Shown: one piece after another, positions 1 to 64,000 of the stretch
Layout of the letters: the number at the start of each line of letters is the position of its first letter
Position numbering within the stretch: position 1 is the stretch's first letter
Source: Psammoneis japonica
Lineage: Eukaryota
NCBI GenBank assembly: GCA_008632985.1
Contig: QPGO01000014.1
Coordinates: 186,001-250,000 of the forward strand
Direction of reading: 5' to 3'
Length of the DNA stretch: 64,000 nt
Made by a program: the position numbers and the translations under genes
The notes under the pieces: model-generated
What the model was told of the DNA's origin: nothing
Databases searched by the model: none
What the model saw: only the letters and a program-made list of their open reading frames with translations

Positions 1-1625
1 GGTGTTGTGCAGAAATTTGGTTGCACAGAGCCGTGTGCCCCAATGAATCTCTAGGAAGCAATTGACAGGCTCCACGCAGACATCAACTGGCTGGCAGAAG
101 ACTTCAAAAATGATGATGATGGCACTGAGGTTGCTTGCACAACCTCCAAAGGAACTGCCACAGTGACATCTGATGAGTCTCATTTGAGTGGCAAAGGTGC
201 ATCTGCTTGGACCACACAGGGAACCCAGGATGACCACAAAACTGAAGGCATGAATGCAGCAAGAGGCAACCCTTCCAATGTGAATGTGTGCCAAGCAGAA
301 ATTGTCAGACAACTGTGATGACATGCATCATTTGCGATTTTCATGATGTCACCCAGGGACAGGTTTCTCTTGGATGTGACAGCAACCAGGCCTTGAAGAG
401 CTCCAACAACCCTGGGTTGCAAACTCACCAAAAATCAAAAGCAGCGCAATGTGTTGTCAGCACTGCACTCCTGGATTCAAAAATCACAGGTGTGATGGAC
501 CACTGTCAACATGAAAGGGTGCATGGACAAAATGACATTGCCTGCAAGGACCCAGACCATCCCTCCAGGCTAAATGCAGACATGGACTCAAGGGCCAAAG
601 AATGAATGGCTGACATGCTGAACAATCCCACCTGCACAGCAAGTGCAGGTGGAAATGTGGTCACTTTGGATCAGAAACAGGAAAGTCATGTCCAATGCTG
701 CAGATTCAATGCAACATGCAACCAGATGGCAGGAAAATGCTGCAGTGCTGAGCAGAAAAAGGGAGATTTTCCTCACTGAGCATCAGAGACGTCAGTTGGG
801 ACTTCCAGGTAAAAGCGACATCCAATCTGACACCATCCAGACAACAATGGGCAGCAAAGCATGTGTCTGGATCATGCAGGGTCAACAAGATGCTGTGCAC
901 ATGGGGCAAATCTCTGGCGCAGTCCTGCCCACAATGCCTTTTCCCCCAGTGGATGACTCAAACCACATGCTGGAATGTCAGGTGGAGAGTGCGGTGGAGA
1001 CATTGCACAACTGCTCAGCGACACTTCAAGAGTGGTTGTGCAAAGCAGAGATCAATCTAGAAATCACCAAAATCATGCTGCAGAGACTTCAGGAATGGAA
1101 AGAGGGTGTTCCAATGCAACAAATTCACTCACAAAATGATCTCATCTGGCAGGTGGTTGACTCTCAGGATTGGACAGGATGGGGCAGATTTGTTGAAGGG
1201 GGTGCATGTCTTTGGATTGGAAGTTTGCTCAGAATGCATGCCACAAATGGGCAAACTCCAGGAGACAAGGCCAAAGGCAGGTCAGATTTCTCATTGTCAA
1301 GGCTTGCAACGCATCATGGGACCAATGGGAACACCACAACAGCACAGTCCACCCGGCCAACATGATGCCAACAGAGGCACAAGCCAAAGCCATTCAGGGT
1401 TGGGTTTGAGGTGAGTTTGCATCAGGTCCTCAACAAGAACTTCCACCAATTGACATGAGGACATTCAAAGGAACTCTGGATGAGTTTTTGAGCAGCACTC
1501 TGGAATGCCTCCAAGCCTGGCTGAACAATGTGAGTGCAGCTCACAACTCTTTCTGATGACTGCAAGCAGAGCAACAACACCAGGCACATGAGCTCATGCT
1601 AGATTGGCTGCAGAGTGCCAACAAC
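1..1625 (+). mobile_element. Decayed 3' part of a non-LTR retrotransposon ORF2 (RNase H-like domain plus C-terminal region)
   Basis: Frameshifted motifs GTATVTSDESH (cf. SDGSY), GASAW, VCQAE (cf. SYRAE), LGCDSNQAL, RLNADMDSRAK, QDWTGWGRFVEG and WDQWEHHNSTVH, typical of RNase H-carrying diatom LINEs. Confidence 0.7.
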
Positions 1626-3256
1626 AACGTTCAACATTTACAATGAAGGGTGGGGCCTTCTTGTTGTCATTGTTCACATTTCATGTGGTTGATCCAAACC
1701 AGTTGGGTGACCTCTTCTGGAAACTTGGGTGATGTAAAAGCCATTTGGCAGTGCAACAAGCAGTGATCTTTGAGTCATTTGTTTGTTTGGGTTGCCCATT
1801 TGTTCTTGGGTTTTGACACCCTGTCTTGGCTTCTCTTCCTTGAGGGTGGGGCTGTCTTTGAACACCACAAACACCTTTTTTTGTCAAAGACACCACAACT
1901 GGATCAAACATGGGATCCCCAACCAATGTGTGTGCCTTTGCGTGTCATTCCAAAATGGTTGACTCAAACTGGTTGGTGTCTCTCTTTAGAAGATGGCTGC
2001 ATTGGAGAGCCAGTGGATCATCAAGTTTGTCACCTCCTGTGCCAATCAAGAAACACACAACCATGCCCAAAACATGACTCTCTTTCCCTCAATGAGTTTG
2101 AGGAAACTTGACCCAATTGTAAAAGGGTTTGCCAGAATGACACCTGGGGTGAGCCCTCACTTAACCAACACCTTCAACATGTGCCTCTGTGGCTCCAATT
2201 GTGCACTTTGTGGTGGGACAATGCCTTCTGACAGCATGGCACAAACACTTTGTCACTGCCAGCTGCAGCTCCAGTCCCTGTGTTTTGGAGAACCATTCCT
2301 GAGTGACATGGGCCCAAGTCTCAACCTCCCCAGATGTGCCAGTGCAACATTCAACCAACACTGTCTGCATGGGCTCCAGCAAAACGAGCTGCAACTTTGT
2401 TCCATTTCCTTCACCTTTTTTTGGTTCATTTTTGTTCATTGAACAGAGGCCAAAAGCTCTTGCCTCGCAGTTGTGGCAAGCATCTTTCCTTGCAGGTTGT
2501 TTGCTGTCTGGACTGCAAATGACAAATGTTGTTTTTGGGCTTGTGAACTGGGCTCCTTTTGCTTGTGATCACATGCCTCACAGGTGGAGGAGGAAAAGAT
2601 TTTTCCAACACAACACTGGACTCATCAATTGCAGCATTGCAGCAATTGAGGTGACACTTTAGAGCAAACCAGCAAGGAAACACCATCCCAGGTGGCTTGA
2701 TGCAACAAGGGTTTGAGCAAATGAGCTCTTCTTCCTCCAGAAAAGGCATTGTCATGAGACTGTTGCAGTTGACAGAGATTTGGATGCATGGCCAGGGCTC
2801 ATCATGGCAGGAGAACATTGTTTGCATGGAGGAACAGATTGCATGCTTCCTGCAATCCACATCAGCAACTTGAACAAGTTTGTGTGGGCAGAATGTGCGT
2901 GCACTAAAGATCCAAGTGCGTCCACTCAACATCAAGGGGGCAGATGAAAACTCTTCACTCAATGTCCTTTTGGAATGCAGAAGAAACAAACAGGGCAATG
3001 ATGGATGACTGCAACCAATCAAAGGCCAAAGAATCAACTGACTCAGTTTGGCATGTCAAAAGAGACCAGAAGGCAAGCAAGAACAAAGCAACAAAAGGGT
3101 GGAACCTTGAAAAACTGATTAAGAAGCCATCTCCTGTGAAGCAAAAGGTGGTTCTTGATGCATTGCTGAACACCAAGACTGCCCAGCAGGACCAGAAGAT
3201 TGGTGGAGCAAAGAGGATTGTCAAAGCAGCATGCATTGACACTGACAAATGAAGTG

Positions 3257-3470
3257 CAAAGTGGTCACCTGCAACTGAAAAGGGTTGTCTCAAGAAAGAT
3301 CGGTGCACTGGGTCATGGCATCAGAGCCCAAATGCGGTCATGAAAGACAGCTCATCAATCAGGTGGGAGAAAGTTGACACTGAAAAATGGAACACAAAGT
3401 GATCACCTGCAACTGAAAAGGATTGTCTTGAGAAAGATTTGTGCACCAGGTCATGGTGTCAGAGCACCAA
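3257..3470 (+). repeat. About 75-bp direct duplication, 138-bp offset
   Basis: caaagtggtcacctgcaactgaaaagggttgtctcaagaaag (3257) vs caaagtgatcacctgcaactgaaaaggattgtcttgagaaag (3395). Confidence 0.85.
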
Positions 3471-5024
3471 TGGACCAATTGTTGTGAAACCAGATGACTG
3501 GGCCACCTCCTCTTGGTGCTGCTGCAAGAGAGTGTTGGCTCTGCATGAGGTTCCAGGTCATGAACAAAACAAGAACACCACCCACAATTGGTTGGATGAA
3601 AAGAAACAAGGGGACCCAACCAAGCATGCTGTTTCAGCAGAACAAGATGAAAAAGACATCAATGGGCAGATGGATTTTCTTTTGATGGTGGGTGTGGGGG
3701 AAGGACAGATGGCATCAAAGGTGGTGGCACGTGCACTGCGTGCGACAGACATGCATCACTGACAGATGTTCATTTGAACTTGCAAAATCTTTGGATGCTT
3801 CGACCAACCAGAATTTGTGCCAGAGATTTGAACAAAAGGTGAGAATGCAGGAATGTGTTGGAACATGCACAAGTGGGCCAGGCATGTCAGTGGACCATTG
3901 TTTGGCCTGGCACTTGATTTCTTGCATCACTCTCCACTTGGTGCAAGTGTCACTTTTTCACAAAAGAGTCAACATTCACACCACGCCATGCCAGTCAATT
4001 GACAGGGACCACGCCACTCCAAAGCCCACAGCAAAATGAGGTGAGAGACAACACAGTGAGATGCAAATGGATTGAACATGACTCACCCAGTTGTGTGGCT
4101 CATCATGAACAGAGCAGCAACAAGACTTGTCAGCTGCAATGCAGAATGATGCACCAGTGACAACTGTGATGCAACAAAGCAGTGGATCACTGGTCACAGG
4201 TGGGACTCTGACCACATCTGTGATGGAAGAACAAGACAAAATCATGAGCAAGGAATGAAAGAAAAGAGCAATGCAGCAACAAAATGAGTGACAGGGACAA
4301 GATTGTTTTAGAGAACTGTTGCAAGAATGCATTGCTTGGACAGCACAAGTTTCTGAATGACAAGGCCCTGAGCAACAACAATGGAAAGGTTGTAAAGACA
4401 GTGCCATCCAAGCTCAACATGTCCCAAGAAAAGACAGCTTGAATTTGGAACGTGTTGAAGGATGAGACACAAAGGCAAATGATGAGAAAAAGGAACAATG
4501 CCAGTGGGGAACTGGAGAAAGAATTTTTTCACAAGCGCTGCATCAAAGTGGAATGTGCCAGGCATGGGGAACCAAAACAGTGCTGACACACATTGCTTGG
4601 TGTGTTGTGAGTGCACAGAGTGCATGGATCACAAAAAGGGGAGCACACAAGCAGATGACAATGCCAAGATGCCATGTCCAGAGGAAATGCCAGAGGGAAA
4701 AAACAACATGATGTCCCAAAGCCATTTCACAATGCACTTCCTGCTGATTGTGGCAAGCATCAGCTCAAATCAAGATGTTGCTTGAACAAGTTGGCACCCG
4801 CAAGTGACAAGGCATTCGGCCTGCCGGTTTTGGAGAACAACTGGAACAAGCGGGTGTGCATGCTGGGGAAAACAAAGGAAGAGTTGAAGGAGGCCAGAGA
4901 CAAGTGGCTCATTCTGAACACAAAAGGGAGCAACAGGGTGGTTGGCAAAGCACAAAAAATCATGGTTGGAACATGGAAGGACTGGAGAGGTGCAAAAAAT
5001 TGGGAAAACAGATTCACAAGCACA

Positions 5025-5896
5025 GGGTCTGTGGGAAGTTGCAATTTTTGCCACCTGCATGTCAAAGCTGATGTGAGTTGTGCCTGCCAGCACAAAATCT
5101 GTTGGGTGAGTCAAACTTGTTGCTGACACCATCTCGTAGAAAAGACATTTTTAGAAACAACTTTTGACACAAAAAATGTGTGAAAAAAAGTTGCACAAAG
5201 ACCCGGATGTGCATGGTTGAAAATGTCCAAACTTTGATGTTGTGCACAAGTGTGCTGGACTTCTGTGTGTGAAAGAACCTGCGCGTGCATTTTCAACAAT
5301 GTGCAACAACTTTAAAAATGCACACCTGGGTTTTGTTTTTTCATGTGGAGTTTGTGCTGGAAGTCTCACAGGAACTGCAATGATGCTTGGATGTGCATTT
5401 TCAAAAATGTGGCACAAAAGCATGTGCACAGCCGCACATGCTTTTTCCACATGACAAGCTTGCGTGTTTTTGACACAACTTTTGACACAAATCAAAGTTG
5501 TGCCACATTTTCAGAAATGCACATCCGGGGTGTTTTTGGAATTCCTGCAAGACATCCAGTCCAAATTCTGCGTGAAACAATGAAACCCAGATGTGCATTT
5601 TGAAAGTTGTGCCACACATTTTGAAAAATGTGCATGTGGGTTCTTTGCATGTAGAAGTTCCGCACATTCCTGCACAACATGAAAATTGGGACATTTTCAA
5701 TTGTGCACATCCAGGTCTTTGCACAACTTTTTTTGTCTCACACATTTTTTTGTGTCAAAAGGTGTGTCTAAAAATGTCTTTTGTGCAAGGTGGTGTTGGC
5801 AACAAATTTGTCTCATTCACAGAATTTGTGCTGGCAGGCACAATTCAGATCAATTTTGACATGCAGTTGGCAAAAATGGTGATTTCCCGCAGACCC
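5025..5896. mobile_element. Foldback/MITE-like element with about 390-bp imperfect inverted arms and a putative 3-bp TSD (ACA)
   Basis: 5025-~5417 aligns to the reverse complement of ~5497-5896. Termini are GGGTCT...AGACCC, with ACA on both flanks (5022-5024, 5897-5899). A second copy of the terminus lies at 5983-5998. Confidence 0.8.
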
Positions 5897-8310
5897 ACAT
5901 GGAAAAAGTCTGTGTGGCTGTGCAGCTGGCATTGCAAACGGTCAAAACTCACACAGATCCTCCATTTTTTGCTTGAAAACATGATTTCCTGCAGACCCAC
6001 AGACTGAGCAAGGATGCAGATGAGTGCAACAAAGCTTGGTCAAAAAGGAGTTCTGGGAGTGCATGGACAGCAGAGAAGAAACCCAGTGGCCATGGACACA
6101 GGAAAAATGTGATGGCCATGTTCATGCAGTGGAACAAAATGGGGCAGAGTCATTGACCTTTGTTGTTGATGCAGCGCTGATGAAGCACAATTGTGTGGCC
6201 ACCCCCAACAAATGTGATGAGAGCCAAATTGCAATGAACCCAAAACCTGCATGGAAAATGAGTGACTGACCCAAATTGTTCAATTTGGCCCTGCCCAAAT
6301 TGTTCCCCCCTCAGATGTTGGGAGCACCCAAAGCACCAGGGCACACAGCTTCTGACACATTTTTTGTCAATTTGGAAGGGACAAGAAAGAATGACACCCT
6401 GGTCATCACAGCCAAGATGTTGCAGCACAAGCATGTGAGGGAGGGTGGGGCTGCTGCTTGCTTTCTGCAGCTGACCCTGCAAAAGTTGCAGCCATCAACA
6501 AGGAAAAGAAACCAACCCCTGACAGACATGCTTTCAAGAAACACCTGTGGCAGAATCTTTCAAAAGTTCTGCCAGACCTTTTGCTGAAGTCACCAAAGTG
6601 GAGCAAGCACTTGGCGAGGCACTGCAAATTGCAGCAGTGATGCCCAGTTTGACAAGGCAGCAAAGTGCACCACCAAGTCCATTTTGGCTCAGCATCTGAT
6701 GCTCGACAAGCAACAGCTGGGATGAAAAGTCAAATGAGTTCTTCCTCTTGAAACAATCAGAGGTGGCGCACCTGCATGTTTGCCCTTTTCTTTTGGGCAA
6801 CATCACATCTGCATCTGCAGCTGCCTTCTCAATCACTGTTTTTGCTCAAAAACAAATCTTCTTCATGACCCTCTGTTTTGCACCATGGCAACAAAAAAGA
6901 TGCTCTTGGGATCAACGAGAGGCTGACACAACAAGTGAATCTTGCATTGAAAATGGCTGGCAGAACCTTGTTGGCGCTGAGCTTGTCAACTTGCTCAAGC
7001 TTCTTCTCCTGTTGAGTGTGCTCCTCATTGTAGACTGTTGGAATGACTTTCTTGTTGAAGTGAGTGGCCGTTTGATGTTTTTCTGCATTTTTTGGTGTGC
7101 AAATCATGGGCCCATGTGAAAATGTGCAGGACAAAGATTTTTGCAAAGCGATGGCTTTTTGAGCCACACCACATCAGCTGTGCTTCAAAACATCTTTTTC
7201 TTGAAAGTTTGTTTCAAGCTGCCACTCTAACTTGCATTTGACCATTCTTGTTTGCTCAATCCATCTGAAGTCCCTCATTTGTCCTAGAAGCTCTGTTGTC
7301 AGACACACAGCTTGGCAAGTTGCTGTTGTGCAACCTTGAGCATTCACTGCATCATTGCGTGACATGAAGCAACAATCTTTTTCTGTCCATCCATTGTGCA
7401 TCTGTCCAATCTCCCATCCAAATTTTGTGCTTTGGCTCTCTGTGGACATTGGATTGCACAATGCTGCACCCCCCTTTTTGCCTTGAATTTGACCCAAACA
7501 GCTTGTGATTTTCATTCAGCCCAAAACTTGTTTTGCTGCACTTGAAGCACAACAACCATGGTGAATTTTAGATGACACAGGTGAGGGCAATGGCTGGAGA
7601 TGGGGCGGCCTCGTGCTCTCTTCACATTGTCATTTCTGATGCATGTGGCTGTCACATCATGAAGAGAGCAGGAGGCCACCCGCTGTTTGAGAACAATCAT
7701 TGCATGATGTGCATCAGGCTGTTGTGCATGCTCATGTGCTGCATTTCATTCTGTCTTCTGCATGCATGTCTCTGCAGATTTTCCTGCGAAACGTCAAAAT
7801 GCGCATCGCGTTGTTTTGGGAAAAAAATTTGCACTCATGACCTCCATGGTGCAAATGGCATCATGGCCTGACAAACAGAGCACCAACGGTGATGATGGGC
7901 ACCATTGCAAGTCTGCAGCTGTTTGTCTGGTCTTGCAGGATCCTTCATTTGGGAAATGCGGTGTTGAGTTTGTAAAGAAAGGAGTTGATTTGTGTGCTTT
8001 GGATCAGACAAAAAGCAACGGTGTGGAAATAAATTGATTGTCACCATTGTCAACAAGCGCCACCTCACACATCACTCATGCTGAATCTGTTCTTTGCTTG
8101 CACAGGAAAACGCCATGAGCTCCTGTCATGCTGCCAACACAACAGGGGAAACGCGTGTCTTGCCCAAGCATGGCAAAGCGGATCAGAGATGAAAATGGGA
8201 AACAAGCAACGGAGCGTTCCAAGAAGTGCAAGGCTGAACGGTCCTCCCACCAGCATGGCAAAAGTCAATGGCAGCCTTGATCTTGCCCCTCTGGTGCAAG
8301 CAAGCGTGCA

Positions 8311-10100
8311 ATGTTGGATGACAACTCTGCCAGCAACAAATCACAAGTCAAACACACTCGTTGCAAGGAGGGTGGTGGGAAACTCAAGTCCACCAACCTT
8401 GAAGACTCACCATTCAATGGGGAAAACCCCACCTCTCTCAGCTTCTTGAAAAGTGACTTGAGGCAGGTGTGGGTCTCATTGCATCTATCTTTGCACCTGG
8501 TGTCAAAAAGGCAGTCGTCTCCCAAGTTTGCACAGCATCCACTGTGCAGCGAAAGTGGAGAATCAATGTTCAATGCGAACTTGACCATTGCTTCATCGTG
8601 CAAAGAAGTCATCGCGGCAGTCAAACAGTTGTCACTTGTTGTTGTTGATCAAGAATTGACAACTCACAAAACCAAGAACCCACGCATGTGCAGTGAGACA
8701 GAGCCACAAAATGAGCAGCCAACCACAGAAAACTTCCCAACAAATTCGAAGCTTGCTCCGACAATGACAGACAAGCATTGGATCAAGGCAATTCAGGAAG
8801 CATCTTACAAGGAAATCGGAGGCTTGAGTGACTCAGAGGATTCCAGTGCATCCCTGCAAGTAGAAAAGGTGACATTGGACCTTGTTTGTGTCACCAAACC
8901 CACAAAAAAAACAAAAAAGAAGAAGCACATTGAAGAAAAACGAAATCAAGGTGCACCTCCATTTGCTGCCACCGGCCAAAAAAGAGGGTGACGTTTGCAA
9001 GGTGCTGGACAAGAAGGATGCAAGATGTGTTGGAGTGCTCATGCCAGATGTTGACGGCATGGTGGGGTGGACGCACTCATTGCACGCAATAACTGAATCA
9101 GCTTTGAATGATGAACGACATGAAGGCTGCGTCGGGAAATGTTCGTCGCTTTTGCTGGCTGCCGACTGTAACTCTCCAAGAGTCGTCAGCTCTGCACCAA
9201 GATTTGAAAGCATTCAAGAATGCCCAACAAGCCAACAGAAGCAATTGGAGAAACGAGTTCATGCACTCGTGTTAGCTTGGGGAAGAAAAAGGAGAGGGAC
9301 AACGCATGTGAGTCAGACAAGGAGCCACAAGTTGTGCTGTTGCAGGATTCTAATGATGCATTGTCTCCTGCAAAGCGTGCGCAGAAGAGATCTAAGAAAG
9401 ATGAGATGAACTTTGCCAGAGATGAGCTTCCTTCCTTGGTTGATCAAGTTTGTCAAGACATTGCTTTTCACAGACCTTCCATTCAACGAATTGTGCAGGG
9501 CTCTCTCTTACGAGCATTGTGAAGTGTTGAGAAAGTTTTGGGTGGTAAAAATGAAGAACTGTGACAATGATGAACATGGGCACGTGTTTGATCACTGTGC
9601 CTTGAATGAAGACGATCCGGACATGTGGCCCAAACTGGATGAGTTGCCACCAAGTGTCCACCTGCACCAAATCAAGGATGCTGAAAAATGCAGGGGCATT
9701 CCAGCACGTGGTAAATTTGATGTTGGCTCTAACAACATGCCAAGACGACATGCAAACAGCACGGAGACTGACCCACTGGCCAAGAGCATTTTAGAGATGG
9801 CCAGTGCTGTGAGCGGCAGAGGTGCCACCCCATCCACGTCCACCCCTGCTTCTTCAGTTGGTGCTGCTCTCACAGCTGCTCCACAACAGATGATGATGAC
9901 TGTGTTGTTCTCTCAAAGTCCAGGCAGTGAGAAAGAGGATTCTGTGTCAATCCCAATGGCACAAGAGAACACAAGGACTGTGTTCAGTTTGTTTCAAGAG
10001 TTGAACCAATCGAGCTCTCTTTTTCAGCTGGAGATGACAGATGACCGAGAAGCTTTCTGCCCAGCAAGTTGAAATGGGATGTGGGGAAAATCAGATCAGC
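8311..10100 (+). pseudogene. Second, unidentified ORF relic inside the Tc1-like element, convergent with the transposase
   Basis: Overlapping frameshifted ORFs 8311-8991, 8882-9409 and 9413-10072 with protein-like composition; no recognised motif. Confidence 0.45.
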
Positions 10101-10879
10101 CTTGGACTGGGACTTGGCGCGAACTTCTACATCTCATTCAATGCTGAGCCAGGTCCAACAGACAAACATTTTACATCCATGGAAGACGTGTGGGCATTCT
10201 TCAAGGTTCCAGCTGGGGATGGATGGGGTGCATGTGAACAAGGGGAATGGAAGGGCGTTGCCCTTTCTCATTTGGTGCAGTGTCTTCCTGGCTGTTGCAA
10301 CCTGTGTGCTTTGGGCAAGCGTGTTGCTTGTGACATTTCTTGCTCAGCAAATTGGCCGATCAACCAGTCTTGCAATGTTGAGAGTTGAGATGCTCCATGG
10401 CCAACCTCACAAATTGTCAAGCAAGTCAAGCTGAGTCATGAATGGCATGGTGTCTGCCTTCAAGAATGAGCACAACAGCAGTGAAACCCGCCAATCAAAT
10501 GGGTGTGCAGTGATGGAGGTTTCCTCAGACTTGTGCCAGTGCAAATTGCCCCGTCACATGCATGCAGAAACATGTGCATGTTGTTTGAAATGGACAGTCA
10601 CACAAGTTGGCATGGTGAACATTGATGCAAAGAGCAGCACAAGAAATGCAGCACAATCGAGACCAGATTGCATTTGTTCAGAAATGCAGAAGGGTGAAAA
10701 AGAAAAACACCACATGCGGCATGTCAAATGAAACAATTTAGAATTTTGAAATGCACCCACAAATCTCAATGCACTAGAAATGAGTTTCTGTTTTACAGCG
10801 CAAGTGCTGCAGCGGCCATCATGAAGGTGGCCACCAACCGCCTTTTCCCCTCATCCCCAAGCTTTTCACAACCGGGCGG

Positions 10880-11900
10880 CTTCGCCTTTCGAAACAGATT
10901 TCAAGCTCCAAAAGAGCATGAATGTGGGCAGTGCACCAATCCACGCCTTTTTCGTAGGTAAAGTGCTTGAGTCCTGCCTTGCACACACTGAAAAAGTGTT
11001 CAATGGGGTCAAGGTCGGGACTGTGGGCTGCTGCAAAGAACAGTTTTGCACCAGCACCCTCAATCAAATCTTTCACGTGCAGAGAAAGGTGAGTTGATGC
11101 ATTGTTCATGAAGACAACAGATCTTGGCTCACCCCATGCATGCTGACCAAGAACAGGGACCAACTTCTCCTCCACATGCTTCTCAAACCGCTCCATGTCA
11201 ACAGTTCCTCGATTTGGGTCATTGTCCTCAGTGCTGTGCTCCCACTCCACAATCTTGCATGCTTCCCACACAAACCCATTGACATCTGCTGCTGCCATCA
11301 ATGTGTGCTGCTTGCAGACGTCCTCTTCAAAGAATGCATCAATGACAGGCGGTTCACCCTTCTTCCCCCAGCCACGCTGACGTCAAGAGGCATCACTTGA
11401 TTGGTGAGTCTTGTCAAGAAAGAGTGCTTGCTCTGGATGGCTCGCGTGTCATCTTTTGCACGCATCTTGAAAGCATTGCCGCTCATGCTCACATCTTTGT
11501 CATGCTCAAACTGCCAGTTTCTGGAGAGTGCATCCAAGGCTGTAAATTCTTTGCCAAATTGTGCTTGCATGCCAAACTTTGCCAAGTTTGGGTCTCATGC
11601 TGAGCTGGATTTCATCGAGATGCAGCCGTGGCTTTTCCTCCAGCAAATCAATCAAGACTTTGTCATCACTGCATGAAAAGGCAGTTCTTTTGCCAACTCC
11701 TTGCGATCCAGTTCTCCTCTTGACCGACCGCATTCTCCTGCGAGTTTCCGACTGGGTCTCTCCAAATTTAAGACAGCGAAGAAACCAACCACATGAAACG
11801 TCCTGTGCGGAACATCCGCATCGCAAGTTTCCCAAGTGGAGCACAGCTTTCCAACTTGTCGTCCATCACCATTGGCGTGTGGGCATGCATCATTGCCTAA
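10880..11900 (-). pseudogene. DD34E transposase pseudogene (HTH plus DDE_3)
   Basis: PRLHLDEIQ...STIWQRIYSLGCTLQKL (HTH), FLDETH, and VFMNNASTH-x-HSPDLDPIEHFFSVCK with exactly 34 residues between the second catalytic position (now N) and E; stops and frameshifts present. Confidence 0.9.
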
Positions 11901-12785
11901 AAGGTCCATTGCCTCATTGATGAGATTCTTTTGCTTCTTCACATCATCGTGACAAACACCTCCAAATCGCCGAGAGCCGCTGATGTTCTTGCTCTTGTTG
12001 AAAAATTCATCATCGACCCAGAGTCCCCGACGATGCAATTCCACCTCCACAAATTCGACATCTGGGTGGACCAACATGACAGATGACTTTCTGCACAAGC
12101 AAAGAACAGATTCAATGCAAACAACATGTGAGCCGGCGCTTGTTGACAACGGTGACGTCCAAATTGTTGACGTGCCGTTGCTTTTTGTCCAATCCAAAGC
12201 ACACAAATCCACACTTTTCTTTATGAATGTGGCACCGTATTTCCCAAACGAAGGATCCTACAAGACCGGACGATAGTTACGAACAAACGATGGTGACTGT
12301 CGCTGGCGACTACGTCGTAGATGGCGAGTTGCTGCGTCACTTGGTGCGATTCGGTGCACGACAAAAAATTTTTTTTTCTAAAACAACGCGACGCGCATTT
12401 TGACGTTTCGCAGGAAAATCTGTAAAATGCATGTTCAGATAATCAACCGAAACGCAAAAAAAGAAGACGCAAATGCCGGTGCGCCGTTTAGAGCAATGCG
12501 ATTGTTGATGCGATTGATGTTTTCGAATGGAGAGGTGAGACGCCAAGTCTCGTTTTAGCTAAAAAGTAAATACAATGCGAAAAAGAGGTAAAAAATCAGG
12601 TCGAAAACAAGGGCGTTTCCACCGAAAAGACTGCAACAGAAATGCGCCCTGTCCCTTGCGTCAGGATTCAGGATGATTTTCATCAAGCATCCAATTGCAG
12701 TTTGAAGTTCTCATTTCACATAAAAAATTTCAATCTGAATCGAGAAGCCTAATTCGATGATTGTTTGAAGGAAGAAGACATTGTC

Positions 12786-15414
12786 ATGGACACCAATCAA
12801 AAGATGACCAAGACCATGCCAAGGAAGGAAAGCGAAGGCGAGATGGATGATGCTGCCTTTGACAACGCTGTTCTGCAACCTGAAAAGGCAGTCGATCAAG
12901 ACACCTCCAGACAGGAAGCGCACAGCGACAAGCGCGTCATGGGTTGGAAGAAACACAAAAAACTCATCCCACTGTTGGTCATCGCAGTGGTTGGTGTCGT
13001 CGGAGTCGTCATCGGCGTTGTCGTTGGAGGCAACAGTGGTGGATCCTCTGGCAGTGATCCAACCCCTGCGCCGCCCCCTGTGAAACTTGTTCTTCAAAAC
13101 AAAACACTTGACGACTTGTCAATCACCTCAAATGGAGTGAAGCCCATGAATGGGGGTGCCACTCAGGTTTGGAAACAAACTGCTGCCAAGCACTTTGTGG
13201 AGGCAGCTGAAGCCAGCCTCCCGGGCATTGCCAACGTCACCTCTGTCTACGTCTTTCACGACCAGCACCCAGCTGCTCATTGTCATCATTTGCGCCACTT
13301 GCAGTTGACACCAGAGCTTCAAGTCTTCTTTGACCAGGTTGTCTCCTGCAGAGTCGACTCGTCGTCGAGCCTCATGCCTCGCGACATTGCTTTGTTCCCA
13401 TTCGGTGCAACCCAGCGACGACAGGCATGTCTCGCCACATTGAAAGAGACAAGACTTCCAGCATTCACTGATTTGGCATCGGCGTTGTCCGTGTCCACAT
13501 CTGCGACATCTCCTCCAATGACCCCAGAGCCCACCACACTCCCAACACCCGGAACAACGACCAACTCACCCACGCCTCAACCGACTGTGAGTTCAACACC
13601 TGCTCCCAGCAATGCAACCATTCCACCCACACTCGTTCTGACTCCAGAACCAACATCCGCATCGACACCCAGCAACGCACATCTCTCGGGTCTTTGGTCA
13701 CAGCTTGGTGCAGACATTGTCGGATTTGGCAGTGGAGATCGGTTCGGTGACCCCATTTCCATGTCGGGCGATGGCACCATCTTTGCTGCTGGTGCATGGG
13801 GTGCCAGTCAAGTCCAAGCATTCCAGTGGAACGGAGTGACCTAGGTCTGCCAAGGTGAAGCACTCATTGGGACAGGCGGCCACTTTGGTTGGTCTGTTGC
13901 CCTCTCAACGGACGGCAGCGCCATGGTGGCCAGAGCCAGGTACGGCGACACCCACCATGGACAGAACACTGGATGCGTCCGAGTCTTTTAACCCTGACCC
14001 TAACCCAAGACTGTCAATCTGACAGAAGTTGAAGGCAAATGGCAAGAATTCAAACAATGACTCCTCACTGCTGTCTAAACAGCAGATGAGTCTCCACTCA
14101 AGAGACCATTGCAGGAGCCGAAAGACGTGTGAGTCGGCACAATCGGGCTGCTGTTGTCATTCTTGTGAGCCTTGTGGCTCGAAAGCAAACTACATTGCGC
14201 GCAAACGCGCAGAACTAAAGCACACAAAACTGTGCGCGGCAAACTAAACAGCACGTGACATTTCGCGCGCACCTGAATCCTGTTCAAATCCTGTCACTCC
14301 CCAGTTTGCTTGAGGAGTCACAGAAACAGATTCGACTTCGGATTGACTAAAGAACTTTGGAGTCAAAGCACCAAAACATGAGGAGACAAGAAAGGATCAA
14401 GATCCTAGAGCAACGTTGCATTCTCCAAGTGGGTCATCTTGAGATGAGCTGCGTCTCCCCAGTTGCAGATGCCATTGTGCTTTTCAAAGCTCAAGCTGGT
14501 GGAATGGATCCAGTTGGCTCCAACATGGTCAAACGCTTGTGGGTGTGGACGACTTTGATGATTTTGGTTGGTCTGTTGCCTTGTCGTCCGACGGTGCGGT
14601 GGTGGCGGTCGGCGCCAATGAACCCAGCAATGACGGTCACGGTCATGTGCAAGTCTTTCAGTGGAACGCATCGAATTGGGTGCAGCTTGGCCAAACCCTC
14701 TCAGGGGAGAACGTTGATGATCAGTTTGGTTGGTCTGTCTCCTCCTCGTCTGACGTGAGTGTTCTCGCGGTTGGCGCAAGATTGAGTGACACCAATGGAG
14801 ATCGATCCGGCAGCGTCAAAACATTTCGTCTGAACGAAACATCCAGTTGGGTCCAGTTGGGGCAAACTCTAGTTGGAGAGAACGCGGGCGATGAATTTGG
14901 TGCGTCCATCTCCTTGTTGGCTGGCAGCATCACATTGGCGGTCGGTGCTCCATTCAACAATGACAATGGGGATGACTCCGGCCACGTCCGAGTCTTCCTG
15001 TGGAATGGATCCAGCTGGGACCAACTTGGCCAGACTGTTGTCGGGCAATCCGCAGGTGATGGTTTTGGGCGGTCCGTTTCTTTATCGTCCGATGGAAATG
15101 TGCTGGCTGTGGGCGCGGACTACAACAACGACAGTGGATTTGACTCCGGCCATGTGCGTGTGTTTCAATTCTTTAAAGGGATGTGGGCACAAGTGGCAAG
15201 CACCGTTTCTGGCAAGAGTGGAGATGATCATTTTGGTGGTTCGGTGGCTCTGAGCGCCAACGGCACCATTGTGGCTGTGGGTGCGGATCAGTGGGACAAG
15301 TTTGGAGACCCACCTGGCTGCGCCAGTGTCTGCCAGCTGGACATGCAGCAGAACAAGTTTGATTTAGTTGGCAAAGAAGAGGAGACTCAATTACAAGGCA
15401 GCCAGCAAGCGTGA
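12786..15414 (+). pseudogene. Membrane-anchored FG-GAP-like beta-propeller repeat protein, disrupted
   Basis: TM segment LIPLLVIAVVGVVGVVIGVVVGG, P/T linker and repeated WxQLGQ...GD.FG.SVSLS.DG..LAVGA...G.VRVF units; in-frame TAG at 13842 in a Trp position; insertion at ~13989-14498. Confidence 0.85.
13989..14498. mobile_element. About 510-bp insertion starting with telomere-like (TAACCC) units
   Basis: Interrupts a repeat between VRVF and WNGSSW; starts taaccc-tgaccc-taaccc; no GT-AG boundaries. Confidence 0.55.
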
Positions 15415-15779
15415 ACGACACGACGCTCTGCTGGCAAGGTGTCATCGAGTGGCATCACAGTTCACACATTTTGCATTTACAGGCACCAGTGTGAAAGTGG
15501 CATTCTTGTGCTGATCCTGTTGGTGACACTGATGCGGGTTAGAACGGTGCATTCTTTGGGGTGTCGGGAAATGGCACGAGCAAATCCATTGCCACAGCTA
15601 GACTGGCTGAGACAGTGCCAAATTTGTTGCCGCTTTTTCATCCAATGCAACACCCACCGCAGCTGACAGCTGGCATCAATGACATCTCCCCTCTTTGAGC
15701 CAAAAATCATTGTCTGGCACAAAATCTTTTTCGAAAAATGCCCTGTCATGTCCAAAGGCACGAAGCGGGCATCAATGGC

Positions 15780-16620
15780 ATCTCTCCTCTTCGAGTCAGC
15801 AATCACATTGTCTGGCACAAAATTCATTGCTGGCTCTCATCCCAGCTGCCGCCTCATCAATGGGAATGCCTGCTGGCTGCCTGTGCATGCATTGGCCAAT
15901 CCTGCTGGTGTCAACAACATCCCAGGTCAGCAGCAGCCCGTGACTTTGGAGTGCACTGCAGCAAAAACTGCACAGGCAGCAAACTCATCTCGTTTGGTGC
16001 ACTGAAACCCCGCTGCCATGAGCACTTGTGTGAGCATGGCTGCGCCAGCATCTGTCAGCTGGAGATGATGCAGTGGTGCAAGTTGGGTTTGCTTGACAAA
16101 GAAGCTGAGAAGCAACCCAGCTCCAAGGCAGCCAGCAAGCACAAACAGCATGATGTTCTGCTGGTGAGCTTTCATCCAGCAGCATCACTTTGTGCTCTGA
16201 CTTGTGGGCCCGGTTTGAAAGCAGCAATCTTGCACTGTCCTGTTGGCAACGCTGCTGTGGGTTGGAACAGCGCTTTCTTTTGAGCACTGGGAAATGGTGT
16301 GAGCAAGTCCATCACCACATCTGGGCTGGCTGGGGTGGTGTCAAATTTGTTGCTGCTTTTTCATCACACAGTGCCGCGACCATCATGACAGCTGGCATCA
16401 GTTGCACCTTTCCTCTTTGAGCTGGCAATCACCATCTGGCACAATGTTGTTTGTTGCTGGTTCTCACTCCAGCTGCCACCTCATCAACGAGAGTGCCTGC
16501 CAGCTGCCTGTGCACACATTGACCAACCATGCTGGTGTTGACAACTCCTGGTGAGGTCAGCGGCAGCCTGCGTGACTTTTGAGTGCACTGCAGCAAAAAA
16601 GTGCTGACAGCAGACTTGCC
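15780..16620. repeat. Dispersed about 200-bp repeat (copies at ~15810, ~16430 and ~23865)
   Basis: Shared core tctggcacaa...gctggctctcatcccagctgcc...gtcaacaacat...cagcagcc...gcagcaaaa. Confidence 0.75.
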
Positions 16621-17200
16621 CTCCCATGACCATGAGCACATCTGCCTGGCAACAGGAGAGCCCATCAGCTGGAAGTGCCAACAACCTTGGCTGTTTGCCT
16701 TGTGTCATAGAAGGGGCTGCCACTTCATTGCATTTTGGGGCCACGCTGCCAGAAGGCCTCACACTCCGCCTCTGGCCAATCATGGCACTCAGTCTTTTTG
16801 TTGGCAAACAGGTTTTGTCTGGCACTGGAATGCAGTGCATGGCATGCAGGGCTGTTGTCCTCTTTCAGCTGCTGACATGGAAACCACCACTTTGTTGACT
16901 GTGCCCATGGACTTCCAAGTGTTTGAAGCTGCCTCTCCCAAGCACACAAGCAGTGGTCATTGACATTGTCTACAGCTTGAGCTCACCACAAAAAAAAAAC
17001 AGACCACAAAAAAGCAGCTCTGCTCCTTCAGTGCACTTTCAACATGACAAAGTGCTGCGGAGGTTGTGGACATGGTCAAGTGCACAAAATGCAAGAAGTT
17101 CACTGCCTGTCTCTGTTGTTGGTTGATGCTCTGTGCTTGACAACCTCAGAGGTCAGCACCTCAACAAGTCACAGCCCAAAAAGCAAGCACCTTTGCAACC

Positions 17201-17487
17201 CACCCCAGAAGACACCATGGCCAATGTGTTCTTCATGATGCAGCTTCGTCCTTTCTTGACATGCTGGCATCTGCTCTGAAGAGTCTGGCAGTGATCTCTG
17301 GTGTGGGGTTGTGTGCCCTGTGGCTGCCACATGATGATGAGTGCACCCCAGAAGACACCGTGGCCAATGCATTCTTCATGATGCAGCTTCATCCTTTCTT
17401 GACATGCTGGCATCTGCTCTGAAGAGACTGGCAGTGATCCAGGGTGTGGGGTTGTGTGTGCCCCGTGGCTGCCACATGATGAGTGCA
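17201..17487 (+). repeat. Tandem duplication, about 144-bp unit x2
   Basis: caccccagaagacacc...gtggctgccacatgatgagtgca occurs twice. Confidence 0.9.
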
Positions 17488-17549
17488 GAGCAGGCATGCA
17501 ACAAAGACAAGAGCGCTTGTTCTCTTTCAAGGTGAAAAGATTTTGAAAG

Positions 17550-19300
17550 GGCCAAGTGAAAAAAAACTGTCCCTCTGGGGCAGGGTTCAAGCAACTGAGA
17601 AGTGCCACCCTCCAGCACTTTGTTGTGTCTTGCAGTGCTGATGCTGCACAGTCTTGACTGCTGGAGCTGCTTCCATTGGTGCCATCTTCCATTGCAATGG
17701 CTCTAATGGACCTTCAACCTGCAAGACTTTTCAACTCAAATGGTGCAAATTTTGTGGGCTGGGGCATGCATTGTGCGTGCATCAGCAGCTTCAGAAGCAC
17801 GGCAACCCAAACTGCATTTTCTGCTCATGCACTTCTCTGCTGCAATTGCTGCTCTCTGGGAAGTTGCGTGCTGACACTTTCTGCCACTGCCAAAACTGAA
17901 AACATGCCAAAGCATGGCCGAAGCATGTGAAAACAATTTCCAGAAAACTGGCAGGGCCCTGCTGCAGAGAGAAGAAGATCCATGATGACAGTGTCCATCA
18001 GTCATCTGCAATGACACATGAAGTGAACTGAGTCAAGTTGATTGTGGATGTGAGAACATGACACTCATCATGTTCTTACAATCACCCAGCATCAGTCTGG
18101 TGACAATCCTCCCTTGTGTTGTGCAGTTGATTTGCTTTGTGTGGAATCCCACCCAGGCAGCACCACTCAAGCTTCATCAGTTGATTTTCATGGCATGTCA
18201 CTCATTGCCTTTTGCTGGACACAGCTGCATGGAGCACATGCTCTTCTGACTGAGGACCCCTTGTTGGTGGCATGGTGTGGTCAGAGACACACATGAGGGA
18301 GTTTCTGGGTGTGCTCACTGCACACTGGCCAACAGCATTTCTCATGAAGTGCAAATGCGACTCTCACCTTGTTGAGCTGTGATGAACTGTTCTCAGCAGT
18401 GTTTCTTGATGTTTGGTCTCCTGGTGATGTCCCATGGATCAAGAAGGCAATGCAAAAATGCTCACATGCCCAGATTGCATGACCTCTTTTGCTGAGGCAG
18501 ATTCTTTGTCTTCCATGGTTAATTTGGAATCTGTTGGTCAAGTTGTCATGAGCAATTTTTTCATGGTGTGTGGCATGCCTCAATTGATCATTGTTGAGGC
18601 TGACTTGGTGTTTGCTGGAGTGCTCAAGTGTCTGTTTGAACTGTTGCAAGTGCCCGTCAAACCCGTGTCATGCAAAAATCACTGCGGTGTCTGCAACGAG
18701 TGTTTCCATTGGCATCTGAACAAGATCAAAAGAACCAACTTGGCTGACATGAGTCAGTTGTTGATCCTTTGGAAGTTGGGTGTTCTCTTTGCTGTTCATG
18801 CATGGAATGCATCTCCTGTGTCAACACTGCAGATGTTCCAAGATCGCCAGTGGCTGTTGGGCAAGAGTTTTCCCTTTTCCTTTGGACATTCAAGCCCAGC
18901 CCATTCACGACTTGGCATCAGCACCACAACATGCTCTTGAGCATTTTGAATCAACTGCTCCTTTGCTGTTCAAACAGCACAAGTTGTTGAACACATCAAA
19001 TGATGCATGGCATCACAGGCACACTGAGCTGAAGCAGAGCATGCCATGAGTTCAATCCAGGAGATGTGGTTTGTGTGCACAAACAAGTCAGGTTGGACAG
19101 ATCATGAGGCATTTCTGCCAAGCCACTTTTTTGCACTGAGGGTCCACACAGGGCATTGGAAAAGGTCTCCCCTGTTTCTTGCAAGCTCCAATGGCTGCCT
19201 TTTGTCCATGGGTCAGGTCGTCCCAGATGGTTTTGCAAGGAGAATGATGCACGAATGATGCTGTTGCCATCTGCAATGATTTTTCATTGAAACACCTGAT
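17550..19300 (+). mobile_element. Decayed Ty3/Gypsy-type pol (integrase Zn-finger, rve core, GPY/F region)
   Basis: CAHCTLAN, LDVWSPG, GMPQLIIVEAD, NECFHWHLNK (cf. ERFHRYLNK), FAVHAWNASPV and EGPHRALEK (cf. GPY). Confidence 0.75.
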
Positions 19301-21599
19301 GGCTGACACTGGTGCAGGAGAAGACTTTGCCTTCAAACCCTTGCAAAGCATGTGGTCTGATGAACCTCCAGTTGAGACCAATTTTCCCAATTCTGATTTG
19401 CAAGACAATGCTCAAGATTTGGAAACAGCAGATGACCTGGATGGCAACTTGGATGAAGAGGGCTCTGCCACCAATGTGACCCCTCTTCCTGGTCCAGTGC
19501 CTGGTGCAGTTCATCCAAGCACCAAGCAGTTTTTCATCAAGCTGTGTGAGTCTGCATCCAGCTCAACCACCAAAATGTTCTTTGTCACCTGTCATCCTCA
19601 AGCTCATGTGACTCCTGTGCTCCATGCAGCACAAGCAGACTAGCCTGAGTCCAACATTGTCTCATGCTGCCACTCAAGGCATGTGTCACATGTGTTGGTG
19701 GGCACAGCAGTGCTCTGATTGGAACAAGAGATCATCAGTCAACAGCAGATTTTGGCTGAGTGTGTGTGCAAGCTCTGTGCAGTTGGTTGAGAGCCAGAGC
19801 CTTTCCCAGTTGGACCTCAAAAGGTGGATGAAATTTTGGCAACAAATGACACTCTTGTTTGGCTGTTTGTTCCTTTCCCTGGTTAAACACATTTTGACCC
19901 ACAGACATTTAGTTCAGACACTGATGAAGCAGGGAGCACATCCCTGCCAACAAAACACATGCACAATGCAAAACTTTGAACAGGACCAAAGATTTTGGAA
20001 ATTGTTGCCAAAAGTCACTCTTCCATGGTGTCTGCATGCGTCCCCAGCATGCATGCATCTGTCTGTCACTTTCTTGCACCCTGTTGCCCTGGTCCATTCA
20101 GATGTGTCATCCGGGTTTGTGTGAGGCATGGATCTCTTTGCAGTTGTCCAAACTGCAGGTCCAAAGTCTGTCCTGGGGCTTGCAATGCCATTGGACAAAA
20201 CTGTCACAGTTGAAACTGCTCACATTCATTTGTGATCATTTGAATGGAAGAGTTTTGTCATTTGTTTTGGCATTCTTCACAATTGAAAATTTTGTTTAAA
20301 TGAGGCAATCGCGTGAAACTGCCTGGGTGCGGAAAAAATCAACACAACCAATTTGATGACACGTCATGCCATTTTTCTGCTGAATCGAACCACCACAAAT
20401 GCAAGTTGTTTGTGTCATCCATGTGACCAAAACAAACACAGTCTTCACAAAACATTTGTTTGCATTCAAGCAGGATGCATTGAACATTGTTGCAGGTGTG
20501 GCACTGATGCACTTTCTTTGTCACGCGCTGATGTCACTTTCAACAAACTGCTGTGTTCAATGTTTGCAACACTTGTTCCTCTTGCTGTGATCGTGCACTT
20601 GTTCCTTACACACTGGAGCAATCCCATTGGGGGTTGCTGCAGTCAACACACTTGGCCAATCCAGTTGATCATTGCCATCCTTTTCCACTTTGGCGTGCCA
20701 CAAATGGGCATGACACCCTTCATTGGCAAAATCCAACACATCATCAAATGCATCCATGACATGATCTCACACGCATTCTATGAAGTTCCTGCTGACACAA
20801 GCACGATGAGTGCATTCCACTAAGATCCTGTCACATGGACCCTTCAAACATTCCATGATCCAATCATTGACCACTTCAGGATCTGCCAGAAAGAGCCCCA
20901 CATTCTGACAGGTCCACGTTGCATGGCGGGACTTCGCTTTGACACGGTCTGGCAATTGGGGATGCCACCAACAGTGACTGCACCTGCCGATGTGGAAGGC
21001 AAGAACACCGGCACAAAGGAAGTCATCTTGTGGAAGGTTTTTTCAATGTGTCATGGAAAAGATGACGTTTGGTGCCATTTGCACCCCAAAATTGGTTGAT
21101 GCCCATGGTCAGTGCCCCCCCCCCCCCCCAAAGGGCTTGTTTGGAATTTTGATTTTGGGCACATGCACTCCATGAATGAAAAAGAACAGTTGATGCAAAG
21201 CATTCAAATTTTTATGGGTGTGCGTGGCATGTGGACTCTTGTACAACAAAATGCATGAATGATTTGTGCACACAACAATGTGCAAATGACGGCCAGTGTG
21301 GTTCACCGGGTTGCCATTTCATGGTTTACCATGACTGACCAACTCTCTTGCTGAAATGCCACACGTGTGTCAACATTTGTTGAGTGTGTGTTGAATTTCA
21401 AAGCATTGATTGCATTCATCTCTGTGGTGTGCATTTGTCATGAATTGTCTGCAGTGAACAAAATGGTTGTCTTGCATGGATTTAAAATCCATGCAAAGCT
21501 CCCATGTAGCCAACATCTGTGATGACTGATGAGGTGTGCTTGTCCTCCCAGCACTTGGGCTGCGTCATGACAGTTCAAGTGTTCCAAGTTACATGCCAC

Positions 21600-22310
21600 T
21601 GCAGGCTGGCCATCTTTGCCCAGGACAGTCCATTGGTGGACCACTTCGAATGACACGGTGAACACTCCCAGCATCTTTGTTGATCACACCTGTGGTTTCA
21701 TGTGTCAAGCTTCAAGTTGGTTTCTCCACTGTTGCAGTGGTGTGAGCAAAGCATGCATTTGAACAGATGACAAGTGGTCAGCTTGTTGTCAGCCAGGAGC
21801 ACCTTGCCACCAACATGGCTTTCTCAAGACCAAAACCAATTTGCTCTGCACATTGGGAACACTCAACAGTGTGTTTGCCACTGTGGTGCCAGTGCCCACT
21901 GTCAGAGTGGCATCTCTGAGCACTCCATCCACCAGGTCATTTCCAACATGGCAAAAGAAGCTGCAATCCTTTGCACATCTGTTCATTGGTGCAGAGCAGC
22001 ATTGGCAGCTCATTGCAGCCTGTGTCTGTCAACTGCACCACCTGTGCCATCATGCGCCATTTGCTGCAACACTCTAGTGTCAAATGGGCTTTGTCCTGCC
22101 AATGTCCACACCAGAGGCCCACCATCCCAAGCACGCCATTGTTTGCACAATCTCAGCTGAAGTGGCACCAGACAAGCCCAAGAAGCAACATGGGTCTGCC
22201 AAGGACTGGAGTTGTAAGGGACAAGCCAGGTGTCCACTTTGGCTGGTCTGCCACACTTTTGCACCAGCACCATGGCTGTTGGGGCAAGGTGCAGCAAGAT
22301 GCAAGCAGAG
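21600..22310 (+). mobile_element. Decayed Ty1/Copia-type integrase
   Basis: Frameshifted LCPGQ..VDHFE, SIFVDHTCG, AKHAFEQM and HCGASAHCQSGISEHSI (cf. YCG..AHHQNG.AERSI). Confidence 0.75.
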
Positions 22311-22334
22311 CAAACTCTGGCTGCACCTGTGTCT

Positions 22335-23165
22335 TTTGGTGAGGTGGGTTCAGTTGCCTCCAACATGGTCAAACACATGTGCAAACACATGTCTTTGACA
22401 ATTTGGTTGGTCCCTCACCTTGCTGTTTCATGGTGTGGCATTTGTGATTGGCGCCAATGAGCCTGGCAATGATGGTTGTGGTTGTGTCCCAGAGTCTTTC
22501 AGCAGAGCACATCAAGCTGGGCACAGCTTGGCCAAACCACTTCAGGGAAGAATGTTGATGATCATTTTGGACAGTCTGCTCCCCTCTTTTTTATTGTGAG
22601 TGTTTCTGCCATTGGCACAGAGTCAAGCAATGCTGGTGGAGATGTCGTTCCAGCTGCATGAGAACATTTTGACACTGAACAAGCCATCCAGCTGGGTCCA
22701 GTCAGGGCAAACTCTGGCCACAGGGAATGCAGTTGATGATTTTGGTGCACCCATCATCTCTTGTCAGCTGACAGCATCACATTGGTGGTCTCTTTGGCAT
22801 TCAAGAATGACAATGATGGGGATCACTCTCTGGCCACGTCCAAGTTTTCCAATGGCATGGGCCCAAAAGACAGACTCTTTGTGTTGGGCAACATGCACCA
22901 CACATTGATTTTGAGTGGTCCATTTTCTTGTCTTGTCTTTCAATGGAAATGCACTCCTGGGTGTGGGTGCACCAGACAAGAGCAACAACAGCAGACTTGA
23001 CACCAGCAACATGCATGTGTTTCAATTCTTTGATGGAGCATGAGCTTGCCACTTCTGACAAAAAAAACGATCATGATTTTGGTGGTTTGACAGCTCTTGG
23101 CACTGACAGAAAACTGTTGCAGCTGTGGATGCAGATTGGCAGAGAGATCCACCTGACTGCACACT
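22335..23165 (+). pseudogene. Heavily decayed duplicate of the 3' half of the FG-GAP-like gene (14500-15350)
   Basis: Colinear matches such as ctccaacatggtcaaac, cagcttggccaaacc, gggcaaactct, cagcatcacattgg and ggccacgtcc. Confidence 0.85.
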
Positions 23166-24649
23166 GAACACAAAACCCAAATTCAATTGTTAAGGTGGTG
23201 CTGCACTTCCGCCCTGCAACTCCAGCAATCAAGCCAACCCGCACCCCCAGTGCACTTAAAGTGCGGCAGGGGCATGTGGCAATCAGTGTCAGGTGATGCC
23301 GTGCCAAAGCAACTGGCAACAGTGCAAATGCCTTGTAAACCCAATTGTTTCACCTCATGGATGCTGGATTTAAACATGGGCCTGACAATTGCCAGCCAAT
23401 TTTGAAGCCTGTGAGTGGAATGAGTGAGACAACTCAGCCAAATCAAAAAGTTCTGCTTGATCCTTGGCCAAACAACCGGCAGACCCGGAGCACACAGCCT
23501 TGACCTCTGCCTCCATGTCACAAAACATTGTGCAGCAGAACAAGTTCAACAGCTTCTTCTTTTGCTGTTGGCAAAGAAAAAGCAACACAGATTTGAGGCA
23601 GCTGGCAAGCACGAGTGGTGTGAAATGTTTTGGTGCCAAAAAGGAGTCATTGAGCAATGCTGGTGTGTGTGCTGCACTTGCAGCAAGAGCAAAAATGGCA
23701 GTCTTTTGCTGACCCTCTTTGCAATGCTGCTGCAGCAGGTTGGAGCTGCACCATCTTTTGGTGTCAGGAAATGGCACAAGCAAATCTGTTGCCACAGCCA
23801 AACCAGCTGTGACTGCCACAACACCTGGCGTCAATGACACCTCTCTTCTCCAAGCACCAGCAACCATTTTCTGGCACAACGCTCATTGCAGGCTCTCATC
23901 CCAGTTCCTTCTTTACCCCAGAGAGTGCCTCCTGGTGCTGCTTGCTGTACAAAGCATCATTGGCTGACCCCGCTGTTGTCAACAACATGTCCCAGGTTGG
24001 CAGCAGCCTGTGGCTCTGGATCATGCCACAGCAAAAGCTGCATCAGTGGCGGACTCATCTTCTTTGGTGCACGTAGAAGCCTCATGACTGCACAGACACT
24101 TGCACATGACCAGACACATGGAAACAGATGACAGCTCCCTCCACATGTGGCAGCAAGGCTCTGTTTGGCAGCTGAGCCCACCAGCTGGAGGCATTGATGA
24201 CACCTTGTTTGCCCCTGTCAGAGAAGGGGGACTCCATCATCATCCTGGGGCCATGCCAGCCCTCATGCTCAGCAGGACCCTCAGAAAGGTGGTTTTGGCT
24301 CTTTTCCAGGGAGGAATTTGGTGGGCTGCCACAAAGAGAAGAAGTGTCCTCAACTGGCATCAAGAGAGCCACCTCTTGTTGATGCTCTGCTCCTTGTTCT
24401 TTCTCTCACACAGCTTTGTGTCAGCAACTTCTTCTGTGGCATTCTTTGGCATGCTCAAAGTGTGCTGAAGGAGCAGATCTGGCCTGGGCTCCTTTTGTGG
24501 TGAGCTCAAAGCTGGCAACATCAATGATGATGGCTGGCACTTGTGTGTGTTTGGGCAGAGAATGACTGCTCTGCAAACTCAGAAATCTGGGTGCACAGTC
24601 AGGTGGGTTTCAAGGACAGCAGCTCAAAGCCAGCAACCAAGGTGTGCAG

Positions 24650-25441
24650 CATGTGTTTCATTTCCAGCACCAGACAGAACCCACTTGTCAACACCAACTG
24701 AAAGCACCTTGGACCCAGCAAACTGATGAGCATGCAGCACCTCAACAAAAAATGGCTGAAAAAGCAAGCACCTTTTCAATGGACCCTGGAAGATGCCAGA
24801 GCCAATTTGCTCTTTCCATGTGCAGTGTGTTTTTTCTTGACACTTGCATCTGCTCTCACGGAAGAGAGGAGGTGCAGCGCCAGCTGCTGTGCGCACATTG
24901 CCCACGCTCTGTGCTGGCTGTGTTGTTGTTGTGTTTTGTCTCTCATGGCAGTGTCCATGTGATGCTGTCACATGCCCTGTGACTGCCACATGAGTTCAGA
25001 ACAGGTTTGCAAAAAATGAAGGTGCTTGTTTCCTTTTTCTTTTTTTTTGCATGTGTTTCATTTCCAGCACCAGACAGAACCCACTTGTCAACACCAACTG
25101 AAAGCACCTTGGACCCAGCAAACTGATGAGCACGCAGCACCTCAACAAAAAATGGCTGAAAAAGCAAGCACCTTTTCAATGGACCCTGGAAGATGCCAGA
25201 GCCAATTTGCTCTTTCCATGTGCAGTGTGTCTTTTCTTGACACTTGCATCTGCTCTCACGGAAGAGAGGAGGTGCAGCGCCAGCTGCTGTGCGCACATTC
25301 TTGCCCACGCTCTGTGCTGGCTGTGTTGTTGTTGTGTTTTGTCTCTCATGGCAGTGTCCATGTGATGCTGTCACATGCCCTGTGACTGCCACATGAGTTC
25401 AGAACAGGTTTGCAAAAAATGAAGGTGCTTGTTTCCTTTTT
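24650..25441 (+). repeat. Near-identical 400-bp tandem duplication
   Basis: 24651-~25040 and 25051-~25441 differ at only a few positions. Confidence 0.95.
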
Positions 25442-25557
25442 CAGATGCCACCCCCCCCCTCATTGGGTGCCACCAGCAAACAAATGGAGAGAGATGGGCC
25501 CTGCGCTGCACCGGTAGATGCGGATGGAGTAGAGTAGAACACACACAGGCTAACAGA

Positions 25558-25582
25558 GTGCGTGCGTGCGTGCGTGCGTGCG
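25558..25582. repeat. (GTGC)n microsatellite
   Basis: gtgcgtgcgtgcgtgcgtgcgtgcg. Confidence 0.9.
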
Positions 25583-25771
25583 CGAGTGCCGTCTTTTGGG
25601 CACAGCAGCCTAAACTGAATTTGTCTTACCGGAAACAATGCCAAAAGCTGCCGGAAATACCAGTCGAAATGAATGTTCGCAAGGTGGTTGTCATAGAAGA
25701 AGAAGAAGGAGAAGGAGAAGACAAAGCTCCCATGCTTCCATGGTTGAAACGCAAGAAGTAGTTAGAAAAAA

Positions 25772-27367
25772 ATGGTGAAGACGAGGAGACAAAACAAGCG
25801 CTCATTCGACCGTATGAAAGGGGAGAAGGAGAATCATCGAAGTCTCCCTGCGAAAGAGTCTAAGTTATCCAAAAGAAAAGTCGGCTCTCATGAGAAAGCG
25901 ATAGAACCTAGACAGAAGAAGGCGAGGCATCAGAAAGCGAAAAAGGAAACGACAGCAACAAGTCCTGATTTGTGGCTTGTCACTGGTGTTGACAGAAACA
26001 AAGGCTTGTCGGAAATTGCAAAACTTCTTCCAACTGGACTCAAGAAATGCAACAAACAAGTCGCTCATTTTTTTCTCTTTTTGTATGAACGGCAACAAGT
26101 TTGGGAGCGCCGCAATGGCGGAGAAGAAGAATACACCAAGTGCGTAGCGATGCAGCAATACTTCTTTTGCAACGTAAGTAGCAGAAAAACGAAATCGTAT
26201 GTATCTGTCTCTTCTTCGTGTATTATTGATAATCTCGTATGCTCTCTCTGTGTGACTTGCAGAACTACAGAGAACTTGATCGGGGAACTTGTTATTTCAG
26301 AGCACACGTGTTGAATCTGTTGGAGAAAGGACCGGGCAGTCACCAGAATTGGTTTGAAGTCATCTTATGGGCTTCAGTATGCTATCGGCTTGTCAACAGG
26401 ATCAGCACCTTTGAAGATTTCGGGTGCATTCCTGGCATTGCCGATTGGCCGCGCTTACTAAAGTTCCTTCAGAAGAATCATCATGTCAAGAAGCTGTTTA
26501 CGGATGCACACATGACAAGTGGGTACGGGCCTTATGTCAAGAGCATGTCGGCTCTCTACGAGAAGGACGGAGCAAAGATAAAGCAAGTCGGTCTACAGGT
26601 GCTCCAATGCTGCATGAACCGAGACTTGAAGGGTTGCTTTCAGGCCGTCAAGACAATCGATGGTGCCGGACCATTTCTTGCTTGGCAGGTGACTTGCGAT
26701 TTGATGGAGTCGCAATGCCTCAAGCCTTGCACCGAAAATGACTGGACTGAACTAGGCCCAGGAGCAAAAGGTCAGTTCTAAAAAAGACACGAGGATACTG
26801 TTTGAGATGCCCTTGTGATTCACTTTCTATGATTCTTGTTTTTGCTTACCGGCAGGTGGTATTGACCATATTTTTCGGGAAGGCAAGCAGAAAAATGCTT
26901 ATCTGGATCTTGCAGTGATTTTGCGAGAGCGTCAGGACGCTGTCTTTGAAGCCCTTGGTCTCAAGTTTCCTCGATGGAACGGGGTGCCGTTGACCTTGAA
27001 GAACATCGAGCACCCGCTGTGTGAATTCAAGAAGTACGTGACTATCCAGAGTAAGCTCGCAACGAACCAAAAAGTTCTTGGACAACGACGGAAAAAGTCT
27101 CGAAAGTCAATGGATCTCGGCAAGCCATGCCACAATGCCAGAACGTGCGGTGTAGATGACTCGGAAGAAATCCGATTGTGTAATAAATGTCTAGTGGGCT
27201 TTTGTGGAGGATGTGGCCCAAGGGATTCGACTTCGGCGTGTTGGGTTTGTCATCGTTGCACTGCGTTTGAAGCACTGGCTTTCGACATTGATGATGTTCC
27301 AAAAGAAAGAAGGAGCAGGCGTCGGTCCGCATCATCTGGTCAGGCAGCCCGAAAAATTAAGACCTGA
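25772..27367 (+). CDS. 5-hmdU DNA kinase (aGPT-Pplase1 / HMUDK helical domain) family protein with C-terminal ADD/PHD-like zinc finger, about 473 aa, 3 exons
   Basis: Exons 25772-26173, 26263-26770 and 26856-27367 join in frame via GT-AG introns. Motifs FFLFLYERQQVW, FFCNNYRELDR, YRLVNRISTF, GPFLAWQVTCDL, DWTELGPGAKGG and LTLKNIEHPLCEFKKY. C-terminal C-x5-C...LCNKCLVGFCGGC...WVCHRC; basic N-terminus. Confidence 0.85.
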
Positions 27368-27445
27368 AAGGGACTACTGTATGGACCAACCTTATAGGAC
27401 AAATGATGTAAGTAAGACAATCAATTTAGTGCTCGGGCTCTCGAG

Positions 27446-28570
27446 CTAGAAATGCTTCTCTTGCAATGCCTTCAACTTCTGCACCAACTCTAGAGGCGGT
27501 GGGTTGTAGGATGAAAATAGTATGTTGGGGCTATCGGTAAGCTCGGGAAGAAAGCTTGCATCTCTATCCCAACTGTAGCCCAACTCCTTCATAATGGGTG
27601 CCACATCCTTCATCATAGAGACGCATGCTTCTCTCTGCTTACACATGTTCAGTCTTTGAAGGGCGTCGCGACTGTGCGCTAAGAACTTCGACGCGTCACC
27701 CTCGTGTAAATGCAACCTTCGGTTCAAGCTCTCCCCCCGAGAATGATTGGAGTATCCACAACCACTAGCAACCATAGTTTCAAGTTGCCTGGATATTTCA
27801 TCATGAGCCATCACCAATGTCTCATAGTTGACGACAATGTAGGACTCAATCTCACCACTTCGTAATTCATCCAACACATGCGCCCAGACATCAATCCAAA
27901 TGTATAGATATAGGGATAGATTGTTGCCCCAGTTGACACGGTGCCAGTCCACTGGATGCCTCATGATTATAACATGGACAGTTGTGGTAACCTTTAGTCT
28001 TTCTAGAAGTAAGATGTCAAACGTTGGTGTCTTTTGAATGAGCATGGGCTTACTCATGTCCCAATATTTCGTCCACTGATGATACAGCCTCTGTTTTTCA
28101 GTGCTATTATCTGCTATAGAGAGCAGATTCGGACAATAAAAATTTCGCGCCATTCCTTTTGCGCCTCCACCTCTACTGCGGGAAACACTGTCGTGACAAA
28201 CCCTGAATTTTTTTTCTCTCCTCATGAAACTGGGATAAACATTCTGAATGTGTTGTCCCTCATCTTCTGGTTTAAGTGTATTCTCGTGGACAGTCGACAC
28301 GTTGTGGAAAATATCGTGAATGGTCTGTCTGAGAAATCCCGTTCCAGAATGGTGAAACCCATGAATGTTCACGACACAGTGATGTCCTGAAAAATCCGGG
28401 AAAGAATTTTCCAGTACTTTCGGTATTGATCTTCCGGAATCATCATTGGATGTATAGAAATACAGTAAACACAGAATAAATAGAATAGCTGCGCAATTTC
28501 GTATCCTGACAAAGCCACATTCTTTTTGCTTTCTGTGAAGTTGTTCTAGAGGGAAATAATGCCGGCCCAT
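27446..28570 (-). CDS. Type II membrane sulfotransferase-family (P-loop) protein
   Basis: N-terminal TM, GFHHSGTGFLRQ (5'-PSB-like), IQKTP, IIMRHP and VVNYETLV. Confidence 0.75.
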   Translation of the reverse strand: MGRHYFPLEQLHRKQKECGFVRIRNCAAILFILCLLYFYTSNDDSGRSIPKVLENSFPDFSGHHCVVNIHGFHHSGTGFLRQTIHDIFHNVSTVHENTLKPEDEGQHIQNVYPSFMRREKKFRVCHDSVSRSRGGGAKGMARNFYCPNLLSIADNSTEKQRLYHQWTKYWDMSKPMLIQKTPTFDILLLERLKVTTTVHVIIMRHPVDWHRVNWGNNLSLYLYIWIDVWAHVLDELRSGEIESYIVVNYETLVMAHDEISRQLETMVASGCGYSNHSRGESLNRRLHLHEGDASKFLAHSRDALQRLNMCKQREACVSMMKDVAPIMKELGYSWDRDASFLPELTDSPNILFSSYNPPPLELVQKLKALQEKHF

Positions 28571-29040
28571 AGAGCACTGATTCTTTTTCAATAAATCTTA
28601 GACAACAGGCACCTTGACTTGTAATGTACCTATGCTGGTAGTCGTTGTGTTCTGTCGTCGTTGCTTTGTTTACCATCGACCATCGTCGATTGTGAATTGC
28701 ACGCGCTGTGATGATTCTGGATTTGGCGATATAAAAAAAAAATGGCGGCCGCGATGGATGCACGTCGTGGCGCGGTGACAATGACTGTATGACCCAGAGG
28801 TCATTAGGGACATTTTCGTCCGTGTAGACTGAAGGAGAACCCGGAGGAGTCGATCTTCTGGATCTTTGGCGGAAGACGGACAGCAAACAGCAAACGCCGC
28901 ATGCAAATAACTGAAGACAACAACAACAACTAACTACTATTAACAACAACCAAAAACTGCAACAATCCAAACCAAAAGTAAGCATCTTACAGTCTTCGGT
29001 GTCGCAATATCCACAGAGAAGCAGCAATAGAGCAATCATA

Positions 29041-29672
29041 ATGGGAAACAGGGGATCCTCTTCGAAAGCCAGTGATGCTACCCCGTCACCTGAAGGTGAC
29101 ATGGAGAATGCTTCAGGCGTTTTCGTTTCTCCTAGTTTACTCAGTAAGTTCAGCGAGAGCATCTGTTTCATTGAAACTTTACAGTGTCGTTCAGTCTAAC
29201 CACAATCTTCATCCATTCTCTTTTGTACATGTCTTCAACTGCAGACCAGGCAGTCGCGGACTTTCAAAGCACGGTGCTCAAGGAGGAATGGGAGAAGCAC
29301 CAGAAGTTTTTGATTGCACGTGGTAACCAGCGTCGACTGGACGATTTCAACCGCGAAGAGGAACTGAAGAAACGCATGGATGAGTTTCGTGCCACCAACG
29401 AAAAGGTTCAGGCGCAACTCGATGAGCGTCTTGATAGCACAAGAGCAAAGTTTGCAGATATGAGCGTGGAAATGGAGCATACACTCAAGCAACTGTCTTT
29501 GAAACACAGCCGTGAGATGAAAAAGGAGCAAGTTTCAAACGAGAAACCGTGCTTGCAACAACGTGCAAATCTAACAATGTGCTTGAAAAACGAGAACCAG
29601 TCTGAATCCTGTGATGATTTTATGGAGGCTTTAGACCAGTGCGTTTCAAAAACTATTGCTAGCAAGAAGTAA
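29041..29672 (+). CDS. MIC19/CHCHD3-like coiled-coil twin-CX9C protein
   Basis: MGNRGSS myristoylation-type start; intron 29144-29244 joins in frame; coiled coil; C-x9-C...C-x9-C at the C-terminus. Confidence 0.7.
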
Positions 29673-29829
29673 TTTGCGTCGCAGCAGCCCTTGTTTTAAA
29701 ATGTGAAATTATGAGTTACTCACTGGGCAGAAAGCGAACTCGCTTTGCTTGCCGCTATTTTCGTTTCGCTGGACGAAAGACTTTCAAGTGTACGAATGAT
29801 GTCTTGATCAAATCAAGAACAGACACAGA

Positions 29830-30886
29830 TGTTCGTCGGAAGGTCTTCGCCAACCCACAGGTAGTTATCAGATCCAGGAGTGCCCGGGTGAGAAAATATT
29901 ATGAGCTTAGACCTGATCTGATTTGAAGTTTGTACAATCAGATGGACCAAGAGGATCCCTTCTTTCTAGGGTTTATCCTTGGCCATGAGCCGCCGCAACC
30001 GTCCGCCACCCCGTCATGTCGATTAAAAATCGACAATGCCGCCAGATTCGTCGAAGGTCGAAGAGAGTCACCATCATCGACAAGCTGGTTGCCAATCTGT
30101 GACTTTAAAACAGCAAAAACACGAGCTGCAGGATCGATATTCCAAGCAGTCCCGTTCAAGTCAAGAACGGTAGGGCCAGTCTCATCAATAATCTAGGCAC
30201 ATACTGACCCGGCTGCAATACCATATCATCAATCCCATCAAAAGATTGAAGACTATCGGTGGCATAATTGTCTTCGGCTGTCCAACCTCATAGATCCACA
30301 GGTTCGCACGAGTGATTTAGAATCTCTACCCATTCACTGGTTGTGCTGGTGAGTTGTCCCAACTCGGGATTGGGAAAATACATAACCTCAGTGAAAATCA
30401 CACCTGCACAATTGACAGAAGGGGTTTCAGTTGGAGTTAATGTTGGAGTCGATGTAGGGTGTCTTGAAGGTCTCACGAACGGCACATAGCTTGGCTCAGA
30501 CGACGGAACCATGGTACATCAATGGGAGGCGCACTCGAAACTGTCGAAGGTATAGTAGATGGAAGCATGAAGGTGTCATGGAGTTCACACTGCTGGGTTC
30601 TGACGATAGACTTGTAGACGGCATGTCACTCAGGGCTGCACTTGGTGCTGATGACGGCTCTGATACGGGCGCAGAAAAGGTGAGAGCTATTGTAGGAGTT
30701 GATATCAGCTTCGTAGTCCCGGTGCTCCACCCTTTCCGCCTTTCCCCTAACTATACCTCCTTTGCCCCCTTTTTTCCTCCTTTACTTTTGAGTCTTCGCT
30801 CGATAACTTTGGCATGTGCTCCATTGGCAAAGTGAACATGATAGTCCAGGACGCAAGGGTAAAACAAACACTGAACTGAGTTTCAT
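29830..30886 (-). pseudogene. Disrupted secreted P/S/T-rich protein with lamin-tail-like (LTD) domain
   Basis: Signal-like start, ERRLKSKGGKKG, PSxxPS repeats and VIFTEVMYFP...EWVEILN...PVDL*GW; in-frame stop and several frameshifts. Confidence 0.6.
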
Positions 30887-31538
30887 GGTTGAATGAGTAT
30901 TTCGCTTCTCATGCGAAACACCAATCGCAACGAAAGAAGATGTGGGCTCCCCGCACTGAGTCGCGTCCTCTCCTCACGTCGGACGTTCCTCAAACAAAAT
31001 CACTGCCCCTAAGAGGAAGAATGAAATGCAAGGAGAACGGAAAGCACCTTGAAGCACACCGGCAAAGCAACGTTGCAAGGGCGATAACGTGAGGAAAGAA
31101 ATCTTGATGCCGCGAATGCCTGATTAGTTGAAACAATGCGATCCACAAAAAATGAGATTCATGATGGAATAAGGGGTGATTTGATCACGGGACACCCCTT
31201 TTGATAACCAAGACAAGTTACTGAAGATGATGGCGGCCAGTGTTCATTGTTCAATGATTTAACATTCTTCAACTCGGGAGTGCCGCATTGCCTATTTTGC
31301 TCATATATTCCACTGAGATTGGCATGTGATGCGGCAAAATAAAGTGATCACCTAAGAATTATGTTACGTTCAAAGCCATTGTGCGTAACTCGATCACTAC
31401 CGTAGTTTGGATTAAGATCCGAATAGTAGCAACACTACCCTATGTTCTTCATAAATTGTTATTGGCTGTCGATCGCTGGAAGTGATCGAAAGTTTCGTCC
31501 GTTCGAAAGTCGAGGACGCTCTGTAACAAGTGCTCTTT

Positions 31539-32669
31539 TCAGCAAGAGCCGCCGCAATAAGTATTCCAAGAACAGCTTCTTTCGGCATCAACAAAACTGA
31601 CAGCATAAGTACCCTTACCAGAAGAGCTGCCAGCTAAACAAACAACAAAATAGGTACATGATCCACATGTAATCGATACTGGAGATTCTCCACCAATAAT
31701 TAAACATGGAGGAACTGGGTTAGAGCAGCCAGGTCCTGCCTGGAAGATCCGGTATGAGCCTTGAGCAGCGGGAGAACCTGGTTCACACTCAGCATAACCA
31801 GAGCAGCTACATGGTCCATCAAAGGCCTCGAGGGTCGACAGATCACACTCTTCTACCTCGTGACAGCTTTCACTCGACTGGAAGGCACCGCAGGCTTCTG
31901 TGCATGTATCGAAGATCTGCTGGTCAATGTCGATTGCTAGAAGACACCCGTTCGAGGGATCCGCCCTGTTTTCACATGAATCTGCATATACGCGGGCCGT
32001 TTTCCGACAGGCGGCTGCCAAGCGCTCTTTCAGCTTTTTGGATGATACCTGAGGGAGAACAGACTCCAGCAAGTCATTGCAAACGTTCTTTGAGCCGGCA
32101 TTTGCATCACATCGAGCCTGAACCTCAGACGAACAGTCTGGACCACAAGTGTCCGTGAGGCATGACGGCCCGATAATCTCGTTACATTGATCGGTGCAAG
32201 AGCGATCGCAATCATAGTCCAAGCTTTCAAATACAGCCTTCCGCGGTGAGCCCACGCCGCTTCCAGGCGGTAACAGGGCGTCCAACGAAGAATCCGCCAC
32301 AACTTCAGGAGCAGTATTCTGAAAGTCAGCAAATTTCGCAAGCACTTCTGCAAGGTCTTTACATTGTGCTGCTCTGATGTCACCTAACGCACCAAGTTTC
32401 GAAAGGAACACTCCAGCGGCTTCCACGTATGCACACGCTAAGTAGTTAACACTAAAGTCCAAAATAGTCACAAGCAAATTCGGCCCCCTCGGAGGTATGA
32501 AATTACATGCCAGAGAGTCAGACAGCTGCAGACTTGCTTCACTGAAAGCCTTTAGCTCAGCAGCAGTTTGCCTCAGTCCCTTGCAATTTGCCGATGCTGG
32601 CGTGACGACCTCACCGGCAATTGCCAGCAGCAGCACGAGGGTGGCTCCACTCAAGATTCGGAGCCGCAT
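31539..32669 (-). CDS. Secreted Cys-rich hypothetical protein, about 376 aa
   Basis: Intact ORF, signal peptide MRLRILSGATLVLLLAIAG, many Cys, normal Tyr content. Confidence 0.75.
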   Translation of the reverse strand: MRLRILSGATLVLLLAIAGEVVTPASANCKGLRQTAAELKAFSEASLQLSDSLACNFIPPRGPNLLVTILDFSVNYLACAYVEAAGVFLSKLGALGDIRAAQCKDLAEVLAKFADFQNTAPEVVADSSLDALLPPGSGVGSPRKAVFESLDYDCDRSCTDQCNEIIGPSCLTDTCGPDCSSEVQARCDANAGSKNVCNDLLESVLPQVSSKKLKERLAAACRKTARVYADSCENRADPSNGCLLAIDIDQQIFDTCTEACGAFQSSESCHEVEECDLSTLEAFDGPCSCSGYAECEPGSPAAQGSYRIFQAGPGCSNPVPPCLIIGGESPVSITCGSCTYFVVCLAGSSSGKGTYAVSFVDAERSCSWNTYCGGSC

Positions 32670-32752
32670 GTTTGGCAAGCTAGAGTAGAGGGTGGATTGT
32701 GTGCACTAAGTGTGTTGCATTGTACTCGAAGGCACGGAAACAGACACTTCAC

Positions 32753-32818
32753 GGATCAGTTCGCGGATGATCAGTTCGAGGATGATCAGTTCGAGGATCA
32801 GTTCGCGGATCAGCTCGA
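32753..32818. repeat. Tandem 12-15-bp repeat (GGAT[GAT]CAGTTCGM) x5
   Basis: ggatcagttcgc ggatgatcagttcga ggatgatcagttcga ggatcagttcgc ggatcagctcga. Confidence 0.9.
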
Positions 32819-32879
32819 GTTTCAGCTTGGAACCCTAATCGGCCAACTTACGAATTTTCTTTTCTTGAATGTGACTGGC

Positions 32880-35800
32880 GCCAAATCGATCTTCTTGTCA
32901 GGGTGCAGCACAGCTGTCTGATGAATGCTGTGTGTTGTCTTGGACCCACTCGATGGCATTGAATCTCATCCTTTCCCATCGGAATGTGAGTCTCGATTCA
33001 GCATCGTTGTGGAGACAAACCAGCACCATCCTCCCAGCGGAGATGTCTGGAGCTGATCTTAAAAGAGGGAGCTTGTCAGCATCTGAGGCACGGAGGAGTT
33101 GCTCCAATGATTGCAACACTGAATCACATGTTGACAGAGCCACACACTTTGGAGCATGGCTTTTGCCACTTGTTTGCTTGCCAATTGGACCACAGTGTGA
33201 CACCACAACAGGCAAGAAACAATGGCATTGCCCAAGACAAGGCTTGAGATGCTTGCATTTCTTTCCTTTTTGTGGTCCAGCGGGAGGTCTTGGAAGTGTG
33301 GAACAGCGCATCTGTGTCGGCTGCTCTGGCATCCATGATCACGTCTGTGCTCCATTCCCAAGAGCCTCTGGCTGAAAGACCTCCATGATTGCAATGTCTG
33401 GACTTGTTGCTGACAGTGACTGGGCTTTCAGGCTGAAGGCACAACCGCTGGTGGCTGGGCTTCTGGAGGTGCAACCAGCGGGGTTCACAAATGGTTTGCA
33501 CAGTGTGCTTTGGAAGGCTTGAGTGCCAAAGTGCATGGGTGGCCAAGCTTGTCATGGATCTCCTCATCATGTTGAGGAGAGACAGTTGATTTGCCTTTCT
33601 TGTGCTGAAGGGTGTGTCATGTGGAGAGCTTGCAGTTGCATCCATTGCAAGCCTTTGGCAAGTCAGGGGGTTCTTTGCTGCAGCACAGGAAGAGGGCATC
33701 TCAAAATTTGCAACATGAAAGTTCGGTGCCATTCAGTGCGCAAATGGATGCACTGACACAGCCAAGCAACAGTTTTGGTGCTGGGCATTGCTGCATGAGC
33801 TTCAACATTGGGTGGTGACTGAACAAAGAACAGACTTGAGTGCATCTTCATTTTTTTGCTTTCCTTTTGGCTGCTGCTGTCCTCACATCACGTGTCATGT
33901 CCTTGTGCATGGCTGTGGTGAATTGAGAGTGGCCACGAAGTGAGTCAATCAGCTGCATGTGAGCACATGAGAGCACTTGCTTCAAAGCTCTGTTTTGCAA
34001 ACTCTGTTGGACATTGGACAGACAATCCTGCAAATCTGATTGGCAGGGCGGCAAAGGCCAGTCTCGGGTTGTTGTTTTTGTCCGACACAGTCTCTCCCAG
34101 AAGTGCCAGTGGGAATTGATGCTTGATTGCATCTTCTGTGTTGGTGCAAAGGAATCACCACCACTGTTTTTTGCTGCACATTGAACACATTGCCACTTGT
34201 GTTGCAAAGACTTCTGCAGACCAGCACAGGCCATCTGTGAATGGCAAATTGCTGTCTTGGAGAGTCTGTGAATGACCCCTTCACTGGTCTCAACATTGAA
34301 GCCAAGGCATTCAAAGTGTTTCCTGGTGTTCTCCAGATTGTTCTCTGGGACTGATGGATTGTTCTTGGAGTTGTTGGTGAGGCAGCAGCTGTGTTTGGGT
34401 CCTTTGGCTCATGGAGTCAGGAAGAAGTGTCACAGAAGGTGAACTTTCCCTGCTGCAGCAGAGTTGTTGGTGTGCCGAAGAGTGGGTGCATCTGGAAAAT
34501 GCTTGTTCATCTCCCGGATCAGTGGGAGAAGGCCTGGCTCATGTGCTCCAATGCCCAGTGGATCACTCTGTGCAATGCCTTGTGTCCTTGCTGTGAAGGG
34601 AAGCAAATGTTGAGAGGTTCCCCATGGATGATCAAGATGCTCCAGTGCTTGTGGCAGTTGCTTGAAGGTGAGCTGAATGCCAGAAGGTCATTTGTGCCCA
34701 ACTGTGAACAGCACCAGCATCTTGTTTTTTTGTTGAAGCTGTTGGAGGCATCAACAAAAAGGAATCTGCGGTCATCATCAAATTTGTGTTGCCCCCAGAG
34801 TGGGTTCATTGCATGAACCCTGCCTTCAATGCCTGCCTCCAATCCAGCACATGATTGCTGGTCAGCAGCACAAGCCTCCTCAGCTTCTGCATAGAAACCA
34901 GGAGAATGGCTTTGGTCATGTGGCTCATTGCCACGCCCCCCGCCCCCACACCAACCAAACGAATGCCCCAATTTTTGTCCAACATGATGAGTCTCTTAGC
35001 CATGAGAGCCCTGCAGGCTGCCCCAGGGGGCAACTCATTTGATGGCTGGTTGGTGAATGTGCACGGTGCTTCTCAAAGCAATCCACAATCCACTGGCCTT
35101 TCTATGATGGAGAAGCCATTCCAACACACCACGCATGCATCAAATCCACCAAGTCCTGTGCTCCCTGACAATCTTTGCATGACAGCATTGACAACACTGT
35201 TGGTGATGATGACATCCAGTTCACTGCATTTGGTGAATTGGTCTTCTTCCAGAATCCTCAACTCTGGATGTTTTGCTTTGTGGGGACTTCCTGAACTGTG
35301 TCCTTCATCCTCTTGTTGACATCATCCAGTGATGGCATTTCACCTTTTCTCCTCTCAGTGATGTGCCTGACTGTGCACCTCTCATGTTTTCTTGCAGCAC
35401 CATTTTGTTGAATGCCTTGGCACACTGCTTGGGTGTCTCATTCCTCTGAATGGACTTGAGATGGCTTGCAAGCAGCCACTTGGCAGATTCAACCAGCATT
35501 TTGTGTTTGTCCATGTTCCAATCATCCACATGCCTGGCGAGCAAGGTTCTGATGTCCTTTGCTCTTTTTGTGTTGCAGCCCCACTGTAAAATGACAATTT
35601 GAAATGCCACAAACCTCCACAAGTTCCATTTCCACATCTTGATTCTGTGAAGTGACTCTGCCAATGTTGCAACAAATTGTTTCCCTGGGGAACTGTTTGG
35701 AAAGTCATGCCATTGTGTTGGGTGGGGTGTTGGCCGGTGCCAATGCTCTTGCCAAGAAGTTGAGTTGTCCAATGTTCCACCATCCAGATGAGCGCCATCA

Positions 35801-36480
35801 TTTAGATTGCATGTTTTGCCACACACCTCACAAATGAGCCATTCAGCATCCGAGTTGAAGTTGTTGGGTGCAATGTTGGTTTTGACCTGTGGTGGGATGA
35901 AAACTCCTTCCAAGAGTCTCCTTCATGATCCTCCGACTGCTTTCTTTCCGTTGAGGCAGTGTCAACCTCCTCACCATTTCCACTCACATCAGCATCTGCA
36001 GCTTGTTTGTTGGGTGTGATGTTCTCTTTGTTGGCATCGGGGTTGGCCACTTCTTTTTCTCTTTTGTTGGCATCGTCAGGGGCATCTGAGATGTGTTGAC
36101 AAATTTTTGGCTGAAGTGGACTAGTTTGCGGGGAGGTCAGAAGTTCCCGAGTCTTTTTATCCGAGTTCCTGTCACTCAAGCCACAACAGGGAGCCCAGCT
36201 TTGTTTTTTACGTCTGGGGAAGCAAGCGCAAGAGTTGCATGGTTGGTCATGCAGGTGACACGAACAAGCACGAGTTTGGCAGGTAATAGTTCCCGAAGAA
36301 CAGTCGCTTGCGCCGGATTCGGGAATGTCCCAGGTGCGGCTGCCGTGTTGGAAGGCGGATGCGATGTTGTAGTACGACCTGACTTTCCCGCAGCTTGCGG
36401 TTGTTGTGTACGACAACGACTTCTTCAGTCATGTCCAAGTTTGGCTGTTGTTGTGTACGGCAACAACTTCTTCAGTCATA
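32880..36480 (-). mobile_element. Decayed CRE-like non-LTR retrotransposon (RT plus restriction-like endonuclease); hypermutated domain 2
   Basis: NDGAHLDGG, RLIMLDKNWGIRLVGVG (cf. RLIALDK..GVRPIGIG), CAGLEAGIEG.VHAM, FVDASNSFN, RGSWEWSTDVIMDARAADTDA and KKCKHLKPCL. A 47-bp duplication lies at the 5' end (36400-36480). Confidence 0.85.
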
Positions 36481-36576
36481 CATGGCATCCGAACACGCAA
36501 GCAATGGCCCTTAATCTAGCAATGGTTCGCAACATCATAGTTATACTCATAAGCTTAATCCCCTTTTTTTTTGCGG

Positions 36577-39500
36577 TTAGCGCCTATCCCGTGGACGATT
36601 CCGATCTGAATCACGACCATCTCTCCGGCGATCACGTTCACCACGATATCCAGGTGGCGGCGGTCCCCGGTCTTGGCGGGGAGGGCCTCGATCTGGCGGA
36701 CCACCACGATCCGGTGGACCTCCTCGGTCTGGCGGTGGTGGTCCTCGCCAGCCATCACCAGGCGGTGGACCCCAGTCTCCACGCCCACCACGGGGTGGTC
36801 CTGGACCTGGTCCTGGACCAGGACCGGGAAATCCACGTGGGGGAGGAGGACCACCCCAGTCATCTCCTCGAGGTGGATGAGGTCCATCTCGTCGAGGCCC
36901 GGGAGGTGGACCGCCCCTATTATCATCCCTCGGGAATCCGCCCCGATCGATATCTCGTGGTGGGCCTTGTCTGTCCATTTCTCTGCGGCGATCTCGATCA
37001 ATGTCCCGAAGCGGCCCGTGCCTGTCGACATCTCTGTGGTCTCGACGGCGGTCGCGATCTCTATCCCGATCCTTGTCCCGGTCTCGACGTCGATCACGAT
37101 CTCCTCCACTCCTCCGGTCATCACTTTTGCGGTCTCGCCTTGACGAAGATCGTTCTGAAGATCGATCACGATCACGCCTATCATCATCTCCATGGCGACT
37201 TCGCCTTCTCCTACTGCTTCCGTCATCCTTGTCTCGATGACGTCGTCGACTGGATCGATGACTGCCTTTACTTCGGTCATCGTCGTCGTCGTAGTGGCGG
37301 CGGTGACGGGAGGATCTTTCTTCGGATCGGCGACGCCTGCTGCGCTCGTCTCTATCCCTTCCTGATGGCGAGTCTACCCCCTTGCGTCCTCGATCCTTGT
37401 CCCTGTCACGAGCTCCATCTCGTTCCTTCTCGCGCGTCTCTTCTCGATCCTTGTCCCTGTCTCGAGTTCCATCTCGCTCCCTATCTCGCGTTTCTTCTCG
37501 ATCCTTGTCCCTGGCGCGAGTGTCATCGCGTTCCTTGTCGCTTCTTCCATCTCGATCCTTGTTCCTGTCTCGATCTCCCCGCTCGCGAGATGACGGGCGC
37601 TTGGCAACGGATTCTTCTTCCTTGCTGCTACGCTCTGTCTTGGGTTTCTCTTCCATTGCAGGTTCCTTATGGTCACCACTTTGCCTGCCCTCTGTCTTTT
37701 CCGGTGATCGTTCACGACGGCGCTTCTTACTGCGTTCCTCTTCCCTCTTGTCTCGATCATGGCGACTAGCACTGCGGTCATCACTTGTGTCCTTGCGTTC
37801 TTTCCTACGTTTCTCTCGATCGTCGTCTCTTGAGCGTTCATCTCTCGACCTCTCGTCTCTTGAACGATCTCGTGAACGCTTCCGGCCTTCTTTCTCCCGT
37901 CGACTCTCTTCTGGTCGTTCTGGCGGAGCTTTTGGGGCAGGTGGCTTTTTCATTAGAGGAGGGGCAATGGGTTCCTTGGCAAGCTTTTCCAAAGTTTCAT
38001 GGTAGACCTTGTCATACTCTATTTCGGCTTCTTTTCCACTCACACCTCGTTCCTTGGCACTGTTCATTGCTTTTAGTGCCTGGGCCTTGGCTTCTCGTCG
38101 TTTCTTTTTCGTTTGAAACTCGTGAAAGTGTCCTCCGCTCAGTTGGATTTGACCAAGTTCTTCGGGACGGCTCGGTGCACGGGGTTCCGCTAAAAAGTAC
38201 CGTGACTCGAGAGCTCGTTCTGCCGTGAGACGTTTGGAAGGGTCCAACTCGAGCAGCTTCTCCAATAAATTCACCGCCTGATTGCTCAGCTTGGATCCGT
38301 ACTTGTCTCGAAGTCTTGCCTTGCGCGGCTTGTCAATCTTGACGTCTCCGGATTTCATGAGCTTGAGGTCCGAAAAACCCTCCCAAGACTTGTCGTTGGG
38401 AGTTCCTAACAAGTCAAAGATGCGCTTGAGTTGATCCATTTCTCCATCTCCGGGAAAGAGCGGCTTGCCAATGAGTAGCTCTGCGAGAATGCATCCAGCC
38501 GACCAAACATCCACGGGTGGACCGTACTTTGTGGCTCCCAACAATACTTCCGGAGGACGATACCAAAGCGTAATCACCTTGTTGGTGAACTCCTGAGAAG
38601 AACCACGACTTTACAGAAAGAGGAACAAGGTTAGCACTCACACATACACAACAACAAACACACACAACAAAGCACATACAAAAATCAGTACGTACTCCTT
38701 AACATTCTCCAAAAGTGGAGGATCAATACACCGTGCCAGACCAAAGTCAGCAAGTTTGACACGAAAAAACGAATCAATTAGAATATTGGAACTTTTAATG
38801 TCACGGTGAACGTATTTATGCTGATGCATATAATTCAACGCCTCCAAAAGTTGCGAAAAGATGCATTTGACTTGCACTTCTGTGAATTTGTACGCCACAT
38901 CCATGAGTCCCGTCAAATCGTGAGACACGTATTCTAGAACCAAAAACAAATTACCCTTGTAGCCCTCACGAGCGTCTACGTCTTTTACTTTTCGTTTTTT
39001 TATATCATCATTTTTCTTTGGTTTCTTACGTTGTTCCCGTTCATCTTCCTCATCCAAGTGTTCTACACCCTTGGAGGAAACCACTTCAAACAATTGAACC
39101 AGATTTTTGTGTCTCAGTCGTTTCAATATTTTCACTTCACGAATCACCGTGGGAGGCATTCCCCAATAGCCTCCGTGGTGGACGCGAATCTTTTTCAAGG
39201 CAACGATCCGATTCGTGTCGAGACAGCGTGCGCGATATACTTGACCATACGTGCCTTCACCGATCTGTTCAATGCGCTCGTAATGAGCAATCGTTCGAGT
39301 CATATTGGACCAGCGGTGTACCGAATTATACTCGTCGTCAGACTCTGTCGGATCTTCATTATCAGCAGGTGGTATCATCATGGATGAACCGCCGTTGTTT
39401 CCTGGTACTACAGTCGGAGGTAGGATCGGTGGGCGTCCATAATATGCAGCATGCTGCTGTGGAGGAGGCATGGGTCCGCCACCACCATAGGGATTCATCA

Positions 39501-39582
39501 TTCCATGGCCTCTTGGTGGTTGGCCATACGGTCCGGGTGGAGGTGGACGGTGGTTTGCGGGTGGCGCCGGAGATCGCGACAT
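36577..39582 (-). CDS. Cyclin-dependent kinase, CDKC/CDK9/CDK12-like, with long RD/RS- and G/P-rich tail
   Basis: [33 protein letters not shown] and [13 protein letters not shown]; probable intron 38609-38695. Confidence 0.92.
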
Positions 39583-40166
39583 GGTGAACAACAATACACA
39601 CCACTGTTGAAAAAATGCCGTCAGCACCGTCGATCCTCATCCTTTTGTCACAATACTGCGTTTCTACACAAATGTACATACGTGCTTCTCAGTAGAGAAT
39701 TTACAGATCTTGAATAAAGCTCATGACCTCTTTGGAAATCAGTTTTTATTCATCTTGGGCGCATTTGCTTATTGTGGGTTCAAAAACAAACGAACCACAA
39801 AATCAAAACGAAACTACTTGATTCTTCTTCGCTCTAGCAAGACAATCTTTTGCTACTAAAGAATGAATGCAGCTTCTTTGGACGTGTTAGGGCTCTAGGC
39901 CCAAGACTTGATAGTCCGACGAGAAGCCGTTGGAGAAACAACATCGGGTTTAATTCCAAACTCTTCCGAACAATGCAAGAGCTATATATATTGTAAGAAT
40001 GCAACTTTTATTCAAATAATAACACTTACATTCTTCTTATAACTGAACTACGGTAAAGGCTCTCGCTTTTAAATTGCCGCACTGTAACCACTGCAACATT
40101 TTTAAAAAGAGCCACCTAACCAACCCAAACAAAACACACACCAAAACACTCTCTCCTCCAATTCTC

Positions 40167-41164
40167 TTACTGCAACACAAACCGAAGTACATCCGACACA
40201 CTGACAACTCCCACGGGACGATTATCCGCATCGGCCACAAAGACTCGATGATACCCCGTCTTGACGAGTGTCTGCACGACATGACTCACGGTGGAGGTTT
40301 CTCGCACTTGCGAGACGGGATAACGGCTCTTTCCGTCCTTGCTGATTTGCCTTTGCCTCACCACGGCAAGATAGGATAAAATATCCATTTCCATGGACGC
40401 ATTGCCCTCATCAAGTGCGGCAAGTTTGACATCACGGGCACTGACATTGCCCATGAGTGTCCCGTCTTCCTCACTCACCACGGCCAATCCCGACAATTGT
40501 TGGAATCCAAAAGCTGAAAGGCCTCAAAGGCCGGAGCGGAATCCACAACCGTAATGACATCTTTGCGGTACTCAAATCCCGCATCCTTCATGGATTCATT
40601 CATATCATCCGGTGACGCCAAATGTTCACACATGAATTTCACCAAGGACGATCGTGACACCATATTGACACAACGGTGTTCTTCGGACGTTTCACAAATC
40701 GGAACACGATGACACCGTGGTTTCGCCAAGAGTTCACACAACTCCACAAGTGGCGTCGTGGCCGTACAAGAATAAAACGGATTACGCCTCGCCAAATACG
40801 CCAACGTCACCTTTTGTTCGACTGCGGCTTTTTCGTCTGGTTCTAATTTCATGTGTTTTAACGAATCCGTCACGGCCGTCGTCCAGGCAATATCGACTCC
40901 GGCCTTTTTCTCATGGACCGACCGTGTTGCGGCAATGACGGCACTCAGTATATCACGCATGTCAAAAAAACCAATGTATTTTTTCGTGGAGGAATCCCAC
41001 ACGGGTGCACCCAATATCGAATTCTTCCACAATTCCAACGCCGCATCGACGGGTTTGGTGTCGGAATCCATTTCCACGACACCGGAAATCTTGTTGGGAA
41101 TGTCGTCCGCCTTGTAACCCTCGAGGGCTTTGAATAACGCACTGGCGCTTTTGCTTTTTGGCAT
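40167..41164 (-). CDS. CBS-domain protein (AMPK gamma/SDS23-like), apparent 1-nt frameshift near 40490
   Basis: ILGAPVWD, CHRVPI, SGLAVV...GNVSARDV and YHRVFVAD...VGVVSVSDVL. Confidence 0.85.
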
Positions 41165-41700
41165 GATGTTATTGTTGTTGTTGTATTGTGAAGTAATACT
41201 AATAGAAACAAACAGACAATACACACAAGCTTCTCTGGGTCTTGCTCGCTTTGTTGCTGATGCTTCTGGTTTGTCTCTTCGTGACGACCGACCGACGAGC
41301 TGACGGCGGACTTGGCACCGACCATAAAATAAAATTTACTCAAGTTTGAATAAAATTGAATGTCCAATTTTTCGATTTGGATTTTTCGGTTGTTATTGCC
41401 CCTTCCCTAGAATTTAGTCGTGCGAGTCACGAATCGAATCTTCGATCCAATCGTGAGCCGTGTAGTGGCAAGTGGCAAGCTCAACCATACTCTCTACTCT
41501 AGCTCTAGAGAGTAGAGAAGCTAGAGAGAGGGCCTCTCGAGAGAGTCCATCATTTGTGAATACTGTAGAAATAATGAGAGAGAAAGTAGCTACAACTGGT
41601 AATTTGCAATGAAAAAGACAAGGTTACTGCTATATCGTTTTTATTTTCTCAATTGCACTCTACTCTTTACCACACAATGCCATGCTATCCAATTACTTCA

Positions 41701-42762
41701 TTACGCATCCAAATCTTGAACCATCAATACCGCTTGTGGACAAAGTCCCGCCTCTTCCAGAGTCAATTCATTGTCTTGTTCGTCATTGTATGTTTTCTTT
41801 GGATAATTCGTCGACAATCCAATGTTTTCAATTTTCGTTTGCAAGGGATGGTCATGAAAATAAACCGTCAAGTACGCACGGAGTGCCTTGATTTGTTGAT
41901 TGGAACAAAAGGTTCGATTCATTTTGGTTCCCGTGGGCAAAACAAAACGTACGCGCGTGACATTGCCACTCGTGGGTTCGTCCTCCACCAAAGCACGGGC
42001 TTGATTAATCTTGTCCGCAAGTGCTTGTTGTTCTTGTTCTTGTTGCAATGCGGCTAAACGTTGCAATTCTGCTTGTCGTTCTTGTTCTTCCATCAATAGA
42101 CGTTGTCGTTCTTGATCTTGACGAAGTGTTTCTTGATATTCGGCATCTTGTTCTCGTCGTAATTGTGCTTCCGCTTCACGTTGCAAACGACGTGCTTCGG
42201 CTTCTTGCAAAACCAATTGTTGGCGTTGTACGGCCGTATGGAGTTGTGCTTGGAGTTGAGTTGTAGACATGTTTTGCAAGACGGGTCCCTGTGCACAATA
42301 GACCAATTGCAAGGCATTATTGGTAGAGGGTTGCAAGAGTGCCACGAGTGGAAAGGATGCGGCATGGAGGGATTGCGCCAAGTGTGCGCCTTGAGCGGTA
42401 TGAATGCTGCATCCAAACACCTTGAGACATGCGGCATTGTCACCAAAGTATTGAATCATACTGTCCGATAACAGTAAACGCTTCAAATCATCCTTGCCTT
42501 GAAAGGGTGAATGCAAATAGACCAAAATCAATTCATTTTGTGCTTCCGATCGAACCGCCGCAAAGCCCGATTGACAAAACAAATCCGAAATAATCGAGTT
42601 GGAAGACAGAACTCGTAATTCCTTGACAAAGGCTTGAACGGCTTTTGCGGTGACGGCGGGAGACAAACCATCCATTTCATCCGCGGGAAATAGCAAAAGG
42701 ACAAACGACGCAACGGCCAAAGCAAAATACGCAACACCAACGTGACGACACCCAACAACCAT
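41701..42762 (-). CDS. UAS plus UBX domain protein (FAF2/UBXD8-like); 5' end uncertain
   Basis: LILVYLHSP, LRREQDAEYQETL, VRFVLPTG...R.F, TNYPKK and LEEAGLCPQAVLMV. Confidence 0.85.
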   Translation of the reverse strand: MVVGCRHVGVAYFALAVASFVLLLFPADEMDGLSPAVTAKAVQAFVKELRVLSSNSIISDLFCQSGFAAVRSEAQNELILVYLHSPFQGKDDLKRLLLSDSMIQYFGDNAACLKVFGCSIHTAQGAHLAQSLHAASFPLVALLQPSTNNALQLVYCAQGPVLQNMSTTQLQAQLHTAVQRQQLVLQEAEARRLQREAEAQLRREQDAEYQETLRQDQERQRLLMEEQERQAELQRLAALQQEQEQQALADKINQARALVEDEPTSGNVTRVRFVLPTGTKMNRTFCSNQQIKALRAYLTVYFHDHPLQTKIENIGLSTNYPKKTYNDEQDNELTLEEAGLCPQAVLMVQDLDA

Positions 42763-43142
42763 GTTGCAAAGCTTTCATGATTTTTTGTTGTGGCATGATT
42801 TTTGTAGAGATGTTTTCTTTATGTTGTTGTACTGTAATGTGTAGTTGAAAGAGAGTACGCAAGAGCTTAATCAAACAAGCAAAGCAAATAGCCAACGACG
42901 ATACCCGAGAGCGCTCCGTTTTTGTGTCGTCATCGCGTCCATCGCCCCGCAAAAAAGTTGCTTCCGACGCAGACAGATTGGATCGGGAACCAATCTGAAA
43001 CGTTCATGCAGACAAACGAGTCTTTCACTCCACGTAAACTCCCACGTACAACCATGCTAGCCATGTACAATCTGTACCAGGTGCTACGCGACTCCCTCCA
43101 AGACGACGGCACAAAAAAGACCGCAACACAACGCCCGCCACC

Positions 43143-44227
43143 ATGATGTCCTCTACCGCGGACAATGGCGAGTTTCCGCCCAATCCCTTTCAATCCGGAG
43201 GTACTACTGCTCCTCCTCCACAACAACAGCAGCAGCAACAACAGCAACAACAATTGAATCAGTTTTATGGAGAACCACCTCAACCGCCTCCTCCTCCTGC
43301 TTCAACGACAAATGGCGGTCCCTGGATGCAACCACAGCCCGATAATTTCACCATTGACGATACTACTCCAGTTGCTGTTGCTCCTGGTCCCATGGATACC
43401 AAAATGTCATCTACTCAGCAGCCAGTACAACAACACAACCTCCTTTGTCTTGGTGGCAACGTGTGGCACGTTGTTGTTCACTCGATACGTACAAGGTTTA
43501 CTTTGATATCGATACTCTCGATGTCGTGACACGCATCAAGAGTTCCATTCAAACATGTCATGTTCCCGATAAGTTTCGAACGGAAATTGTTGGCGTGGAA
43601 CGCAATGACCATGTCAAGGGTCCCGACTTGTATGGACCCTTTTGGATCATTTTGACCCTCGTATTCTTGTTGGCTGTGAGTAAATAGTGACGGATCTGGC
43701 TGTACCAGAATCTTGTGTTTGAAATACGACTCTATACAATCTCACACAAATCATCTCATTCTTTTCTTTTTTAAAAGGTCACTTCCAATTTACACGCTTA
43801 CCTTCACAGCACGACGGAAGAAAATTTCGAATACGACATTTCGCACTTGGTTCGTGCCATGACGGTCTTGTTTACCTTTGGCTTTGGTTTACCCAGTGTC
43901 TTGTGGCTCTTGACACAATGCATGGGTATGCATACAACGTTATTGGGATTGATGGATTGGATTTGTCTTTATGGATACAGCATGGTGGTGTATTTGCCCA
44001 CGACGTTGCTATGTTTGATTCCCTACGATCCAATCGAGTGGTTGGTGTTGGCCATGGCCACGGCTGTATCGTGTTTGTTGATTTTGAGAAACGTTGCTGC
44101 ACCCCTTTTATCGGCCGATGGTGTAGCACAAACCAAAGCGGCACCCATTATGCTTTTTGTGCTTGGCAGTCATGTCATTTTTTTACTCGTGTTGAAATTT
44201 GTGTTTTATCATCATCATAAAAAATAA
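43143..44227 (+). CDS. Yip1-domain protein (YIPF1/2-like)
   Basis: YFDIDT.DV..RI, PDLYGPFWI and CLYGYS; intron 43676-43777; apparent frameshift near 43435. Confidence 0.88.
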
Positions 44228-44409
44228 AGAGGTGAGAAAGAGAAAAGTGATGAGATGAAGAAGTGTGGGCGGTACGGTAGTGAAATGAGTAAGATTGAGC
44301 ATAAGACGTAGTACAATAAAAAGATAACCAATGCACTTGTAGCGAAAAAGACAGCAAAACGCACTTCATGACAAAAATCTCCGGTACTGTAGTGGCGATC
44401 GAAAGGAGT

Positions 44410-45140
44410 TGACTAATCCTTAGCTTTGCTGGATACCGTCAAGTCATGGCCATTTAGGTGCCAAGAAAAACAAACAAGCTAATGTCTGCGTCACATATAT
44501 CGTTTCAGCTGTACTGCACATGCTGTCCTCCACAACGCTGGTTCGTTCCCACCAACTAGCTAGAGCTAGCTCCTCAACAAGAATTGAATGAATTTGCAAA
44601 ACGATACTCTAGAGAGTACCGGTATCTCATTGTATATTCAATATAGATCAATGCTGGTGCCGACGTCAAGTACTGTGGATCGAACAAATTAATATACCTA
44701 AATAAATCGAAATGAGTAGACTGATCCCTCTAGTTTTTGCTGGATACCGTCAAGTCATGGCCATTTAAGGTGCCAAAAAAAAAAAAAAAAAAAACAAGCC
44801 ATTATCTGTCATCTATACATCGTTTCCGTTGTAATGCACCTCTTCTCCTCCGCAACGCTGGTGCCCACCAACTAGCTAGTAGCTAGCTCCTCATGGAGTA
44901 CGCGATCACACAAGAAAACAAGAGTTGAATGAATTTGCAAAACGGCACTCTAGAGAGAATCGCATTGTATATTGATCAATGCTGGTACCGACGTCAAGTA
45001 CTGTGGATCGAACAAAAAAATTATACCTAAATAAATCGAATGAGTAGACTGATCCCTCTAGCTTTGCTGGATGCCGTCAAGCCATGGCCATTTGGGTGCC
45101 AAGAAAAACAAACATGCTAATGTCTGTCACCTATACGGTA
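44410..45140. repeat. Intergenic tandem repeat, about 310-330-bp unit x2.3
   Basis: tttgctggataccgtcaagtcatggccattt recurs at ~44425, ~44735 and ~45063. Confidence 0.9.
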
Positions 45141-45250
45141 GGGCTAATGTCTGTGCTTTCCGCTGCTAGTTACTAATCCCTCTAGCTAGACAGCTCTATC
45201 AATCGATACAGGTACTACAGCATACAAATCTAAACAGAGTACAAATTAAT

Positions 45251-47594
45251 TTACATCATCAACAACAATGACGTCCACAAAACAACACTCGACACTGACA
45301 TGGCAACTGTCATTGGCCCGCTAGCCCCCGAGGTGGGCGACGCCGTTGCCAATTCCGCCATTAGATCGGAAAGATAATCCTTGGTGGGTGCCGGAGATGA
45401 CGTTGGCACACGGGTCGGATTCATAGTGAGGCGTCCCGAGGGTGCCACAGACGCTTGGATGGACGGTTTGGGCGATGTCGTGGGTGATAACGTGGGAGGG
45501 TTTGTGGGCTGCGGTACTCGTGCTGCCGTGGGATGGTCCGTGGGGTAATTGGTAGGAGCAATGGTTGGAGTGAGGCTTGTTCCAATCTCAATCGATTCAA
45601 TGTAACCATTCATGTTTCCATAGTAGAGCACAAGGCCATTGGAAGAGAGGCTAAACTCGGAAATGACACCACGGCGGGGACAAGACGAATCAAAAGCGAT
45701 GCAATCGACAGCCCAGTATTGTTTTCCTGTAAGCTGATCAAATGAGACAATCTGGCCAGTTGTGCTCTAACAGCGAAAAGACAATGTAAGAGACTGAAAA
45801 GGGCTCAATCATTTCAAAAGCACAACCTCTCATGCACGTACCAATATAGCATAGACACGCCGGTTGTCCGGGGAGACGCGAGCTTCTGTTCGGACGGGGT
45901 ATGCAACTGGCTTTTCCCACATAATGTCTCCATCAAGAGCATCGATTCCTGCAAACGTTGACGCCGCCGAGCCCAAGAACAAGCGTCGCTCGTTAGAAGC
46001 AAGGACGGGTGAGTTTGGGATGGCTGTAGAACAAAAAAAACGAGCAACAGATTAGTGTCAGGAGAGACCATTCAACAAATACAACAAACATTACTGCGAA
46101 AGAGAAAAGGAACAAAAGGACTCACGAGATCTCCTGGCCGTTATCGCCTTTGACAATTGCTGTGACCAGCTGGCACCGCGATCCAACCGTTTCTCTCTCC
46201 AACCTCGCAACTGGCCTTGAAAAACACTAAAATAGACACCTTGGCCATCTTGAGACACGGCGGGTGCGGTAATTGTGGTCCAACTTCCAAAATTCAATCG
46301 GAACGTACGAAAATTTTCCGTGCCGTCGGTTGGCAACCAAAAGAGGGGAAGTTGAAACGCCCCTATGTATCCCGACGAACCAAACCCATCGTCTGAGCTT
46401 GTCGCCCACACAACCAAATCGTTATTGTTGCTAAATCCTCCCTCAAAGTTTCCTTTATGGGGATCATGCGCTATTCCCGGAGGACCGAACGGTGCCCGGT
46501 GACTCACTCCAGTACCCTGCCAATAAATACGTTGGCCCTGCTGTTCCACGTCCAAGACAGAAAAGGTCCCGGTCGGCAAATCCGTGAGAGTGTACCGATT
46601 GTGAATAACAAACATGTACATTCCTGGCAAATGCTGCTTAGTAATTACAACATTGCCAGCGATTTTTCCTGGAAGAGGAGCAGAAGTCCAAAGGTGCCTG
46701 GGACTTCCTCCGTGCGAAATAGCAATCACGAGACTGCCAAGATAGAAAAAGAGATTCTGTTAGACAAAATAAAGAAGCATAGATTACATCATCAATATCT
46801 TTGCTTCTTTTCGCACCTTTGGAAATCATGGCTAGTACCTGGTGGTGCCTGGTAAACAATTGAATATGCTGCATACTTTCCAAGGTTCCTGCTTTCCCCA
46901 AAGGTCACACCGCTCTCACACAAAATCTTCCAGTTTCCCTTGGGTGGGGGAGTGAATGAAAAATGAGAGGTACCATCTTGGCGGATAAAATTTCGAGGCG
47001 GCCATCATCCAACGTCACGTAGACAAGACCACCGTCTGGATGGACCGTGACAGAATTCCCTGGACCGAGTTTCGATTGAAAGACGGTTCCCGTATCATTC
47101 AGCTGAACGGACCATCTCTTTCTGGGGTTCTGATAGTAAATAATGTTGGAACTTATGGTCGGAAAAGGTGTCGTTGGCTGGGGAGTAGGATCCTTGGTCG
47201 GACGCATAGTTGGAATAGGCGTTGTTGGCCTAGGGGTCACTACGGCAGCCACGGCTGGAGTGGTCCCTGGAGTAATTGCTGGCGGTTGGTTTATGTCCGC
47301 TGTAGCATCGTTTCCTTTAGGCTTTGGGGTCGCTGTCGCGAGGTTATCTGCCTGAGGCGTGTTTATGTCCCTTTGGGCATCAGGTGTGGTCGGGATTGGT
47401 GGGGTAGCGGCTGGAACTGGCGGGGGCACGAGATTATCTGCTTGAGGCGGGATTACGTCCTCTTGTGCATCTTGTGTGGCCGGGATTTGGGGAACAGCCG
47501 GAGATGCTGTGGCAGGCGTTGCATCTTGACCAAAAACGGTGCTCGAGAGAAAACTCAGAAGAAAAACAAGTCTAAGGGCCTTTTTCTTGGACAT
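45251..47594 (-). CDS. Secreted/GPI-type PQQ-like beta-propeller protein, paralog 1 (multi-exon, one apparent frameshift)
   Basis: Signal peptide, P/T repeats, VIAISHG, GAFQLP, GQLRGW, LYYGNMNG and a hydrophobic C-terminus. Confidence 0.75.
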
Positions 47595-48211
47595 GCCTGT
47601 GCCAAACGCATGCTTTGCCGAGACATTCATTCTACCTCCGTTCGATTCTAGCGATTACTTGTTTTCGTCCTATTCCAACCGAGAAAGCAAAGGTCTTTAG
47701 TTCTCCAAAAGACAATCTGGTAAAAGTAAAGCAGCGTGCGTCGGTGGAATTGCAATAGCGACAGGGATGATGCTCTCAAGGCGCACTGGAAACTGGAAAT
47801 TGCTGAAACGCCTGACTGTGAGTGCGGAGGAGAAATTTGAAATGAGTCCCGCGCGAACGGGCCGTTGAGAGCATTTCTATATATTTATACTTAATATATA
47901 AAATCACCATTTTTGATTACCACAGGCACGACTGCCGAACCGTTGAGTCTTTAGTCCTCCACCGAAGGACATTGCCTCACATTTTCAATTTTTCCGTCTT
48001 TTTTGGACAAGAGAGTTAGTCGCCTACATACATTGGCTACAGAAAACTGTGTCCATGCCTCAACTGATTCGTCGTGTAAAGAAACGGCATTGTTTTTCGT
48101 TTAAAAGAGATTTTTTATAGCAGTTAATAGAACGCAATTTCGATGTGACTAACTGTTCGAGATAGTGGGCTTGATAAGTCACGTGTCATGGATTTCGGCT
48201 CCTCACCCAAT

Positions 48212-49884
48212 CTAGAATAGGGCAACGGCAAAAACCAACCAGGCGCAAGTTGAAGAGAGGCCCAACAGCATCATTGAGGCACTGGATGACTGAGCCACGC
48301 GAACGTTGGGGTTGGAAGCAGGAGAAGTTGGCTTCTCCGTAACAGGCTTCTGAGACGGGGCCGGTGATGGTGCTGCAGACGGAAGAGATGTTGGAAGGGG
48401 AACGTTGGACTTGCAGTAATCGTTGGGCTTCCCGTAGGAGTTTGAGAGGGGGTCATCGAAGGAACTTCGCTGGGAACGTCTGAGGGAGCAGGTGTAGGTG
48501 GGTCAGCAACAGTCCACGCCACCACTCGACCCCCCTTGTCGCCGAGGTAGAGGGTGGTCCCGTCGCTCGATATCGAGAATTCAGAATTCATGTCCGCCGT
48601 AAGCTGCACTCGCCACATTTCGGCACCGGATGTTGCATACGCATTGATGAAACCAGCAGACTCCGACCAAAAGACAACCTTGTCGTCCACCGAAACAACA
48701 GCTTCACTTTCGACTGCGGTATTCGACCATGTATTGGCTACCCAAAGAAGGTCAAGTTCATTGCTCAATGCCGCCATCGAGTTATTGGCAAGTCCACAGA
48801 ATATGATAGAGTCATCGCTATTGGCAACTGGACTGCTGAAAGGAGCAAGATAGGTTGGATTTCCCCGGGGCAAGTTAAGCGAGTGGGATGCACCCTTGTC
48901 GAACTTTGCTGCACCAAGACCTTCCTCACCGACCCAGGCGCGAAGCTGGTTCCGAGACACCGCATAGTAGATGCTCCTTCCAGAATTGGTGATGAGTGGA
49001 GCTGCAAAGGATTGCCAACCAACTTGACGCAAGTACTGCACAGCGACCGGGTCTCCCTTGATGTAGAACCGCGGGAGCTGAAAGGCAAAAGTACCACCTT
49101 CGCCGACGCCAAGATCCGCTGGGTCACGTGCAAAGGACCAGGCAACAATATCTCTCTCGTTGTATTCGCCGCCTTTGTAGTATCCTTCCGCAGGGGAGTG
49201 GAAAATCGCAGGTGGAGAGAATGGATTGGTTTCATTAAACTCGGTGTGTAGAATGGTTCCATTGAAGGCTGTTTCTAGCACCGTAAAGTGACCGACACTT
49301 CCACTGTTTGAATTGGAAACGACGAATACATGTCGACCATCCGATGAGACAAGGGGTGTTCCAGTAGCTTCACCATCAATGGCACTTGAAACCCATAGGC
49401 TTTCGCCAGATGGGTGGGATAAGGCGACCACACGACTGTTGGTAAATGGGGGTGGAGCGAAAAAACTTAGCGCTTAGTAAAGAAAACAGCATGGATTTTG
49501 TCAGGTACAAATCAAAGCTTACCTCATTGGAGTAGTGCTCGCATCATTTGCACCACCCCTGACAGCGTAGTAAACAACAGAGGCATTCGCTCCTTCGTAA
49601 AACGACACGCCACTTGTAGATGTAATGGCGGCGCCTTGCCCAGGAGGCTTGTAAGAGAACAGAGACGTTCCGCTCTCAGGATCAATGCCGGTGATTGCTC
49701 CATCGCTGCTTGTAACATAGAGAACCTGTCCATCTGGAGATATCTTGACAGCATTTCCTTCATCAAGGGGGTTGACAATGGCAGACCACTCTTCCGTTGG
49801 ACCATCCAAGTACGTGAGATCAGCATTGGCCATGCCGGCGAGGACAGTCAAAGCTGTTAGAGCTGCTTTCTGGAACTTGAACAT
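48212..49884 (-). CDS. Secreted/GPI-type PQQ-like beta-propeller protein, paralog 2
   Basis: MFKFQKAALTALTVLAG signal, ISPDGQVLYV, VVALSHP, FAFQLP and LYLGDKGG; intron ~49438-49522; frameshift near 48395. Confidence 0.8.
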
Positions 49885-50505
49885 TGTTACACTTTCTAGT
49901 AGATACACTGAGAGTAATGTGGGTTGATAAAGTGAGTGAACTGGTCAAGAGTTGAAATTGTGACCTGATTCTCTCGGCGACTCGATTTTGTGAGCGGCAT
50001 CATCGGCTCCTTTCGGCAGCCGTACAATTTGTAGCGAAGCCTACGTATTGCGTGGGGTTTGGCGCACCGGTTCAACACGGCGAAAATCAAAATGGCGGGA
50101 GTCCCGCGTGTGGCATGTCACGATTTCTTATTACGCATGACAATATTGGATAGATTCACGGTGTCATACTCACAGTCAGAATCTTTCACCTTCGATGAGT
50201 TTCACGCTCCGTATGTGATCATGACGTTTCTTTCTATCCATGATTATCTTCACGGGCCAAGGTATTCAACCACGCCGCCGGTCGTTTCAGGAATGATCCA
50301 AACTGACGAACTCTCGAGAGTATCCATCTACTGCCAACTACAGCAACTAAAACCACAATCATTGAAGAATAACAACAATAATAATAACATCTACTTCCTA
50401 GTCTTTAACTACAAGGAGTTATCTCCCATGTCATCCCATTGCCGATAACTCGAGGTTTCTCATAATTACAATCAACAATTTCACAAACTACAAAACCGTC
50501 TCTCC

Positions 50506-52499
50506 TTACAACAGGAATGCAACCAAAAAGGCAGCAAACGCAGAGAGGACGGCAGCAGTCGCCTGTGGTGCAGCAGATGGAGGTTCCGTGGTTTCTGCCG
50601 GGGTCGATGCTGGAGTGGACGCCGAAGACGGTGCAGGGGTAGTAGTGTCAGGGGGGGCCGTCGTGTCTCCCGGGGTCGATGCGGCGGTGGGTGAGGCTGT
50701 AGTTGGAGCAGCCGTGACCGTGGGCGACGTAGTAGGCATCGCACTGGATGTTGGCATGCCAGTGATAGTTGGGGATCCGGTTGGGGCGGTCGAAGTATCA
50801 AGAGCCGTGGGCATGGGGGTGGTGGTGGGCGACATGGTTGGGGAAGGGCCCGTAGATCCAACTGCCCACCCATAAACCGTACCCGAATCATCTGCAAAAT
50901 AGAGAACAGTGCCATCTGGGCTTCTAGACATCTCGGCAGACACAGTGGCACCATCTCCAAGTGGTGCCGCAAAGTAGTCTGTTCCGTCGGCCGTCATGGT
51001 GGAGTGGATAACGCCAGGGTTCGACTCGGCAAAGTAGACTGCGCTTTCGTCGTGAGCAAGCACGGCTCTGGTGTTAACGATCGAGCCCAAAGTCTTACTC
51101 CACCTCTCGTCCAAGCCTGGGACATCGGCGACGAGGGAGGCAAAGACAGGACTTGCAAAGCCAAGGTAGAGCTCGCTGCCAGCTTGGTTCACGGTGGGGG
51201 TATTGGGAGGATCGTTGAACCTCGGGGTGCCACGGCCGTACGGCTCGTTGCTTGTTCCAATGGCAGCTTCATCCCAACGTCCACGAAGCGTAGCGCCGGG
51301 GATCCAGCATCGGAGGGAATTACGCGAGATTCCGTAGTACTGGCGAAGACCATCGACGGCAATGGCGGGTGGGTTCCTCGAGAGCCAACCAGTTCCAGTA
51401 AGGTACTTGACCGCAAAGCCAGTGTTGTCGTCCCCGGTGATAAAGTTGGTCGGAAGCTGAAAGGCAAAGGTCTGGCCTCTTCCACTGTCAAATGGAATGA
51501 CAGTTGCCGACCAGGCGAGAATGTCGTTCGTGTTGTCCAAGCCCTGAGGGTTGTTGGGAGTAGGGTCAAAGCCACCAATGTAGTTGCCATAAGCGGGGTT
51601 GTGGTAAATGGCTGGGGCGGTGTACGCAATCGTACCGTTGAGGTTCGCCTCGGTGTAAAAGACTGCACCACCGTTTGCAGCATCAAGGACCGTAAAAGAT
51701 CCGACGGCGCCTTGGTTGTGGGTCAAGTACACAAAGTCACCAAGAGCCGAGATGACAGGAGTACCTTCAGCGATTCCAGGGACTTCAGTGGCCCAAAGAA
51801 CGGCACCATCCGGGTGCGAGATCGCCGCGGTGAATCTGCGTAGAAAAAGTACAAATCACCAATTCGTGAGACAGTGAAAGGGCTAGAAACACACACACAA
51901 TGGATGACCCATACGCGACTCAGGCTGTCATTTGGCACGATTGCCAACATATCACGTTTGAAAGCGTACTGTACGATGTGAAGGAATCACGAATCACGAC
52001 AGACAACGCATTGGCTCTCGTACTACATACGCAAAGCCAATGACCCAGCCCGCATGTACCACACATCCACATACACGGGATTAAACGCAACAATAACAAC
52101 AATAATAACAACATCGTCGAGCGAGTACAAATCGACTTACGTGTTTCCCTCGTCCGTGATGACAGAGTAGACAATGAAGGCATTTGCGCCAGCCGAACCA
52201 TCGTGAATGAAAACCCCACTGTTACAAGAGTGCGAGGCTGCACCGGTGAAGGATCCGGGGCTGATTGGGAATCCAGCAAGAGCCTCACCCGTCTCTGGGT
52301 CGAGTCCATCCAGAGTACCATCGGCACGAGTGACGTAAACTACCGCATTGTCGGGAGAAATGGTTACGGCATTGCTGTCACCCACCGGTCCGCCTGAAAC
52401 AGCGAACTTTTGCTGAGGTGTCGTGAGGAACTCGAAATCTTGTGCTGACACTGCAGACACAAACAAGGCCGCAAAGGCCGTCTTAACGAGGTGAAGCAT
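50506..52499 (-). CDS. Secreted/GPI-type PQQ-like beta-propeller protein, paralog 3
   Basis: Signal peptide, ISPDNAVVYV, AISHPDG, FAFQLP, LYFADDSG, P/T stalk and AAVLSAFAAFLVAFLL end; intron ~51838-52140. Confidence 0.82.
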
Positions 52500-53258
52500 T
52501 GTTCAAACTAATAAATCGCAGTCCTTGACCTTGTGGTTCGACGACTCCGAAAGATTGTGAATTGTTGATGGATTTTTCACTTTGTGTCGTGCTGTGTCAC
52601 GGCAAAAAGTGAATAGCTAGATTTCAGTACTGATTCTACGCAACCGTACGTTGAAATCCAGATCGTGCGTTGACATGGGAATCTTAGCCTCTTCATACTT
52701 AAGGATTTGGCGGCAAAACGGCTCGGAAAATTCCTCGCACGTAGAAATCTACATAAAATTTGCGATCCGTTGGCAGTTTGACATTCCTATGAAATGTATA
52801 CATACTACACACCAATATATTTAGAGTATAGAAAATTGTGAACTTCTGAGAGCCGTTGATTTCTTCAATATTGATAGTGATTCTAAATCGTTTATGTCTC
52901 AAATAACGGCCGGTCGTGCCAAATGAGAGACGAAAATTTTCACGGGAATTCATAAGAACATTCATGAATAATTTTTTAACAGGTAAAACGCCTGCAGAAT
53001 AATATTCAAATGGGATATATTGTTATCTGTGAGTTTCGCCGAATTCCGTCTGTCAGTCAGCACGAGACGTAAGAAAGAACACGTCAGATTCTTTTTGACG
53101 TCATCCTTTCACATTTTCAATTTTTTGCCCCCCGCCCGAAGATCGATGAGGTGAGGTACCGGTAGCCCTATGAGATATCCATGCGACGCGTCGTTCCTTT
53201 CGAAGGTCCATTGCGTCGTTCACATTTTATGGTAGTGACGGTCCCCAAGACGAAAAGC

Positions 53259-55356
53259 ATGGTTTCACTGAAGGTGTTAGTTGCTGGTGCTGTTGTTTTG
53301 CGAAGAATTGATGTCTCGGTTGGATTGACAACGTCGAGGTATCGCCTTTTGCGTCCCACTGTCGCAACAAAAAAGTCTGTCGTAAGATTGTTCTCGGAAG
53401 AAAGCAGCAGCAGCATGACAAAGAGCGATGATCAGGATTTCTTTGAATCCAATCGAGAAAAGGCCTTGAAAACGTTGAATGCTATTGAGACTCTTGAACA
53501 GAAACTTCGTGATTTGGATGAAATCGATCGTGCTTCCTTGACGAATGAAATTCAAGAGGTGGAGAAACAAGTGACAAGCCTCACATCCCAAACACTTCCA
53601 CCAAAAGGACTTTCCCTGGAAGACTACAAGGCGGCTATTAAATCATACCTGCGCATGCCTTTTGTTGTGAGGGAAGCTCTCTGTGACGTGACGGGATACA
53701 AAGGACTGAGCATAACACAAGCATACTTTAAGGCTCCAGAGGTAATTTCAGCAATTTATGAACAAGGACCACGACTTACCCAAACACGTTTAAATGATGC
53801 GCTCAAGGAAGCACTGGCACGACGCCAAACCTTCTCCGCTCCTATATCTTCAAACGACAACGTTCCGGTACAAGAGGAAGAGATTGAGCGACTGTTGGAT
53901 CTGTTTGTGCAAGAACTCGGAGACGGAAAATCAATTGAACAAATCGAAACGGAAAATACCGTCAAACAATTTCTGCCCCGCGTGACACGAAAAGATGGCA
54001 AAAGTGTCAGTCAAAAAGACGCAGACCGTCTCTTGGCTTGTTGGACAAGGACAATTTTGTCGTTTCCAAGCCACCGGAAGAGATTGTTGGAGGATACATT
54101 GTGCGGGGAAAGAATGCCAAAAAGTCGGGAAAGGACCTGATCAAGGATATTGATTCCAAGGTTCCTGCAAAATGGGATGCTCAAGTGTGTTTCATGACCG
54201 ATGTTACGTCGTCCGAACCGACGGATGATCCTGTGTTGCTCCTTACCAACAAGGACATGGCGCCCACCACAAGCCGATGGATCTTGTCCTTTAGCACCGC
54301 AGCGGCTCTCACCACGGCGTTTCTGTTTGCGTTTGAAACCTACGGGAACAACAATGCGATTGCTTCGTACCTTGCGGACCTGACCGGAGTTGGAGATTAC
54401 AGTGCTGTGAATTGGTTCAACTACAAACTACTGGAATTGCTTTTGCCGCTCGTTGCGATTCAAGGACTACATGAGTTGGGCCATTTAGCGATTGCTTCAA
54501 GAGATAAGGTATGGTGTATTATGTGCAAATGTCTGCAACACCGACTTGCCATCTCACATCCTTGATGCTCGTGAATGCCACATAGATTACTACAGCGCCT
54601 CCTACACTTCTTCCGTTCTGGATCTACCGTTCATGGGTGCACAAACACAAATCAAAACATCACCCAAGGACCGTGCATCCCTTTTTGACTTTGCCTTTTT
54701 GGGACACTTCTTGGGTCTTGCGTCATCTCTGTTGCTCTTGGGATATGGACTTGAAACAACTGTGACGGCAGATGCACAAGCAGCACAATACTTTCCCATG
54801 TTGTCGGTGGAAATACTGAGACTCAGCACCTTGGGTGGAGCAATCGTGGATGGCGTGTTCGGTTCGAGCGGCATTATAACATCACAAGATCCGGCAACCA
54901 CCATACCACTGCATCCCTTTGCCGTGGCTGGCTTTTGTGGACTCATGATTAGTGCCATTGATCTGCTTCCGCTCGGCAGTAAGTTTATGCAAAAAGTGTC
55001 GTTTTGAAATTATTGACCAGTAAAGTCTTGTTTGCTCACACCCTTTCACTTCATCTTGTGCGTCGTTTTATGTTTAAAAATCACTAGGCACAGATGGTGG
55101 TCGGTTGTCTCAAGCAGTCTTTGGCCGCAAGCGTCACTTGATAGTGGGAAGCATAACGTGGACAACGCTCTTTTTCTCCAGTTTCTTCTTGGAAAACCAC
55201 AATGTCCTTATCTATGCATGGGTACTAAACAATTTGACCCAAAACGACATGGAAGTGCCGTGCCGGAATGAAGTCGACCCCATTGGTTGGCCGCGAATTG
55301 TCGGAGCCAACCTGCTGTGGTTGGTTGCTTGGTTGACCCTCCTTCCAATGGAATAG
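53259..55356 (+). CDS. EGY-like M50 intramembrane zinc metalloprotease
   Basis: HELGH, LHPFAVAG and LLPLGSTDGGR; introns 54509-54585 and 54979-55087; apparent frameshift near 54035. Confidence 0.85.
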
Positions 55357-55752
55357 GCTAGTCGAGAGAATGGAATAGTCGAGAGTGCCAGCAGTGATCA
55401 GCTTCGGGCGCTCTATAGATACACTAGCTCTGATATGATACCAAACTGCCGTGTAGACTAATCACTCTCCCAATCTATTGTACACAGTTTGGGCCCTCTA
55501 AAAAGCTAGCTACTCTATTTCTATGCTCTCTCTACTAGCCCTAAGAGAGTAGAGAGGAGTCGTCCTTTTTCACAAAAAGGAGCGCCGAGGATCTGCTGAC
55601 GACAGGAAGACGCGACGAAAGATATGTATCATAAATTTTATTCGTCTCCGAGGAAATCAAATTTCATTCGTTGTTGCGCCAAAATATGGCGCGCACAGCG
55701 ACCTTACCGGTACGAATGATGGCGACACAAGACGCGGACGACGAGATATGGA

Positions 55753-57781
55753 ATGATGAATGCTCAAGGACGGCAACAAATAACGCAAATGACTGAGCAA
55801 GGAGAAGACGACCCTTTCATAAAGTTGGACGAGAAGGTGTCGTCGGAGGTGCCAGAGAATAATCAATTCACCGTCTTGCGCCAGTGGTTATTGTCACGCA
55901 TTGCAAAGGACGAATTAGTATCCATACGCAACAATGTATATTATGAAAAGATGAGTTCAACCGAATAATGGAAGAAGATCTGCTCCAAGACGAGATGGAT
56001 GATCTTTCGGGAGAGTGTAATAGGATCTATCATGATATTGCGTTGCTTTTACAAAGTCAACTTGAAGACGAGTTGTCGTCGTCGTTTGTTGAGTATCTAG
56101 TAGAAAGAATCCATGACGAATACGGCGAGAGATGCATAGAGGATGCTATTGAAAATGTGCTTGATTGTCTGGATTTTCTTCATGAAGAAGAGGTCGAGTC
56201 ATCTCGCCTGAGGAAACGCCTCAGCGACCAATATGGTGATGATGGTGATGATGATGAGGAGTGGGTGATGCCCAAGCACTTGTTGTCTCGCAATGAGGAA
56301 CTACACGATGCCTCTCACGCGGATGAGTATTCATCATCCCCACTCGTACAATGTGGTCAAGGGTGTGATGTAAAGACAATGTTCATTTTCTTTGTGATGG
56401 GGATGTTGACAATGTGGATTTTCTTTCTTTGGAGATGCCTCTCTCGTCGGCAAAAAGACGAAAAGAAGTCACAGCATCACAACACTACTACTACTACTAG
56501 CAAGAAGAAGTGGAAGCAGCAGCGACGTAGAAACAATACGATGAAAAGCGAAACATTATTGCCGGCGACTCCTCCCATACCAACCACCATGTTTGACTTC
56601 TCCTCTCTTTCCGTGGCAACGCTGTGGACTACAATTCTTGATTGTGTGCGTCGCATCTCAAACAATGTGTTCCATTGGATGCGTAGGGACAAAACCCAGC
56701 CGACCGCGACCCTCCAAGCAACGCAGCAGCCATCGCCTTTGCTTTCGGAACCTGTACCTGGTACAATACAGCAACATTGCAATGACGACGGGGACGAGGA
56801 GAAACAAGAAGATGATGGTAACTCAACTCCTGTAGATGCGGCAGTGCAAACTATGGATGCACAGCAACGACGACTCATCAAAGCTTTGCCTCCTGAGAGT
56901 CCCACGTGCGTCGAGACGGAACTCGTTCAGCAGCTTCAGCAGCAGCAACAGCAACGAGAGGAAGAACGAGAACAAGAACCGATAATGGAACGAGAGGCCG
57001 AGCAAGAGTCGTCTGTTGTTGCGCAACAAAGTGAACGAAAGAAAACAGAGCTTCGAAAGCAAGAGGCGGATCATTCGAGGCTTCAGCAACAACGGGATGT
57101 AACTCTATCCCGAAACGCGAATCGAAAGAAACCGCAGACGGAACAAACCCGGCTTGAAAACATACAAGAGGAGAAACTCAACCCTGTCTCTGTCAAACGA
57201 GGTAGTTTACTTTGTGAAAAAGATCTGTTTGAAGCCGAAACTGTTGATTACGTTTCGGCGACACCTGGCGACGAGCAGTACCATGAAAAAGAACTCCAGC
57301 CAACAACAAGCGTCGCAATGCACAAGGAGGACCCCCCAAGAAACAGCAGCAAGCCGATCGCCACTCGATGGAAAAACGCAATCATCCTTTCCAACAGCAG
57401 GACAAGGTGGAAAAAATCAAATTGCTCTTGTTGACGGAATTCTGTCTCACGTCGGACCTTCCACCTCACTTTCGGCATGTCCTACTCCAAGACCAGCAAG
57501 TCAATGACAAGCTTGATGCAGATGCAAAGCAAATCTTGCTCGAATTTTTTCATGACTCCTCTCGGAGCAACAAGAATAATGGCGAATCTCTAGGCTGGTT
57601 GTCGGATCCAAAAATAATGACCTTTCCAGTTCTCATTGCACCCGTGTATAACGAAGAGAGCCTCTATTGCAATATCGAGAAGTCAACTGTTGACGAAATG
57701 CTACAAGCTGAATCGGTTGACGATTTCCTCGATGCGATGGCCATGCAGCGCGATAATGAGAATGAATGGCAAACAAGTTGA
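55753..57781 (+). CDS. Shorter or disrupted paralog of the 58486-61641 gene (TM plus coiled coil, no J domain)
   Basis: Shared motifs ETEL.QQLQ, RKQEAD..R.Q, KRGSLL, IKLLLLTEFC, KLDA.AKQI.LE and YN.E.L...IEK; frameshifts near 55965 and 57340. Confidence 0.6.
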
Positions 57782-58316
57782 TATGCAACGCAGAGGGAGC
57801 TAGTACTGTATATTACCTTGCGGACGAATCCTGCGCTCTGGTACATTGGGGGTGTACTTTCTGCCTGAGCGACATAGCCTGCATGGACAAAGTAGCCTGA
57901 TCGAGAAGAGTTTTTGGATGTTTGAAAGTTGCGGTGGAATGAATCTCCGTGACGGAAATAATGTAGACTCTCTAGAGACCAGACACAGAATTATTATAGT
58001 CCATCATTCAAATAATGGGTCTTCCATGCCTGAGGCCGCGGAGACGACGATATCTCCGAATGGACATGGAATTGCAGCTACCTAGAGGGAGGATTTTTTG
58101 CGCGAGATGCCATCTCTTCTAGAGAGTGTGTGCACATGGCACTACGTACTATGGCCAAATGGAATAGAGATGATTCCTAGCTTTGGCAATCGGTGTAGTG
58201 CTACTCACCAATGGCAAACTAATGTGACTACTCTCGGGTTTTGCTCCTACAAGTGCAATGTCTATTATGTACTTAGAGAGAGAATAAAGCGCTACTCTAA
58301 ATACTTCTCTGATATA

Positions 58317-58340
58317 CTCTCTCTCTCTCTCTCTCTCTCT
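58317..58340. repeat. (CT)n microsatellite
   Basis: About 12 CT units. Confidence 0.9.
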
Positions 58341-58485
58341 ACTCTAGCTACTATCTCTCTACTAGAGTAGTAGCGAGGAATAACAATGTTCAATGTTGCG
58401 GGTGAAAGCGATCAGACTCATCATAGTGCACTGACAGGCAGACGGCAGGATCCTTCAGCAAACAAACATAATATTTTCTAAGACG

Positions 58486-61400
58486 ATGAACATGATGAGT
58501 GACAATGACGAGCCGGTCCCTCCTCAAGGACGGCGACAACGGCAGTTTACCAAAAGAGAAAAACATGAGGAACTGATGCTCTTGCACGAGCTGTTATCAG
58601 ACTTTGAAAATCCGAATATGACGACTATGTCGAGGGCGACGATTTTGATTATGATCAAGCATTGGAAGATCTGGTTGATTACCTGGAATTCCTATCGGAA
58701 GAGCACGGTTTGAGCGCTGAAGAATTGAGTCAATCCTCATGAGTTTCACGGACGAAGGAGATGGTGAGCGGGAGGAGCTCTCTCGTTATGATGATGGGGC
58801 GGCGTATGGATACAGTGAACAACAACGCGAAATTCGCGCTGCTGCTGATTCATCACCACTCACGTCGACAAGCACCGAGAAATCTGCGCAAGCTGGAACG
58901 ATATTTAGCATGATTGTGGTGGGATTGCTGTCAGTGTGGTGGTTCATAGTTCGTCCGAGACGGGAATCTAAAACGAGAGCTATGGCTGCTGATACACGCG
59001 AGGCGATTATACAAGAACTACTAGCGGACGAGAGCAAGGACGATAATCGAAAGGAAAGAAGTCAAAGAACGCAGGCAAGCAGAATAAGAAGCAAAAGAAG
59101 CGAAACAACAACAAGATTCAAAGTACCAAAATGCCGGTGGCTAGTACAGAACCAACCCCTCCTGATACTACAAACGCAAGAAAGAGCAACGGCAAGAAAC
59201 AACAGACACGTACAGTCCAGAAAACACTGCAGCAATCGTCGCCGCCTACAGAACCTGCAAGCAATGCACCGGAGCAGGAAGATGACTGGGATTGCGGCTC
59301 AAGTACGAATGCTGCAGCGGGACGGATTGAGCAGGAGGACGAGGAAGAGCGAATCATTCAACAGGTCATTGAAGCTTCGCTGCGAGATAGTCCTGTCGGA
59401 ATCGAGACGGAACTTGGACAGCAGCTCCAGCTGCAGCTACTCGAGGAGGAGCGAAAGTTGAAACAAGAACAAACGGAAAGAGTGGCTCAGCATCAATCCA
59501 ACCTTCGGCGTGAAAAGCAGCAGCAAGGAAGGAAACGAGAGACCGCAGAAGCAGAAATGAGGAGACAAGAAGCCGATCAAGCTCGGATTCAAAAGCAAAA
59601 GAAACGAGACGCCGAGCTAGCCCGCAATGCTAAACGAGAGAAACAAAAGGCAGAACAATCCCGACTTCAGAAACGACAAGAACTGCAAGCAAAACAAGCC
59701 AAGCAGATTGCGGAACGACGACAATTTTGGGAGGAACAAGCCGAAATACAAGACGAGCGGGTGGCAAAGTTGGTGCGATTGTTGGCTTTTGAATGCTGTC
59801 GTACAGATGCCAACATTTCTCATCAAGATTGGTTGTCACAGTCCTTGGCGCTCCTTAACGACGCACACAAGCTGGAGGCGCAGGCTAGGAAGATCTACCG
59901 GGATTTGTGGTTGTTTGACGAGCAGTTACGAAGTGGTAACGAAAGCGGCGGCGGCGGCGGCGCAGTAGTTGTGAAGGGAAGACGACGACGAAATGCCGTC
60001 ATTCAGGAATGGGACGAAAGCAAAGGCAAGTTTCGTGTCGCCTTCTCTGACAGCACCGGTAGTACGAAGAAGGCAAACAAGCTTCAGTTTGAGTATCTGC
60101 TCCCAGAACATCTGGAACTGCAACGCAACGCCACTTTGCAAGCAACTTGTCAACCAAAGGAGAAACCCGACATCTTCTCTATAAAACGCAGCTCCTTACT
60201 CGCCGAGGATGACGATGATGAGGAGGAAATCCTCATTCACATTGACAATGCAACCATTGACGACCTGTTGCAGGCGAAAATTGTTGACGACTTTTTGGTC
60301 TCGCACGGCAGGAAGTGCTACGAAGAAGAACGTCAAGCCAAGCATCGCGACGCACAAGAGCGTACCACGAAAGAGCAAGCAGACCGCCGAGCGTTTTGGA
60401 TGGAACATATCCAATTCGAACAGGAAAGAGTGGAAATGATAAAGTTGCTCTTGGTGACAGAGTTTTGTCGCACAACCTCTCGAGCTCCTGCCTTTCGAGC
60501 TACGCTTCTCAGACACCGTGAGGTCATCAAAAAGCTTGATGCTCATGCCAAGCAGATTTTTCTAGAACTCTATGACAGTCAAATGCCGAAGCGCGTGGTT
60601 GTGAAGGGTTCGCCGCCACCGCACCAGAATCTTGACGGTCGGGTCGGTGCGATTGAACGCTGGGACCAAAATAAGGGGGCCTTTCTTGTTGTTCTCGAAG
60701 CGAAAAAGAAAGGCAAGAATGGTCAGACTGTAAACCTGCCACCCGATTACATCGAGGCGCTACCAAACAAGAGCTCTCCTAAAAAGAAGGAAAGGGGTCA
60801 GAGAACCTCCTTGGCTTTCATCACGTCCCTGTATAATGGAGAATGCCTTCTGTACGAGATTGAAAAGACCATTGTTGAAGAAATAGTACAGGCCAAATCT
60901 GTGGATAATTTCCTCGATGTGTTGGTAATTCAGCGCGACGAGGATGAAAAACGAGCCAAACAGGTCGAGGAAGAGGAACGTATGGCCGAGGAAGAGGCAA
61001 AGAGACGCCGTGCCGAAAAGCTGCAACGTGAAGAACGAGAATGGAGACGACAGAAGGCAGAGATTCATGAACGAACCGAGCGGCTCAAGGAAATGCGTCG
61101 CAAGCGAAAGATGGCCCAGCAAGAGGCGCGCGCTGAATACCAATCCAATGTCGACGAGGTTGCGGAAGATGAAGAAGAGGGTGCTTCCTACCATCAACGC
61201 GAGTCCAGATCTTGCGATTGTCCCGAGTGCAGGGAGCGTGATTTCATTCGACATTTGTTTGAGGAGGTCTTGCGAGGTCGGAGTGCCGCCGGAGGGCCAT
61301 CGTTTTTCTTTCATGGTGGGAGTGGATTCTTTTTTGAGGAGGACGACTACGATTCTGAATATGATGATGAGGAACGTTGGGACGAGGAATTCGAGCGCAT

Positions 61401-61641
61401 GCACAATGCAGAGTTGGCAGAAAAGAATGCTAAAGCGGCAGAGGTTTTGGGGGTGGAAGAGGATGCCACCGAAGGTGAAATCAACCGAAAATTTCGAAGA
61501 TTGTCTCTTCTCTATCACCCAGACAAGTACCACCCAGACAATCACGAGGATGGCTCAACCAAGGAGGAAGTAGAAGAAAGATTCAAGCTAATTTCGGAAG
61601 CTCGCGAAGAAATGCTCTTGTATCGCGAGCGCACTGCCTGA
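58486..61641 (+). CDS. Membrane-anchored protein with UIM-like motif, two SH3/KOW-like modules and C-terminal J domain (main ORF 59131-61641)
   Basis: TM IFSMIVVGLLSVWWFIV; EEERIIQQVIEASLRD; VVVKG...WD..KG.F.V twice; EVLGV...EINRKFRRLSLLYHPDK...F..I.EA; apparent frameshifts near 58610, 58735 and 59110. Confidence 0.8.
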
Positions 61642-61969
61642 GCGACACATGGACTGTCTTGACTGCCTCTAATTGGGGTGGGTTGCGCCTGGTTGACTCT
61701 GCTTCCGTTGGAATAGAGATAATGAAGCAGTGGGCTTCTCTGTAGCTACAGAGAGAGAGAGATTTGTTTGCTTCTTTCTTTCTGACTAGACTAGATCAAA
61801 CTGTGTAGTAGACTCGCCATCAATCTTCGAATCTCGAGCAACACTTATATTATACTTACTTTGGGTGCTGGGTATCCGGGTACGTCAAGAAGTCTTAGAG
61901 AGCAGCGTAGAAAGATTCAAATGTACAGGAGGTGCGTGCGGCGCCAAAACTGCCCTGGCCCCAATGCCG

Positions 61970-62290
61970 CAACAATGATGAAGAACACGATGGGTGATAA
62001 CGTTCCGGTCGTTGTCGAAGGACGGCGAAAAAGGCAGCTGGAACTGGAGAGTTAAAAGAGTCATCATCTGTGCTCAATTTGCATGATGGGATCTGCTTGT
62101 GTTGCACATGCTCTTCTCAGACTACAAAAAATGAGTTGTCTGACCTTGTGAAAGACAGTGCAACAATGACAACCATCATTGGATTGAGGGTGAGGAACTT
62201 CTGATTGATTTCCTGGGATTCATGCCCAAGAATTGCAGCTTGAGCCATCAAATGTTGAGTCTGTCTTGCAAAGTCAGCTTGCTGGGTGTG
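61970..62290 (+). pseudogene. Decayed third copy of the 5' end of the DnaJ/UIM gene family
   Basis: gaaggacggcgaaaaaggcag and ttgcacatgctcttctcagact match caaggacggcgacaacggcag and ttgcacgagctgttatcagact at ~58525-58600. Confidence 0.6.
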
Positions 62291-63530
62291 GCTTCAATGA
62301 ATGCTGGGTTCAGCACAGCCTGACAAGAATCAACAATGAATGCAAAGGTCACTTTTGTTGCAACAATGGCCACATTCATGCTGGTGAGAGCACCCAGCAC
62401 ACCTCATGATCTTGTCCCACTTGAGGAAAATTTGTTTTTGTGACAGGTGCAGCACGATTGAACACAAGTCTGTTTTGGCAGGATTGGGGGGGGCAAAGGT
62501 CCCCTCTCACTTGGCGGGGAGGAGGAGACTCAACCCGTGGTGCAATGGGTGCAAGAAGACAGCTCTGCCTGCCCAGGGCAACCAGCATGCCAACCATCTA
62601 AGAAGCACTTCCACAGTCATCTGCAGTGGCCAACATGGTGAGACCATGCAGACCCCATGAACATGCAATGCGTGGTGCCGCAGCAGTGTGAACACACACA
62701 GTGGAAGCACATGGTGTCCCCTGGTGGCTTGACAACTCCAATGCTCAGAAGAGACCAAGCAAGCACCATGCACACAGCACGCACATGTTGAGATTGGCTG
62801 TCAATGCATGTGCATCATGGTGACCAATGAGCGACCTGTGATGACAGCACGTTCACAGGCATGTGGCGCGCAACACACAAATGGGTGTCAGAGAAACTTT
62901 GATGTGGTTGATTCAATGCAATCCAAAATGCAAACCAATGAGGCAACTCACATGATTTCTGTTGGATTGATTCCATTTTCTCATGGTGACAAACTGGTCT
63001 CACATTTTCCTGCACAATCTTGACTTTTGATGCTCCGCTGTTCTCGTCACCTGACAGCAGCATGCAAGGCACGTTGAGAATCTGCTTGCAGTGCACTGCA
63101 GCAACAATGTGGAAGGAGAAGCAAGAAGCTGACAGCTCTGCTGTGACAGCTTCTGAGGTGGGTGCAGCACTTGTGTCACATGCTGCAAAAAGGGGGCAAG
63201 TCGGGAGGGGGGGGGGCTCGTTTTAAGATTGCCACCCCCCTGCCGGGGCTGAGACTGAACTTGGACAGCAGCTTTTCAGCAGGTGTGACCAGAGGGGGAA
63301 CACAGACTGAAGCCTTGCTTTGAATGAGTCCTGTTGGGGTTGGATCTTGGCTTCAACAGCAGCAGCACCTCGGCAGCTGCCAGAGAGGAGAGAGCAAGTT
63401 GGAAGCTGAGGCAACAAAAGAACAACGTGCTGGTCATTGTCAGCATCCATCATCCAGTCACGCACAATGTGCGTTTCTTCTTTTACACTGGAACACATGG
63501 GAGCCATTGTGTGAACAATGGTGTTCTCTC
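62080..63530. other. TpA/CpG-depleted hypermutated domain 3
   Basis: TA and CG nearly absent by eye; normal composition on both sides. Confidence 0.8.
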
Positions 63531-63745
63531 CCGTCGCCCCTCCCACTTTCCGTATGTACAAAAGTGTTCATAATCATAGTGGTGATCGGAAGGGCAGTCT
63601 GATTTCATTACAACCATGCTCCAAACGCAAGAGGAAGATACGCATGTCCACGGCCCATTGTTGGGCGATATTTACCTTGACCGCGATGATTTCTAAGCGT
63701 GTTTCTTCCTTTGCCCCGCCCCTTCCTCGGCATCCACAAAGATCA

Positions 63746-64000
63746 ATGGAGTCACTATCCTTGCACATGGTGTCCAAAAAGGAAAAGCGCCGTCTTCAAG
63801 ACGGTGCAAAGCGGCGAGAAGCCTACGAAGAACCGCAGATTGCACAAGCACAGGCAGCCCTTGTCTTCCAGCTGCAAGAATTACAAGGCAAAAAGAGCCC
63901 AGCCCACGCCACCAACAAGCTCATCAAAAACGCCCAGCACGATGGATTGGATGATATTGGTATGAAAGCACGCTTTTTGGCGCTAGATATTTTCTACGAG
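63746..64000 (+). CDS. Partial ORF running off the window end, possibly related to the DnaJ/UIM family helical repeat
   Basis: 85 open codons (MESLSLHMV...KARFLALDIFYE) with weak resemblance to RRAFW...AKQIFLELYD. Confidence 0.3.
   Translation, partial: MESLSLHMVSKKEKRRLQDGAKRREAYEEPQIAQAQAALVFQLQELQGKKSPAHATNKLIKNAQHDGLDDIGMKARFLALDIFYE

Follow-up and report, generated by a model that had tools for sequence, protein, structure and literature searches.

Tyrosine replacement in mobile-element relics as a probable by-product of regional TpA and CpG loss in a diatom-like genome

Decay of transposons through deamination of methylated CpG is established for vertebrates and plants. Diatom transposons are described as CpG-methylated via DNMT5a (PMC9998398), and a 2026 report on the chlorarachniophyte Bigelowiella natans (Rhizaria) describes hypermutation of integrated viral DNA consisting only of TpA>CpA/TpG changes (Mettrop et al., bioRxiv 10.64898/2026.01.13.699255). 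Mutation-accumulation lines gave 231 mutations there in two regions of integrated viral DNA; 230 were A>G or T>C, each at a TpA. In this study, we have analysed a stretch of 64,000 nt of DNA (the window), in which conserved tyrosines of unrelated mobile elements are found as His or Cys. This replacement is probably a by-product of regional mutation that acts on the DNA of a diatom-like alga where its chromatin is silenced and rich in transposons. The signature looks like that of a second lineage with TpA hypermutation besides B. natans, apparently a diatom-like one, with transposons that are here saturated and with CpG decay alongside.

The likeness to B. natans comprises TpA>TpG/CpA changes on both strands in a regional manner (exclusively so in B. 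natans, according to the report), a long-term footprint of clustered 1-kb windows that are depleted of TpA and enriched in CpA+TpG and, among the TpA-poor coding sequences described there, an enrichment for DDE endonuclease and reverse transcriptase that recalls the relics found here. By the cut-offs applied to B. natans (rho TA<=0.43 and rho CA+TG>=1.52), 27 of our 64 1-kb windows are scored as affected. The reported targets in B. natans, however, are NCLDV and virophage inserts in which TA remains abundant (3.3% and 9.2% TpA), whereas our relics are saturated (o/e 0.05); CpG has no occurrence in the main text of that report, whereas its loss accompanies that of TpA in the window; and new mutations were measured there, whereas we read a footprint from the sequence alone. 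The lineages also differ, as the closest named relatives of a host gene in the window are diatoms and not Bigelowiella, a placement based on this one host gene and on the FG-GAP matches. In the case of methylated-CpG decay, the likeness lies in the CpG>TpG/CpA conversion of silent repeats (CG o/e 0.13–0.20 in the oldest blocks) and in the Arg>Cys/His/Gln/Trp/stop changes of the relics, but such decay cannot remove TpA, and methylation in the window is presumed from its sequence.

Five blocks (29,173 nt; Table 1) have a TpA o/e of 0.05 (100 TA) and a CpG o/e of 0.25 (440 CG), with TG at 1.82 and CA at 1.80, versus 0.55, 0.97, 1.18 and 1.14, respectively, in the remainder of the window (34,367 nt); the o/e of each remaining dinucleotide shifts by about 0.2 at most. 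Almost all TpA of the blocks now reads CpA or TpG, whichever the strand, and CpG has for the most part given way to TpG or CpA; an excess of 2367 TG+CA stands against a deficit of 2208 TA+CG. The coding strand carries 15 TpA>CpA-type and 12 TpA>TpG-type replacements. This upholds the claim of the first-pass annotation that TpA is converted on both strands irrespective of element class; its view of CpG loss as secondary, in contrast, does not hold, since the shortfall is larger for CG (1682 expected, 440 observed) than for TA (1066 and 100). The mapped TA and CG positions show block borders that are abrupt for both dinucleotides alike, as at the end of block C at ~25,500. The contigs of an independent run, X1 (~65x), match the window with 4 single-copy differences in 20 kb, only one of the four (at 9090) being TpA>CpA, although the window may itself have been derived from X1.

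Table 1. Blocks, relics and neighbouring features of the window (o/e, observed/expected).
Feature	Coordinates	Strand	Evidence or composition
Block A, saturated TA/CG-free, unclassified	1..7760	.	TA o/e 0.04, CG 0.13, TG 1.90, CA 1.82
Palindrome of 892 nt in block A	5025-5896		Arms 75-77% alike, 13 CA/TG double differences
Tc1-like DNA transposon relic	7761..12433	-	DDE_3 E=5.6e-13
Island with normal TA and CG frequencies within silent region	12222..12750	.	18 TA in ~530 nt
FG-GAP repeat pseudogene	12751..16000	+	FG-GAP_2 E=1.1e-27 and 9.5e-5
High-copy element within FG-GAP pseudogene	13991..14450	.	TA o/e 0.23, CG 0.69
Block C, saturated TA/CG-free	16001..25500	.	TA o/e 0.05, CG 0.15
Ty3/Gypsy-like integrase relic in block C	17884-19361	+	tblastn map to relatives
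Decayed FG-GAP paralogue in block C	22337-24072	+	Paralogue comparison
Spliced, expressed host gene, HMUDK_hel	25761..27416	+	Starts ~260 nt past block C end
Block D, saturated TA/CG-free, unclassified, sharp edges	32860..36100	.	TA o/e 0.03, CG 0.19
Block E, saturated TA/CG-free, unclassified	62030..63450	.	TA o/e 0.05, CG 0.20

Conversion of TpA and CpG turns TAY (Tyr) into CAY (His) or TGY (Cys) and CGN (Arg) into Cys, His, Gln, Trp or stop, while TAA and TAG stops vanish. In six-frame translation, Tyr makes up 0.09% of residues in the blocks versus 2.11% outside, Arg falls to 0.52x, and His, Cys, Gln and Trp rise 1.5-1.7x, the gain of Gln and Trp being as predicted for the conversion of stops. 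None of the conserved tyrosines is retained in the Tc1-like transposase relic (0/7, with R 14/27) or in the integrase relic (0/4, with R 7/21). Pooled, the 11 lost tyrosines have become 7 His, 3 Cys and 1 Phe, whereas, with Y, R and I set aside, 264 of 354 residues are kept (Fisher p=4.8e-7), which contradicts the possibility that Tyr loss is no greater than that of other residues. Arginine is kept at 21 of 48 sites, and 21 of the 27 lost ones are now Q, H, W, C or stop. The exchange tallies of the two unrelated relics thus agree with the predicted excess of Y>H/C and R>Q/W/C/H, and 59 of 104 single-step replacements are TpA- or CpG-type transitions. Ancestral states were here inferred from relatives 46-66% identical and from duplicates of which both copies are mutated; in four duplicate pairs, CA/TG accounts for 64 of 120 double-transition differences and each other class for 6-13.

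Six of the ten motif changes that the first-pass annotation had read against family consensus, three Tc1-like and three Gypsy-like, stand when set against relatives. The intact Tc1 relatives P0004 and P0005 both read PYSPDLNPIE and LYLDEI where the window has AHSPDLDPIE (HSPDLDPIE at 10999-11025, minus strand) and LHLDEI (LHLDE at 11611-11625, minus strand), while GYT>GCT agrees with one of them (LGYTLQ) and not with the other (LGHTLQ). The open reading frame at 18428-18937 has 153 relatives at E<=1e-3 (of 10 scanned, 8 carry Integrase_H2C2 and 4 RVT_1), and on the plus strand Tyr occupies the changed site of WHLNK (18710-18724, from RYLNK) in 107/135 relatives, of HAWN (18797-18808, from YAWN) in 105/119 and of GPH (19141-19149, from GPY) in 34/37. 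The proposed ancestral residues fail in the case of FG-GAP: among 764 instances of the motif G-x-V-R-V-[FY] in 120 relatives, 613 have H and 32 have Y next to the G, so that GYVRVF was the wrong ancestor for GCVRVF (13971-13988, plus strand), His being the family norm. As for the changes assigned to LINE RNase H, Copia and CRE, no such Pfam domain was found at E<=0.01 in 631 stop-to-stop ORFs of at least 45 aa; the string SDESH is present at 169-183 (plus strand), and its ORF has an Atlas lead scoring 0.86.

The loss of TpA runs ahead of that of CpG. The FG-GAP pseudogene, split by the high-copy element and with in-frame stops after GCVRVF, has lost nearly all TpA (o/e 0.06-0.11) and kept most CpG (0.64-0.67), and the Tc1-like element has a TA o/e of 0.08 and a CG o/e of 0.46 over 7761-12221; more than 85% of the expected TpA is gone from both, with only about one third to one half of the CpG. 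The other blocks have lost TpA and CpG alike. As the two losses are not tightly coupled, two processes are needed. Tyr amounts to 0.31% in the pseudogene versus 3.15% in 120 relatives, although its six Tyr-consensus columns hold F (5) and C (1), not the H/C pattern; of the 44 CG of its copy at 14497-15174, 34 are TG or CA in the copy at 22337-23031. We infer that the CpG part would reflect the usual deamination of 5-methylcytosine in transposons that are methylated, which is established for diatoms, and that the TpA part would be an enzyme-driven base conversion of the B. natans kind, targeted to chromatin that is silent or foreign. Both strands and a DNA transposon are affected, so that the process is one that acts on DNA. 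Deamination of adenine to inosine on either strand would be the simplest chemistry for the TpA part, and we adopt it tentatively, at somewhat less than an even chance; oxidation of thymine is rather unlikely, and other chemistries take up the rest.

T>C on one strand is indistinguishable from A>G on the other, and the sequence evidence therefore fits a lesion on thymine equally. A TET/JBP-type 5-methylpyrimidine oxidase would act in silent chromatin on the T of TpA and on the 5mC of CpG, a pyrimidine with its palindromic purine being a geometry that would also cover CpG, and the resulting 5hmU or 5fU, possibly modified further, would mispair and yield T>C at TpA. 5-Formyluracil mispairs with G. 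About 260 nt past block C lies a gene with a complete HMUDK_hel domain, spread over three ORFs (E=6.5e-4, 3.2e-13 and 4.1e-9) that cover profile positions 4-274 of 281; 26174-26262 and 26769-26853, both bounded by GT..AG, are absent from the run X2 contigs. The nearest Atlas clusters of the gene (score 0.96) belong to phage 5-hmdU DNA kinase or amino acid:DNA transferase; it resembles phage thymidine-hypermodification enzymes, which are described as acting on 5-hmdU in DNA (PMC8989533). In dinoflagellates, another SAR lineage, 5hmU is reported to mark silenced transposons and to replace T preferentially in TA and TC (PMC11572971), where its described role is epigenetic and not mutagenic. There is no trace of TpC>CpC here, CC and GG having an o/e of 0.90-0.91 inside the blocks as outside. 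The oxidase and the modified base are only postulated for this organism, the position of one HMUDK_hel gene may be chance, and the B. natans authors prefer an ADAT2-like deaminase (bioRxiv 10.64898/2026.01.13.699255); we regard this single-oxidase scheme as improbable.

It is very improbable that TpA was subject to no process of its own, the blocks being CpG-decayed repeats of TpA-poor ancestors or TpA having been removed by selection. TpA is indeed low throughout the window, and a TG/CA excess arises from CpG decay alone. This is contradicted, however, by the pseudogene, which keeps its CG yet has lost its TA, and by the Tc1-like element. Its transposase relic (10790-12065, minus strand), 60% and 50% identical to P0004 and P0005 by tblastn, has stops and frameshifts, which makes selection on coding sequence implausible, and in those relatives, with 4.3-4.6% Tyr, Y occupies sites that are H or C in the relic. 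Between its inverted arms (7761-8108 and 12088-12433, 70.6-70.8% alike), 7 of the 9 TA of the right one have TG or CA as their counterpart in the left, and an RNA-like contig from a related copy, mapping to 12044-12280, reads TACG where the window has TGTG (12228-12231).

ADAR prefers a 3' G. ADAR-like A>I editing of double-stranded transcripts, copied back into DNA by retrotransposition, would fit the LTR retrotransposon among the affected elements, and the 5' U that ADARs favour, as stated in the Discussion of the B. natans report (bioRxiv 10.64898/2026.01.13.699255), recalls the TpA targeting seen here. Like APOBEC3 (G>A) and ADAR (A>G) footprints in animal retroelements, the blocks have the look of deaminase-type hypermutation fossilised in mobile elements; those enzymes, however, act strand-specifically on cDNA or RNA of retroelements, whereas the Tc1-like DNA transposon, its inverted arms, the FG-GAP pseudogene and also unclassified DNA are no less affected here, in both orientations on one coding strand. 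Block edges ignore element ends, the TA/CG-loss boundary at 12,221 falling inside the right Tc1 arm (the island begins ~130 nt within it). TpA followed by a pyrimidine (TAT, TAC) is the most thoroughly removed: the base 3' of surviving TA is A 86, G 61, C 43 and T 10 in the blocks versus A 546, G 588, C 753 and T 695 outside (p=8e-18), so that TAT is rarest and not TAG, as a 3'-G preference would predict. Contradicted on each of these points, RNA editing is scarcely credible.

Equally little weight falls to fungal-type RIP set off by duplication, which shares with the blocks a transition-only, dinucleotide-specific and regional inactivation of transposons that has sharp edges and extends into an adjacent pseudogene, and which could draw on the duplicated pieces within the blocks and on DNMT4, which is related to the fungal RID enzyme and is described in many diatoms without known function (PMC9998398), but which is contradicted by its direction (CpA>TpA, raising TpA and AT content), by the single-copy depth of the blocks (~65x), by the sparing of the one truly high-copy element and by the single-copy state of the hypermutated NCLDV insert reported in B. 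natans (bioRxiv 10.64898/2026.01.13.699255).

That high-copy insert, with a summed contig depth of ~141,000 versus ~65 elsewhere, is only mildly depleted of TA and CG, the least of the region, and a telomere-like CCCTRA stub (~13985-14006) precedes it. No Pfam domain was detected in block A (ORFs of at least 45 aa) or among the ORFs scanned in block D; as blocks A, D and E are without a recognisable gene, they are transposon relics only putatively. Block E falls beyond the range that the first-pass annotation had given, and block C contains a tandem duplication at 24649-25442 (98.7%).

Depletion of TpA along the window is not uniform. Over its whole length the observed/expected (o/e) ratio is 0.33 for TpA, 1.48 for TpG and 1.44 for CpA, and 27 of the 64 windows taken in 1-kb steps combine rho TA ≤0.43 with rho (CA+TG) ≥1.52, the thresholds of a preprint on Bigelowiella natans (Mettrop et al., bioRxiv 10.64898/2026.01.13.699255), applied with our own reading of its rho formula. 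Three runs, of 12, 10 and 3 windows, and two isolated windows make up the passing set, the preprint calling for at least three consecutive ones. When all TA and CG positions are listed, sharp edges appear at about 12,221/12,751, 25,500, 32,860, 36,100, 62,030 and 63,450, and the five blocks amount to 29,173 nt. Within them 100 TA (o/e 0.05) and 440 CG (0.25) are left, against 1066 and 1682 expected at background ratios, and TG and CA reach 1.82 and 1.80; in the remaining 34,367 nt the o/e values are 0.55 (TA), 0.97 (CG), 1.18 (TG) and 1.14 (CA). The TA+CG deficit of the blocks is 2208 and their TG+CA excess 2367, all other dinucleotides shift by about 0.2 at most between blocks and remainder, and the GC content of the blocks (0.42–0.56) is similar to that of the rest of the window.

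Contigs of the public sequencing run X1 (Logan assembly) cover 8–28 kb at ~65x and differ from the window at four single-copy positions in 20 kb. The pattern is thus not a local assembly error, with the qualification that X1 may be the window's own source. One of the four differences is TpA>CpA, and ongoing mutation is not evident from these contigs of one DNA run. Tc1-like and Gypsy-like relics are the mobile elements recognised inside the blocks; three blocks could be assigned to no class, and the depletion also extends to one host-type pseudogene. The expressed host genes at 25.7–32.8 kb and 36.1–62 kb have ordinary TA content. As in B. natans, foreign or mobile DNA is targeted in the window and the neighbouring host genes are spared.

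Features of the window, with TA and CG ratios of its depleted stretches
Feature	Coordinates	Strand	TA o/e	CG o/e	Remarks
Block A	1–7760		0.04	0.13	
Tc1-like element	7761–12221		0.08	0.46	
Tc1-like inverted arms	7761–8108 and 12088–12433				flank the DDE_3 transposase relic
FG-GAP pseudogene	12751–16000		0.06–0.11	0.64–0.67	
Block C	16001–25500		0.05	0.15	
Integrase relic (Gypsy-like)	17884–19361	+			
HMUDK_hel gene	25761–27416	+			three exons, profile positions 4–274 of 281 (Pfam)
Block D	32860–36100		0.03	0.19	
Block E	62030–63450		0.05	0.20	

The first-pass annotation held that conserved tyrosines had given way to His or Cys in several unrelated elements, by TpA>CpA or TpA>TpG; six of its quoted strings were searched for and all lie where it placed them. 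The Tc1-like transposase relic contains a DDE_3 piece (Pfam, E=5.6e-13), and two intact relatives, P0004 (445 aa) and P0005 (458 aa), are 60% and 50% identical to 10790–12065 (minus strand), spanning stops and frameshifts. The DDE_3 domain together with the flanking inverted repeats points to an element of Tc1/mariner type. Both relatives read LYLDEI and PYSPDLNPIE where the window has LHLDEI and AHSPDLDPIE, as claimed for LYLDE>LHLDE and YSPDLNPIE>HSPDLDPIE. The window keeps 149 of the 198 positions at which P0004 and P0005 agree. None of the seven Tyr is among them (4 H, 2 C, 1 F), Arg is kept at 14 of 27 positions (losses including 4 Q, 2 W, 2 H, 1 C and 1 stop) and Ile at 4 of 11, all remaining residues being kept at 60–100%. 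Two metagenome scans found no DNA of intact Tc1-like relatives.

In the Gypsy-like relic, the ORF at 18428–18937, which holds both WHLNK and HAWN, has 153 relatives at E≤1e-3. Ten of the 150 listed were scanned and carry Integrase_H2C2 (8), RT_RNaseH (6) and RVT_1 (4), domains which identify the relatives as Ty3/Gypsy-type polyproteins. With the relatives' integrase lying C-terminal to RT and RNase H in these polyproteins, the relic is probably of Ty3/Gypsy type as well. Tyr occupies the sites corresponding to WHLNK and HAWN in 107 of 135 and 105 of 119 relatives, respectively, and the third Gypsy string, GPH (19141–19149), falls on a Tyr>His column of the integrase relic. This relic keeps 141 of 235 consensus columns, none of its four Tyr (3 H, including the GPH site, and 1 C), 7 of 21 Arg, and every His (9/9) and Trp (6/6). 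Within the window the element can be recognised by its integrase part alone: no LTRs were found, and tblastn with the 150 integrase relatives, polyproteins included, matches 17.9–19.4 kb only, with no RT or RNase H relic outside.

Pooled over both relics, Tyr is kept at 0 of 11 positions (7 H, 3 C, 1 F) versus 264 of 354 for residues other than Y, R and I (p=4.8e-7), and Arg at 21 of 48 (p=3e-5). Tyr loss is therefore greater than that of other residues, at sites where Tyr is conserved among the relatives, and the exchanges are those predicted, with 10 of the 11 Tyr turned into His or Cys and Q, W, H and C among the Arg losses of the Tc1-like relic. The finding of the first-pass annotation is real and its interpretation is right. 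One of its examples fails: for GYVRVF>GCVRVF in the FG-GAP pseudogene, the residue concerned in G-x-V-R-V-[FY] is His in 613 and Tyr in 32 of 764 cases from 120 relatives and, His being the norm, GCVRVF is not derived from GYVRVF. At the six Tyr-consensus columns of this pseudogene (60 of the 120 relatives aligned) the window has F five times and C once, yet the pseudogene is almost free of Tyr, at 0.31% versus 3.15% in the relatives, of which the closest named eukaryotic one is from a diatom.

The further claims of a LINE RNase H, a Copia and a CRE element found no counterpart in Pfam, which returned no RT, RNase H, Copia-type or CRE-type domain from 366 stop-to-stop ORFs of at least 75 aa or 265 block ORFs of 45–74 aa; its only hits within 1–36 kb are DDE_3, FG-GAP_2 (E=1.1e-27) and HMUDK_hel. 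Such absence is weak evidence, since Pfam also overlooked the integrase core, recovered by a database-wide search for relatives. For the ORF with SDESH, the proposed RNase H string, the Atlas (a protein-cluster feature comparison) places unnamed clusters first and, at rank 8 (score 0.86), a cluster with RNase_H on 21% of its members, which is a lead only. Regular expressions for YxDD, TDGS and LPQG gave a few isolated matches, none convincing, and no Rfam family reached its gathering score.

The direction of change was read from the replacements, each single-step change being typed using the window's own flanking bases. TpA- or CpG-type transitions make up 59 of 104 (27 TpA, 32 CpG), a share that is an upper bound because the rule picks the favourable ancestral codon. 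They are balanced on the coding strand (TpA>CpA 15, TpA>TpG 12; CpG>TpG 14, CpG>CpA 18) in two unrelated relics, in agreement with the proposal of TpA>CpA/TpG on both strands and irrespective of element class. The pattern is consistent with A>G or T>C at TpA on either strand, atop CpG transitions and background changes. Duplicated DNA inside the window shows the direction independently of any outside sequence: 34 of the 44 CG in the FG-GAP copy at 14497–15174 are TG or CA in that at 22337–23031 and three stay CG, and between the two Tc1-like arms, presumably alike at insertion, 7 of 9 right-arm TA and 14 of 26 aligned CG are TG or CA in the left arm. Across four duplicate pairs, CA opposite TG accounts for 64 of 120 double-transition dinucleotide differences (other classes 6–13 each), an excess predicted by the independent resolution of ancestral TA or CG into either product. 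Both strands are affected, and the targets include a DNA transposon with its arms, a pseudogene and unclassified DNA; the process therefore acts on DNA and not on retro-copied RNA. What is shown is that TpA and CpG were converted into TpG and CpA at the level of DNA, on either strand and within limited regions.

The two halves of this conversion run at different speeds: the disparity between TA and CG ratios among the sub-blocks (see table) indicates that TpA was lost well before CpG. The step in CG at ~7.8–8.0 kb coincides with the point where the Tc1-like element begins on the left, as would be expected of a younger insertion into DNA that had already decayed. Position 12,221, where depletion stops, falls ~130 nt within the right arm and so favours chromatin state over element sequence as the basis of targeting. 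The 100 TA surviving in the blocks are a non-random set: with both strands counted, their 3' neighbour is A in 86 cases, G in 61, C in 43 and T in 10, compared with 546, 588, 753 and 695, in that order, outside (p=8e-18, a rough value given that the two flanks of one TA are non-independent). The precursor trinucleotides covered by the count (TGA, TGT, TGC, CAT and CAC), from which new TA could arise, are of roughly equal abundance, so the bias may be read as TAT and TAC, exactly the Tyr codons, having been removed faster. Near the outer ends of the arms, in or beside hypermutated DNA, ~45 nt (7765–7810 and 12385–12430) keep all CpGs but one in both arms; these might represent a conversion tract of recent date or else a binding site that is protected.

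A literature search on TpA/CpG/TpG hypermutation of transposable elements, covering few subscription journals, found the B. natans preprint as the only relevant report, and no published account of a TpA-depletion signature in diatoms. According to its main text, 231 of 302 nuclear point mutations in MA lines lay in integrated NCLDV and virophage DNA, 230 of these being A>G or T>C, all at TpA, at a rate ~1000x background; 124 clusters of windows poor in TpA and rich in CpA+TpG occur in the genome, TpA-poor coding sequences show an enrichment for DDE endonuclease and reverse transcriptase, and an ADAT2-like adenine deaminase is proposed, with CpG, hydroxymethyl bases and tyrosine not mentioned in that text (bioRxiv 10.64898/2026.01.13.699255). 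The present case is best classed with the kind of genome defence that was reported there, in 2026, for the first time, as a further example from another lineage and with other targets (transposons, hit to saturation and accompanied by CpG decay). The host UBX ORF (41704–42774, minus strand) has 287 relatives at E≤1e-5, the best 54% identical; the named ones among the 120 listed are diatoms (Seminavis, Nitzschia, Epithemia), with no Bigelowiella and no self-match, and five of six MMETSP/EukProt hits looked up add Asterionellopsis glacialis, Grammatophora, two Entomoneis and one labelled as the ciliate Tiarina. On the strength of these few genes, the FG-GAP relative included, the window probably derives from a diatom or a close ochrophyte; an origin from a dinoflagellate or from B. 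natans was considered and dropped in view of these relatives.

As to chemistry, the CpG half would be due to 5mC deamination and the TpA half to an enzyme directed at silent chromatin, adenine deamination at TpA, as proposed for B. natans, being the simplest. The blocks resemble methyl-CpG decay in their CG deficit (o/e 0.25 versus 0.97 outside) with its matching TG/CA excess, and in the Arg losses of the two relics (21/48 kept). Diatom transposons are CpG-methylated through DNMT5a (PMC9998398), which accounts for the CpG half, and judging from this literature the window blocks probably carry cytosine methylation too. For the TpA half, oxidation of thymine would leave a footprint identical to that of adenine deamination, and flanking bases cannot separate the two, the informative neighbour being identical whichever strand is read. 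Thymine oxidation is kept in play by the HMUDK_hel gene, ~260 nt beyond block C, by the phage 5-hmdU DNA kinase and amino acid:DNA transferase described as acting on 5-hydroxymethyluracil within DNA (PMC8989533), and by dinoflagellate 5hmU, described as marking transposons with a preference for TA and TC (PMC11572971); however, there is no TpC signature in the window and the adjacency of the gene may be chance. The gene, whose HMUDK_hel domain is complete, is expressed and spliced at GT..AG introns (contigs of the public run X2), its nearest Atlas clusters are the phage 5-hmdU DNA kinase and the amino acid:DNA transferase (0.96), and the N-terminus of its product is basic, the C-terminus rich in Cys. 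If it is a homologue of phage thymidine-hypermodification enzymes, its presence in a nuclear genome would be unusual in its own right.

These elements can be joined in a wider proposal, which we consider improbable: a TpA-specific defence in diatoms too, possibly SAR-wide, working by oxidation or hypermodification of 5-methylpyrimidines with the HMUDK_hel gene in the pathway. Such chemistry at pyrimidine–purine palindromes (T in TpA, 5mC in CpG) would then take the place of adenine deamination, and the TpA defence would erase transposons faster than CpG decay does. Fungal RIP differs in direction, changing CpA to TpA and enriching TpA and AT, whereas the blocks show TA 0.05 and CA 1.80 with GC like that of the rest of the window; they are now single-copy (~65x) and the high-copy element of the window is the least depleted, figures which cover present copy number. 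ADAR/APOBEC editing of retroelements, which would be strand-specific and limited to elements passing through RNA or cDNA, is rejected: a single strand carries changes in both orientations, and the affected DNA includes a DNA transposon with its arms as well as a pseudogene.

TpA-specific hypermutation has so far been reported only in the 2026 preprint on a chlorarachniophyte. If a diatom shares it, the process probably represents an ancient or repeatedly evolved defence of eukaryotic genomes and not a one-species oddity, and diatoms include genetically tractable species suited to the hunt for the enzyme, any candidate for which is constrained by the preference for TpA followed by a pyrimidine. 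With Tyr codons and TAA and TAG stops deleted, long spurious ORFs arise and transposon relics escape detection by profile searches. TpA and CpG disappear at two speeds, and this difference provides a relative clock by which silenced insertions can be dated.

Several further observations concern repeats and transcripts. At 12044–12280 an X2 contig matches the window at ~94% but leaves out 85 nt bounded by GC..AG (minus strand), which suggests transcription and splicing of a related Tc1-like copy located elsewhere; the contig reads TACG where the window has TGTG (12228–12231) and evidently derives from such an expressed copy. The FG-GAP pseudogene is interrupted at 13985–14450 by a telomere-like CCCTRA stub followed by the ~450-nt high-copy element, which is only mildly TA/CG-depleted, reaches a summed contig depth of ~141,000 versus ~65 around it, recurs as 48–77-nt contigs in the tiny run X3 and has no Rfam match. 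Saturated block A contains an 892-nt palindrome (5025–5896) with arms 75–77% alike and 13 CA/TG double differences, and the very edge of block C a ~400-nt tandem duplication (24649–25442) of 98.7% identity, with CG versus TG among its few differences. The protein kinase gene at 36580–38610 (minus strand) has a long low-complexity tail, in a region with a GC of 0.56 and the strongest AT skew of the window (-0.33). In ordinary, non-hypermutated DNA at 44398–45136, a tandem repeat with a period of ~310 nt and 76–87% identity has 8 of 29 aligned TA sites of one copy as TG or CA in the other.

Follow-up and report, generated by a model that had tools for sequence, protein, structure and literature searches.

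A dead Tc1/mariner-type transposon in a diatom genome very probably straddles the edge of a tract in which TpA and CpG have been converted regionally into TpG and CpA; this is, in our view, the best overall explanation of its sequence. The element (7775-12422; DDE_3, DD34E-type; 4.6 kb, with inverted arms of 334 bp) lies in the 64,000-nucleotide stretch of the Psammoneis japonica contig QPGO01000014.1 that was analysed here (hereafter the window, from whose first letter all positions are counted). The changes at issue have a defined dinucleotide context, run in one direction and are regionally confined. Both arms of the dead element are equally old and without function and can be compared as a matched pair, so that their divergence records regionally confined mutation. 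Neither selection nor age readily explains the fourfold difference between them in surviving CG and TA steps, which points instead to a mutation process that ends sharply at a regional boundary.

We envisage that a transposon of the Tc1/mariner superfamily inserted at a TA dinucleotide of the diatom genome, and that its left end and interior came to lie in a kilobase-scale tract in which TpA and CpG, the two pyrimidine-purine dinucleotides that are self-complementary, would be turned into TpG/CpA by transitions. The left arm would have lost most of its CG and TA steps, the right arm, with its outer ~190 bp beyond the tract, would have retained them, and a TA>TG change in the left copy of the target site may represent a further hit of the same process.

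Extent and ends of the element

Direct reading places the outer ends of the element at 5'-CAG (7775) and CTG (ending at 12422). Tc1/mariner elements duplicate a TA dinucleotide upon insertion; the right copy of this target-site duplication (12423-12424) retains TA, and the left copy (7773-7774) now reads TG where TA is expected (GTCTCTG/CAGATT), a reading also found in a read contig from the same sample. The left flank, a single site, fits a TA copy that mutated after insertion; an empty-site allele of the insertion point was not seen among the same-sample read contigs. The original prediction had given the flanks as TA/CAG on the right and TG/CAG on the left, and these letters hold, but the two 38-mers that it took for the terminal inverted repeats are not the termini. 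The left 38-mer (7926-7963, plus strand; TCTGGTCTTGCAGGATCCTTCATTTGGGAAATGCGGTG) and the right one (12233-12270, minus strand; reverse complement TCCGGTCTTGTAGGATCCTTCGTTTGGGAAATACGGTG) are located ~150 bp inward and belong instead to the inner part of long inverted arms of 334 bp.

The left arm (7775-8108, plus strand, 334 bp, starting with 5'-CAG) can be divided into an outer 56 nt at 7775-7830, a middle that aligns poorly (7831-7924) and, at 7925-8108, an inner segment that contains the left 38-mer; the right arm (12088-12422, minus strand) measures 335 bp. Aligned by blastn, the arms are 71% identical over 346 columns (E 7e-40). Their outermost 56-nt inverted repeat, to whose outer ends the TA/TG flanks belong, is identical at 52 of 56 positions, and both this pair and the 38-mer pair have two matches each in the window (none expected), with none elsewhere in it. 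Each arm also appears to contain two direct-repeat units ~141 nt apart; in the left arm both the outer and the inner unit start with TCTGCAG. The similarity of unit 1 to unit 2 reaches a z of 6.0 in the left arm and of 2.2 (plain scoring) or 3.4 (transition-tolerant scoring) in the right arm.

Long arms of the IR-DR type are a feature of the DD34E Tc1-like group (Sleeping Beauty type). The element shares with this group the DDE_3 transposase, the CAG...CTG termini, the right-flank TA and long arms, each with a putative internal direct repeat. It departs from Tc1-like IR-DR elements in its 334-bp arms with units ~141 nt apart, its length of 4.6 kb and its 2.7 kb of unexplained interior, and further in its dead transposase (stops, two frame changes, an Asp>Asn replacement) and the TG at the left target site. 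This interior (8109-10789), a sequence of unknown origin, has a TA observed/expected ratio (o/e) of 0.10 and a CG o/e of 0.39; its long plus-strand frames matched no Pfam family in four frames, and a homologue search with the internal plus-strand frame at 9410-10072 detected none.

The outer and inner repeats emerge as separate pairs from a repeat search, and the 94-95 nt between them align poorly, so that one might read the structure as an inner transposon (repeats at 7925/12271) nested within an unrelated short element (the 56-nt repeats), with the TA/TG flanks and the 38-mers belonging to different elements. We consider this improbable, because a single blastn alignment spans the whole of both arms, direct-repeat units ~141 nt apart seem to be present within each arm as in IR-DR Tc1 elements, and copies elsewhere continue beyond 12271, the supposed inner end (a unitig to 12279 and a variant from run X2 to 12280). 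The arm middle is the part of the right arm richest in these steps (11 CG and 4 TA, against 1 CG and no TA on the left), and its poor alignment is therefore expected from hypermutation alone. Under unbiased scoring the middle third aligns no better than shuffles (-63.5 versus -71.1, sd 10.1); only transition-tolerant scoring sets it apart from them (z ~3.2).

The mutation spectrum of the two arms

The arm spectrum is based on 238 aligned sites, which comprise 197 identities, 32 transitions and 9 transversions. Pyrimidine-purine (YR) steps hold 26 of the 32 transitions (26 of 118 YR sites versus 6 of 120 others, p 1.1e-4). Measured against the 6 transitions at 122 non-YR sites, those at the TA steps of the right arm (3 of 8, p 0.011) and at its CG steps (7 of 30, p 0.004) are both in excess, and the enrichment at TA that was looked for in the full-arm alignment is thus present, together with one at CG. 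Ten steps show CG (7) or TA (3) on the right opposite TG/CA on the left, with one instance of the reverse (p 0.012). The 9 transversions and the 6 transitions at non-YR sites indicate that ordinary decay has also been at work. Seven TG<->CA swaps between the arms are not datable to the time after insertion, because some TG/CA states of the right arm are family-wide, a third variant of the sequence being near-identical to the right arm.

Composition, which is independent of alignment, gives the same contrast: the left arm contains 2 TA, 9 CG, 40 TG and 34 CA steps, the right arm 8 TA and 27 each of CG, TG and CA, and the CG+TA share of YR steps amounts to 11/85 on the left and 35/89 on the right (p 1.2e-4). 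Within the outer 191 bp of the right arm (12232-12422) there are 7 TA and 20 CG steps, and in the left counterpart 0 and 7. Counting against the proposed process, the outer 56 nt of the left arm retain 5 of 6 CGs despite their position in the depleted tract.

The two 38-mers display the pattern in miniature. Of their 38 positions, 4 differ (3, 11, 22 and 33), and there the right/left states are CG/TG, TA/CA, CG/CA and TA/TG; the four differences originally listed were recovered at the same sites and in the same contexts. The five CG/TA steps of the right 38-mer occupy 10 of its 38 positions and include all four mismatches (chance 0.0028), so that the left 38-mer reads TG/CA at four of these five steps and has kept one.

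The arms may already have been unlike at insertion, which is a caveat on this spectrum. Tc1-like terminal repeats are often imperfect, and a master element that was asymmetric from the outset would make the arm pair a record of family history, silent on any regional process. The X2 variant lends this some weight: it differs from the right arm of the window by only 5 letters over 12176-12280, and several TG/CA states of the right arm hence predate this copy. At 12249-12250 this variant carries CA (right arm CG, left arm TG), and at 12228-12231 TA and CG in place of the TG and TG of the window. A 49-bp unitig over 12231-12279, which includes the right 38-mer, has a k-mer depth of 130 versus a single-copy value of 65.5; at the k-mer level, this doubling means that a second genomic locus shares the right 38-mer. 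The visible copies, checked for TG/CA as the family's own state at the sites in question, were found to have the right-arm CG/TA states instead. Furthermore, no left-arm 31-mer is common to another locus (depth is single-copy, 65.5, throughout 7000-12260), the arm contrast falls mainly in the outer 190 bp and matches the break in composition between the flanks, and the interior coding sequence exhibits the same directional loss relative to outgroups. Inherited asymmetry is thus an unlikely explanation. The original proposal that the arm pair records a mutation spectrum is supported, with the full-arm enrichment, the third variant and the transposase homologues in agreement. One element was analysed, and its family was viewed through k-mers and variants rather than a full consensus; two metagenome scans found nothing.

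Miscalling of modified bases at TA and CG as TG/CA, during sequencing or assembly, is hardly credible as the source of these differences. The window and the contigs of run X1 do disagree at 9090 (T>C, with loss of a TA) and at 10539 (G>A), so the assembly contains some base-level errors or strain differences. These independently built contigs (k-mer depth 65.5) nevertheless reproduce 7000-13200 with these two differences only, although the X1 reads share their sample with the assembly and are not independent of it. Miscalls would produce neither sharp-edged kilobase tracts nor Tyr>His/Cys and Arg>stop changes plus frameshifts in a coherent dead gene.

The transposase remnant and the regional setting

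This dead gene (10790-12077, minus strand) is a transposase remnant of the DDE_3, DD34E type that extends over three frames (two frame changes). It contains in-frame TGA stops at 11506-11508, 11500-11502, 11449-11451 and 11383-11385, and its second catalytic Asp has become Asn (codon AAC, 11104-11106; FMNNAS), which breaks the catalytic triad of this copy. PF13358 (DDE_3) matches 10819-11382 on the minus strand with an E of 5.6e-13, and the same domain is present in the homologues P0001 (E 1.4e-21) and P0002 (E 8.3e-21); in tblastn, residues 5-416 of P0001 align over 12065-10856 on the minus strand. By hand count, 34 residues separate the D of DNAS from the E of NPIE in P0001, and the remnant retains this DD34E spacing despite the N at the second D. 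HTH_Tnp_Tc3_2 matches the remnant with an E of 0.0053, below the curated cut-off, and HTH_33 is found in P0002 (E 1.8e-7).

The direction of change was assessed at 183 positions conserved between the two homologous transposases. None of the seven conserved Tyr residues is kept in the remnant (4 His, 2 Cys, 1 Phe), and 10 of 26 conserved Arg have become Gln, Trp, His, Cys or TGA; three of the in-frame TGA stops stand at Arg positions. Only 1 of 15 conserved His/Cys/Gln/Trp residues changed in the opposite direction (p 6e-4). Further replacements, N>D (twice), I>V and T>A, have T as the preceding base every time. As judged by sequence comparison, the two homologues independently polarise the change as TA>CA/TG and CG>TG/CA.

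The left arm is embedded in a tract with a TA o/e of ~0.04 and a CG o/e of ~0.13, and the left flank likewise has a TA o/e of 0.04; the right arm leaves the depleted tract with its outer ~190 bp, and the right flank is rich in both TA and CG. The approximate edge of the tract falls within the right arm, at 12222-12238: positions with TG/CA on the right against CA/TG on the left all lie at or below 12231, and from 12238 outward the sequence is densely set with TA and CG. In 1-kb bins, depleted DNA has TA o/e values of 0.00-0.09 and CG values of 0.04-0.34, the other bins 0.4-0.76 and ~0.8-1.3.

TA is scarce everywhere in the window (o/e 0.33 overall, 0.11 in the element), and 9 TA<->TG/CA steps are also among the differences of a repeat pair (44398-45136) that lies in a normal domain. 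Both observations could be taken for a genome-wide TA/CG>TG/CA bias, with the tracts as old neutral DNA at equilibrium and the genes kept by selection. This is very unlikely, given that the equal-age, functionless arms differ (CG+TA 11/85 versus 35/89) and that DNA free of such selection is not depleted in the normal domains: 13,428 bases outside long ORFs have o/e values of 0.65 (TA) and 0.93 (CG), and codon 3-1 steps 0.54 and 0.85, which is 10-20 times the tract values. The process looks regional, not genome-wide. In a second natural pair within the window, 22337-23031 compared with its paralogue at 14497-15174, 34 CG>TG/CA differences occur with none in reverse.

Relation to known mutation processes

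Fungal RIP converts CpA into TpA and enriches TA. It shares with the process described here a transition-only, dinucleotide-specific decay of transposons and duplicated segments that leaves stops and dead genes; in the window, too, a host gene segment present in duplicate has been hit. RIP was considered as a candidate and rejected: TA is erased rather than enriched (o/e 0.00-0.09 in tracts, 0.11 in the element), and the tract reaches beyond the repeat at its left end but breaks off within it at its right end, its extent thus not matching that of the duplicated unit.

For the chlorarachniophyte Bigelowiella natans, a recent preprint describes TpA-specific hypermutation of integrated viral regions at a de novo rate ~1000 times background, proposes an adenine deaminase acting on DNA, and gives TA o/e values of 0.43 or less as cluster cut-off and of 0.45 for an NCLDV region (Mettrop et al., bioRxiv 10.64898/2026.01.13.699255). 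Both systems have TpA>TpG/CpA transitions that are regionally confined, and the B. natans clusters, too, are depleted of TpA and enriched in CpA+TpG over the long term; a DDE-superfamily endonuclease is among their enriched domains, and the element studied here is a DDE_3 transposon. The A>G/T>C changes at TpA are represented here by six of the seven conserved Tyr residues (now His/Cys) and by three arm TA steps, and the confinement by the bins, the edge in the right arm and the undepleted neutral DNA outside the tracts. There are also clear differences: the host is a stramenopile rather than a rhizarian, the target is a DNA transposon together with tracts of unknown origin rather than integrated viral regions, depletion is far deeper (TA o/e ~0.03 versus the cluster cut-off of 0.43 or less and the 0.45 of the NCLDV region), and end-state sequence is compared here where rates were measured de novo there. 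TpA is the sole target in that description, which makes no mention of CpG, whereas CpG is lost in parallel here (7 arm steps, 10 of 26 conserved Arg, 34 versus 0 in the paralogue pair). Our literature search found TpA-specific hypermutation only for a chlorarachniophyte (the 2026 preprint) and none for diatoms, and no report that couples it to CpG loss.

Deamination of 5-methylcytosine would account for the CG half of the signal only; it likewise yields CG>TG/CA changes confined to transposons or silent DNA, with CpG kept in neighbouring genes. Diatom transposons are reported to carry CG methylation (PMC9998398). By analogy, the CpG component may stem from methylated cytosines that were deaminated within a silenced transposon region, and the TpA component from A>G/T>C hypermutation of the kind measured in B. 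natans.

It is quite possible, if short of probable, that the diatom lineage possesses a hypermutation system for genome defence, limited to tracts, that removes TpA (A>G/T>C) as well as CpG (C>T/G>A), and that would have driven kilobase tracts to TA o/e values of ~0.03 and CG values of ~0.1. A tract edge able to cut through one transposon would imply targeting by a chromatin or modification domain, not by repeat homology. Such a defence system would bring the TpA hypermutation reported for a chlorarachniophyte into the stramenopiles and link it with the loss of CpG. Should the TpA component be the B. natans process, this would be a second major algal lineage to have it, coupled to CpG loss and nearly complete, and hypermutation directed at silenced or foreign DNA would look widespread among marine protists. 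Transposons and pseudogenes of such genomes would show a predictable loss of Tyr, Arg and TAA/TAG stops, which would hide elements from homology searches and inflate open reading frames. The sites that survive suggest preferred contexts as well, with TAT/ATA and TCG/CGA lost first and TTAA and GCG surviving.

A dead Tc1-like transposon and its inverted arms

The element at 7775-12422 is an ordinary dead Tc1-like transposon. The remnant of its transposase lies on the minus strand from 12077 to about 10790 and matches the Pfam family DDE_3 (E 5.6e-13). Residues 5-416 of P0001 (445 aa), one of two homologous transposases used as outgroups (P0001 and P0002), can be aligned to it across three reading frames, and the main segment of this alignment shows 60% identity over 295 residues. 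Four in-frame TGA stops are present on the minus strand (11506-08, 11500-02, 11449-51 and 11383-85), and the second catalytic Asp has been replaced by Asn. In P0001, for which no match was found among solved structures, 34 residues (counted by hand) separate the second Asp from the Glu of NPIE, a spacing that is presumably the Tc1 DD34E pattern. Judged from its CAG...CTG termini and the TA on its right side, the element fits the Tc1/mariner superfamily. Its 2.7-kb interior (8109-10789) yielded no Pfam family in four frames and no nested repeats of note, and no homologue of the 220-aa frame at 9410-10072 was found in a search among proteins of near length.

The left (7775-8108) and right (12088-12422) arms are long inverted repeats that blastn aligns with 71% identity over 346 columns (E 7e-40). 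A 56-nt repeat at their outer ends matches at 52 of 56 positions; the middle third aligns no better than shuffles under unbiased scoring and can be separated from them only by transition-tolerant scoring (z about 3.2). A direct repeat of about 141 nt lies within each arm (left arm z 6.0, right arm z 2.2-3.4 against shuffles), and TCTGCAG begins both the outer and the inner unit in the left arm; arms of the IR-DR kind, present in some Tc1-like elements, are similar in this respect. Of all parts of the arms, the innermost block (TGAATCTGTTCTTTGCTTG..., 8082-8108 and 12088-12121) is shared with the largest number of other genomic contigs, and it could represent a functional site conserved in the family. 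Five contigs from X1, one of three sequencing runs (X1-X3) of the sample used for the assembly, match over 33-37 bp only, at 12040-12121, and have unlike flanks.

The original prediction had taken two 38-mers (7926-7963, and 12233-12270 as reverse complement) for the terminal repeats. Both are present exactly as quoted, but they are not the termini, since they are situated about 150 bp inside the long arms. The flanks TG|CAG (7773-7777) and CTG|TA (12420-12424) were likewise found, and are those of the outer ends, not of the 38-mers. The four differences claimed between the 38-mers recur in our alignment (right versus left CG/TG, TA/CA, CG/CA and TA/TG), and all four fall inside the five CG/TA steps that make up 10 of the 38 positions of the right copy (chance 0.0028). 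The word CATGCAT flanks the insertion on both sides in inverted orientation (7761-7767 and 12427-12433); the reconstructed target is thus roughly palindromic around TA, and TG/CA-rich words are common here, so that chance is a possible explanation.

Spectrum and direction of the changes

The well-aligned outer and inner segments of the arms comprise 238 ungapped sites, with 197 identities, 32 transitions and 9 transversions. Twenty-six of the transitions occur at pyrimidine-purine (YR) steps (26/118 YR sites versus 6/120 others; odds ratio 5.4, p 1.1e-4). A CG of the right arm faces TG or CA in the left at seven steps and a TA does so at three; the opposite arrangement occurs at one TA step (TA in the left arm, CA in the right) and at no CG step (10 versus 1, p 0.012); eight CG and one TA are common to both arms. 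At seven further steps TG in one arm faces CA in the other, a pattern that would be expected if an ancestral CG or TA had been resolved independently in each arm. Counts made without any alignment give TA 2, CG 9, TG 40 and CA 34 for the left arm, and TA 8, CG 27, TG 27 and CA 27 for the right arm; the YR totals are nearly equal (85 and 89), and the share of CG plus TA is 11 versus 35 (p 1.2e-4). The left outer 56 nt have kept five of six CGs, which may reflect GCG contexts that resist the process.

The direction of change is polarised by protein outgroups, by other genomic copies and by the target site. Tc1/mariner elements duplicate a TA target on insertion; the right copy still reads TA and the left TG, which fits the originally proposed polarity TA>TG on the evidence of one base. 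Contigs carrying the empty-site joint (7774|12423) were not found in X1-X3, a result that is uninformative since contigs drop rare variants.

The polarity of coding changes was scored at 183 positions where P0001 and P0002 agree. None of seven conserved Tyr has been kept (four His, two Cys, one Phe). Among 26 conserved Arg, 13 are retained (seven as CGN codons, six as AGR) and ten have become Gln (4), Trp (2), His (2), Cys (1) or TGA (1). The changes N>D (twice), I>V and T>A are all preceded by a codon ending in T, and the one E>K change is preceded by C. In the opposite direction, a single His>Arg was found among 15 conserved His, Cys, Gln and Trp residues (p 6e-4). Measured against P0001 alone, one of 19 Tyr survives and 11 are now His or Cys.

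Other copies of the element are visible only via contigs of the same-sample runs, and those of X2 and X3 cover almost none of the stretch. A 49-bp unitig at 12231-12279, which includes the whole right 38-mer, has a k-mer depth of 130, compared with single-copy depths of 65.5 and 66.3 for its left and right neighbours; a second locus therefore has the right-arm states too. For the left arm, the depth is that of a single copy. In a third variant, from X2, positions 12228-31 read TA and CG, against TG and TG in the window. At step 12249-50 this variant has CA, the right arm CG and the left arm TG, three states that argue for a CG ancestor. Over 12176-12280 it is unlike the right arm of the window at only five letters; some TG/CA states of the right arm are therefore older than this copy of the element, the TG<->CA swaps being undatable, and the two arms may already have differed when the element inserted. 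Within the window, blastn of the element found its own arms only. In metagenomes, a degenerate pattern of the outer repeat gave no match, and a protein-guided scan gave 596 pattern matches, none of which was confirmed. The window and the full-depth same-sample contig disagree at two positions, 9090 (T>C, with loss of a TA) and 10539 (G>A); both may be assembly errors or strain differences.

Confinement to depleted tracts

What the analysis shows is that transitions at TpA and CpG run in the direction of TpG/CpA, and that this process is limited to tracts. In its composition the window is a mosaic of depleted and normal 1-kb bins. The depleted bins (1-8, 16-25, 33-36 and 62-63 kb) have observed/expected (o/e) values of 0.00-0.09 for TA, 0.04-0.34 for CG and about 1.6-2.2 for TG/CA, and the normal, gene-dense bins (26-33 and 36-62 kb) have 0.4-0.76 for TA and about 0.8-1.3 for CG. 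The element is intermediate (TA 0.11, CG 0.52). Its arms differ chiefly in their outer 190 bp (right TA 7, CG 20; left TA 0, CG 7), and the inner parts are alike (right TA 1, CG 6; left TA 2, CG 2); we therefore place a tract edge near 12231, within the right arm.

A genome-wide bias, combined with selection that keeps TA and CG in genes, does not account for this pattern: DNA of neutral type in the normal domains is not depleted. The 13,428 bases outside long ORFs in these domains have o/e values of 0.65 (TA) and 0.93 (CG), and codon 3-1 steps in 11 long ORFs have 0.54 and 0.85. Within the depleted tracts (1-7774, 15.8-25.6 kb, 33-36.1 kb and 62-63.3 kb), none of 55 frames of at least 110 aa gave a Pfam match at an E-value of 0.01 or below.

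For the CG half of the process, further support comes from the alignment of a second internal pair. The segment 22337-23031, in a depleted tract, and the gene segment 14497-15174 are paralogues with 70% identity; at 34 steps the gene has CG and the tract copy TG/CA, with three CG shared and none in reverse. The gene segment belongs to a repeat-protein gene at 14.4-16 kb, and further degraded copies are present in the depleted tract (23692-24072 and 16037-16599 versus 15315-16002). On the right of the element, the gene region 12753-16000 is poor in TA (o/e 0.08-0.14) but, as in the element, CG is retained (0.5-0.8); TA loss thus seems either to precede CG loss or to extend over a greater distance.

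Sequence contexts were surveyed in the tracts 1-7774, 16000-25000 and 33000-36000 against the normal domains. Surviving TA steps rarely have a 5' A (2/58) or a 3' T (4/58), as compared with 31% and 24% in normal DNA, and TTAA is their commonest context (11/58); among surviving CG steps, TCG/CGA is scarce and GCG enriched. These preferences suggest that TAT/ATA and TCG/CGA are lost first. Two repeats were seen in passing: a palindrome with a perfect centre at 5025-5896, in a depleted tract, whose two halves align as an inverted repeat with 75% identity over 892 columns; and a tandem duplication of about 394 bp (24649-25039 and 25049-25442; 98.7% identity) that lies where a depleted tract ends and is much younger than the DNA around it.

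Possible chemistry and published parallels

The chemistry of the process is a matter on which we infer. Its CpG half would fit deamination of 5-methylcytosine in silenced transposon DNA; according to PMC9998398, diatom transposons are CG-methylated and many diatoms possess a RID-like DNMT4 of unknown function. The TpA half would match a process measured in the chlorarachniophyte Bigelowiella natans, described in a 2026 preprint (10.64898/2026.01.13.699255). In two viral regions of that genome, 230 of 231 mutations were A>G/T>C, all at TpA, and the mutation rate was about 1000 times background; its authors also report clusters depleted in TpA and enriched in CpA+TpG, together with an enrichment of DDE endonuclease and reverse-transcriptase domains, and propose an ADAT2-like adenine deaminase. 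The two cases differ in that CpG is mentioned nowhere in the accessible text of the preprint, whereas CpG loss is here coupled to TpA loss, and in that the values reported here lie far beyond its cluster cut-off (rho TpA 0.43 or less). Editing clustered by strand was considered and rejected: along the tracts, TG and CA follow one another at random (runs-test z +1.5, +0.5, +0.8 and -1.9), and there is therefore no sign of long single-strand editing runs.

In the literature searched, hypermutation directed at TpA, or at TpA and CpG combined, is not reported for diatoms, and the B. natans preprint is the only description of TpA hypermutation found; PMC9258296 was dropped as a lead, since hypermutation refers there only to immunoglobulins. 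In the element, a mutation process that has hardly been described before is recorded cleanly and with an internal control, and in a new lineage; here the process is coupled to CpG loss, and its edge passes through the element itself. As to that lineage, the host probably belongs to the raphid pennate diatoms or to close relatives of them; a protein-atlas search with one of its UBX proteins yielded no taxon of use. A CDK12/13-like kinase gene with one short intron is encoded on the minus strand at 36577-39636, and the tail of its product is very long, rich in Arg/Asp/Ser and in Pro/Gly. Among named organisms, the closest relatives of this kinase are found in diatoms of the Bacillariaceae type, for 38638-39636 in Cylindrotheca fusiformis (80% identity) and in Nitzschia species (68-74%).

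Follow-up and report, generated by a model that had tools for sequence, protein, structure and literature searches.

A stretch of 64,000 nucleotides from contig QPGO01000014.1 of Psammoneis japonica (hereafter the window) contains a gene in which a domain known from phage DNA hypermodification appears to be joined to a zinc finger of the kind that reads histones. An earlier note, made from the letters alone, had taken the product for a kinase acting on 5-hydroxymethyluracil (5hmU) in chromatin. The locus thus raises the question of what a phage-type protein of this composition may do in a eukaryotic nucleus, and whether phosphorylation has any part in it.

We modelled the locus as a three-exon gene on the forward strand (25772-27367), with a coding sequence of 1422 nt and a product of 473 aa; splicing and the 5' end were set by homology, and both introns are of the GT..AG type (Table 1). 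The start ATG lies at 25772, with an in-frame TAG shortly 5' of it, and the stop codon is the TGA at 27365-27367; a 30-codon uORF may be in use as well. When the uninterrupted homologue P0006 was aligned by tblastn, its residues 260-378, 379-563 and 565-703 fell on 25829-26173, 26263-26769 and 26858-27274, and the breaks between these blocks coincide with the exon ends. Together with a domain match that runs colinearly over the three exons, this bears out the intact three-exon gene described in the earlier note, and the basic, NLS-like N-terminus that it had pointed out is present as well. A search with 156 homologues gave no HSPs outside 25700-27400 in the window, and hence no Tudor or MBT exon was seen upstream within it. 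The ORFs adjoining the gene are of common eukaryotic kinds (Pkinase, CBS, UBX, DnaJ); these neighbours and the spliceosomal introns indicate that the gene setting is nuclear.

Table 1. Features of the gene and its product; positions are those of the window.
Feature	Position	Strand	Details
Exon 1	25772..26173	+	Residues 1-134; homologue alignments reach 26173; K/R-rich NLS-like N-terminus, conserved pre-domain stretch, PF18723 start at residue 97 (26060)
K/R-rich NLS-like N-terminus	25772-25969	+	Residues 1-66, 33% K+R
Intron 1	26174..26262	+	89 nt, GTAAGT..TTGCAG, phase 0; homologue residues consecutive across 26173/26263
Exon 2	26263..26770	+	Residues 135-303 and first base of codon 304; PF18723 helical core
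Exon 2 motifs			YRELDRG, YRLVNR, FTDAH, GPFLAWQVTCDLMES, LGPGA; columns 90-100% conserved in 150 relatives
Intron 2	26771..26855	+	85 nt, GTCAGT..CGGCAG, phase 1
Exon 3	26856..27367	+	Residues 304-473; PF18723 end (~27046), basic linker, PHD-type finger, basic tail
Putative catalytic motif E355-H356-P357-L358-C359-E360	27008..27025	+	From conservation and a weak clade-2 alignment
PHD-type zinc finger, all-Cys (C4-C-C3) variant	27128..27259	+	Ligands C395, C401, C412, C415, C420, C423, C435, C438; W433

The domain that spans the exons is PF18723 (HMUDK_hel), the helical 'aGPT-Pplase clade 1' domain and not the kinase domain. Of the 281 profile positions, 4-42 fall in exon 1 (residues 97-134), 44-209 in exon 2 and 211-274 in exon 3, with bit scores of 16.8, 49.4 (E 5.5e-13) and 35.9 (E 7e-9), respectively, against a curated gathering cut-off of 25 bits. 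Judged by these scores, the match is above chance. The earlier note had staked its reading on such a match to the aGPT-Pplase1/HMUDK family, and it was obtained, with exons 2 and 3 each above 25 bits; a domain of the phage-type thymine-hypermodification family is indeed encoded in an intron-containing nuclear gene. Exon 2 also matches phrog_2396, and the ESM Atlas gave no more than leads, namely aGPT-Pplase clusters of bacterial and viral origin at scores of only 0.80. Each of the motifs originally quoted (ERQ, FCNxYRExDR, GxFLAxQxxxDL, GPGA and ExxLCExxKY) was found in the spliced protein, as ERQ at 106, FCNNYRELDR at 132, GPFLAWQVTCDL at 270-281, GPGA at 299 and EHPLCEFKKY at 355-364. All family-wide residues are kept, namely YRExDRG (R..D.G), YR..N, F...H, G.F..WQ..CDL.E, LGPGA and EH.LCE..KY, and in an alignment of 150 rows these same residues are 90-100% conserved where the columns are filled.

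The view that the protein works as a DNA kinase and so activates 5hmU in chromatin draws on the Pfam name of PF18723, which includes '5-hmdU DNA kinase', and on phage SP10, where PF18723 is fused to a kinase. However, the kinase of SP10 gp186 is the N-terminal PF18748 (residues 35-193), and PF18723 occupies residues 313-598. When the C-terminus of SP10 gp186 is deleted so that only the kinase domain is left, 5hmdU-DNA is still phosphorylated (PMC8989533). The window protein is 26% identical to SP10 gp186 over residues 313-598, the same domain, and it is the kinase half that is missing from it. In phage M6, moreover, the kinase gp54 is a separate P-loop protein of 187 aa, and gp55, a stand-alone PF18723 protein, is dispensable in vitro for both phosphorylation and glycine transfer. 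The statement in the earlier note that this family phosphorylates 5hmU in DNA is therefore wrong, as the activity sits in the P-loop domain PF18748 whereas PF18723 is the helical domain. No PF18748 match at E<=1 was found in any exon of the window gene, with SP10 gp186 as a positive control scoring 82.9 bits, and the Walker A motif [AG]xxxxGK[ST] is absent from the 473-aa protein. Among the best 147 representatives of the family, PF18748 was likewise found in none and PF18723 in all. Because it has neither a PF18748 match nor a Walker A motif, we conclude from its sequence that the window protein is not a kinase; identity as a 5hmU DNA kinase is contradicted by domain content, and we regard it as extremely improbable.

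If not phosphorylation, what reaction might the helical domain carry out? We approached this through its fold, using an AF2 model of the homologue P0010, which is 39% identical to the window protein (pLDDT 90.5). Among 48,161 chains, the best match to this model was PaMx11 gp46 (8z2m_A), with 227 residues aligned at rmsd 4.3 and a Z of 10.2, a value under the tool's caution level of about 13 for helical folds; a Foldseek search of the PDB with the same model returned nothing at E<=1e-3. The next matches were QNG1 and HhH DNA glycosylases (Z 6.5-9.1). As tested on P0010, the fold is thus predicted to be all-alpha, HhH-glycosylase-like and related to the aGPT-Pplase transferases. PaMx11 gp46 (PDB 8Z2M/8Z2N) belongs to the clade-2 ADDT amino-acid:DNA transferases, as do M6 gp51, ViI gp247 and the phage 15599 DADT. 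Clade 2 constitutes a separate Pfam family, PF18724, which had no match at E<=1 in the window protein (control M6 gp51, 159.6 bits), and identity in the structural alignment is only ~9%; the two clades may, however, have a Glu-x3-Cys centre in common.

Clade-2 enzymes use the Cys for attack on C6 and the Glu as a metal ligand (PMC8989533, PMC11472151, PMC13458397), and M6 gp51, ViI gp247 and the phage 15599 enzyme each require both residues (PMC8989533, PMC13458397). The window protein has a putative counterpart of this centre in E355 and C359. Its relatives conserve the motif strongly, with the Cys in 109/113, the Glu at +1 in 105/112, the Glu at -4 in 106/118 and the His in 114/118. An hhalign comparison puts the motif on E243..C247 of M6 gp51, albeit weakly (E 0.029, probability 1.7%, 25 columns). 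By analogy, Cys359 is a putative nucleophile and Glu355 the putative counterpart of the clade-2 metal-binding Glu at -4. Position -3, however, is His in the window protein and Thr in clade 2, and in the phage 15599 enzyme it is the Glu together with the Thr that binds metal (PMC13458397). Only for clade 2 are a substrate (5-PmdU) and a donor established.

The same residues bear on whether the domain is catalytic at all. It could instead be a reader or adaptor that bridges modified DNA and histone marks and does no more than recognise a modified pyrimidine or flip it, perhaps for transfer to another enzyme; the in vitro dispensability of clade-1 proteins in phage pathways, the position of the SP10 domain next to a kinase, like a substrate-presenting module, and frequent fusions to other reader domains would all suit such a role. 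We nevertheless consider it unlikely, since Glu-x3-Cys-Glu and the D/E/H/R positions are near-invariant in 150 relatives, as is typical of an active site, and since the motif matches the clade-2 catalytic centre in the weak hhalign alignment given above.

An eraser or repair enzyme would be catalytic in another sense, stripping a 5-substituent (for example by dehydroxymethylation via a Cys-C6 adduct) or excising the modified base. The resemblance of the P0010 model to HhH DNA glycosylases and to QNG1, a queuine-salvage hydrolase, is in keeping with this, as is the Asp of WQxxCDL, which is kept in 149 of 150 rows. Yet the structure closest to the model is a transferase and not a glycosylase, and a conserved Cys with a metal-binding Glu is a transferase hallmark, the characterised HhH glycosylases having no active-site metal (PMC13458397). 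A further point in favour of erasure or repair is that no donor-supplying or activating partner was found in the window: none of the 149 ORFs of at least 110 aa that were scanned encodes a hydroxymethylase, a TET/JBP enzyme or a base kinase. On balance, erasure or repair seems to us an improbable reading.

Linkage of partner genes is not expected in a eukaryote. In phages, on the other hand, clade-1 genes adjoin genes for a dUMP hydroxymethylase, a kinase or a glucosyltransferase, neighbours that the window gene does not have. The stand-alone phage proteins of clade 1 (HMUDK_hel), M6 gp55 and PhiJL001 gp19, also carry PF18723, show the same set of motifs and are 24-26% identical to the window protein over ~300 residues, and M6 gp55 shares the motif EHxLCEFxKY with it. 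A tblastn search with P0002 against phage records matched one record only, that of PhiJL001. Unlike the window protein, the phage clade-1 proteins are ~290-325 aa long and have no finger, basic extensions or introns.

The finger is therefore a feature that sets the window protein apart from its phage counterparts. It has eight ligands with cross-brace spacing, a first pair of the form C-x5-C, and W433 two residues before ligand 7. Across 42 aligned finger sequences, the Trp and seven of the ligand positions never vary (C7, C13, C24, C27, C35, W45, C47 and C50 in finger numbering), with either Cys or His as the fifth ligand; in the 150-row alignment, roughly half of the rows have residues in the finger columns. 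On its own, the window finger had no Pfam PHD match at E<=1, and a single-sequence phmmer search of the PDB gave a best E of 0.23, to an unrelated protein. The family profile matches PHD fingers of known structure (best E 3.4e-7), and homologues have PF00628 at the same position, among them P0011 (8e-9) and 10 of the 147 best representatives. We also modelled the finger of the window protein itself with AF2 (pLDDT 82.6) and compared it with known structures: the first 23 VIA rows were all PHD fingers, the best being 5fb0_A (Z 5.4, rmsd 1.9, 50 residues), and the Foldseek list consisted mostly of PHD fingers, including BHC80 (TMq 0.62), but with E-values of at least 0.08, so that nothing in the PDB was matched at E<=1e-3. 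The model therefore suggests that the C-terminal finger has a PHD fold.

Compared with canonical PHD fingers (PHF21A/BHC80, PHF12, ORC1b, UHRF1), the window finger has the same cross-brace eight-ligand spacing and the Trp before ligand 7, in addition to the fold match and the profile match of its family. It differs in its fifth ligand, which is Cys and not His, in its C-x5-C first pair and, as far as can be read from the residues, in having no evident aromatic cage. The ADD domain of ATRX, DNMT3 and DNMT3L consists of a GATA-like Cys4 finger directly before a PHD-like finger, the latter with the all-Cys pattern C-x2-C-x4-C-x2-C ... W-x-C-x2-C. The window finger shares this all-Cys pattern; however, residues 365-394, the 30 before C395, contain no Cys, so that a GATA-like Cys4 finger is absent there, and no ADD (ATRX/DNMT3) entry was among the fold matches listed for the finger model by Foldseek or VIA. 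Of the 'ADD/PHD-like' finger originally proposed, the all-Cys, C-terminally fused, PHD-type part holds, with Cys replacing His, and the ADD part is not supported.

Such an arrangement is not confined to this locus. The PF18723 family, already in sequence databases, is large, with 4771 representatives at E<=1e-3 and 486 at E<=1e-30, and the gene is an unremarkable member of it. The family is repeatedly fused to chromatin-reader domains: among the best 147 new representatives, we counted 34 with a PTM/DIR17 Tudor domain, 10 with PHD (PF00628), 3 with chromo and 2 with MBD. These fusions also speak to the idea that the protein's substrate is RNA or a free nucleotide instead of chromatin DNA. A nucleotide is indeed the substrate of QNG1, one of its structural neighbours. 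The PHD, Tudor, chromo and MBD fusions, like the basic termini of nuclear type, nevertheless argue for chromatin, and the characterised relatives use DNA polymers (PMC8989533, PMC11472151); action on nucleotides or RNA is thus very unlikely.

Literature searches on aGPT-Pplase or PF18723 returned phage work only and nothing on PF18723 itself, those on 5-hydroxymethyluracil in diatoms returned dinoflagellate papers only, and those on JBP or hypermodified bases in stramenopiles returned nothing on the PF18723 family. We know of no PF18723 protein with demonstrated activity. Iyer et al. reportedly proposed in 2013, on computational grounds, that the eukaryotic versions might be epigenetic writers. 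The family scan and the literature results agree with the earlier note that eukaryotic homologues are known yet uncharacterised. Kinetoplastids offer a precedent in base J, a hypermodified thymine that is made on the nuclear DNA of a eukaryote and has an epigenetic role; the enzymes of its pathway (JBP1/2 and a glucosyltransferase), a dioxygenase and a glycosyltransferase, are unrelated to the window protein.

A histone-reading-type finger is here joined to a phage-type helical domain, and the protein may therefore write or edit a modified base in chromatin. The chromatin-targeted DNA-base enzyme envisaged in the earlier note is, given this fusion of PF18723 to a PHD-type finger, a reasonable inference. 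Our preferred reading, to which we assign a probability of roughly 0.55, is that the gene encodes a nuclear, chromatin-tethered enzyme of the aGPT-Pplase clade 1 / HMUDK_hel (PF18723) type, guided by histones and using Cys-C6 chemistry on a 5-substituted pyrimidine, and not a kinase. The K/R-rich N-terminus would direct nuclear import, and the all-Cys PHD-type finger, going by its fold, would dock on a histone tail, most likely that of H3. By comparison with the PaMx11 gp46-DNA structure, the all-alpha, HhH-glycosylase-like domain would then bind DNA and flip a 5-substituted pyrimidine into its pocket, possibly a base of the 5-hydroxymethyl-uracil or -cytosine type, perhaps with a leaving group. 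Extrapolating from clade-2 mutagenesis, Cys359 would add to C6, with Glu355 and His356 holding a divalent metal that eases the departure of the group attached to the 5-methylene. A nucleophile might then capture the exocyclic methylene, or the reverse reaction might strip a group.

Replacing 'kinase' by 'helical Cys-enzyme domain' shifts the assays that are apt for this family, away from ATP-dependent phosphorylation and towards covalent trapping and nucleophile transfer or removal, with 5-hydroxymethyl- or 5-phosphomethyl-pyrimidine DNA as the apt substrates. If the family is active, the clade-1 aGPT-Pplase domain would for the first time be open to genetic study in a cellular organism, and histone-mark reading would be tied directly to chemistry on a DNA base that is not known to have been sought in algae. 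A wider proposal, which we hold tentatively and as rather doubtful, is that diatom-like algae and the many other protists with this family carry a so far undetected hypermodified pyrimidine in their nuclear DNA, written or erased via Cys-C6 chemistry by a clade-1 enzyme that follows histone marks. If true, eukaryotes would have an epigenetic base not recognised before, the placement of which is coupled directly to chromatin reading by PHD, Tudor, chromo or MBD domains.

That this locus carries an intact three-exon gene, as the earlier note had it, was borne out: the predicted model runs from ATG to TGA with homology-supported splice sites (see table), and all the motifs quoted in that note were found in the protein. 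The assignment of a phage-type thymine-hypermodification domain to an intron-containing gene likewise held, as Pfam places PF18723 colinearly on the exons (positions 4-42 in exon 1, 44-209 in exon 2 and 211-274 in exon 3, of 281 profile positions), with exon 2 (49.4 bits) and exon 3 (35.9 bits) above the curated cut-off of 25. When the uninterrupted homologue P0006 was aligned by tblastn, the breaks coincided exactly with the exon borders and the residues were consecutive. The splice model is thus independently supported by profile colinearity and by P0006, splicing and the 5' end being homology-based predictions. Lys and Arg make up one-third of the first 66 residues.

Coordinates of the predicted gene and of neighbouring features
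Feature	Position	Strand	Remarks
Whole gene	25772-27367	+	predicted intact; three exons, 473 residues
Start ATG	25772	+	preceded by in-frame TAG
Exon 1	ends 26173	+	GTAAGT donor next
Intron 1	between exons 1 and 2	+	89 nt; GTAAGT..TTGCAG
Exon 2	26263-26770	+	
Intron 2	between exons 2 and 3	+	85 nt; GTCAGT..CGGCAG; interrupts Gly codon
Exon 3	from 26856	+	TGA 27365-27367
E-H-x-L-C-E motif	27008-27025	+	E355-H356-P357-L358-C359-E360
Eight-ligand finger	27128-27259	+	residues 395-438; C395, C401, C412, C415, C420, C423, C435, C438
Tandem block, two copies	24649-25039; 25049-25442		~394 bp, 99-100% alike
Microsatellite	25558-25582		(GTGC)x6
Upstream ORF	25669-25761		30 codons, ATG to TAG
Convergent open frame	27449-28597	-	383 aa
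DDE_3 fragment	10822-11382	-	PF13358, E 5.6e-13
Protein-kinase gene	36580-38610; 38641-39636	-	two ORFs

The near-perfect tandem block (start-to-start 400-403 bp), whose second copy ends ~330 bp upstream of the ATG, may represent either a duplicated piece of the promoter region or a small repeated element. A possible uORF of the 5' leader, the upstream ORF stops 10 nt short of the main ATG; the microsatellite falls within either the putative promoter or the leader. The convergent frame begins ~80 bp beyond the stop and matches no Pfam family at E<=1e-4.

The Pfam name of PF18723, "5-hmdU DNA kinase, helical domain", is misleading. Bacillus phage SP10 gp186 comprises two separate Pfam domains, a P-loop kinase (PF18748) at 35-193 and PF18723 at 313-598; truncated at its C-terminus to the kinase domain, gp186 still phosphorylates 5hmdU-DNA (PMC8989533). 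Pseudomonas phage M6 encodes the two parts apart: its kinase is gp54, of 187 aa and bearing a Walker A motif, and the gene after it, gp55, gives a stand-alone PF18723 protein. Moreover, PMC8989533 reports that lysates with gp54 and the clade-2 amino-acid:DNA transferase gp51 alone suffice for glycinyl-thymidine, gp55 being dispensable. This identifies PF18723 as the "aGPT-Pplase clade 1" domain. In the window protein, Pfam gives no PF18748 match at E<=1, and a Walker A motif is lacking; judged from its sequence, the protein is not a kinase. The 5hmU-DNA kinase proposed in the earlier note, which the family name would favour, is contradicted by this domain content, and we give it almost no weight. 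In the M6 record (L003, DQ163916), ORF and Pfam analysis of 11686-13229 shows gp54 (11686-12249) overlapping the beginning of a long open frame, in which gp55 makes up the final 323 residues (from 12261); a thymidylate-synthase-like ORF, recognised by eye from the sequence, follows at 13881-15026.

Across 149 of the window's 157 stop-to-stop ORFs of at least 110 aa (all except the gene's own three, the one antisense to it and four from the short end of the range), Pfam recovered ordinary eukaryotic genes (protein kinase, CBS, UBX, DnaJ, FG-GAP) and no TET/JBP enzyme, hydroxymethylase or base kinase. The DDE_3 superfamily transposase fragment is probably a transposon remnant. The protein-kinase gene lies in a stretch (36000-39700; GC 0.556, AT skew -0.33) where both strands hold long open frames, a hint of coding sequence that is repetitive or of low complexity.

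For the fold, an AlphaFold2 model (pLDDT 90.5, pTM 0.83) of P0010, a full-length homologue 39% identical to the window protein with a Tudor, PF18723 and all-Cys finger architecture, stood in for the window protein. Foldseek gave no match at E<=1e-3. Compared with 48,161 chains, the model first matched the clade-2 enzyme PaMx11 gp46 (8z2m_A; Z 10.2, rmsd 4.3 A, 227 residues aligned), then queuine-salvage QNG1 (Z 9.1) and HhH DNA glycosylases (Z 6.5-8.4); a Z of such size is not decisive for helical folds, yet the top match of this model is the expected relative. An eraser or glycosylase-type enzyme, to which the glycosylase matches would point, is doubtful with a transferase heading the list, and action on nucleotides or RNA, which QNG1 might recall, is less probable still.

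A candidate catalytic centre emerged when the best relatives were aligned (150 rows; percentages where the column is filled). Conserved at 90-100% are the Arg and Asp of YRExDR, YRxxN, FxxxH, GxFxxWQxxCDLxE and LGPGA; within the E-H-x-L-C-E motif, Cys is found in 109/113 rows, the following Glu in 105/112, the Glu at -4 in 106/118 and His in 114/118. Profile-profile comparison aligned this motif, weakly (E 0.029, probability 1.7%, 25 columns), on E243...C247 of M6 gp51. According to PMC8989533, neither M6 gp51 nor ViI gp247 can do without the Cys and a Glu close to it, and the clade-2 Cys is proposed there to add to C6 of 5-phosphomethyl-dU, yielding an exocyclic methylene that is captured by a nucleophile. 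Cys247 of PaMx11 gp46 contacts the flipped nucleoside (PMC11472151), and in the phage 15599 enzyme an essential divalent metal is bound by E222 and T223, C226 being catalytic (PMC13458397); its E-x3-C spacing is that of E355 and C359. We favour, at roughly 55%, a nuclear, histone-guided enzyme that exchanges or removes a group on the 5-methylene of a 5-substituted pyrimidine: the protein would flip out this base, and Cys359 with a Glu355-bound metal would act on the group.

The ADD/PHD-like finger of the earlier note stands as a PHD-type, all-Cys variant, supported by the family profile and by fold; the ADD part is not supported beyond this, since residues 365-394 hold no Cys, hence no preceding GATA-like Cys4 finger, and no ADD entry is among the matches listed for the finger model. 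W433 lies two residues N-terminal to the seventh ligand. This Trp and seven ligand columns are invariant in 42 aligned sequences, the fifth ligand being Cys or His; in the 150-row alignment, where 72 rows are filled at this ligand, 44 have Cys and 18 His. Only the closest relatives, P0004, P0006, P0007 and P0018, have the C-x5-C first pair in common with the window finger. Pfam PHD models do not match the window finger at E<=1, and single-sequence phmmer against the PDB gave nothing meaningful. A 12-sequence family profile matches the solved PHD fingers of PHF12 (3.4e-7) and PHF21A/BHC80 (1.8e-6), and in the homologue P0011 Pfam recognises a PHD (PF00628, E 8e-9) in the same columns. Folded with the 42-sequence alignment, the window finger (pLDDT 82.6) matched PHD fingers throughout the matches listed (5fb0_A, Z 5.4, rmsd 1.9 over 50 residues; BHC80, TMq 0.62), with Foldseek E-values of at least 0.08.

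With a profile run against 1.84 billion representatives, 4771 proteins scored E<=1e-3, the weakest of which may include PHD-only matches; 2807 reached E<=1e-10, and 486 reached E<=1e-30. Among the best 147 new representatives (Pfam E<=0.001), all carry PF18723 and none the PF18748 kinase; 34 have a PTM/DIR17-type Tudor, 10 a PHD (PF00628), three a chromodomain and two an MBD. The complete finger pattern occurs in 41 of 156 family proteins. The MBD proteins are P0151 (E 1.4e-13) and P0068 (weak), the chromodomain proteins P0050, P0101 and P0145; such fusions would link the enzyme domain to the reading of methylated DNA and methyl-lysine. FastTree was run on 70 rows, namely the window protein, three phage proteins and those 66 of the 156 proteins in which three core motifs are present; the remaining 90, mostly fragments, were left out. 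In this quick tree, with long branches flagged, the window protein is sister to P0006 (support 100), and the pair falls within a group of 51 rows (support 94, not starred) holding nearly all finger, Tudor, chromo and MBD fusions; beside that group stands another, of 11 proteins of 265-327 aa without extra domains. P0006, the closest full-length relative (48% identity over 448 aligned residues), has ~260 extra N-terminal residues. The closest relatives' contigs read as transcripts, because their ORFs are uninterrupted and the contigs hardly longer than the ORFs. Within this clade, fusion to chromatin readers is the rule. Such fusions would suit a reader or adaptor without catalysis, which is unlikely beside the conserved Cys and Glu; the histone-guided enzyme remains our preferred reading.

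To conclude, the literature searched on aGPT-Pplase, 5-HMUDK and PF18723 yielded phage work alone or nothing. Iyer et al. 2013 (NAR) reportedly proposed that such systems had reached certain eukaryotes, stramenopile algae among them, where they might provide epigenetic marks. The gene appears to be a further member of an already catalogued family, an interesting lead with little surprise for specialists; of most use is the reassignment of the domain from kinase to Cys-enzyme, together with the chromatin-reader fusion in its clade.
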